Below are positions 1-27,768 of a stretch of DNA of 27,768 nucleotides, one piece after another; within the stretch, counting starts at the first letter, position 1, and each line of letters begins with the position of its first letter. The notes under the pieces are model-generated. The model saw nothing but the letters and a program-made list of their open reading frames with translations. It did not search any database and was not told where the DNA came from. The translations under genes were made by a program, and so were the position numbers. Source of the DNA: Reclinomonas americana ATCC 50394 (taxonomy: Eukaryota); the NCBI GenBank assembly GCA_048213135.1, contig PS015014.1, positions 184,973-212,740 of the forward strand. The letters run 5' to 3'.

Positions 1-996
1 CCGCCGCTGCCGCTGCCGCTGCTGCGGGTTACACCGACTTGCCTCTGACCAACATGCGCAAGGTGATTGCCGACCGCCTGGTCCAGTCCAAGCAACAGAT
101 TCCGCACTACTACTTGACCGTGAGCTGCAACGTCGACTCTCTGTTGAAGTTTCGTCAATCGCTTCCCGTCTCTCGCACAATGTGACTCTCTGACGAACAG
201 TTTTTCTCATCATGCTCAGGCTGCGCGCGGAGCTGAACGCTGCCGGTGGTGAGGACTACAAGTTGTCGGTCAACGACTTTATTGTGAAGGCTGCTGCCTT
301 GGCGTGCCGCAAGGTGCCGGCAGTGAATTCATCGTGGCTCGGCAACGCCATTCGTCAGTACGACTACGTGGACGTGAGCGTTGCTGTCAGCACACCCAGT
401 GGACTGATTACGCCCATTCTGAAGGACGCCGACCGCAAGGTAGTTCTTCTCCCGCTGCTTCTCGTCGTCTCCGTTCTAGTATCCCACTCGGCAACTGTAG
501 GGCCTGGCCACCTTGTCGAACGAGATGAAGGTGCTGGCAGAAAAGGCGCGCAACAACAAGCTGACACCACCAGAGTTCCAGGTCTGTTGAATATTTTGCA
601 TTGTGCATTATGCCTGTGTCGTCTCATCGTCTATGCCTTTATGCAGGGTGGCACATTCACGATCAGCAACCTCGGCATGTTTGGCATCAAGCAGTTCACC
701 GCCGTGATCAATCCGCCGCAGTCGTGCATTCTGGCGGTTGGTGGAAGCGAGAAGACAGTGGTGGTGAACCCGAAGGCCAAGTTGCGTGACACACAGAATG
801 CCGTGTCGGGTGAGTGTTGAATCCCTGGCGGCTCATCGCCCGTGGCCACAGGGATGGTGAGAGCCCCTACACGACGGCGACGTTGATGAACGTGACGCTC
901 TCTTGCGATCACCGTGTTGTGGATGGTGCTGTCGGCGCACAGTGGCTGCAGCACTTCAAGTCCTACGTGGAGGATCCACTCAAGATGCTCTTGTAG
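1..996 (+). CDS. DLAT: Dihydrolipoamide acetyltransferase (pyruvate dehydrogenase E2), 3' part; introns 149-219, 440-500, 582-646, 810-851
   Basis: Spliced translation gives [52 protein letters not shown] and the catalytic DHRVVDGA motif. It ends EDPLKMLL* at 996. Confidence 0.96.
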
Positions 997-1108
997 GCGC
1001 CTGGTGCCCACCGCTGCATATATGCTGTGGTTTCTGTTGACCGATTGGGTGGACCGAGAATACAGCGGCAAAGTGTTGAATTTACATCAGCGCATCGACG
1101 CGCTCTAC

Positions 1109-4100
1109 TTAGGAACTGCCACTTCTTACGGCGGCAAGGCTCATTGCCACCGCCTGTTGCTCCAACTCGCTCTCCGAGTGCACCAACACATCGTCTTCTG
1201 CGTCCACTTGTCCGTCGCCGGTCACGCCTGTCACAATCAAACGGTTAAGCAGATGCACACGCGACACACACCGCGCAAATGCTGACTGGGCTGGTACCTT
1301 GCGCTTCCTCCTGCTCGTTGCGCATGTACACCAAGAACGAGGCCGCTGGTCGGTTGCGTCCAGTTGACTCCTGTCGCATGAACCGCTCGGTGGCCTGCAT
1401 GCAAACGTGAGGAACGAGGGGGTTGCTGACTGCATTCTCCATTGCACTCAACTCGCTGGCCATCTGCGCCATCCAGAGTGATCCATGTGTTGTCGCGTGT
1501 GTCGAGCGCAAACGTACACTGGCCGACCACCAAGCGCAACGAGTACTCGTCGCCGAGGATGGTCGAAAAGACACTGTCCAACTGTGCCATGAGCTCCGCC
1601 TTTTCCGCGTCGCACTCTGCACACGCGTACAAGTGAGAACAACGCCACTCTCTGCTTGAGGCAACCAACCGCAGGCCACCACGCAACCTGTAATTCGCTG
1701 CCGCACGGTCTCGAGTTCGCAGTCCACCAGCTGGGCAGTCACTTGCAGGTCAGCGTTGCGTCGGAAGCCGCCACTTCTGCAGTACTCCTTCACTCCCTCC
1801 AAGAAGACTTGACGCTGGAACAACCGACTGGAAGCGGGAAGGCCACTATGCAAAGTCTGCAGAGAGCAGCGTGAGCGACACGCTGATGAAACACGACAGT
1901 CGTTTCCTTTCAAACCTTGCACGCCCGCGGCAAGCGCAGTAGTCGCTCCTTGCGATCCTCGCACGCTTGTATCCTACTGTAGATGGAGACAGCCTCCAGG
2001 AAGCATGCCTCCACATCACCCACAGCGTCGGCCGTGTAGCGGCGCATGTGAAGCAGCTGCTCAAACGCAAACTCGCGGATGGCTTCACCCTTGCCACACT
2101 GCCGATCGATCATCAGTCAGTCAGTCAGTCAGGCAACTCAGGTCCCCTTCGTGAAACATACATTCCGACACTGCGACTCACATGCAACGAGACCACCAGC
2201 ATCGGCGGCAGTCTCGTGATGGCGCGCGAGCCGATCGGCATCGGCGACGGTGAGCCCGTGTGATCCATGGTCAACGGCAACAACTGGCGATCGAGCGCAG
2301 CCTGCACGCAAGCACAGTTCTTCACGTCGACGCCCAACTGTGCAAGAGTCTGTGCCAGGCAATCCAGCATTGGTCAGAGTCAGCGCGTGACAACGGCCAA
2401 CACAGCCTGCTCGCTCACTCACCGTGGACTCGCCGGTGTCGAGTTGCGTTGACCGAATGCTGAGAGCACTGGGGAAAACAGACAAACATCTGTGAGCAAT
2501 CGAACCAAGCAGACATGGACACAAGCACACGGCGCGTACTCTTCCACTGCCGCCGCCACCGGCACGCTGCTGCACTGTTGCAGAGTGTGCAACACAACCT
2601 CGTACAAACGCTCCCACACAAGCGCCACGTCTGACAGGCAAGCGCAGAACGTGAGAGACCACATGGAGAACTGCAGAACGAGTCACAAAGAGACAACACA
2701 CCAGATTGCCGCTCTGCTGCGATCCGGCTCACGGTGATGAAGCTGTCCAACAGCGCCTCGCTTGTAAGCTCCACGACCTCGCCGGTACACATCAGATTAG
2801 CAAACAGATTCTGCACGAGAAGCACAACTGCAACACCCCCAGCTCAGCACAGCGACACTGTTCACCGCACAACACAACAACGCACACTCAATGCCCTGGA
2901 AATCGCGAAGCACAGCGTTGCTGTCGGCACGCTCGTCGACAGCCTTCACGGGGTCTGCAGATGCCACAAAGACGCAGTGAGTAATGCGCGCAGGAGTCAG
3001 TGCATGGACACACCGCAGTCGCCGCACCACGAATGTGCAGCGGGGTCGATGTCACCGGACGTGCCGGCACAAAAGCAAAAATGGCACGTCGCATCGGCAG
3101 AATCCAGAATGCCATCAACAAGCACGCATTCAGTGCCGCATGTCCTCTCTTGGTCGGTTGCGACACGAGATGATGCAGAGTGGAGGGATAGTATTGCTGG
3201 GTGGCGTCGGAGTCCAGAGAGAAATTCTCCAGTACGCTCGCTGGGCAACAGATGCAACTAGTAAGTTAGGCAGTTGATACCAGAGCGCAAAGTACTCGGT
3301 TTTTCTCACACCATCCACACAGCGCATCAGCTCCTCGGATCCACGGGCCTCCGCAATGACTGACAGACAGATCAACAGGCGTTCGGCCTGATCCGGGAAG
3401 AGCGACAGTCTGTTTTCCCCCCCCAAGAACGCAATAGATGTAAGTCAACTGCATTAAAGGTCAACAACACGAAATGTCTCTTCACTTCATACCGATTACG
3501 TGTCGCCAGCAGCACCGCAGTGTCGCTGCTGGACGGCAGCGCACCGAGGATTGTGAAAGCAGTTTCCACTTCCGGCACATCGTCCACCTCTGCAATTCAC
3601 ATGCATGCATTCAGCACCGTGACATGGGCAGCAGATGGACATGACACGACAGCAAACCTTCCACCACAGCGGCGACATCTGCACTCAACCCCAGCATGCG
3701 TCTGAGGTGCGAGACGAGCCGTTCGGGGCGCGTCGGCGATTTGACCGAGGTGACAGCATGCTGGAAGCGGAGCGGTGGTGCGCGCCCGTTGATAACATCT
3801 GCGGTAGATCAGTAAAGGAAGTATCACCTCGCCACAAAGAAATCACACACACCTTGCTGGCGATGCAAGCCACACATTTCGCCAAGCACCGAGTCTGTTT
3901 TTGGTCCACCGTCGACAGCAGACTCGGCTGTATCCACTGCATGGATACGATTGCGCAGCAGTTCTTCCGCGAAAGCGTGCAAATCGGACGAATCTGTGCC
4001 CAAGCACGCCGACAGTCACACAGACGGCGGGAGACGCCACCGCATGCGAGGTTCATGGTATACTTACAATACTCCTGGAACTTGAGGTGGCACGCGGTGG

Positions 4101-5400
4101 TGATTGCGAAAAACTCGTCAATAACACGACGAACAAGTCCGTCGGGGCGACCAACGGTTTCGGGCTTCCCGTCAGAGGTGTCTTTCGGGAGGTTGTAGCC
4201 GTACCCGCCTCCGGGTTGATCCACACGTCGGAAGCCAGCAATCTGCAACGATATGCGCGGACGGAGTCAGAATCGTGCTGTGTGCTCCAGCTGAAGGCAG
4301 ACGGGGGAACCTCCAGAGTTCGGGGAAAATACGGAAGCGATCGCAAGAGCGGCGACGACGAGGGGATCCAGCGAGCGCTGCATTCAGGTTTCAGCACGCA
4401 GCAGCGGTAGCAGCACGCGCGCTACGACACGCAACGAATCGTCTTCGGGGTCATCGAGAATCTTGTTGAACACTTGGTGCACCGCTTGCGACAGGCGGAT
4501 CAGCGTCTGCACAGCCAAAAAGTAGTGTTCAGTGCGCAGGCGGCGGGGGAAGAGTCGACACCGAGTCGCGACTCACATCGTAGTTGCCATCCTCACTCAG
4601 CGCACGGAACACACGCGCCAGCAGCGCATCCCTCAACTGCACATGCAGCTCCACCAGCGAATGCTGGCATCGGAACAGGCGTCGATTCGCTGTGCCGTAG
4701 TGCTCCAGCCGTCGCCACGCAAAGCCCTACAAAGAGCAACCCGTGAGCAGTCCCTACCACCCTCACGCTTACCCACACCACGCACCGTATTCGCCGGCAA
4801 CTCCACCGTCACATCTTGCGGAACTCGCAACTGCAGTACAGAGTGATGACTTGCGGCACACAGTCACAGAGAGAGAGAGAGAGAGAGAGAGACGCACAAA
4901 CCTCCACAGTCATCTGGGTGAGTTGCATCACACTGACAAACGCGTGCAGAGTCACTGCGTACTCTCGATTGTAGGGCACGGACGACTCGGGCAAATAGTC
5001 GACCATGATCGTCTGATGATGAAGATGAAGAAGTTGTCAGATGTCCACACTCACGCACACACAATGCCACCCACTCACCTGTGTGGATGAGTAACCCTCG
5101 AGAGGGCTCACACGAAGGAACGACACACTCGGGTCTGTGGAGAAGGCCGTGGACTGCATGCAAATGTGTGAGATGAGTGGCGTGTGTGCGTGAGAGGAGA
5201 GAGACGAGTGTAGAGAGGGATGTTTGGAGACCAGGTGATCAAAGAGACGCTCCGGCGAGTAGTTGAGCATGGAGGCTGCGCGGAATGCAGGTTTTACATA
5301 AGCAAGACCTGCCAAGTGTGCCGAGTGCGACACCGACGTGAAGAGACTCACGATCCATGCGGAGGAGGCCCGCAAGCAGATCCATTCTTGAGAGATCCAT
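1109..5400 (-). CDS. USP25/USP28/Ubp2-like ubiquitin-specific protease-fold protein, probably catalytically inactive, with an N-terminal PUB-like segment; multi-exon, internal exons partly unresolved
   Basis: USP boxes appear in the expected order: RGHAALNACLLMAFWILPMRRAIFAF (Cys-box position), LVQNLFANLM, DVALVWERLYEVV, ITRLPPMLVVSL, IREFAFEQLLHMRRY, a coiled-coil insertion, EYSLRLVVG, WITLDG and ASFLVYMR. The tail is UIM-like (SESELEQQAVAMSL). Probable ATG at 5400 (MDLSRMDLL). Treating the whole span as one gene is an inference. Confidence 0.65.
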
Positions 5401-5571
5401 AACTGCTGCTGCTGCTGCTCACTCACTCACTCAATCGTGACAAGGTTTGTGTGTGTAGTGTTTTATAAATTCGTGGTGACTCAAACAAATTTTCGACGAC
5501 GCCTGCTTCCTCCCTCTCTCCCTCTCTCTGTTGCACTCGCGCGCGCCCGCACGCAGTCTCGCTGCCACTCA

Positions 5572-7548
5572 TCAACGACGGCGACGATGACGGTCGGGCG
5601 ATCGGGAACCCGAGGCGGAGCGCGAACGCGNNNNNNNNNNNNNNNNNNNNAGAGGGAGAGGGAGAGGGAGAGGGAGAGGGAGAGGGAGAGGGAGAGGGAG
5701 AGGGAGAGGGAGAGAGAAAGGACGGGAGCAACAAAGGTCACACAAGCATGAGTGAAAAACCGCGATGGAGCGGGGAAGCGAGATGAGAGGAAGGAGAAGG
5801 AGGAATGAGACAGAGACTTGCAGACCCCGGCGACGCACCTCTGTCTTGCCACCCTCGGTGCCCGAGAAGCCCTTGTCGGGTCGGAAACGCTCAGTCTTGG
5901 TGAGCGAATCCATCAGCTGATCACCGCCACCGTACACCTCCGTGTCCACTGCCTTGGGCCTGTACAATTGATTGGCACTGCTGCCACTGAAGAGCGGCTT
6001 GTCGTACACGGCATACGCTGTTCATACAGTGAGCTGCCGGTAGCGACGTGTGTGTGTGCGTAAACAAAAGACGCAACAATCGTCGGCGGCGAATCCCGAT
6101 GTCAGACCCTGACTCGCATTAAACAGACGCTGATCGTACATGAGCTCCTTGGAGGGCGCGGAAGGTCCCTGACCGAGGGCCACTCGCTCACTGATATCAC
6201 GCTCCTCCTCACGCTTCTTCAGTCCACCCGAGGCGCGCAGCGATTCTTTGCGATGTTCACGCTCGCGCTGCTTGCGACGCATCTCACGCAGCTCCTCACG
6301 CTCACGCAGATCTTCATCCGCCTCCGGACTGGTGCAACAGTGTGAGAAGAAGAGGGGAGGGGGAGAGGGGTGGGGAGTTGAACAACGCAACTGGCTCTTC
6401 AGCGATTCGTTCATGCCCGCCACACCGGAGCGCTCCTGACGTGCCAGTCGCGCCTTCTCGCGCAGCTCCTCCTCCTGTTTTGTCCGTTCCTTCTCCTTCA
6501 TCTTGATAATGATCTTGTTGCGCTGCTCAAGCTCCTCGCGTGCCGTCTGGTCGGCCACATACAGGGCCGATGATAGCTTGGCGAACTTGTTGCTGATGGT
6601 GACCTCCTGTGTGCCACGTCCATCGGCCGCCAGACGCTTGTCGAGAGAAATCGTGTAGCCGCGAGGATTCTTCCAGTTGGAGACGCACGGTGGAATGGTC
6701 CAATCCTGCACCTCCTGCGCCGTCGGCTTGCGCGGTGGCGAGTGCATCACCGGCACCGGCGGCGAGCCAGCCCCTGCACGCGAAGATAAATGTTGAGTGC
6801 ATCATCATCACCACTATGTGTGACGCAAAAAATGGAAGAATAGTCAGTCACCTCGCGGGACCTTGACGTGCTTGAACTTTGGCGGCTCCAGTGGATCCGT
6901 GGGCGCCGTCACTGAAGGGTGACGGAGCGGCAAGTGAGCTCACACGAGTGAACCCGTTCCCGCACATCCCAGCGACCAAGCAATGCGAATCACGAAACTC
7001 ATACGAATGATGCGCTGCTGGGCGCCCGAGTTGTGCGCCGCATTCTGCGTGGCTGGCGTGTACCGAATGTACTGCGGCTCCTCCTGCTGCGTGCCCACCT
7101 GCGGCCGTGCGGCCTTGGCCCGCGCATTCATCTTCTCCTCCAGCGCCTTGCGTGTCCTCTCCGCAATCTCCTTCTCCGCCTCCGTATCCGGTCGAGCCAG
7201 TTCATCCTCACCGAACTGCGGAGAGAAGAGGGCAAGAGTGTGAGTGCGGCTCTCTTACACGGCAGTCTTGTCTCTGACATTGGGTGTGCAGAAGTTCTTT
7301 GCTTTTCTCTCGCTCTTTCTATCAATATACCTCTCCCTCACTCACCACACACAGAGACACACCTTCTTCCTCACTTTCTCTCTCTACTCTCTCTCCCTGC
7401 GCACCACGACACTCACCTCCTTCTCATCCAGATCGGCGCGCGTCGAAAAGATCTTCTTGTCCTTGCGCTGCCCCTGCTTCACAATGGCATCAAACTGCAG
7501 GCGTCCATCCGAGTCTGTCTTGAGCGCCACCACCTTGCCCGCGGTCTT
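5572..7548 (-). CDS. SNW1: SNW domain splicing factor SKIP/Prp45, exon 2 onward; part of the C-terminus lies in the gap at 5631-5650
   Basis: QYIRYTP, QRIIRM..DPLEPPKFK, PPVPVMHSPPRK, IPPCVSNWKNPRGYTISLDKRLAADGRG, RDISERVALG, YDQRLFN and RFRPDKGFSG are present. An RS-rich tail ends at the stop at 5572. Confidence 0.95.
5651..5712. repeat. (AGAGGG)n hexamer microsatellite in a SNW1 intron, next to an assembly gap
   Basis: About 10 tandem copies are directly visible. Confidence 0.9.
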
Positions 7549-7938
7549 CTGCTCGTGGATGCACGAAAGAGGGAGTGAGGGGGAGGGAGGGGAGAGGGAG
7601 GGGAGGGAGAAGGATGGGGAGGGGAAAAGGGAAGAGTGGAGAGAAGACGGAGAGGAGACGCAGACAGAGAATGGAGGATCGGAGAGTGAGAGCAGGGACA
7701 ACAGAAGAGCGGGGACACAGAGACACGCAAACACAGAGACAGGGCGACAGAGAGAGAGAGAGAGAGAGAGAGGAGGAGGGGGGCAACACATACATGAGAG
7801 ACAAGAGATGCAGAACCAGAGAGATAGAGAAAGACAGCAGGAGAGAAAGCAGGGGCAAGGGACGAGTAAGAAGAGAGAACGGGGGAAGACACACACACAG
7901 ATACACACGAACAGAGTGNNNNNNNNNNNNNNNNNNNN

Positions 7939-8187
7939 GTGAGTAGCCTGCTTCCGTCTCCGCGCAACGCGGCAGGGAGCAAGGACAGTGCGTTCTTTGG
8001 TGCGCAAGTCAAGGGCGCGGGGGCGGAGCGCGAGGCTGCATCGCGCGCTCTGGCCAAGCGCTTCCAGGCGCCGCCGTACAAGCATCGTGAGAGCTTTGTG
8101 CCGCGACGAGTCGAGGACTTTGCCGATGGAGGCGCCTTTCCAGAGATCCACGTCGCGCAGTATCCGCTGGATATGGGTCGCAAGGAT
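7939..8187 (+). CDS. SNW1: SNW1 N-terminal exon, on the opposite strand to the rest of the gene and inside a gap-flanked segment
   Basis: SSLLPSP...APPYKHRESFVPRRVEDFADGGAFPEIHVAQYPLDMGRKD is the conserved SKIP N-terminus. The donor at 8188 is phase 0, matching the minus-strand acceptor at 7549. Confidence 0.9.
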
Positions 8188-8220
8188 GTTGAGTTGTGGG
8201 GCGTGGTGGGGTGGGTGGGT

Positions 8221-8381
8221 CACTTGTCTCTCTTGTCCTTTGCTCGCTCTCTCTCTCTCTCTGTGTGTGTGTGTCTCCTCTCTCTCGCTCTCTCCCCTCG
8301 TCTTCTGCTTCTGCTTTCTCTTCCCTTGTCGCTCTCTATCTCTTTCTCGCCCTCAATCCTGTTCATCACTTGTCTTGCTCT

Positions 8382-8436
<55 letters not shown>

Positions 8437-8451
8437 TGTCGTTCTCTCTCT
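8221..8451. repeat. CT/GT-rich low-complexity intronic tract next to the long N gap
   Basis: (CT)n and (GT)n runs are directly visible. Confidence 0.85.
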
Positions 8452-8881
8452 NNNNNNNNNNNNNNNNNNNNNNNNNNNNNNNNNNNNNNNNNNNNNNNNN
8501 NNNNNNNNNNNNNNNNNNNNNNNNNNNNNNNNNNNNNNNNNNNNNNNNNNNNNNNNNNNNNNNNNNNNNNNNNNNNNNNNNNNNNNNNNNNNNNNNNNNN
8601 NNNNNNNNNNNNNNNNNNNNNNNNNNNNNNNNNNNNNNNNNNNAAACAGAGAGAGAGAGAGTGAGTGGTCAAAGTGTCAAGCGTGGAATGGCCCGCACTT
8701 TCGACACGCACGCGCGCGCGTTTCTTTTGCATTGTGTGTGCGTGCGCGCGTGCATGTCAGTGCATAAACGTGTGCGCGTACCTGGCAAGCGAGGTCATTT
8801 GGGCCAACGCGCGCGCACGACTGTGGCGATGAAGTTGAGTGAATGATGGATCAATCGACTTCACGCACTTCTCTACTCACA

Positions 8882-9321
8882 ATGGGCGGCGGCGGCGATC
8901 ACTTTGAGTATCCCAAGGTGCGCGCAACTGCACACACACGCGCGCGCATTCTCTAACTTTATCACTGCGCAGGGTGTCTGGTCTCCTGCTGGTGGTTCGT
9001 GCACTCACTCTCTCTCCTCTCTTGTGTGCGTGTGTGTGTGTGTGGCTCATATGTGTGTGTAATGTGTTTATTCAGGCTGGTTCCCGCATCCACGAGCATG
9101 GCGACGCAACACGGCGTTTGCGGTGGTTGGCCTGGTTGGCATCTGCACACCGTTGTTCCTCTACTCAGCAAAGCGCGAGGTGCGTGTGTGTGTGTGCGCG
9201 CGCTTGCTCATTGTACGTGTCACTTTTCCTCATTGGCCTTTGTGTGTGAATGCAGACCCGCATTGATGCGCCGACACGCCCCATCCCCAGCGAGCTGTGG
9301 AGCAGTGTGCCGAAAGTGTGA
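8882..9321 (+). CDS. Small mitochondrial complex I accessory subunit, NUUM / plant KFYI (At4g00585-like) type; 4 exons including a 22-nt exon at 8973-8994
   Basis: Spliced product is MGGGGDHFEYPKGVWSPAGGWFPHPRAWRRNTAFAVVGLVGICTPLFLYSAKRETRIDAPTRPIPSELWSSVPKV*. The VWSPAGGW..P..WRRNTA and RPIPS..W motifs match this family as I remember it. Confidence 0.85.
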
Positions 9322-9927
9322 GAGAGAGAGAGAGTGATAGAACGGAGAGTGGCGCAGCAGCAGTACTGTGGAGGGGTTTCTCGCGCTGAGTGCCTATGAA
9401 TGAGTTGACTGTGGATGTGAGAGAGGTCGTGCATTCGCAATAGCGAGAGAAGAGTGGGACTTGTTGAGAGGTGAAGAGAGTTGCTTATCTGACTGTCTCG
9501 TCTGGCTGGACCCAGGCAGCATGGAAGAGGACCACATCTGTGCCTCTGAGCCTACTGCTTGGTGTTACGGCGTTTGCGATTGTGTGGACGTGATGAGTGC
9601 GATGGACGAGGCACGATGGATACAACGCTACAGAAGGCGATCATGGAGAAGTGCTTCCGTTAGTCTCCAAGAGTGATCGCGCTCTCGCTCCCGTGCCTCG
9701 GCTGTTCCGTCTGAGCGTATTCCGTCTCATCAATCCGTCATACTTCCGACTTCGCAGTTCGTCGTGTGCCTTCACGTGTTATGAGGTCTACGGCGTTATC
9801 TGACCAGTCTGCGACTAACTAGCGGTTGCCAAGGCGACGACTCATGTGCATGCTATCGAAGCAAAGAGTCATGGGACGTCGCTCTAATCTGTCCCCTTCC
9901 CTCATCATTCACTGCGATCGCGAGGCA

Positions 9928-11321
9928 ATGCAGCTGTTAGCCTTTGCGCGCTCCGTGCGCCCTCTGCTCGCTTGCCGGCATCATCGTTGCGCACGTTCTC
10001 TGCAGCAGTCAGTGCACGAGCAAGACTGATTCTCATCGTTATTGATTCCCCACGTCAGCAGCATTGCTGCGTCAGTGCACGACTGCCGCGTTCTCGACCT
10101 CTTCTCCTGCCCAGTCATCGGTTCCATCATCCTCGCCGCAGCCACCCGGTGTGTATGCTCCTGTGCATGCATGTGGATTCCGACTGTTGTCTGACGGAAT
10201 CTCCCTGCTCCTTCCTCCCCACAGTGAATGCACCGCAACAACAACAACAACAGGACAAGCGTGGGAGTGGCAAAGAGGGAGGCGGTAGTGGTGGTGGAGC
10301 TCGGCCCAACGAGACCAAGCGATCGATCTTTGGCTGGGAGCTTCTGATTGCTGTGCCAGTGGCGATGTTCTTCTCCTTTGTCGGTGTTCCTCGTTGCGTG
10401 CTGTGTCGTGCCGTCGCGCCGTTGATCCGCGCGGCCGTATGTCGCTGATCGTGCCGTCGTACGTTGTTTTGCAGCTCTGTACTACGGGTGAGTCTGCCAT
10501 CCATGTCTTCTTGATACTCTCTGCGCTGTTTCACGTGTGTGCGCGTGTGTGTGTATAGTGTCAAGAGCTCCAGCTGGCCCACAGCCGAGGGTGTCATTGT
10601 CAAGTCGGATATCTTTGAGCAGTCCCGCAAATCGGTCGTGTTCTCCGGTAAGTAGTGCAGGTGGAGGTAGCGCATCGTGTGATCACTACTGTATTTTTGA
10701 CCGCGGTGTGCAGGCACGGACTATTTGCCCGATATCAAGTACCGTTTCCGAGTGCCTGGCGAGACGGCCGATCGCGAGGGATTCATTGTGTCGTTCCGTT
10801 ACTGGGGTGCGCCGCCGGCCCGGCCCGAGGCCGAGTCTCTGCTGGCGCTGTACCCCGTCGGTTCCAAGGTGTTTGAACTCGTTCACGCCGCCATGGTCCG
10901 CTAGCGCTCACTCACTCCTTGCTGCGACATGTGCAGGTCACTGTGCACTATGACCCGTCGCAACCAGGTGTGCTCACGCTCTCTCTCGTCATCTTGCTTC
11001 GAGGGCGTTCCCTGTTTGTTGGTTTGTTGGTTGACGATGCATGTATGTATGTGGCGGCAGAACGCGCGGTGTTGATTCCTGAGATCGGTTGCATCGGTCT
11101 GAGTGCGGCGTTCTCCAGCGCTGCTGTTCTCGCGTTCGGCTTCCGTGTGGGTCCTGCGCGTGGTATTGTTGCGTGTGAGCGTGCATGTGCATTTTGCACT
11201 CGATCACTGTGTTTCTCAACCATCGGCAACACAGTTCACCAGTGCCGTGCTCATCCTCATGGGCTGGCTTGCGCAGTACGGCTGTCAGAACGCCAACAGA
11301 GAGAAACCAGTGGGTGCTTAG
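9928..11321 (+). CDS. DUF3592-like membrane protein with a predicted mitochondrial presequence; about 9 exons
   Basis: Presequence-like MQLLAFARSVRPLLACRHHPALLRQCTTAAFSTSS, then a TM segment (WELLIAVPVAMFFSFVG). This is followed by SSSWPTAEGVIVKS...YLPDIKYRFRV...LALYPVGSKVTVHYDPSQPERAVL and a C-terminal hydrophobic helix. Confidence 0.75.
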
Positions 11322-11545
11322 AGGGGAGTGGCATGTCAACCCATTCTTTGCCAGCAGACGGTAAACACACGAACGAGTGGATTGCACGCTCTCTTGACCA
11401 AACCCTTCCTCTTTCACACGTTGCCACTCTCCATGTTCTAGAGATCTCTGTCTGCTGACCAATCTGTCTCCTTCATCTTCTCCCTGTCGTTGCTTCGTTT
11501 TGTGTCATCACCTCTCACAACAAGCGTTAGCTTGTTTATTAATTC

Positions 11546-13886
11546 TCAATCACCACCGGTGGGTGCGCCTTTTGCGTCCCACTTGATTTTCCTCGACGTG
11601 TCATTGGGTGCCTGCTTGACTTGCGGCGGTGCCAGCGGTCGCTTGAGCAACACCGATGCCTGCCGATACATCGGTGCGTTCTGTTGCGAACTGCCTTGGC
11701 CCTGTAGCTGGGCGGCCACATTCCGGAACGCATCGTTGACAAGAGCCACGCACTCGGCCGCCGACATGATGCACGTGACCACTGGTGGTCGTGCAAATGC
11801 GTCGATCGTCTTGACCAGGCTGCTCTTGAGCTGACCAGGTGCAGTGTTACCGTTGCGCTTGTCGAGGGCAGTGTGCGTGCTGCCGCGTCGCAATGTCTGA
11901 ATCGCGACACGTCGAGCTTGCTCGTGCATGAGACGGTTCTGGTGGGGTTTTCAACAGAAATGTGTGTGAGATCACAGCAGTTGAGTTGCCGACTTGAGCT
12001 GATGGTGATCACTTACCGTCTCTGCGTTGACCAGCTCTCTCCGCCTCTCCACGTAGCGCATCATCTGACGGTGTGCCAGCCACCGCCGACGGCGGACGAA
12101 TTCTTGCACACTGTTCTGTATGCATTCTCTGCGAAACAACAAGGTGAGTCCTTTTTTCCCAGTGGGGATCGGCGCGCGCGGGGGAGAGCGTGACGCACGT
12201 GGTGACGAGGTGCAGCGGCGGCAATGGATTGAGCAGCTTGGCTCTGAAGGATCTTTCAAAGCTGCATGTACATCGGAGAGAAAATGTCTGTCAGCAGATG
12301 ACCGCTGCGATACACGGAGGCCGAAGACGACACTGACCGGTCAAAATGCCGAAGGCCACTCCGGTCCAATAATGTCTTGAGTGGAATCTGTATGGTCGGG
12401 CGCGTCAGAGAAGAGCATGTGATGGCATGCACAAAAAACATACACACATACACACCTGCGAATCGCAAGCCCAATCTGGCACTGGGTCTCTGTCTCGCGT
12501 TGCAGCCGATCGATGCAGCAGTTGAAGCAGACTCAACACCTTGATGTTGTTCAAAGCCGTTTGTGCGCGTCTGTACAATCAGCCGTGAGACGAGAGCAGC
12601 GCCACACGCTTGCGCACAGTGCGTAATGTGAGCAAACCGTGAATGAATGAACGCCCGGATCGTTCGTTGCGCAAGACGCACTGTCGCAAGCACAGGAACT
12701 TCTGAGTAACCACCCTCACTCCCTCCCTCTCTGCCAACTGTGTACGCTGGTACCTCTCCGTAAAAACTTTTGCGCAGCAACCAGTGCGCGTCGTGTGAGG
12801 GCTGTCGCCCGCAAGAACCACCGAACCAGGACCAGCGCCTGCCGTTTTTTCTCAATGCGCTGATTCATCCGCTGTACCCAGAGCGCACTGCAGCAGTGGA
12901 ACAACAGTTAGTTTCACGCACATGGCACGCGGGCTGTGCATGCCCGGACGCACTCTTCGACGCCCTGCGGTTTGTGACCCAGTATTCGCTGGCGAACCAG
13001 CGGCCAGAACTGTTTCTGCAAGATGGTAGCTGCTCGTGTGCGCCTCTGTTCCACACAACGCACCGTCTCCGCGCGTACTTCCTGCGTGCGTGTGTGAGCA
13101 AGCGCGAAGATTTGCAACTCCAATCGCTCTGCGCTCACGCGCGCGCACGTAACGAGGAGGGCGGCAATCAGGGACTGGACACGCGAGGCGGCCGCTGCGG
13201 TGGTCATCCACTGGCGCACCAGCTGCGCGCGCACGTCACGATCAGGATCCCACCACATGTGCGCTCTTATTATCTCTCTTACACACTCACCGAGCGGTTC
13301 TTGATGCGATCCTTGAGCCGCTTGGAGGCTTCGACGGCCTGTGTGACCCGCGAGCTCGAGTCAGAAAAAATACTGCAAAGAGTGTGCAAGCAGCAACAGT
13401 GAAGACGAGCAGACGCACCCGTTGCACTTTGTTGTCTACCGACTGAGCCAGTGCGGCGGCACGTCGCTCTTCTTCCACTAGCTGCTTGTGACGCACATCG
13501 GAAGCATGCCGTGCCTGCGATTCGAGCTCCTCGTGCTGTGTGCCAGAATCAGCGTCCATGCATGCGACTCGTGCGCGTTGCAGTGCNNNNNNNNNNNNNN
13601 NNNNNNAACAGGCCGTTTGTGCTGCTGCTGCTCGTCACCAAAATGGAGATCGTCAACCGCGACTGCCGTCGTCGGGACAGGCAACGACGGCAGTGCGGGC
13701 GACACCGATCGCGCACCGCTGCGCCAGTCATCGACCTCTCTCCTCGCCTCCTGGTGCACCGTCAGGAACGACGATGACTCACCGTCGCGCCGACGCACCG
13801 CTGTGTGCGTTTCGTTTGTTGGTCACCAGCGAACAATGAGAGAAACCGCAGCATGGTTCACTGTTGAGGGACGCACCTGCCAGCAT
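11546..13886 (-). CDS. Uncharacterised basic, helical/coiled-coil protein with IQ-like segments; about 12 exons, spanning the gap at 13587-13606
   Basis: Exons chain in consistent phase from MLA|AVRRRDGE through RAATILQKQFWPLVRQR, VRLAQRTIRAFIHSR and IQNSVQEFVRRRRW to KWDAKGAPTGGD*. I do not recognise the family. Confidence 0.65.
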
Positions 13887-14093
13887 GCCACACGCGTGCG
13901 TCTCTCAATCTGTGTTGCTCTCGCAAGTATGTGCGACAACGCGTGCGACAATTGCTAATAATCTTTTCTCGCGTGATATCGATGAAAATGGTGTTCGGAT
14001 GTAACGCCTCGTGAATCCACCGCCCACTGCAATGAACCGACTTGGCCCACTTCCTATATATCTATTCCCTGATGTTTTTTGTCGCGCGAGGTA

Positions 14094-14844
14094 ATGTCTC
14101 TCCTTCTCTCCTTGTTCTCTCCTGTGAGACTCACACACACACACGTTCTTGTTCATTCCTTCGTCCAATGTCTTTTCTCTGAGTGTGTGTCTGTGTGGGT
14201 GAGAGAGAAAGAGCACGTGTGGCCGTTGTTCACAGCGTTCGTTTGTATCATGTGTGTCGCAGCTGCTTCCACTAACGTTCCACTGACGCGGTTGATGGTG
14301 AGTACGTGTGTGTGTTTGACAATGAGTGAGAAGAAAGGTGCTGTCTGAGCTCTGTCCTCGGACACTGACACACGCGCACAGTGTTCCGCCTCGTGGTCTC
14401 TCCCACTAATGGCCAAGGTCACTGTGATACCAGCGACGGCGGAGAGCGACACTGTCAAGTCTCCTTCTTCTTCTTCAACACAATCACAACAACAATCATC
14501 ATCATCGCCAACTCCGATCGCCTGTCGTCCTCTCAATGCCGTGCAACCACAATCAATGTCACTTGCCGCACTACTGCAGCTGACCGACGCAGACACGGGC
14601 ACTTTGCAGATGAATTCGTTGGTGGTCTGTCGCGTGTCGGGAGCGGTCAAGTTGCGTTATGCTCACTGATGGTTGCCGAGAGCGTCGATGGCTAAACTGT
14701 GCATTCCTTTGCCTGCTGTGCTGCTGCAGTGCACAGGGCGAGGCCACGTTGAATGCCAAGGAGGCGCGTCACTTGCGTGTGTCGCAGGAAGCCATGTTGT
14801 CACGAACACCCTCCTCCGAAGGCTCCGCCTCCTCTGCCACATAG
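14094..14844 (+). CDS. Hypothetical small Ser/Gln-rich protein; 5' end uncertain
   Basis: Phase-compatible exons ...VPLTRLM|CSASWSLPLMAKV...QMNSLV|GEATLNAKEARHLRVSQEAMLSR...* with GT-AG boundaries. No homology recognised. Confidence 0.4.
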
Positions 14845-15032
14845 TCCTCCTCCCCCTCGCAACCCGGCTACTCTGTACTACACTCTCCTCTCCTCTCTGT
14901 CCCCCGCGCACCTTGCCCGTGCGACTTACGCGCTGTTGTTGTGCTTCATTCTGATTCGTGTAAAGTATTTGTGATGTTTTGCTGCATTTTTGTCGCACGG
15001 GAAGAAAGAGAAAACGCGACCAGAGGCAGCGC

Positions 15033-17100
15033 TCAGTCGTGCCCGGCGATCTTCACGACTCGTGCCTGTAGCCGCTGGCTGCCTGTACGTGCCTTGTTCA
15101 TGGTCTTCTCCAGCTCGGACTCGCCGTCCCTCGAGGCGTTCGGACTGCGGGGCGGTCAGCAGGATCAACAACAGCGACGACGACGACCACCATCAACCCA
15201 CGCACCGATGGCGAATCTTTGGTCGCTCCTCGTCGTTGGCGTCGTACGTGCGCAAGTTGCTCGGCAGATCGAGCACCAGTCGCGTCCACTTTTCTTTGAT
15301 CCGCTCCGCCGTACGCTTGTTGGCCTCCGTCTCGCGCGGGTGACGCGAGTACAGATTCACCAGCACACCGATGCGCGAGTCCTTCAAAAAGTCGTCGCGA
15401 ATGCCCATGGAATCGCCCTGATCACCCGGCCGTTGTTCAGTGTCGTCGCCCTCGCACGGCAAGTCAAGCAGGATGCGCAGAATGCAGGTGCGCAGGCTGA
15501 GCGGCGGCAGCGACTTGTCCTTGGCGTTCGGCTTTAGCCAGTCGAACAGCGCCGACAGTAGTGCGTTCTGCAGCAGCGGTCCGACGAAACGCGGACTGTG
15601 GACAAGAGTGAGTGCATAAATACGTGAAGGAAAATGCACACATGCAGAGAGAGGCGAGCATGCACTCAACTTGCGGACGTACTGCTCCAACTTTGACAGC
15701 AGTCGCTCCTTGTGAATTGCTGGCTTGCCCTCTGCATTCAGGCGCTCGTCGGTCTGCTGCGCCACTTGCATCTCCTTGATGAAACGAGAGGCCTATGGCA
15801 GGGGTGAGACATCAATGATTGCGCATCTCACATCGCGCTCGCACATACCGCCTGCACGTAGGACTCGCGTTTGGGGGCCAGATCGGTGACTCGCCGCTTG
15901 ATGTACGCCGTCACCTCGTCCTCCTCCTTCTTCTCTGTGGGCACACATACTCGCGTGAGGCCATATGCCTGCGGTGTGAGAGAGGCACACGCGTGCACTC
16001 TGACGCACTCTGTGACTTCTCCACCGGCTGCTCCGCAATCGCACTGTCAATGTTGATGCGCTTTCGCCGCCGGCCGACACCCTTCTCTTGTTCGTCGTCG
16101 CCACTCTCCTCCTCGCCAATCTCATCGTCGTCCTCGTCCTCGTCGCCAGACTTCTTTCGCCGGCGCCGCTTGCCTTGCGTCTCTCGCTCCTCGTCCATTT
16201 CGGCATCCATCGCAGTCTGCTCGGCCTCCATCGCCACACGCTGCACAGCGACACTGTGAGTCTTCCTCACACACGCACACACGCACACACGCGCACATCA
16301 GCAACAGTCATTGCACCTCCTGCACGAATCGCTCGACGGCCTTCTTGAACAGCGACTTGTACTCGTGCTTGATCTTGTGCTTGAGGTGTTTCAAGTGGCT
16401 AATCACCATGTCGCGCACCGTCGACCGATTCACCGTCGTCAAATCCTCCAGCTCATACACCACCTCGCGAGTGACCTCTTCGATCTGTCGCTTGTCGAGC
16501 TCCTCGTCGTTCTCCTCCTCCTGCAGAGCCGCCGGCCGCTCCGCCTTGCCCTGCTTCTTCAGCTTCTTCAACTTTTTCAGCTTCGACGACAGACTCTCGT
16601 CGTCGCCATCTCCCTCGCCCTCCTCGTCCTCTCCATCGCCATCACCACTCTGGCACACCGTTCAGCAAGGACGACATACAGAGAGAGAGAGAGAGCATGC
16701 AACTCACCTTTTGTCGTTTCCTCGGTGGCTCATCATCGTCGTCGCCAAACAACTCGTCATCGTCGTCGCCCTCGCCCTCGTCGCTCTTCTTTGCGCCCTT
16801 GCTCAACTTGCGCCTCTTTTCCTGTGTTTTTTCACCTTCTCCACTGCCACTGTCATCGTCATCGCTGTCGGCAGCAGCCTTGGATCGCTTTCTCAGCTGC
16901 ACTCACACATACACATACTCATCGTGAGCAGTGTGGTGTGTGTATGCATGTGTGTGTGCGTGTGCGTGTCTTGCTCACCAGTCGCTTCTTCTTCTCCTTG
17001 GGTGCATCGTCGTCCTCTTCTTCATCCTCCTCCTCCTCGTCTTCTCCACTGGCCACTTTGAAATCGCCATCGGCCTCCTCATCTTCATCGTCATGCTCGC
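15033..17100 (-). CDS. IWS1: Transcription elongation factor IWS1/Spn1; start codon probably in the gap at 17179-17198
   Basis: Long acidic N-terminal region, then DERLNAEGKPAIHK, LFDWLKP..DKSLPPLSLRTCILRILLDLP and LKDSRIGVLVNLYSRHPRETEANKRTAERIKEKWTR (TFIIS-N/IWS1 domain). Confidence 0.9.
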
Positions 17101-17198
17101 CTGCAAGCATGCACACACACGTACGCACATGTGAGAACAAAGCACAGCGTCCACTGCTGTGTGTGTGCGTGAGAAAGTNNNNNNNNNNNNNNNNNNNN

Positions 17199-19813
17199 AG
17201 ACGAGAAACAGCCAACACCCCACCACGGGACGCAACTCGGCGTTGGCCTGCTGGATCTCCTGCAAGTCGGCGAGCACCTCGGCCTCGCGTTCAGCATACA
17301 GACGGTTCTTCTTGTCTTGGATCTGCTGTTGTAGCTGCTTGCGATGGTAGGCGCGGTGCGAGTGGGCGTCGTCCGGAGCAGGCGGCTCCACTGGGAACGC
17401 GGTGATATCGCGGTCCAAGTCGATGGCGTGCGGTGCCCGTTGCACTTGCACCGACGCCAATCGCTGTCCCTCCCGCTCGCGCATCTGCGCCTGCAGGAAG
17501 CGTCGGTGGTCGTCCTGGACTTTGCGACGCGACTCGCGATTCGCAGCATCCACACGACGGGTGATTTCCAGCTGCGATTGCTCCTGTTGACGCACGTGCA
17601 CAAGTTAGCAAGGGTCGTCACTGCCGAGCCGGTGACATGCAGAGTGACTTGCCTGTTTCATGTAGTAGTCGTCTTCCTGGAACTCCTTCGCCAGTGTGTC
17701 CTCGTACCGCTTGAACGCCTCCTCCATGGCAGCATCTGTGGGACGTCAAAAAGAAGAGAAAGTCAGACGGGTGGCCACGAAACACAGGAGAACACGAGAC
17801 GAGACGCAACGCATCGCGGTACTGCTGACACCTCGGCCAATGCTGTTCTTCATGGCCATGGACGGCAAGTTGGCCGCCAGAGTGTACGACGCACCGCCGA
17901 CGGAGCCAGACGACGAGCGATTCGAGTGGGGAGAGGCCAGGCCGGGCCGACCGGGGGCGGTGACTGCGCGAGGAATGTCCAGTGATCCGACACGCGTCGC
18001 ACCGTGCGGCGGCGTCATCGGGGCCAACTGCGGACTCGATTGCCGCACAGCCGAGGCGCCATTCTGCGCATCATCACACGCAGACCGAAAAATAGTGAGC
18101 AACGACAACTCTGTGTTGTGGCCACACACAATCAAAAACGAGCAATGCGCACTCTTCTGTCCACCCAGTCCTTGCCGTGCTTGGCCAGCAGATCTCTCTC
18201 CAGCTGCTCAAACTCGCTGTCGAGCTGCCGTCGTCTTCTCTCCTGTGCTTCGGCCTTGCTCAATGCCACCGGACTGTACTCTTGCACCTGTGACCACACG
18301 AAATGAGCGACACGATCACGAGGCTGCGTGTAACCACCGCGCAAACACACACCTGATGCATCAACTCGCCACGCGAGGTCTCGGTCAGATCGCGAGCGCG
18401 ACGATCCAGCTCCTCCTCGTCCGTGTATGGCCAGTGGTCGTGCTTCTCGTGTCGCTTCTCGGCGTCGCGGCGAGCGGCAGCCTCGCGCTTCTGGTGCACC
18501 ACATGCTGATTGTAGCTCAAGTCCTGCTGCGACACATTGGCGGCCTCCAGTCGCTTCCGCCTTTCGTAGTCGAGGGCGGCCAACACACTGCGCTGCGTCG
18601 ACTCGTGCTCCGCTCTCTTGTCGCCATCGTCACGGTGGCCGGGGCGGGCATCCTCGCGTGCGACCAGCGACTGCGATAGCAGCGACGAGCGCTTTGTCGG
18701 ACTGCCGGGAGTGCCAAGTCGCGGCGGACCACCACGCGTTCTCGGTCGTGGCGACGTTTCACCGCCGTTGCTTGCTGCTGCTGCTGCTGCTGATGGGGCA
18801 GATGCAGACGCACTGTTTCCATTCGAAGCTCCAGCCGCCTTGGGAGACTCGATCGTGGCGTGATCGCCGTGCACGGTGAGCACATTGAGTGCGCCGGAAC
18901 CGTTGCCTCCCTCATTGAGTTGCACGTGCTGGCGGCGACCGTGCGCAGGCGAGGCACGTGGAGGCGACACTCTCGATGGCGACACGTTGCCGCCACCACC
19001 GCCACCGGCCAGTCGACCGCTGCGTGAGGGTGGCGGTTGCATGATTTGACCATTGCCGGCGCCCGGCGGGAGCGACAGCGTGGCGATCGGAGTCATGGTG
19101 GAGGCGCCGGTGCTTCCGCTGGCGCCCCCCGAAGCCACTTGCGGTGTCGTCAGGGCGTCCCGGTTGAACTCGTCGGTGTATGTGGTGCTCGGTACGAACT
19201 CCACAATCGCATGCTCGCCCTTGATGGAGCCCATGCCGCCGAGATCGATATTGATCTTCTTCCCGGACGACAGCACCTGCACAAAAAAAAACACGAACAC
19301 ACGGTTGTGTGAGCGGCGTTGGGGAGGGCAGAGACGGGTGCGGACCACTGACCTCGCCCAATCGCTGCACAAACTGTCGCAACGCGGCCACAATCGTGTC
19401 CTTCTTGATCTGACTCTGCTGCGAAATCGCAAACGTGTTCACCTCGGCCATCGGCATCTCATTCGTCACGTGTGGCCTGTTGTGCAACCGCAGCGCATGC
19501 GCCTGCGCAAAGGCCTCGCTGATCACAAACAGCGGATTGCGCTTCGTGGTCTCGCCGGCCACGTTGCGAACGCGCTGCACGACAAACTTGCCCATGCCCG
19601 GCAAGATCACGCCCTGTGTCGCGTGATAAGCACATCGCGCCCTCCCCGCTCATCATCACCAAATCACACGCCCCGCACCTTTTGCAGCGCCAGTTGCCGC
19701 TTGACAAACGCAAAGGTGGCCTCGAAGACGCTGCGATATGTGTTCTCGTCGATCTTCATGAGACGCGACCGAGCCGCACACTCGCGCATGAGATCGTCCA
19801 TGGAGTACGCCAT
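17199..19813 (-). CDS. CCDC81: CCDC81-like protein (two N-terminal HU-like domains, low-complexity linker, coiled coil); 3' end runs toward the gap
   Basis: VFEATFAFVKRQLALQKGVILPGMGKF...NPLFVISEAFAQAHAL and EVNTFAISQQ...FVQRLGEVLSSGKKINIDLGGMGSI match the eukaryotic HU-CCDC81 domains. Q/R/E-rich coiled coil follows. Confidence 0.8.
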
Positions 19814-20262
19814 GATGGATGAGCAAGAAGAGTCTGTGCCACAGAGAGATGAGAGAGACGATGATGGTTGGTGGTTTCCGAGATCCATCGGCTCCCACAA
19901 TGCATTCCCGTCATATCTTCATCACCACCCACTCTGTGCACCTCCACACACACTGTCTTCCACACAAGCACATATACACACACACGCGAACCTTACACGA
20001 AGAGCGATTGTCGTTGGTCAGTGTGTGTGTGTGTGGTGCTGGCGGCAATTTCTCCGTTTGGCGTTCACACGCGCTTGCCCTCGTGTGGCGCTGCTGTGGC
20101 TGTGCTAGGCGACACTGATACGGTCGGATCCACCAAGGCAGGTGAACACACAGCCGGGATGTTTGCGTGGCGCGCAAGAGTGTGATTGATTGCGAGAGTC
20201 GCGGTGGGACAAAGTGTTAAACGGCATCGTGTTGTGCGGACGTTCACTCCCAAGTGCTTCTC

Positions 20263-21786
20263 TCACGGATCGGCATCGAGACGTGCTACCATGTCTGTCT
20301 GCGCGACGCGCTGGTATGGGTGAGCCAGCGTCATGGCCACGTTGTGATACACCTGTATACATTGGACTGGTTAGCATCTGTCACGATTGCTGTATGCAAG
20401 CAGCCTCGTGCACACACACCTGGTGGTTGAGGCGACTGTGGTAGGCGAAAGCGGTGCCCGCGTTGCGGATTCGTGTCAGTGTCTGCACGAGAACGGTGAA
20501 GACTTGCTGCTTCAGAGCCTTTTTCTGCCGCGTGCAAAATACGGAGAATATTAGCGCGGATGATTGGAGCACACACACACACACAAGAAGAAGCTCGCCT
20601 CTTCCCATCCCGGTTCCTCCGGATCTGTGCGCTCACTGTGCCATCAACACGTGGTGTGAGTGACCGTCCTTCCTACGATATGCCAAAACTCCTGCTTTGC
20701 GCGCACCACAAGAACACGGTATCCATGTAGAAGTTCTCGTCGTTGACCACCCGTTCGACTGCACGCATGGCCGACGGCGTCTCGCTAAACGTGGGCACGA
20801 CATTGGAGCGGCCGTAGATGACCACAGCGCGCAGAATGAACTTGCCAATCTCTTCACCACGCGGCAAGTACGGCTCACTGCCACGAAAGACAAATCAGCG
20901 GGCGTGGCGAAGATGTGGCGACTCCCAGCGCTGCACTGCCCGATCGCACCATGACTCAAACACACTCGACATGTCAAAGGAGGTGTAGACGGAGCCGGGT
21001 CGGAAGTCGCCCAGCTTGCGCACCGCTGTAAACTCGCTGTATGTGAATGGTTGCACCTGGAAGAGGAGTGCATGAATAGGGGGGAAGGCGCAAGGTGAGA
21101 GAGGGCGCAAGGTGTAGGCCACCACGCACCAGTGTCGCTCGCTCACGCATGGTGGCCAGCGCGTACTCGTGCTTGTTCGACAGTCGGGCCTTGGCGTGAA
21201 TGAACGACTTGATGGCGTTCTTGACCACATCCAAGCGCGTCTCGTAACGACCGCGCATGTGCATCCTATGTTAGACACACACACACGCGTGAGTGAACAA
21301 GGCGAGTGAGTGCACAACAGCCGGGCGACAAGACACAACTCTTCGCCAGTGTAATCAAAATTCCTGCGCACACACACACGAGACAACAATCAGCGCGCGC
21401 GCGTCGGAGAAAACACACCCTAGCAGATAACAGCAACGCACATCATCTCGTCACCGAGATCAATGAAGAACATCTGTCGAGTGTGTGAGCTCGCAAGTCA
21501 TCACCGCCATGTGCACTCTCGCTCACACAGACGCAACAATCTTCTCTGGGCAGCTCTTGGGCAACTCCAGCCGCTCGGGCATTGGCGGCGGCACTGGTGC
21601 CACTGATGCAGCGGCAGCAGCTGACTCCTCCTCAGCAGGTAATGCAGCAGCAGAGGGTGCTTCCTCATGTGGCTCCGCGTGAGGAGGCTCGCTGTGTGTG
21701 GCTGCGTCGGCGGCCGGCGACGCCGCCGAGAAGCTCGTGTAGGCGTCTTCGGCCGCGCGGCGTGGAGAGGTTCGCGGGGAACTCAT
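20263..21786 (-). CDS. BABAM1: BRISC and BRCA1-A complex member 1 (MERIT40/NBA1), vWA-like
   Basis: CPEKIMFFIDLGDEM, RLDVVKNAIKSFIHAK..LSNKHEYAL, FDMSSVF, ILRAVVIYGRS, FYMDTVFL and the terminal MTLAHPYQR (human LLAHPLQR). Confidence 0.9.
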
Positions 21787-21908
21787 TCACTGTGTGTGTT
21801 TGTGAGTGGCTGTTGTCCGACGCGACGCGGACAGGGAAGATTTCGTTTCTCATTTGTGTTTTTTTCATTGTTAGTACTCTTGGTTCTCCACCTGGCCGGC
21901 TGCCACGA

Positions 21909-23267
21909 TTACGCCTCTGTGTCTTGCGAAAAGTAGTCGTCGTCGAAGTGGTGCACGCGGATCACACCTTCCTCGCCACCGCTGACAAACCTGCGTAAGG
22001 AACAACACAAAATGAGTAATCATCATCACGACTTCACCCTTCCATCCACAACGCACCCTCTGCCGTCTGGTGCAAACTGCAGCGTGTTGACGGGTCCAAA
22101 GTGACCGGCCACGGCGCCCAGCTCCATGCCGTAGTACTTGTGGAAGAACTTGGTTTCGAACTTGCCGGCACGACCCGCTGTTGTTGTCACATCGCGAGCT
22201 TGCTGACCACCACCCAGAATCACGTGGTCGCGGATCGGACTGCGCACACGCCACAAGCTAAGCACAAGATCAGCGCAGCGCACCATCACCTTGTCACATC
22301 CAAACCTAATGTCCACATCGTTGACAATCGTGTCGCTCTCGTAGGCTTTCGCACACTCGCCGCTCCGCATGTCCCACATCTTCGCCGAGTGATCCGCAGA
22401 CGCCGACAACACGCAGTGGCCGTTGTAGGCTGTCCTGATGTGGTTCACCGTGCCGTCGTGTGCGTCGATCTTGAGAATTAGCCTGCCCGTCTCCGTATCC
22501 CACTGTCGCACCGTCTTGTCTTCCGAGCACGAAATCACCGTGGCGTTCAGCGGACCCCACTTGCAGTCGGTGATGCGCTTGTCGTGGCCGAGAATCTTCA
22601 TCTTCGGTTGCGTCGTCTGCTCCCGCGGGTCAAACGACTTGCTGGTCATCAGGTCCTCGGCCACATCGTACAGATTGATGGCCGGCTGGTAGCCGAAAGT
22701 GGAATCGGTGCACGACAAGAACTGTCGCTCACCCAGTGCCAGCGACACCGCACGGACCTGGCGACTCGTGTGTGAGTCTCTGCGCTGGCGGAAAGCAGTA
22801 AAGAACAACGCAACGGCAGTCGGATGCTCAATGGACCACAGCAGAGTGCCAGATTGCACATCCCAAATGCGCACATTCTCGTCACCACCTGCGCTAATCA
22901 GGCGCGTCGAGTCGCGTGAGACGTCCACTTGCCACACCACACCATTGTGGCCCTGTGCAGAGTGTGAGCAAGAGAGCAAGAGAGGAAGAGAGAGCTCAGA
23001 AAAGAGACCTTGAAAATGCCCATTCGCTCGCCATTATCCGTGCGCCACATGGTGATCATCTTGTCCTTGGAGGCGGTGAACAGCAGATCGCCGTCGTGGT
23101 TGTAGCGCACGCACTGTGCAGTGCAGCTTCAGTGAGACATGTCGGCACATGCACACACGCACACACGAACACACGCACACACGCACACACACAACGAGCG
23201 CGTGTCTGTCAAGCAGTGCACTCACCGTGATAGGGCGCTCATGGCCCGTCAACATAATAGGCCGCAT
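21909..23267 (-). CDS. EIF3I: Eukaryotic translation initiation factor 3 subunit I (WD40)
   Basis: MRPIMLTGHERPIT, YNHDGDLLFTASKD, DHVILGGGQQARDVTTT..GKFETKFFH, GHFGPVNTL and SGGEEGVIRVHHFD. Confidence 0.97.
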
Positions 23268-23384
23268 GGTTGCGTGTGATTGACGTGTGATTGAAGTGAT
23301 TGAGAGTAGGACAGAGTAATGCAGCGAGCACTGTCCATTTACTTCGTGTTTGTGTGTGCGCGCGTGTGTGTTGGCCTTGCCCTC
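23268..23384. promoter_or_regulatory. Very short divergent (bidirectional) promoter region between EIF3I and SRPRA
   Basis: Only 117 bp separate the two head-to-head ATGs. It contains three GTGATTGA copies at about 23276-23303. Confidence 0.6.
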
Positions 23385-26300
23385 ATGCTTGATCAGTTTG
23401 TGATTTGCACACGTGGCGGCCTGGTGCTGTTCCACTGGGAACCTCGCGGCGCGCTTCCTGTGCCCGGTCGTCCCATCAACACGCTCATGTCCGCACTTCT
23501 CGAGGCATGTTCCTCCGCCCTGCCTTGCTCTCTCTCTCTGTTGCTCTCTGTCGCGCGCGCGCTCTCTCTCTTTGTGTTTGAATGTCTCTCAGTTGGATTG
23601 GCCACCAACGTCTCAAATTGGTTGTTTCTCTTTTGTGCGCGCGCGTCACACAGGGTCGCAGTGGCAGTGTGGAGACGGAGACGCACGCGGTGAAGCATTT
23701 GGTGGTCAACGAGCACAGCATCATTCTTGCAGTTGCGTTGTTGAATGCGATCACGCCACGCCACACGCAATGCGCGCCGAATCACTGACGCCGAATCCCT
23801 CAGGCGGTGTTTAGCAAGAAGCGACCGCTGCCGTACATAGACCTGCTGTTGCGACAGGAGCGCGATGCGTTTGTGAAGGAGTTTGGTGCGGCTGCGTTGC
23901 GGCAGCCGGCGCTGCATCGGTTTGAGGAGTTTGTCGGGCGCTTTGACGCGGTGCTGGCCGACGTTGAAACCGATCACTTTTCGCGACGTGGTGCTGGGCG
24001 CAAGATGGTGACCTCGGCCGGCAGCGATGGCGACGATGATGAGGCGGAGAATAGCGATGGAGAGGTGTCGTCGCATGCGGTGCGAGGCAAGAACGGCACC
24101 ACCACCACCACCACCACCACCACCACGACGGTCACGGCGTCGGAGGAGGACGAGTCGTCGGGACCGCACACCCCGCAGGCGGATCGCTTCTTGCGCGTGG
24201 GCAACGATCTCGGCCGCTCCTCGTCCGATCCCATGAGCTTGTCGCCCGACGGTTCTCCGTCGGCCGCCAGCGATGGTTCCGGTGTGCAGAGTGACCAGGG
24301 ATCGCCGTCGTCGGCGGGCGACGCTGCTCGCAGGGCACTAGGCAAGCTGCTGCCCAGAGGAGTTGGTGAGTTCTCTTTGTTGTCGTTGTTGTGTAGATTG
24401 TCGCTGACTGGCTCGTGGTCAGGCGCCAAGGCTCCTCGTCGCACTGGTTTGGTGGCCAAGGCGGTCAAGAAGCCAGCCGAGTTGCGTGCTTGTGATTGTG
24501 TGCACGAGTATGTGTGCATGTGCTCACGATGGTGTTGTTGTTGTTGCTGCTGCCGTGATCGACAGGCCACCAAAACCAAAGGGCAAGCAGAAGACGAACT
24601 GGGACGATCTGATGCCCGACGACGGAACACGCGCTGTAACCGAGGATCGCATTCGCGCTCACGACCGATCGGCGGTGCTTACAGAGGAGGAGAGGCGAGA
24701 GGCCGAGGAACGCGAGGTGACGGAGACACGTCGTCGCTTCCTGAGGAGCCCCAGCAGTGGTAACGATGGTGGTGGTGCCAGTGGATCGGGATCCAGCAGC
24801 TCCGCCCCTGCCGACAATCCGCGCACCAGTGGAGGCTTGCTGTCGTACTTTAGTCGGCTGGTGGGTGGTGCACCGCTGACGGAGGAAACCCTGGCGCCGG
24901 CCCTGGAAAAGGTCAAGGACAAGCTGATGACGAAGAATGTGGCCGCCGGTATTGCCGACGAGCTGTGTGCCGGAATTCAGCAAGAGTTGCTCGGCAAGAG
25001 CCTCGGCACTTTTAATAGTTGCGTGGGGGAAGGAGGAAATAGGAAAGGGGAGGGCGAAGAGAAGAAAGATGAGGAGGAGGAGTGTCACAATTGCTGATCG
25101 AAGGGCGCACTCTGCAGCTGTGGCGTCGTCCGTGTCCAAGGCGCTGGAGGATTCACTGCGTCGTATTCTGACACCGAAGCAAAATATCGACGTGTTGCGC
25201 GAGGTGACGCGTGCGCGGGAGGAGGAAAATCGACCGTACACGATTGTGTTTGTGGGTGTGAATGGTGTGGGCAAGAGCACGTCGTTGGCCAAGGTGTGTG
25301 TGTGTGAAAGAGAGACAAGGGAAGGGAAGGGAGTATGAGTGCGCAGCTTACGGTCTTTTTTCCAGGTGTGCTACTGGCTGCTTCAGCAACGCAAGCAAGT
25401 GATGATCACGGCGTGCGACACATTCCGTTCGGGTGCCGTGGAACAGCTGCGTACTCATGCGCGTGCCTTGGACGTGGAGCTGTTTGAGCGTGGCTACGGC
25501 AAGGATCCGGCCGCCATTGCGCAGGAGGGCATTCGATATGGTGCGTGGTAGGGGAAGGAAGGAGAGATGGGGAGGGAGGAAGGAGGGAGGATGCCAAGGA
25601 AGAGAGAGGAAAGGAAGGTGACAAGCAGAACGTGACAGAGGCAGAGAGGGGAAGGAAGGAGAGAAAGAGAGGGAAGAAAGTGAGGAGAGAGAAAGAGAGA
25701 GGGTGAGTGAGTGAATGAGTAGAGAGAAGGAGAGGAAGAAAGCGACAAGAGAGAGAGAGGAAGGAAGGAAGGAAGGAGAGATACGGAGGAAGTAAAGAAA
25801 GGATAGGGAACGAGAAGGAAGAGTGGGCGAGGGCCACAGAGAAAAAGATAGAAAGAGACTGAGGAAGTGTGAGAAAAGGGAGCGGAAATAAATAAGTATG
25901 GAAGCGACTCACAGAGAAAGATAGAGACGGAGGCGGGGGGGGAGTGAGAGACGGAGGCGGGGGGAGTGAGAGAAAGGCAGAGTGAGTGTCCGTGTATTCT
26001 AACTGCCTCCCTCTCCTACTTGCACAGGCAAGGACAACGGCAAGGATGTGGTGCTGATCGACACAGCCGGACGCATGCAAGACAACATGCCGCTGATGGA
26101 GGCACTGGCCAAATTGATCCACTTCAATTCTCCCGACTTGATTCTCTTTGTCGGCGAGGCACTGGTCGGCAACGACGCCGTGGATCAGCTGACGAAATTT
26201 AACCAGGCTCTGCAGGACCTGACCCCGGCCGGTCGACCATCGCGTCTCATCGATGGTATTGTGCTCACCAAATACGACACTGTCGACGACAAGGTTCGAT

Positions 26301-26490
26301 ATGTGCAGTATCTTCCTCCCTCGCTCGTTCGTCCCGTGCATGTGACACTCGCGTTCCGTTGCAGGTCGGCGCTGCCATCTCCATGGTGTCGTCCACGGGT
26401 CAGCCGATTCTGTTTGTGGGCGTGGGCCAGACGTACACGGATATTCGTGTGCTGAATGTGGATCGCATTGTGGAGGCGTTGATGCGGTGA
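23385..26490 (+). CDS. SRPRA: Signal recognition particle receptor subunit alpha
   Basis: Longin N-terminus [18 protein letters not shown] GTPase motifs [47 protein letters not shown] and [13 protein letters not shown]. Confidence 0.97.
24098..24129 (+). repeat. Coding (ACC)n repeat giving poly-Thr in the SRPRA linker
   Basis: Tandem ACC/ACG codons translate as TTTTTTTTTTT. Confidence 0.85.
25541..26027 (+). repeat. Purine-rich (GA) low-complexity intron of SRPRA, 487 nt
   Basis: GTGCGT...GCACAG intron made mostly of G and A, much longer than neighbouring introns. Confidence 0.8.
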
Positions 26491-27200
26491 CACGCCGCGC
26501 ATGCAACACGTGCGTGCGCGCGCGCGTGCCACAATTGCTGCTGTTGTGTTGTTGTTGCTGTTGTTATAGACGGTATGAATGAGGGGAATGATGAGGATGC
26601 GGTGGCATGCGTATGGTTGCAATCACAACGGGCGCGATATATGTATTTTTACCGGTCACCGCGCTCAAATTGACCCCCGCACCCGACACCGGCGTCGGGG
26701 GTAGCGTGCGGAGATAGTTCTACGCCAAAGTTTGCCACCGCACATACGCACACGCCATTGGTGGCAGAAAAGGAATGGCGCGTGCACATGCGCGAATCCA
26801 CCGTAATTGCTTCCAATAAGTCGCCAAATTCCAACTAGCCGGTCGAATCGCCTGGCGCGGGTCGCAATCGGACCGAGACTCGATGTGGACCACCACCACC
26901 TGCCCCCGCCTTCCCCTCGAGATGCACGCGTGGCAGCCACCGCCCTACGAGCACTGACTCCGCGCATCTCCGACACAAAGCATCACGCAGCGAGCACGAT
27001 CGCGCCGAAGCGCCACCGACCGGACTTTGATTTTTGGACATGTGTCCGTCTCCGCCGCATTTGTATTTTTTGTCTCCTCGCCGAGAGAAGACCACCTACC
27101 CGCACCCAACACACTCACGCGAATCGCACATCGCTTTTGTGTCAACTCGACCTCTCTTACACACTCGCTATCTCTGTCGTTTGTTTGCTTTGTTTACACT

Positions 27201-27749
27201 ATGACAATGTATCGCGGCAGTGGCGGTGCATCAGCATCGCATCACCAGGTGGCGGCCGCATCACACGCGGTCTCCGCCGTGGCTGCAGCAGTCGCTGTGG
27301 CAGTGGCACAGCAACACCAGCACCAACATCAGCAGCATCGCTCTCCACCTCCAGCAGCATCATCACGGCTGACAACGACTGCTCACCCTCACGGCCACCA
27401 CCACCACGCACAACGCAACAATGGCGCACCTGCTGCTAGTGCGACTGCAACTGTGGCGCCCTCATTGACAACGACGACGGCAACGCGCCGGACACGAAAC
27501 GAGTCAATGCGCCAGTCGTCGCCCACTCGTCGCCGCTCTTCATCGTCATCGACCGACTCTGCTGCACCAGTAGCACCAGCGCCAGCGCCAGCAGCAGTGG
27601 CGATCACCACATCACCCACGGCAATGATGAGTGCTGCCGAGTCGGCGGCGGCCGCGCGCGAGAAGCTTCCACACTGGTTCTCCAAGAAGCAGTCGGCCAA
27701 GTACAAGACCGAGATGTGCCGCAGCGTGCTGGCCACGGGCTTCTGCAAG
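27201..27749 (+). CDS. TTP/ZFP36(TIS11)-type CCCH zinc-finger protein, first exon (gene runs off the window)
   Basis: Open frame from the ATG at 27201 through Ala/His/Ser-rich sequence to KYKTEMCRSVLATGFCK (YKTELC lead-in, C-x8-C), then the donor GTTCGT at 27750. Confidence 0.85.
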
Positions 27750-27768
27750 GTTCGTTTGTGTGTGTGTG

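Follow-up and report, generated by a model that had tools for sequence, protein, structure and literature searches.

In an intron-rich, 27.8-kb window of Reclinomonas americana DNA (the window being the whole stretch that was analysed), a large proportion of the short introns, ordinary in other respects, start with GTTGCGT-like rather than GTGCGT-like sequences. The reading that we tentatively prefer, with junctions called from genomic DNA and protein homology, is that these are genuine U2-type GT-AG introns with an abundant second kind of 5' splice site, A/GUUGCGU, which the standard U1 would recognize in a register displaced by one base; this pairing and the use of standard snRNAs are what we infer. 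An earlier note on this DNA had listed 19 GTT-NN-GT donors, and their coordinates and strands proved correct in all 19 cases. GT forms the first two intron bases at every one of these class sites, G+6 is present in 19/19 and T+7 in 18/19, and the exact heptamer GTTGCGT occurs at 11 of the 19.

Counted on both strands, GTTGCGT was observed 22 times, against 7.05 ± 2.66 in 100 dinucleotide shuffles, none of which reached 22. A first-order Markov expectation for the window gave observed/expected values of 22/6.6 for GTTGCGT, 2/1.9 for GTAGCGT, 10/8.5 for GTCGCGT and 10/6.6 for GTGGCGT; as an extra base after GT, T alone was enriched and A, C and G were not, and base insertions elsewhere in GTGCGT showed no enrichment. 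The enrichment was 3.3-fold for GTTGCGT, 1.6-fold for GTTGAGT and 1.7-fold for each of GTGCGT and GTGAGT, while all 16 GTTNNGT heptamers of the window summed to 62 observed against 50.4 expected. The excess signal is specific to GTTGCGT. A gene parse that scores every GT alike (the flat-donor parse) predicted 59 introns, comprising 7 with GTTNNGT, 17 with GTNNGT and 35 with other starts, and all seven GTTNNGT introns belong to the earlier list (binomial P = 6e-5). A second parse, here called class-aware, knows the GTT donor class.

Removal of the intron restored the frame and a conserved protein by homology at 7 of the 19 sites. Among the 12 not fixed by homology, two are doubtful and the other ten are without a homology decision, five of the sites having weaker support and five intron architecture only. 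The seven homology-fixed introns are as follows, with the slash marking the cut:

149..219, plus strand: DLAT intron, 71 nt, donor gaa/GTTTCGT
6018..6077, minus strand: SNW1 intron, 60 nt, donor att/GTTGCGT
6912..6998, minus strand: SNW1 intron, 87 nt, donor tga/GTTTCGT
15596..15670, minus strand: IWS1 intron, 75 nt, donor caa/GTTGAGT
22758..22814, minus strand: eIF3i intron, 57 nt, in frame, donor gcc/GTTGCGT
23732..23803, plus strand: SR-alpha intron, 72 nt, donor gca/GTTGCGT
25018..25117, plus strand: SR-alpha intron, 100 nt, donor ata/GTTGCGT

The exons flanking the DLAT intron match positions 3-42 (upstream) and 44-119 (downstream) of the Pfam PF00198 profile, so that the split codon is position 43; this intron is also picked by the flat-donor parse. 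For the SNW1 intron at 6018..6077, alignment with PDB 8xi2_R has the upstream exon end at residue 538 (split codon S) and the downstream exon begin at 539, and the donor at 6077 was the best of 30 candidate junctions, 5.2 bits above a GC start at +3 and 7.0 bits above the next GT. With a profile of 95 SNW1 homologues, the donor at 6998 was the best of 46 candidates by 7.3 bits, and the Pfam SKIP_SNW coordinates agree with it (1-23 before the intron, 46-158 after the next exon). The IWS1 intron, also chosen by the flat-donor parse, was placed against PDB 9eh1_O: upstream residues 3-35 correspond to chain residues 9-41 and downstream residues 8-54 to 55-100, which, extended to the exon ends, gives chain residue 46, a split codon at 47 and then 48.

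In the alignment of eIF3i with human 6zvj_I, excising exactly the 19 codons of the intron holds one offset from W79-D80 to V96-R97. Its donor at 22814 came top of 41 candidates, 5.0 bits above GC at +3 and 8.4 above the next GT, and retention of the intron scored 18.8 bits lower. In PDB, the eIF3i frame also drew many generic WD40 chains. A profile of 42 SR-alpha homologues placed the donor at 23732 top of 56 candidates by 4.4 bits, and the tblastn match downstream begins at 23804, AVF on AVF. For the second SR-alpha intron, tblastn ended residue 362 of P0160 at 25016 and placed residue 363 after the intron, the split codon T is residue 372 in P0141, and the donor at 25018 was the best of 50 candidates (3.8 bits above GC at +3 and 19 above the next GT). 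The eIF3i, SNW1 and DLAT junctions that the earlier note had regarded as fixed by homology were confirmed by profiles, Pfam and PDB alignments. Across SNW1, SR-alpha, eIF3i and DLAT, the only genes evaluated junction by junction for this count, the class makes up 6 of the 15 homology-fixed junctions; together with the seven fixed junctions, this supports, within the window, the earlier proposal that donors with G+6 and T+7 are used routinely.

The ten sites without a homology decision are the following:

8188..8194, plus strand: donor of the first coding exon of SNW1, gat/GTTGAGT, on an inverted scaffold piece; predicted acceptor at 7549 or 7552, minus strand
6329..6391, minus strand: SNW1 intron, 63 nt, in frame and stop-free, donor cca/GTTGCGT; picked by the flat-donor parse; CTCAC 14 nt from the 3' end
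24481..24565, plus strand: SR-alpha intron, 85 nt, donor cga/GTTGCGT; picked by the flat-donor parse
1395..1452, minus strand: intron of an unnamed gene, 58 nt, donor cga/GTTGAGT; from the flat-donor parse alone; CTCAC 13 nt from the 3' end
1617..1687, minus strand: intron of the same unnamed gene, 71 nt, donor cag/GTTGCGT, the sole class site with G at -1; from the flat-donor parse alone; CTCAC 17 nt from the 3' end
10393..10474, plus strand: intron of a DUF3592-like gene, 82 nt, donor ctc/GTTGCGT; from the class-aware parse only; CTGAT 26 nt from the 3' end
13082..13153, minus strand: intron, 72 nt, in frame and stop-free, donor ctc/GTTACGT; frames read by eye; CTCAC 13 nt from the 3' end
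17736..17810, minus strand: intron, 75 nt, donor tgc/GTTGCGT; from the class-aware parse only; CTGAC 27 nt from the 3' end
21266..21339, minus strand: intron of a putative BABAM1 gene, 74 nt, donor aga/GTTGTGT; from the class-aware parse; branch-like motifs present
21474..21537, minus strand: intron of the putative BABAM1 gene, 64 nt, donor att/GTTGCGT; from the class-aware parse; CTCAC 12 nt from the 3' end

In tblastn, SNW1 residues of about 10-90 fall on the plus strand at 7951-8196, and those that follow fall on the minus strand, descending from 7554; the donor at 8188 has the top score, with a margin of just 1.4 to 4 bits over GTGGTGG at 8203. The stretch at 6391 is proline-rich, and the SNW1 profile favours its retention by 15 bits. 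Around 24481, an unconserved linker, candidate junctions lie within 2 bits of each other. The flat-donor parse took GTGTTCC at 10384 instead of the site at 10393, and GTACCGC at 17822 instead of 17810 with an identical acceptor. The PEKI/MFFIDL junction at donor 21537 may be a match to BABAM1. Searches with this putative gene gave a single, uninformative match for its 67-residue exon among 1.84 billion representatives, nothing in Pfam beyond a weak VWA_2 match (E 0.14), no PDB match for a 45-residue exon, an unrelated PDB chain for a 25-residue stretch and no usable match in a protein atlas search.

Two listed sites are doubtful, and one probable intron lies outside the earlier list:

4429..4435, minus strand: putative donor GTTGCGT, doubtful
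9986..9992, plus strand: putative donor GTTGCGC, doubtful
781..851, plus strand: probable last DLAT intron, 71 nt, donor caa/GTTGCGT

The site at 4435 is doubtful because its donor phase conflicts with the better-scoring of the two downstream frame paths, whose sums across two exons are about -2.8 and -16.6 log-odds units; from a single exon, the coding model was unable to tell apart the two frames that follow it. Upstream of 9986, the frame is open for 15 codons only, with a negative coding score, and several readings are possible. The probable DLAT intron joins, in frame, the exon matching PF00198 147-188 to that matching 193-232, and is one of 29 in-frame GT/GC..AG solutions, which leaves it not fixed. 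GTTGCGT motifs at 17236 on the minus strand and 23269 on the plus strand were dropped as further donors, no frame-consistent solution having been found. The earlier claim of an abundant GTT donor class thus stands in the main, in its motif positions, the GTTGCGT excess and seven of the 19 junctions, but not securely at 4435 and 9986.

Apart from the donor, the GTT introns are ordinary in their branch sites, acceptors and lengths. Their median length is 72 nt (range 57 to 100 nt), compared with 71 nt for the ordinary introns of the window. A CTNAY motif 5-40 nt before the 3' end was present in 17/17 GTT introns and in 16/22 ordinary introns, in the former as CTCAC, CTGAC, CTGAT or CTCAT, and all 17 GTT introns with a placed acceptor end in AG, with YAG acceptors at the usual distance. 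No sequence likeness among the GTT introns was found beyond the donor. The exon side of the junction differs: G at -1 was found in 1/19 class donors and in 17/22 ordinary donors (Fisher 4e-6), and at homology-fixed junctions in 0/7 and 9/9, respectively. A occupies -1 in 9/19 class donors (binomial 0.01) and C in 6/19, which makes C commoner there than G. This difference at -1 means that the class sites are not simply ordinary donors with an added T; the description of the class as an ordinary donor with an inserted T holds for the intron letters and is incomplete for the junction as a whole.

It is improbable that most of these sites go unused, with splicing at nearby GTs or in-frame stretches kept in the protein and the motif excess having another cause. 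All junction calls are drawn from genomic sequence, the flat-donor parse took other donors at 10393, 17810, 22814 and 23732, the stretches at 6391, 13153 and 22814 are in frame and stop-free, with the SNW1 profile preferring retention at 6391, and there is the phase conflict at 4435. Against this stand the seven homology-fixed junctions, the alternatives of the flat-donor parse at 22814 and 23732, which score 9.0 and 5.0 bits lower than the GTT donors, the 18.8-bit cost of retention at 22814, and a branch motif with a YAG acceptor at the usual distance in 17/17 introns. Still less credible is that the GTTGCG sites are GC-AG introns starting three bases later (GTT/GCGT), with the protein gaining one residue. 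GC-AG introns probably exist here, as SR-alpha intron 1 looks like gag/GCATGT, and a GC start at +3 was the runner-up at all four GTTGCGT junctions tested; however, it scored lower at each of the four, by 5.2, 4.4, 3.8 and 5.0 bits (18.4 in sum), and with the GT start the alignments of eIF3i, SNW1 and SR-alpha contain no gaps. This reading is also inapplicable to GTTGAGT, GTTTCGT and GTTACGT, forms to which the homology-fixed sites 149, 6998 and 15670 belong, and it would require exons to end in a conserved GTT whichever of the three codon phases applies.

We give an equally small chance to recently spread, introner-like elements that would have generated these introns and passed on GTTGCGT by common descent rather than through recognition. 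The tight donor consensus and the presence of GTTGCGTTGTT in three introns point that way, but the likeness along the whole length expected of such copies is lacking in the GTT introns: the mean normalised global alignment score was -0.24 for pairs of GTT introns, -0.21 for pairs of ordinary introns and -0.22 for mixed pairs. Their lengths also vary, from 57 to 100 nt, and introns of such length are too short for a transposon's parts. Least probable of all, and barely worth entertaining, is a sequencing or assembly artefact by which ordinary donors gained a spurious T within a TT run. The added base does repeat the preceding T, and the scaffold contains gaps and an inverted piece, yet such an error would leave G at -1 as in ordinary donors, and random homopolymer errors would break exon frames too, while the DLAT, SNW1, eIF3i, SR-alpha and IWS1 exons read cleanly.

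Recognition of the class was considered with the standard U1 5' end, ACUUACCUG, from which this organism's own U1 may differ. RNAduplex predicted a mean of -1.8 kcal/mol for class donors and -7.65 kcal/mol for ordinary donors, and most GUUGCGU sites yielded only fragments with no coherent register. The GUUGAGU sites with A at -1 (1452 and 15670) were predicted to adopt exactly the shifted register, U10 pairing with -1, C9 with +1 and A7 to A3 with +3 to +7, and the site at 8188 did so in part. Ordinary donors here are AG/GUGCGU and AG/GUGAGU, relative to which the class carries the conserved G and U one base deeper, at +6 and +7. In a shifted register, the first intron G would lie opposite the U1 5' end in the place normally held by the last exon G, U+2 would be unpaired or bulged, and the bases from U+3 to U+7 would pair as +2 to +6 do in usual donors, with the cut staying at the only GU, where it would be fixed later by U6, U5 and Prp8. 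The near-absence of G at -1 means that a shifted register fits better than an ordinary donor with a bulged T. The homology-fixed junctions, the GTTGCGT excess and the ordinary intron bodies speak for genuine introns with a second kind of donor. Weighing against it are the weak pairing with standard U1, the mismatch of C+5 to it, the preference for C over G at -1, which U10 pairing alone does not predict, and a basis of one 27.8-kb window in which 12 of the 19 sites are not homology-fixed and two are doubtful.

The weak pairing, together with the strong preference for C+5, keeps a variant U1 a live alternative: the same junctions may be read by a dedicated variant U1, or by a U1 with a non-textbook 5' end, which we regard as possible but less likely than the shifted register. 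A variant complementary to (A)GUUGCGU, e.g. 5'-ACGCAAC(U)-3', would have two parallel U1-type systems feed one major spliceosome. It would account for the tight consensus, with GTTGCGT at 11/19 sites and C+5 in 15/19, compared with C at the matching position in 9/22 ordinary donors (Fisher 0.025), although the original listing may have favoured GTTGCGT over other variants. It would also fit the stronger enrichment of GTTGCGT than of GTTGAGT, despite A+5 pairing better with standard U1, where GTGCGT and GTGAGT are equally enriched, and an A at -1 would pair with the variant's U10. As far as is known, eukaryotes share a nearly invariant U1 5' end, and a variant would run against this. Moreover, the minor forms GTTGAGT, GTTTCGT, GTTGTGT and GTTACGT vary in the same way as ordinary donors do, as would be expected if one RNA reads both, and a mutation bias towards GC could be enough to favour GCG, with no pairing partner involved. 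No Rfam family matched at gathering score within the window. That the lineage has a second U1-type snRNA complementary to (A)GUUGCGU, which would commit between a fifth and two fifths of all introns to the major spliceosome, is a slightly less likely, more specific proposal; if true, the cut would fall one base upstream of where U1's usual register places it, and a third, previously unseen intron-start system would exist beside U1 and U11.

In human U2-type introns, 5' splice sites of the shifted-register kind were reportedly described by Roca and Krainer in 2009. That work is reference 10 of Tan et al. 2016 (PMC4856993), where the shifted and the bulge +2/+3 registers are given as experimentally established for human U1, with 68 predicted human bulge +2/+3 sites (54 after curation), and with validated non-canonical registers together making up 1.5% of 201,541 human 5' splice sites. 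The model oligonucleotide of Table 2 there is ACA/GUCAAGUAUA, with A at -1, and according to the Figure 1C legend and Table 3 the bulged U may occupy +2 or +3 (PMC4856993). The comparison with a rare human class made in the earlier note is, as far as that account goes, right in kind. As in the human shifted register described there, the GTT donors have GU at the cut, where cleavage still takes place, a conserved G and U at +6 and +7 and no G at -1 as a rule. Whereas that register is rare in human, the GTT class is a major one here (7/59 introns of the flat-donor parse, 6/15 fixed junctions in four genes), its consensus, GUUGCGU, has one more position (+5) that does not match standard U1, and its dependence on U1 is putative. 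The human bulge +2/+3 register resembles the class in having intron letters that match an ordinary donor once an extra U after GU is set aside; it keeps G at -1 useful, whereas the GTT donors avoid it.

U12-type (minor) introns carry a distinct 5' splice-site consensus that U11 reads. Like them, the GTT class is a second tightly conserved 5' splice-site class beside the ordinary one in the same genes, for which they offer a precedent of a dedicated snRNA. However, neither an RTATCCTT start nor the TCCTTAAC branch site was found at any of the 19, and the branch motifs are CTNAY, the same as in the ordinary introns of the window. LUC7 proteins are reported to define two 5' splice-site classes in animals and plants (PMC11842720), and there, as here, donors split by exon-side versus intron-side match, the GTT class being without the exon-side match; the other donors here without G+5 are all preceded by AG. 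The LUC7 classes, as presented in that source, share one register with no extra base, unlike the GTT class, and a link between the GTT class and LUC7 proteins is a guess. The literature found covered bulged or shifted-register work in human and tunicate and included no lineage with routine use of a GTT class; searches with the motif strings returned primers and similar hits only. A metagenome scan for SNW1 gave 80 loci, the best 65% identical in the most conserved exon, and in the top 12 by GTTNNGT excess out of 38 loci that were 5 kb or longer, no GTTNNGT heptamer occurred more than five times, a weak control as these loci are shorter than the window.

What appears to be new here, as supported by the junctions read from the window, is a shifted-type donor used as a major class and not as the rarity it is in human. 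A gene finder whose donor score covers six intron bases in a single register will put GTT junctions in the wrong place, as the flat-donor parse did at 22814 and 23732, both of which homology put at the GTT donor. The finding touches the long-standing question of which base pairs decide where an intron starts, for which shifted and bulged registers in human are rare exceptions that have to be examined minigene by minigene. If a large share of introns in this lineage does use a shifted register, it would offer a natural experiment on the slack that U1, U6 and Prp8 allow between pairing and cut, and would show whether snRNA variants can divide the work.

The 27,768-base window has a G+C content of 57%, contains five runs of N and carries densely packed genes with many short introns. 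The analysis draws on its sequence, on homologous proteins and on statistics. The genes named were the C-terminal part of DLAT (dihydrolipoamide acetyltransferase, by Pfam PF00198), SNW1/SKIP, IWS1, eIF3 subunit I (eIF3i) and the SRP receptor alpha subunit (SR-alpha), together with a CCDC81-like and a DUF3592-like gene. One exon of the CCDC81-like gene, at 19353-19613 (-), matches each of the two eukaryotic HU domains of CCDC81 (E 6e-5 and 3e-4); proteins of this family are associated with cilia or centrosomes. Sampling of the lineage seems poor, with 41% identity to the best eIF3i relatives and 65% to the best metagenomic SNW1 locus. No Rfam family reached its gathering score in the window. 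The most frequent heptamers come from dinucleotide repeats, GT/CA with 100 occurrences and GA/TC with 85, which are often intronic. In SR-alpha, the segment linking the N-terminal domain to the GTPase part includes 11 consecutive threonines, encoded at 24100-24140 (+), and long acidic and serine-rich stretches.

All 19 motifs listed in the earlier note as GTT-class donors (GTTNNGT, with the conserved G and T at +6 and +7, as opposed to the ordinary GTNNGT) were found at the coordinates and on the strands claimed. Counting both strands, there are 22 copies of GTTGCGT; 100 shuffles that preserved dinucleotides gave 7.05 ± 2.66, and every one of them had fewer than 22. Relative to first-order Markov expectation, only T is in excess as the added base (observed/expected 22/6.6 for GTTGCGT, 2/1.9 for GTAGCGT, 10/8.5 for GTCGCGT and 10/6.6 for GTGGCGT), and bases inserted elsewhere in GTGCGT showed no enrichment in the window under the same model. 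Pooled, the 16 GTTNNGT heptamers are in slight excess (62 vs 50.4); most of the signal comes from GTTGCGT, enriched 3.3-fold compared with 1.6-fold for GTTGAGT. Exons and introns were also parsed with a self-trained periodic coding model together with a prior on intron length and a matrix for acceptor sites. When every GT was scored alike, so that no donor motif could be favoured, 59 introns were obtained, comprising 7 GTTNNGT, 17 GTNNGT and 35 other donors. All seven were on the earlier list, and this context accounts for 1.7% of the GT dinucleotides in the window (binomial P = 6e-5). The fraction is a lower bound, because the crude parser misplaced many of the 35 other donors.

Junctions were tested by exon-by-exon continuity or against fetched homologues with alternative junctions scored locally. 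Profiles of 95 SNW1, 42 SR-alpha and 25 eIF3i homologues were used to score, at each junction, all in-frame GT/GC donors and AG acceptors within 60 bases. Seven GTT-class donors were fixed in this way:

GTT-class donors fixed by protein homology
149 (+): DLAT, GTTTCGT; PF00198 positions 3-42 in the preceding exon, split codon 43, positions 44-119 in the following exon
6077 (-): SNW1, GTTGCGT; top of 30 candidates, 5.2 bits above a GC start at +3 and 7.0 above the next GT; upstream exon to residue 538 of 8xi2_R (split codon S, the residue at 538), downstream exon from 539, Y on Y
6998 (-): SNW1, GTTTCGT; top of 46, margin 7.3 bits
15670 (-): IWS1, GTTGAGT; upstream residues 3-35 on 9-41 of 9eh1_O, downstream 8-54 on 55-100
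22814 (-): eIF3i, GTTGCGT; top of 41, margins 5.0 and 8.4 bits, retention 18.8 bits lower
23732 (+): SR-alpha, GTTGCGT; top of 56, margin 4.4 bits
25018 (+): SR-alpha, GTTGCGT; top of 50, 3.8 bits above a GC at +3 and 19 above the next GT

Extended to the exon ends, the IWS1 matches run to 46, with 47 as the split codon, and resume at 48 of 9eh1_O; the upstream match is weak alone (E 1.2), yet it is the sole match and falls on the correct protein. The eIF3i intron is in frame and was therefore aligned as read-through; removing its 19 codons leaves a single offset to human eIF3i between W79-D80 and V96-R97, and A95 is matched. For SR-alpha at 25018, tblastn was concordant, and the homologue P0141 has the same T at the split codon. 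The junctions that the earlier note had placed by homology in DLAT, SNW1 and eIF3i are thus borne out at 149 (+), 6077 (-) and 22814 (-). A further junction, PEKI|MFFIDL at 21537 (-), lies in a gene that the earlier note had matched to BABAM1, a putative assignment; no tool recognised this gene, at 20676-21600 (-), and a search of 1.84 billion representative proteins with one of its exons gave one relative.

Beyond the seven fixed sites, the list stands unevenly. The donor at 4435 (-) is doubtful, its phase leading into the worse of two possible downstream frame paths (about -16.6 vs -2.8 log-odds units over two exons), as is 9986 (+, GTTGCGC), for which frame tests gave no support. With the SNW1 profile, 8188 (+) scored highest, by just 1.4 to 4 bits over a GTGGTGG donor at 8203. 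Since the first SNW1 coding exon lies at 7951-8187 (+) and the remainder of the gene on the minus strand, between 7548 and about 5650, the scaffold piece 7939-8451, flanked by N runs at 7919-7938 and 8452-8643, is inverted and its donor is that of SNW1. The sites at 6391 (-, SNW1) and 24481 (+, SR-alpha) fall in unconserved linkers, with candidates within 2 bits. At 6391, the SNW1 profile favours retention of the 63 in-frame bases by 15 bits, a result of the proline-rich stretch that plant SKIP proteins have there; the donor, the length and a CTCAC 14 bases before CAG speak for an intron. Neither of the claimed introns 6329-6391 (-) and 13082-13153 (-) shifts the frame or contains a stop. Their retention would add 21 and 24 residues, respectively, and leave the protein unbroken, and intron retention or alternative splicing may occur at both. 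The sites at 1452 (-) and 1687 (-), in a gene for which there were no usable homologues, were picked by the parse that scored every GT alike, and the evidence for 10393 (+), 13153 (-), 17810 (-), 21339 (-) and 21537 (-) is their intron-like architecture.

Homology fixed 15 of the 21 junctions in four genes, and 6 of these 15 are GTTNNGT:

Homology-fixed junctions in four genes
SNW1 (-): 6998 and 6077, GTT class; 6851, GTGACT
SR-alpha (+): 23732 and 25018, GTT class; 25294, GTGTGT; 25541, GTGCGT; 26294, GTTCGA
eIF3i (-): 22814, GTT class; 23225, GTGAGT; 23008, GTCTCT; 22056, GTGCGT
DLAT (+): 149, GTT class; 440, GTAGTT (profile continuity 119|120); 582, GTCTGT (146|147)

GTT candidates make up four of the other six junctions (8188, 6391, 24481 and 781). 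The last, a GTTGCGT absent from the earlier list, opens a 71-nt stretch at 781-851 (+) whose CTCAT lies 16 nt ahead of CAG; it is the likeliest of the possible starts for the final DLAT intron, being one of 29 in-frame solutions. A parse informed of the class, and hence biased toward it, assigned 14 of 70 short introns to it. The share of about a fifth proposed earlier is a fair figure, and the share in conserved genes may be higher. The fixed donors that lack the usual pair of G at +5 and T at +6, namely 23008 (-), 6851 (-), 440 (+) and 26294 (+), are all preceded by an exonic AG and, from their sequences, look like a third, exon-weighted kind. The first SR-alpha intron, at 23505-23653 (+) after a start codon at 23385, most likely has a GC start (gag|GCATGT), which homology does not separate from two neighbouring GC starts.

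Seventeen GTT introns with a placed acceptor were compared with 22 ordinary GTNNGT introns. Their median lengths are 72 and 71 bases, CTNAY lies 5-40 bases from the 3' end in 17/17 and 16/22, respectively, and U12-type starts and branch sites are absent from all 17; GTT introns are otherwise ordinary introns. Their interiors are no closer to each other than to those of ordinary introns, so they are not a repeated element, which argues against an introner-like origin. A GC-AG reading (GTT|GCGT) came second at all four GTTGCGT junctions tested, yet 3.8 to 5.2 bits worse, and is inapplicable to the homology-fixed GTTTCGT and GTTGAGT sites. The idea that the motifs do not act as donors is contradicted at the seven fixed sites, and the class is very probably real in this window.

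The exon side sets the two classes apart. G occupies -1 in 1/19 GTT donors and 17/22 ordinary donors (Fisher 4e-6); the difference holds against ordinary donors of the motif-neutral parse (13/17; Fisher 1.5e-5) and at homology-fixed junctions (0/7 vs 9/9; 9e-5). A is found at -1 in 9/19 GTT donors, with 4 expected by background (binomial 0.01). The earlier description of an ordinary donor with an extra T thus fits the intron letters and fails on the exon side. An ordinary donor that had gained its T through a sequencing artefact, or recently by insertion, would still carry G at -1, which argues against both origins. When A|GUUGCGU is aligned on AG|GUGCGU, all letters are equal except U for the first intron G, and the exon-side pattern is the one predicted by a register shifted by one base. 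The sections of Tan et al. 2016 (PMC4856993) drawn on here describe human U1 using both a shifted register and a +2/+3 bulge; the model shifted site carries A at -1.

How such donors are read is less clear. RNAduplex pairing with the standard U1 5' end (ACUUACCUG), as printed in the consulted part of Tan et al. 2016 (PMC4856993), averaged -1.8 kcal/mol over the 19 GTT-class sites, compared with -7.65 kcal/mol over 17 ordinary donors. Exact shifted pairing is predicted for GUUGAGU with A at -1; most GUUGCGU sites are predicted to pair in fragments only, because C at +5 adds a second mismatch. This C is present in 15/19 GTT donors vs 9/22 at the matching ordinary position (Fisher 0.025), a preference that could be partly an ascertainment effect, since GTTGCGT may have been spotted more readily. 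Our tentative preference is that standard U1 would read these donors shifted by one base, with proteins assisting recognition and U6/Prp8 fixing the cut. A variant U1 snRNA is the less probable explanation; an RNA 5'-ACGCAAC(U)-3' would match GUUGCGU perfectly, and the weak predicted pairing with standard U1, the rule of C at +5 despite its mismatch and the stronger enrichment of GTTGCGT than of GTTGAGT all count for it. It is on these points that the weight was divided between the two.

In the part of Tan et al. 2016 (PMC4856993) considered, 68 bulge +2/+3 sites are predicted in human, and validated non-canonical registers together make up 1.5% of 201,541 human sites. No lineage with routine GTT donors was described in the literature searched, a partial coverage of main texts that yielded human work and one tunicate study. 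Within that literature, the shifted register is already known; what is new in this Reclinomonas americana window is the scale of the class, a consensus of its own and the rule at -1.

What the first reader, a model, noticed from the sequence alone, without database searches (positions are those of the whole stretch)
1395..25024. Shifted donors almost always follow a non-G exon base
The -1 exon base of the 19 shifted donors is A in 9 (149, 1452, 6391, 6998, 15670, 21339, 23732, 24481, 25018), C in 6 (4435, 9986, 10393, 13153, 17810, 22814), T in 3 (6077, 8188, 21537) and G in only 1 (1687). Most ordinary donors I traced follow G (AAG|GT, CAG|GT, GAG|GT). Inference: the intron's +1 G may stand in for the usual -1 G when U1 slides by one base. 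This suggests a compensatory rule for exon ends fixed by coding constraint and favours a shifted register over a simple bulge.
Basis: partly seen in the sequence, partly recalled or inferred. Interest (0 to 1): 0.75.

Follow-up and report, generated by a model that had tools for sequence, protein, structure and literature searches.

The report
Second splice-donor class avoids exon G
About a quarter of the introns in this stretch begin with GTTGCGT rather than the usual pattern; these almost never follow an exon-final G while the other introns almost always do, a sharp two-class splice signal that still needs RNA data and the organism's own U1 RNA to explain.

Summary
All 19 coordinates are the first G of a GTT-type donor: GTTGCGT 11, GTTGAGT 3, GTTTCGT 2, GTTGCGC, GTTACGT and GTTGTGT 1 each. 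The -1 tally A9/C6/T3/G1 is exact.

These are real GT-AG introns. Nine of 19 are backed by protein homology, 3 fit it, 3 rest on reading frame only, and 4 are uncertain (1687, 4435, 9986, 13153). I found two more, at 781 and 11168.

In genes checked against homologues, GTT-class donors follow G in 0 of 16 and ordinary donors in 24 of 26 (Fisher p = 9e-10). Over all 89 modelled introns the counts are 2 of 23 against 46 of 66 (p = 3e-7).

The exon and intron profiles of the class both match the ordinary profile moved by one base.

With the canonical U1 5' end, however, GTTGCGT pairs at only about -1 kcal/mol in any register, against -6.9 for ordinary donors. The U1-slide mechanism is therefore not established.

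The exon-G versus intron-motif trade-off is itself a published principle. The displaced GUUGCGU motif and its abundance look new. There were no RNA reads and no genome, so the genome-wide test could not be run.

The parts
149..219 (+). Class-2 intron in the PDH E2 gene. Donor gaa|GTTTCGT, -1 A.
   Evidence: Pfam PF00198 runs 3-42 in the upstream exon and 44-119 in the downstream exon, with position 43 as the split codon. Read-through hits a stop.
781..851 (+). Donor caa|GTTGCGT, -1 A.
   Evidence: Chosen by the gene finder. Pfam fixes the frames on both sides. By my reading of the frames, the GTGAGT at 810 cannot join the downstream frame through any nearby AG. Other frame-compatible GT..AG pairs exist but lack a donor consensus.
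1395..1452 (-). Class-2 intron in gene 2 (unknown family). Donor cga|GTTGAGT, -1 A.
   Evidence: 58 nt, so a frame change is required between two coding segments. No homology check.
1617..1687 (-). Class-2 candidate in gene 2. Donor cag|GTTGCGT, the only -1 G. Uncertain.
   Evidence: An in-frame alternative donor at 1669 (GTTGGT) uses the same acceptor, and the gene finder chose it.
4378..4435 (-). Class-2 candidate in gene 2. Donor ttc|GTTGCGT, -1 C. Uncertain.
   Evidence: Read-through stops at codon 17. The site needs a second intron with donor gag|GTTCCC at 4310. The rival is a single 183-nt intron starting at 4425.
6018..6077 (-). Class-2 intron in SNW1. Donor att|GTTGCGT, -1 T.
   Evidence: The unspliced frame aligns to solved SNW1/Prp45 chains up to ...GFAADD. 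The spliced model continues SYAVYDKPLF...YRP. Read-through stops.
6329..6391 (-). Class-2 intron in SNW1. Donor cca|GTTGCGT, -1 A. In frame and free of stops.
   Evidence: It lies in the stretch where the unspliced frame has 32 residues against 5 in human SNW1. In-frame coding score is -0.18 per nt against +0.12 and +0.16 in the flanks.
6912..6998 (-). Class-2 intron in SNW1. Donor tga|GTTTCGT, -1 A.
   Evidence: Pfam PF02731 ends at 23 in the upstream exon (a weak match, E 0.059) and resumes at 26 at residue 2 of the next exon.
8188..8451 (+). Class-2 donor gat|GTTGAGT (-1 T) after SNW1 exon 1. The intron runs into the N gap at 8452.
   Evidence: Exon 7981-8187 (+) aligns to human SNW1 residues 24-79, E 1.3e-16, ending ...YPLDMGRK. 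The acceptor was not determined.
9986..10058 (+). Class-2-like candidate. Donor atc|GTTGCGC, -1 C. Uncertain.
   Evidence: Needed only if translation starts at the ATG at 9928. The frames close, but the coding score is negative on both sides.
10393..10474 (+). Class-2 intron in the DUF3592-like gene. Donor ctc|GTTGCGT, -1 C.
   Evidence: Chosen by the gene finder. No frame-compatible alternative within 24 nt. The family match is weak (E 0.037).
11168..11234 (+). Donor att|GTTGCGT, -1 T.
   Evidence: Traced by hand. The eight-intron model translates without a stop.
13082..13153 (-). Class-2 candidate. Donor ctc|GTTACGT, -1 C. Uncertain.
   Evidence: 72 nt, in frame and free of stops. Coding scores are uninformative. 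The gene finder picks it only with a lenient penalty.
15596..15670 (-). Class-2 intron in IWS1. Donor caa|GTTGAGT, -1 A.
   Evidence: The alignment of the unspliced frame to human IWS1 breaks at residue 41/42 and resumes at 74. That is 32 residues against 7 in human, and the excess of 25 equals the 75-nt intron.
17736..17810 (-). Class-2 intron in the CCDC81-like gene. Donor tgc|GTTGCGT, -1 C.
   Evidence: Chosen by the gene finder. Read-through stops at codon 21, and both flanks score as coding.
21266..21339 (-). Class-2 intron. Donor aga|GTTGTGT, -1 A.
   Evidence: The spliced model aligns without gaps to P0121. Leaving this intron in drops the score from 209 to 76.
21474..21537 (-). Class-2 intron. 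Donor att|GTTGCGT, -1 T.
   Evidence: Without it the model has 6 stops. P0121 carries a 25-residue insertion at exactly this junction.
22758..22814 (-). Class-2 intron in eIF3I. Donor gcc|GTTGCGT, -1 C. In frame and free of stops.
   Evidence: The upstream exon ends at Pfam PF24805 position 94. In-frame coding score is -0.07 per nt against +0.06 and +0.07 in the flanks. The downstream profile start was not seen.
23732..23803 (+). Class-2 intron in SR-alpha. Donor gca|GTTGCGT, -1 A.
   Evidence: Ungapped alignment across ...IILA|AVFS... to P0005.
24481..24565 (+). Class-2 intron in SR-alpha. Donor cga|GTTGCGT, -1 A.
   Evidence: The model with this donor scores 1436 against P0005. With the in-frame alternative at 24508 it scores 1428. 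The gene finder had chosen 24508.
25018..25117 (+). Class-2 intron in SR-alpha. Donor ata|GTTGCGT, -1 A.
   Evidence: Ungapped alignment across ...LGTFN|TVASS... to P0005.
440..500 (+). Ordinary intron. Donor aag|GTAGTT.
   Evidence: Pfam PF00198 runs 119 to 121 across the junction.
582..646 (+). Ordinary intron. Donor cag|GTCTGT.
   Evidence: Pfam PF00198 runs 146 to 147 across the junction.
6774..6851 (-). Ordinary intron. Donor gag|GTGACT.
   Evidence: The spliced sequence HVKVPRGAGSPPVPV matches solved SNW1 chains.
15935..16008 (-). Ordinary intron with a non-G exon end. Donor aga|GTGCGT.
   Evidence: Gene finder only. Many frame-compatible alternatives exist.
21364..21441 (-). Ordinary intron with a non-G exon end. 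Donor gat|GTGCGT.
   Evidence: Ungapped alignment to P0121. Without it the model has 2 stops.
21991..22056 (-). Ordinary intron. Donor agg|GTGCGT.
   Evidence: Pfam PF24805 runs 298 to 300 across the junction.
22953..23008 (-). Ordinary intron. Donor aag|GTCTCT.
   Evidence: Pfam PF24805 runs 49 to 50 across the junction.
23505..23653 (+). Probable GC-AG intron. Donor gag|GCATGT.
   Evidence: This model scores 1436 against P0005, compared with 1415 for the GT alternative at 23489.
25294..25365 (+). Ordinary intron. Donor aag|GTGTGT.
   Evidence: Pfam PF00448 runs 20 to 23 across the junction. Ungapped to P0005.
25541..26027 (+). Ordinary long intron (487 nt). Donor atg|GTGCGT.
   Evidence: Ungapped to P0005.
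26294..26364 (+). Ordinary intron starting with GTT but following G. Donor aag|GTTCGA.
   Evidence: Pfam PF00448 runs 152(+4) to 157 across the junction. Ungapped to P0005.

Best explanation
The listed sites are donors of ordinary GT-AG, U2-type introns. They form a second, sharply defined donor class with the seven-base motif GUUGCGU (variants GUUGAGU, GUUUCGU), one U longer than the genome's usual GUGCGU/GUGAGU.

The window shows a two-way rule. Either the exon ends in G and the intron start may be loose (G|GUNNNN), or the exon ends in A, C or U and the intron carries a strong motif, most often GUUGCGU. This is the published compensation between the exon side and the intron side of the 5' splice site (AG//GUNNN against NN//GURAG), here with an intron-side motif displaced by one base.

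The most likely reading (inferred) is that the recognition head sees A-G-U-U-G-C-G-U as it sees A-G-G-U-G-C-G-U. The intron's first G then takes the place of the usual exon-final G, and chemistry still cuts in front of the only GU. That is a +1-shifted register.

Shown here: the class is real, its -1 base is non-G, and both flanks match the ordinary profile shifted by one. Not shown: which RNA or protein reads the motif. The canonical U1 5' end pairs too weakly with GUUGCGU in any register. So either this organism's U1 differs (for example G/C in place of the two pseudouridine positions, which would also fit the general preference for C at +4), or U6/U5 or a protein supplies the specificity.
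For: - The motifs and the -1 tally at the 19 coordinates are exact.
- GTTGCGT occurs 22 times against 3.6 expected. Thirteen of the 22 sit at inferred donors and 9 do not.
- Junctions are supported by homology: 149 and 6998 by Pfam profile continuity, 6077 and 6391 by SNW1 alignments, 8188, 15670 by an insertion of exact intron length, 23732 and 25018 by ungapped alignment to P0005, with 24481 favoured, and 21339 and 21537.
- -1 G: 0 of 16 class-2 against 24 of 26 ordinary in homology-checked genes (p = 9.2e-10). Over all models, 2 of 23 against 46 of 66 (p = 3e-7), and 17 of 25 for strong ordinary donors (p = 2.7e-5).
- Non-donor GTTGCGT sites have -1 G in 3 of 9.
- Class-2 -1 is A in 8 of 14 (p = 0.003 against 21%), resembling ordinary -2 at 54% A.
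- Intron positions +4..+8 of class 2 mirror +3..+7 of ordinary donors.
- The branch motif CTSAY, the CAG acceptor and the median length of 72 nt are the same in both classes.
- Donors that start with GTT and do follow G (8995, 26294, 4310 and others) lack the GCGT tail.
- The either/or principle is published (PMC11732430, section 4 read). The human shifted-register model site in Tan et al. is ACA/GUCAAGUAUA, with -1 A (PMC4856993, passages).
Against: - No RNA reads and no genome were available, so every junction is inferred from frames, motifs and homology.
- About half of the ordinary donors come only from my own gene finder.
- In the four genes without a homology check the contrast alone is not significant (p = 0.10-0.14).
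- With the canonical U1 5' end, class-2 donors pair at a mean of -0.3 (canonical), -1.2 (shifted) and -1.05 (bulged) kcal/mol, against -6.9 for ordinary donors. A -1 G would add about 5 kcal/mol in the bulged register.
- Apart from the lack of G, the exon profile is not better fitted by the shift than by background (-57.9 against -60.0).
- A is not significantly commoner at -1 in class 2 (10 of 21 non-G sites) than in ordinary donors that lack G (6 of 20); counts are, and no test was run.
- Most junctions have other frame-compatible GT..AG pairs within 24 nt.
Confidence: 0.55

Rival explanations
1. Pure either/or compensation without any register shift. GUUGCGU is a strong intron-side signal, read with the extra U bulged out (+2/+3 bulge) by U1 and/or the U6 ACAGA box. 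It is kept by selection only where the exon cannot end in G. Where the exon ends in G the motif is free to decay, so sites carrying the motif are almost never preceded by G.
For: Exon-side and intron-side strength are known to be anti-correlated (PMC11732430, section 4). The +2/+3 bulge register is an accepted human register with 54-68 predicted sites (PMC4856993, Table 3). Bulged and shifted registers have nearly the same energy for GTTGCGT (-1.05 against -1.2). Ordinary donors lacking -1 G also exist, and 12 of 20 have a strong GT[AG][ACT]GT. Without the G term, the exon profile of class 2 is close to background.
Against: In a bulged register -1 faces U1 C9, and a G there would add about 5 kcal/mol. 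Yet G is below background (0 of 16). A is enriched at -1 (8 of 14, p = 0.003), as expected if -1 faces U10. An exon ending in non-G would pair better with plain GUGCGU (-4.0) than with GUUGCGU (-2.2), so the extra U is unexplained.
Confidence: 0.2
2. A dedicated reader. The genome carries a U1 with a divergent 5' end, or a second U1-like snRNA complementary to GUUGCGU (ACGCAAC). The GTT class would then be a separate recognition channel rather than a slid canonical U1.
For: The motif is invariant over seven bases (G20 T20 T20 G17 C17 G20 T19 of 20), yet the canonical U1 end barely pairs with it. In silico, changing U1 positions 5-6 to GC raises class-2 pairing from -1.8 to -6.8 and ordinary pairing from -7.0 to -9.9 kcal/mol. 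An inserted-A variant gives -9.2 for class 2. C is the commonest +4 base even in ordinary donors (9 of 22).
Against: No snRNA gene lies in the window (Rfam gathering scan, 0 hits), and no genome could be searched. The U1 5' end is very widely conserved (recalled). Branch sites and acceptors do not differ between the classes. The variants are my own hypothetical strings.
Confidence: 0.17
3. An intron family spread by a mobile element (introner). On this view the shared start GTTGCGT and the non-G exon end reflect the element's end and its target site.
For: A shared seven-base start and similar lengths (57-100 nt).
Against: The intron interiors are no more alike than those of ordinary introns. 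Mean local alignment score is 7.4 for class 2 against class 2, 8.2 for ordinary against ordinary, and 7.9 across classes. Exon ends are A, C or T without a fixed target. These introns lie in old housekeeping genes.
Confidence: 0.03
4. A tracing artefact. The GTT sites are not donors, or the true boundary lies one base downstream (AG|TTGCGT).
For: No RNA evidence. Four of the 19 have credible alternatives. Most junctions have other frame-compatible GT..AG pairs.
Against: Nine junctions agree with homologues, several to the exact residue. A boundary one base downstream with the same acceptor would remove 74 rather than 75 nt at 15670 and break the frame. Moving both ends would need 3' ends AGT, AGC or AGA, because the next exon starts with G in only 5 of 13. 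The heptamer is six-fold enriched.
Confidence: 0.05

Closest known systems
+1 shifted-register 5' splice sites (Roca and Krainer 2009, recalled; summarised in Tan et al. 2016, PMC4856993, passages read)
   Same: The intron starts GU followed by an extra pyrimidine, and the rest of the consensus lies one base late. The intron's +1 G is proposed to pair where -1 G normally pairs. The model site in the paper is ACA/GUCAAGUAUA, with A at -1, as in 9 of 16 checked sites here.
   Different: In humans these sites are rare: all validated non-canonical registers together make up 1.5% of sites. Here the class is 16 of 42 checked introns and 23 of 89 modelled introns. The motif is GUUGCGU rather than GUNAAGU. 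With the canonical U1 end its shifted helix is only about -1 kcal/mol, against -6.5 predicted for the human model oligonucleotide. No suppressor-U1 evidence exists for this organism.
[quoted passage not shown]
   Same: Exon-side G at -1 and a strong intron-side motif are anti-correlated. One class relies on the exon end and the other on the intron start.
   Different: The intron-side motif here is one base longer, with U at +3 and C at +5. The separation is almost complete (0 of 16 against 24 of 26) rather than a tendency. A canonical-register intron-side class (H|GTGCGT, H|GTGAGT) is present as well.
U1 register with a bulged 5' splice-site nucleotide at +2/+3 (Roca et al. 2012, recalled; Tan et al. 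2016, Table 3)
   Same: GUU followed by a consensus displaced by one base can be drawn with one U bulged.
   Different: A bulge keeps -1 opposite C9, so -1 G should stay favoured. Here it is excluded.
U12-type (minor) introns (recalled)
   Same: A long, nearly invariant 5' motif with no exon-side consensus.
   Different: The motif is not RTATCCTT. The branch sites (CTSAY, 11-27 nt from the 3' end) are the same as in ordinary introns. The class is far too frequent.

Membership tests
U2-type GT-AG spliceosomal intron | GT at the 5' end and AG at the 3' end, with removal restoring the reading frame | tested here: met
   All 20 class-2 introns with a defined acceptor run from GT to AG. The spliced models of E2, SNW1, IWS1, eIF3I, SR-alpha, the small gene and the DUF3592-like gene translate cleanly. 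Homology supports 9 junctions.
U2-type GT-AG spliceosomal intron | Branch-site motif a short distance upstream of the acceptor | tested here: met
   CT[CGA]A[CT] was found in 11 of 13 class-2 and 15 of 23 ordinary introns, 11-31 nt from the 3' end.
+1 shifted-register 5' splice site | Pairing to the U1 5' end is clearly more stable in the +1 register than in the canonical register | tested here: inconclusive
   Met for GTTGAGT (-5.1 against 0, bulge -3.1). For GTTGCGT the values are about -1 to -2 against 0, no better than the bulge. The organism's own U1 is unknown.
+1 shifted-register 5' splice site | Exon and intron positions follow the canonical consensus moved by one base (-1 like -2, +3..+7 like +2..+6) | tested here: met
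   -1 is A-rich and lacks G, like ordinary -2. Positions +4..+8 mirror ordinary +3..+7. Apart from the G term, the exon fit is not better than background.
+1 shifted-register 5' splice site | Rescue by suppressor U1 designed for the shifted register | not testable with these tools
   Needs experiments.
Bulge +2/+3 register | -1, +1 and +2 pair canonically, so -1 G remains favoured | tested here: not met
   -1 G in 0 of 16 checked sites and 2 of 23 modelled sites.
Two 5' splice-site classes (exon-side against intron-side compensation) | Anti-correlation between -1 G and a strong intron-side motif | tested here: met
   Fisher p = 9.2e-10 and 3e-7. Within ordinary donors alone, however, strong and weak intron starts are equally frequent with and without -1 G (24/22 against 12/8, p = 0.6).
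U12-type intron | 5' motif RTATCCTT and a TCCTTAAC branch site | tested here: not met
   The motifs differ. The U12 motifs themselves are recalled.
Introner / transposon-derived intron family | Sequence similarity along the intron body | tested here: not met
   Interior similarity is no higher than among ordinary introns.

The most novel reading that the evidence does not exclude
This lineage may run a second 5' splice-site code. A quarter to a third of its introns would use the invariant motif GUUGCGU, cut one base upstream of where the recognition helix would place the cut. The motif would be read by a U1 whose 5' end differs from the near-universal ACUUACCUG (for example G/C at positions 5-6), or by a second U1-like RNA, with U6 also pairing one base out of register. 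That would be a natural, genome-scale use of a register known so far only from rare human sites.
Probability: 0.3. Interest if true: 0.85.

Novelty: new variant of a known kind. Interest (0 to 1): 0.62.

Why it matters
Shifted or bulged recognition of 5' splice sites is known from a small fraction of human sites and was shown by laborious suppressor experiments. The exon-side against intron-side trade-off is a statistical tendency in animals and plants.

Here both appear in an extreme, almost digital form in a compact protist-like genome with short introns. One class needs an exon-final G. The other has a fixed seven-base intron start and excludes that G.

If it holds genome-wide, three things follow. 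It gives a natural system for asking which RNA (U1, U5, U6) fixes the cleavage site as opposed to the binding site. It makes a concrete, quickly checkable prediction about the organism's U1 5' end. And it matters for annotation, because gene finders trained on GTNNGT donors will misplace about a quarter of the exon ends. One homologue from the public protein library (P0121) reads through introns at two of these positions.

Tried and rejected
RNA and genome evidence
- No RNA or DNA holder was listed for window:17199-27198.
- No whole genome is held for this window, so the genome-wide contingency test and a search for U1 genes could not be run.
- The Rfam gathering scan and the tRNA scan of the window found nothing.

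Gene finding
- A codon-usage Viterbi was too weak.
- Self-training of splice matrices ran away to 120-150 introns.
- An EM over anchor pairs did not converge on a clean motif.
- I then used hand-set intron scores (GTNNGT or GTTNNGT, branch CTSAY, YAG, length) that never look at exon bases. I corrected some genes by hand.

Homology
- Word-index searches with exons of gene 2 and of the 21-kb gene found nothing.
- The window's own annotated proteins were not among the hits.
- Searches of solved structures for the eIF3I junction were swamped by WD-repeat proteins. A 50-residue piece gave no Pfam hit. Intron 22814 therefore rests on the upstream profile end and on coding scores.

Organism guesses, used only to look for published splice motifs
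- Plasmodiophora introns are described as 55 nt with CTGAC branches (PMC2483917, passages). That is not a match.
- Andalucia godoyi is intron-poor (PMC7050145, passages). That is not a match.
- The closest listed SR-alpha is from the jakobid Seculamonas, 86% identity over 88 residues. The source of the window was not pursued.

Literature
- GTTGCGT, GUUGCGU, GTTGAGT and GUUGAGU as whole words occur in one unrelated paper.
- Searches on shifted register, jakobid introns and Reclinomonas gave no description of such a donor class. This is not proof that none exists. Subscription journals and supplements were not searchable.

Readings rejected
- A TT...GG boundary, and a boundary one base downstream. 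The frames and the mixed first bases of the next exon exclude both.
- A donor at 810 in E2, which is incompatible with the frame.
- An introner origin.

Full report
WHAT THE WINDOW IS. The window is eukaryotic nuclear DNA. It has 57% G+C, five N gaps, tightly packed genes on both strands and many short introns.

Pfam and solved-structure searches identify the following genes:
- PDH E2 (1-996, +).
- SNW1/SKIP (about 8187 to 5838, -).
- IWS1 (16231-15033, -).
- A CCDC81-like gene (19595-16308, -).
- eIF3I (23255-21909, -).
- SRP receptor alpha (23385-26490, +).
- A DUF3592-like gene (9928-11320, +).
- A small membrane protein (8882-9321, +).
- Three genes without a family: gene 2 (about 5400-1109, -), an IQ-like gene (13559-11546, -) and a gene at 21582-20263 (-).

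The closest listed SR-alpha is from the jakobid Seculamonas, 86% identity over 88 residues. The source organism was not pursued.

THE OBSERVATION. One search shows that each of the 19 coordinates is the first G of a GTT-type heptamer on the gene's strand: GTTGCGT 11, GTTGAGT 3, GTTTCGT 2, and GTTGCGC, GTTACGT and GTTGTGT 1 each.

GTTGCGT occurs 22 times on both strands against 3.6 expected. GTTNNGT as a whole (62 occurrences) is not enriched; only NN = GC stands out.

ARE THEY INTRONS? No RNA run was listed and no genome is held. I therefore built gene models and tested junctions against homologues.

After three failed unsupervised attempts, I used a Viterbi gene finder. Its intron score uses only intron-internal features (GTNNGT or GTTNNGT, a CTSAY branch, YAG, length) and never the exon bases. 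I corrected several genes by hand.

Homology checks:
- 149. The Pfam 2-oxoacid_dh profile runs 3-42 and then 44-119 across the junction.
- 6998. The SKIP_SNW profile ends at 23 and resumes at 26 (the first match is weak).
- 6077 and 6391. The unspliced frame aligns to solved SNW1 chains with a break where the introns lie. The spliced protein continues with the conserved SYAVYD...YRP block.
- 8188. The exon in front of it aligns to human SNW1 residues 24-79.
- 15670. The unspliced frame has 32 residues where human IWS1 has 7. The excess of 25 is exactly the 75-nt intron.
- 23732 and 25018. The spliced SR-alpha aligns without gaps across both junctions to P0005. The model using 24481 scores 1436, against 1428 with the alternative donor at 24508.
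- 21339 and 21537. The spliced protein aligns without gaps to P0121. Leaving either intron in collapses the score or introduces stops.
- 22814. Supported by the upstream profile end and by coding scores.

- 9 are backed by homology (149, 6077, 6998, 8188, 15670, 21339, 21537, 23732, 25018).
- 3 fit homology (6391, 22814, 24481).
- 3 rest on frames and the gene finder (1452, 10393, 17810).
- 4 are uncertain: 1687 has an in-frame alternative at 1669, 4435 needs a two-intron solution, 9986 lies in a weak N-terminal region, and 13153 is in frame without a stop.

Most junctions have other frame-compatible GT..AG pairs within 24 nt. The choice therefore rests on homology together with the recurrent heptamer.

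THE CONTRAST.
- Homology-checked genes. Class-2 donors (GTTNNG[TC], excluding GTNNGT) number 16, with -1 = A9, T4, C3, G0. Ordinary donors number 26, with -1 = G24, A1 (16008), T1 (21441). Fisher p = 9.2e-10. One ordinary pick (9180) has an in-frame GTGTGT alternative with -1 T and no homologue to decide between them.
- Adding the four genes modelled only by the gene finder. With its own picks, class 2 has 1 G of 21 and ordinary donors 46 G of 67. Both give p about 3e-7. In those four genes alone the contrast is not significant (p = 0.10-0.14). Several of their weak donors without -1 G may be mispredictions.
- Strong ordinary donors only (GT[AG][AC]GT). 17 of 25 follow G, against 2 of 23 for class 2 (p = 2.7e-5).
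- Non-donor GTTGCGT sites. The nine such sites have -1 = G3, A3, T2, C1.
- Donors that start with GTT and do follow G (8995, 26294, 4310, 4901, 3657) lack the GCGT tail.

Class 2 makes up 16 of 42 checked introns and 23 of 89 modelled introns.

WHAT KIND OF DIFFERENCE IS IT? Branch motifs, their distance from the acceptor, the CAG acceptor and the median length (72 nt) are the same in both classes. Intron interiors show no family resemblance, so this is not an introner family.

The intron side of class 2 is the ordinary profile moved by one base. Positions +4..+8 are G17, C17, G20, T19, G11 of 20. Ordinary positions +3..+7 are G15, C9/T7/A5, G18, T19, G10 of 22.

The exon side moves too. Class-2 -1 (A 57%, C 21%, T 21%, G 0%) resembles ordinary -2 (A 54%, C 21%, G 12%, T 12%) and not ordinary -1 (G 96%). 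A at -1 is enriched over background (8 of 14, p = 0.003).

The cut itself is in front of the G. At 15670 exactly 75 nt must go. The next exon starts with G in only 5 of 13 class-2 introns, so sliding both boundaries by one base would need 3' ends other than AG.

MECHANISM. A whole-motif shift, in which A|GUUGCGU is read like AG|GUGCGU with U in place of the first intron G, is what Roca and Krainer proposed for rare human sites. Their model site in Tan et al. 2016 is ACA/GUCAAGUAUA, also with A at -1 (PMC4856993, passages). A bulged U would leave -1 opposite U1 C9 and keep G favoured, which is not seen.

Energy calculations with the canonical U1 5' end (AUACUUACCUG, printed in PMC4856993) do not carry it. 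Class-2 sites pair at a mean of -0.3 (canonical), -1.2 (shifted) and -1.05 (bulged) kcal/mol, against -6.9 for ordinary donors. Only GTTGAGT clearly prefers the shift (-5.1 against -3.1). A -1 G would add about 5 kcal/mol. An exon ending in non-G would pair better as H|GUGCGU (-4.0) than as H|GUUGCGU (-2.2).

An invariant motif that the canonical U1 end barely binds suggests one of three things:
- A U1 5' end that differs in this lineage.
- A second reader.
- A dominant role for U6/U5.

In silico, G/C at U1 positions 5-6 would raise class-2 pairing to -6.8 and ordinary pairing to -9.9 kcal/mol, with class 2 in the shifted register. This would also fit the general preference for C at +4. It is a prediction, not a finding.

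Depletion of -1 G by itself is also what the published either/or compensation predicts. That principle describes two classes, AG//GUNNN and NN//GURAG, attributed to U5 loop 1 and the U6 ACAGA box (PMC11732430, sections 4 and 8 read).

NOVELTY. The trade-off between exon-final G and intron-side strength is known, and so are the shifted and bulged registers. What I did not find in print is a donor class GUUGCGU, its frequency, or an almost complete exclusion of -1 G. The searches were made, over open-access papers and preprints only, with supplements closed. I file it as a new variant of a known kind, pending RNA data and a genome-wide count.

VERDICT. The register and the reading RNA remain open.

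Noticed in passing
7939-8451 (between the N gaps at 7919-7938 and 8452-8643): SNW1 exon 1 (7981-8187) lies on the + strand, while the rest of the gene runs on the - strand from 7548 downwards. The small contig between the two gaps looks inverted in the scaffold. The first SNW1 intron therefore cannot be measured.
   Followed up: partly
23505-23653 (+): A probable GC-AG intron (gag|GCATGT...CACAG) in SR-alpha. This model aligns better to the Seculamonas homologue than the GT alternative at 23489 (1436 against 1415).
   Followed up: partly
whole window, ordinary donors: Exon-final G is almost obligatory for ordinary donors in the checked genes (24 of 26). C, not A, is the commonest base at +4 (9 of 22). 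The next exon starts with G in 15 of 23 ordinary introns but only 5 of 13 class-2 introns.
   Followed up: partly
P0121 against window 21582-20962 (-): The only clear homologue of this gene in the representative library carries a 25-residue insertion exactly at the 21537 intron. It also runs into non-homologous sequence exactly at the 21129 intron. This looks like unspliced introns at conserved positions in a relative's gene model.
   Followed up: partly
25541-26027 (+), 7216-7416 (-), 8188 onward (+): A few introns are much longer than the 55-100 nt norm. They are filled with GA/CT and GT microsatellites. Similar repeats (GAGGGA, TCAG, GA, CTG) border the assembly gaps.
   Followed up: no
13016-13063 and 13082-13153 (-): Two candidate introns in the IQ-like gene are both in frame and free of stops. 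They could equally be coding (the read-through gives an IQ-like ...RAATILQKQF...). This gene's model is the least secure.
   Followed up: partly
1109-5400 (-): Gene 2 encodes a protein of more than 800 residues in about 23 small exons, with no Pfam family. The only hit is a weak one to the RPT repeat of UCH proteins (E 8e-4). A word-index search with one exon found no homologue.
   Followed up: partly
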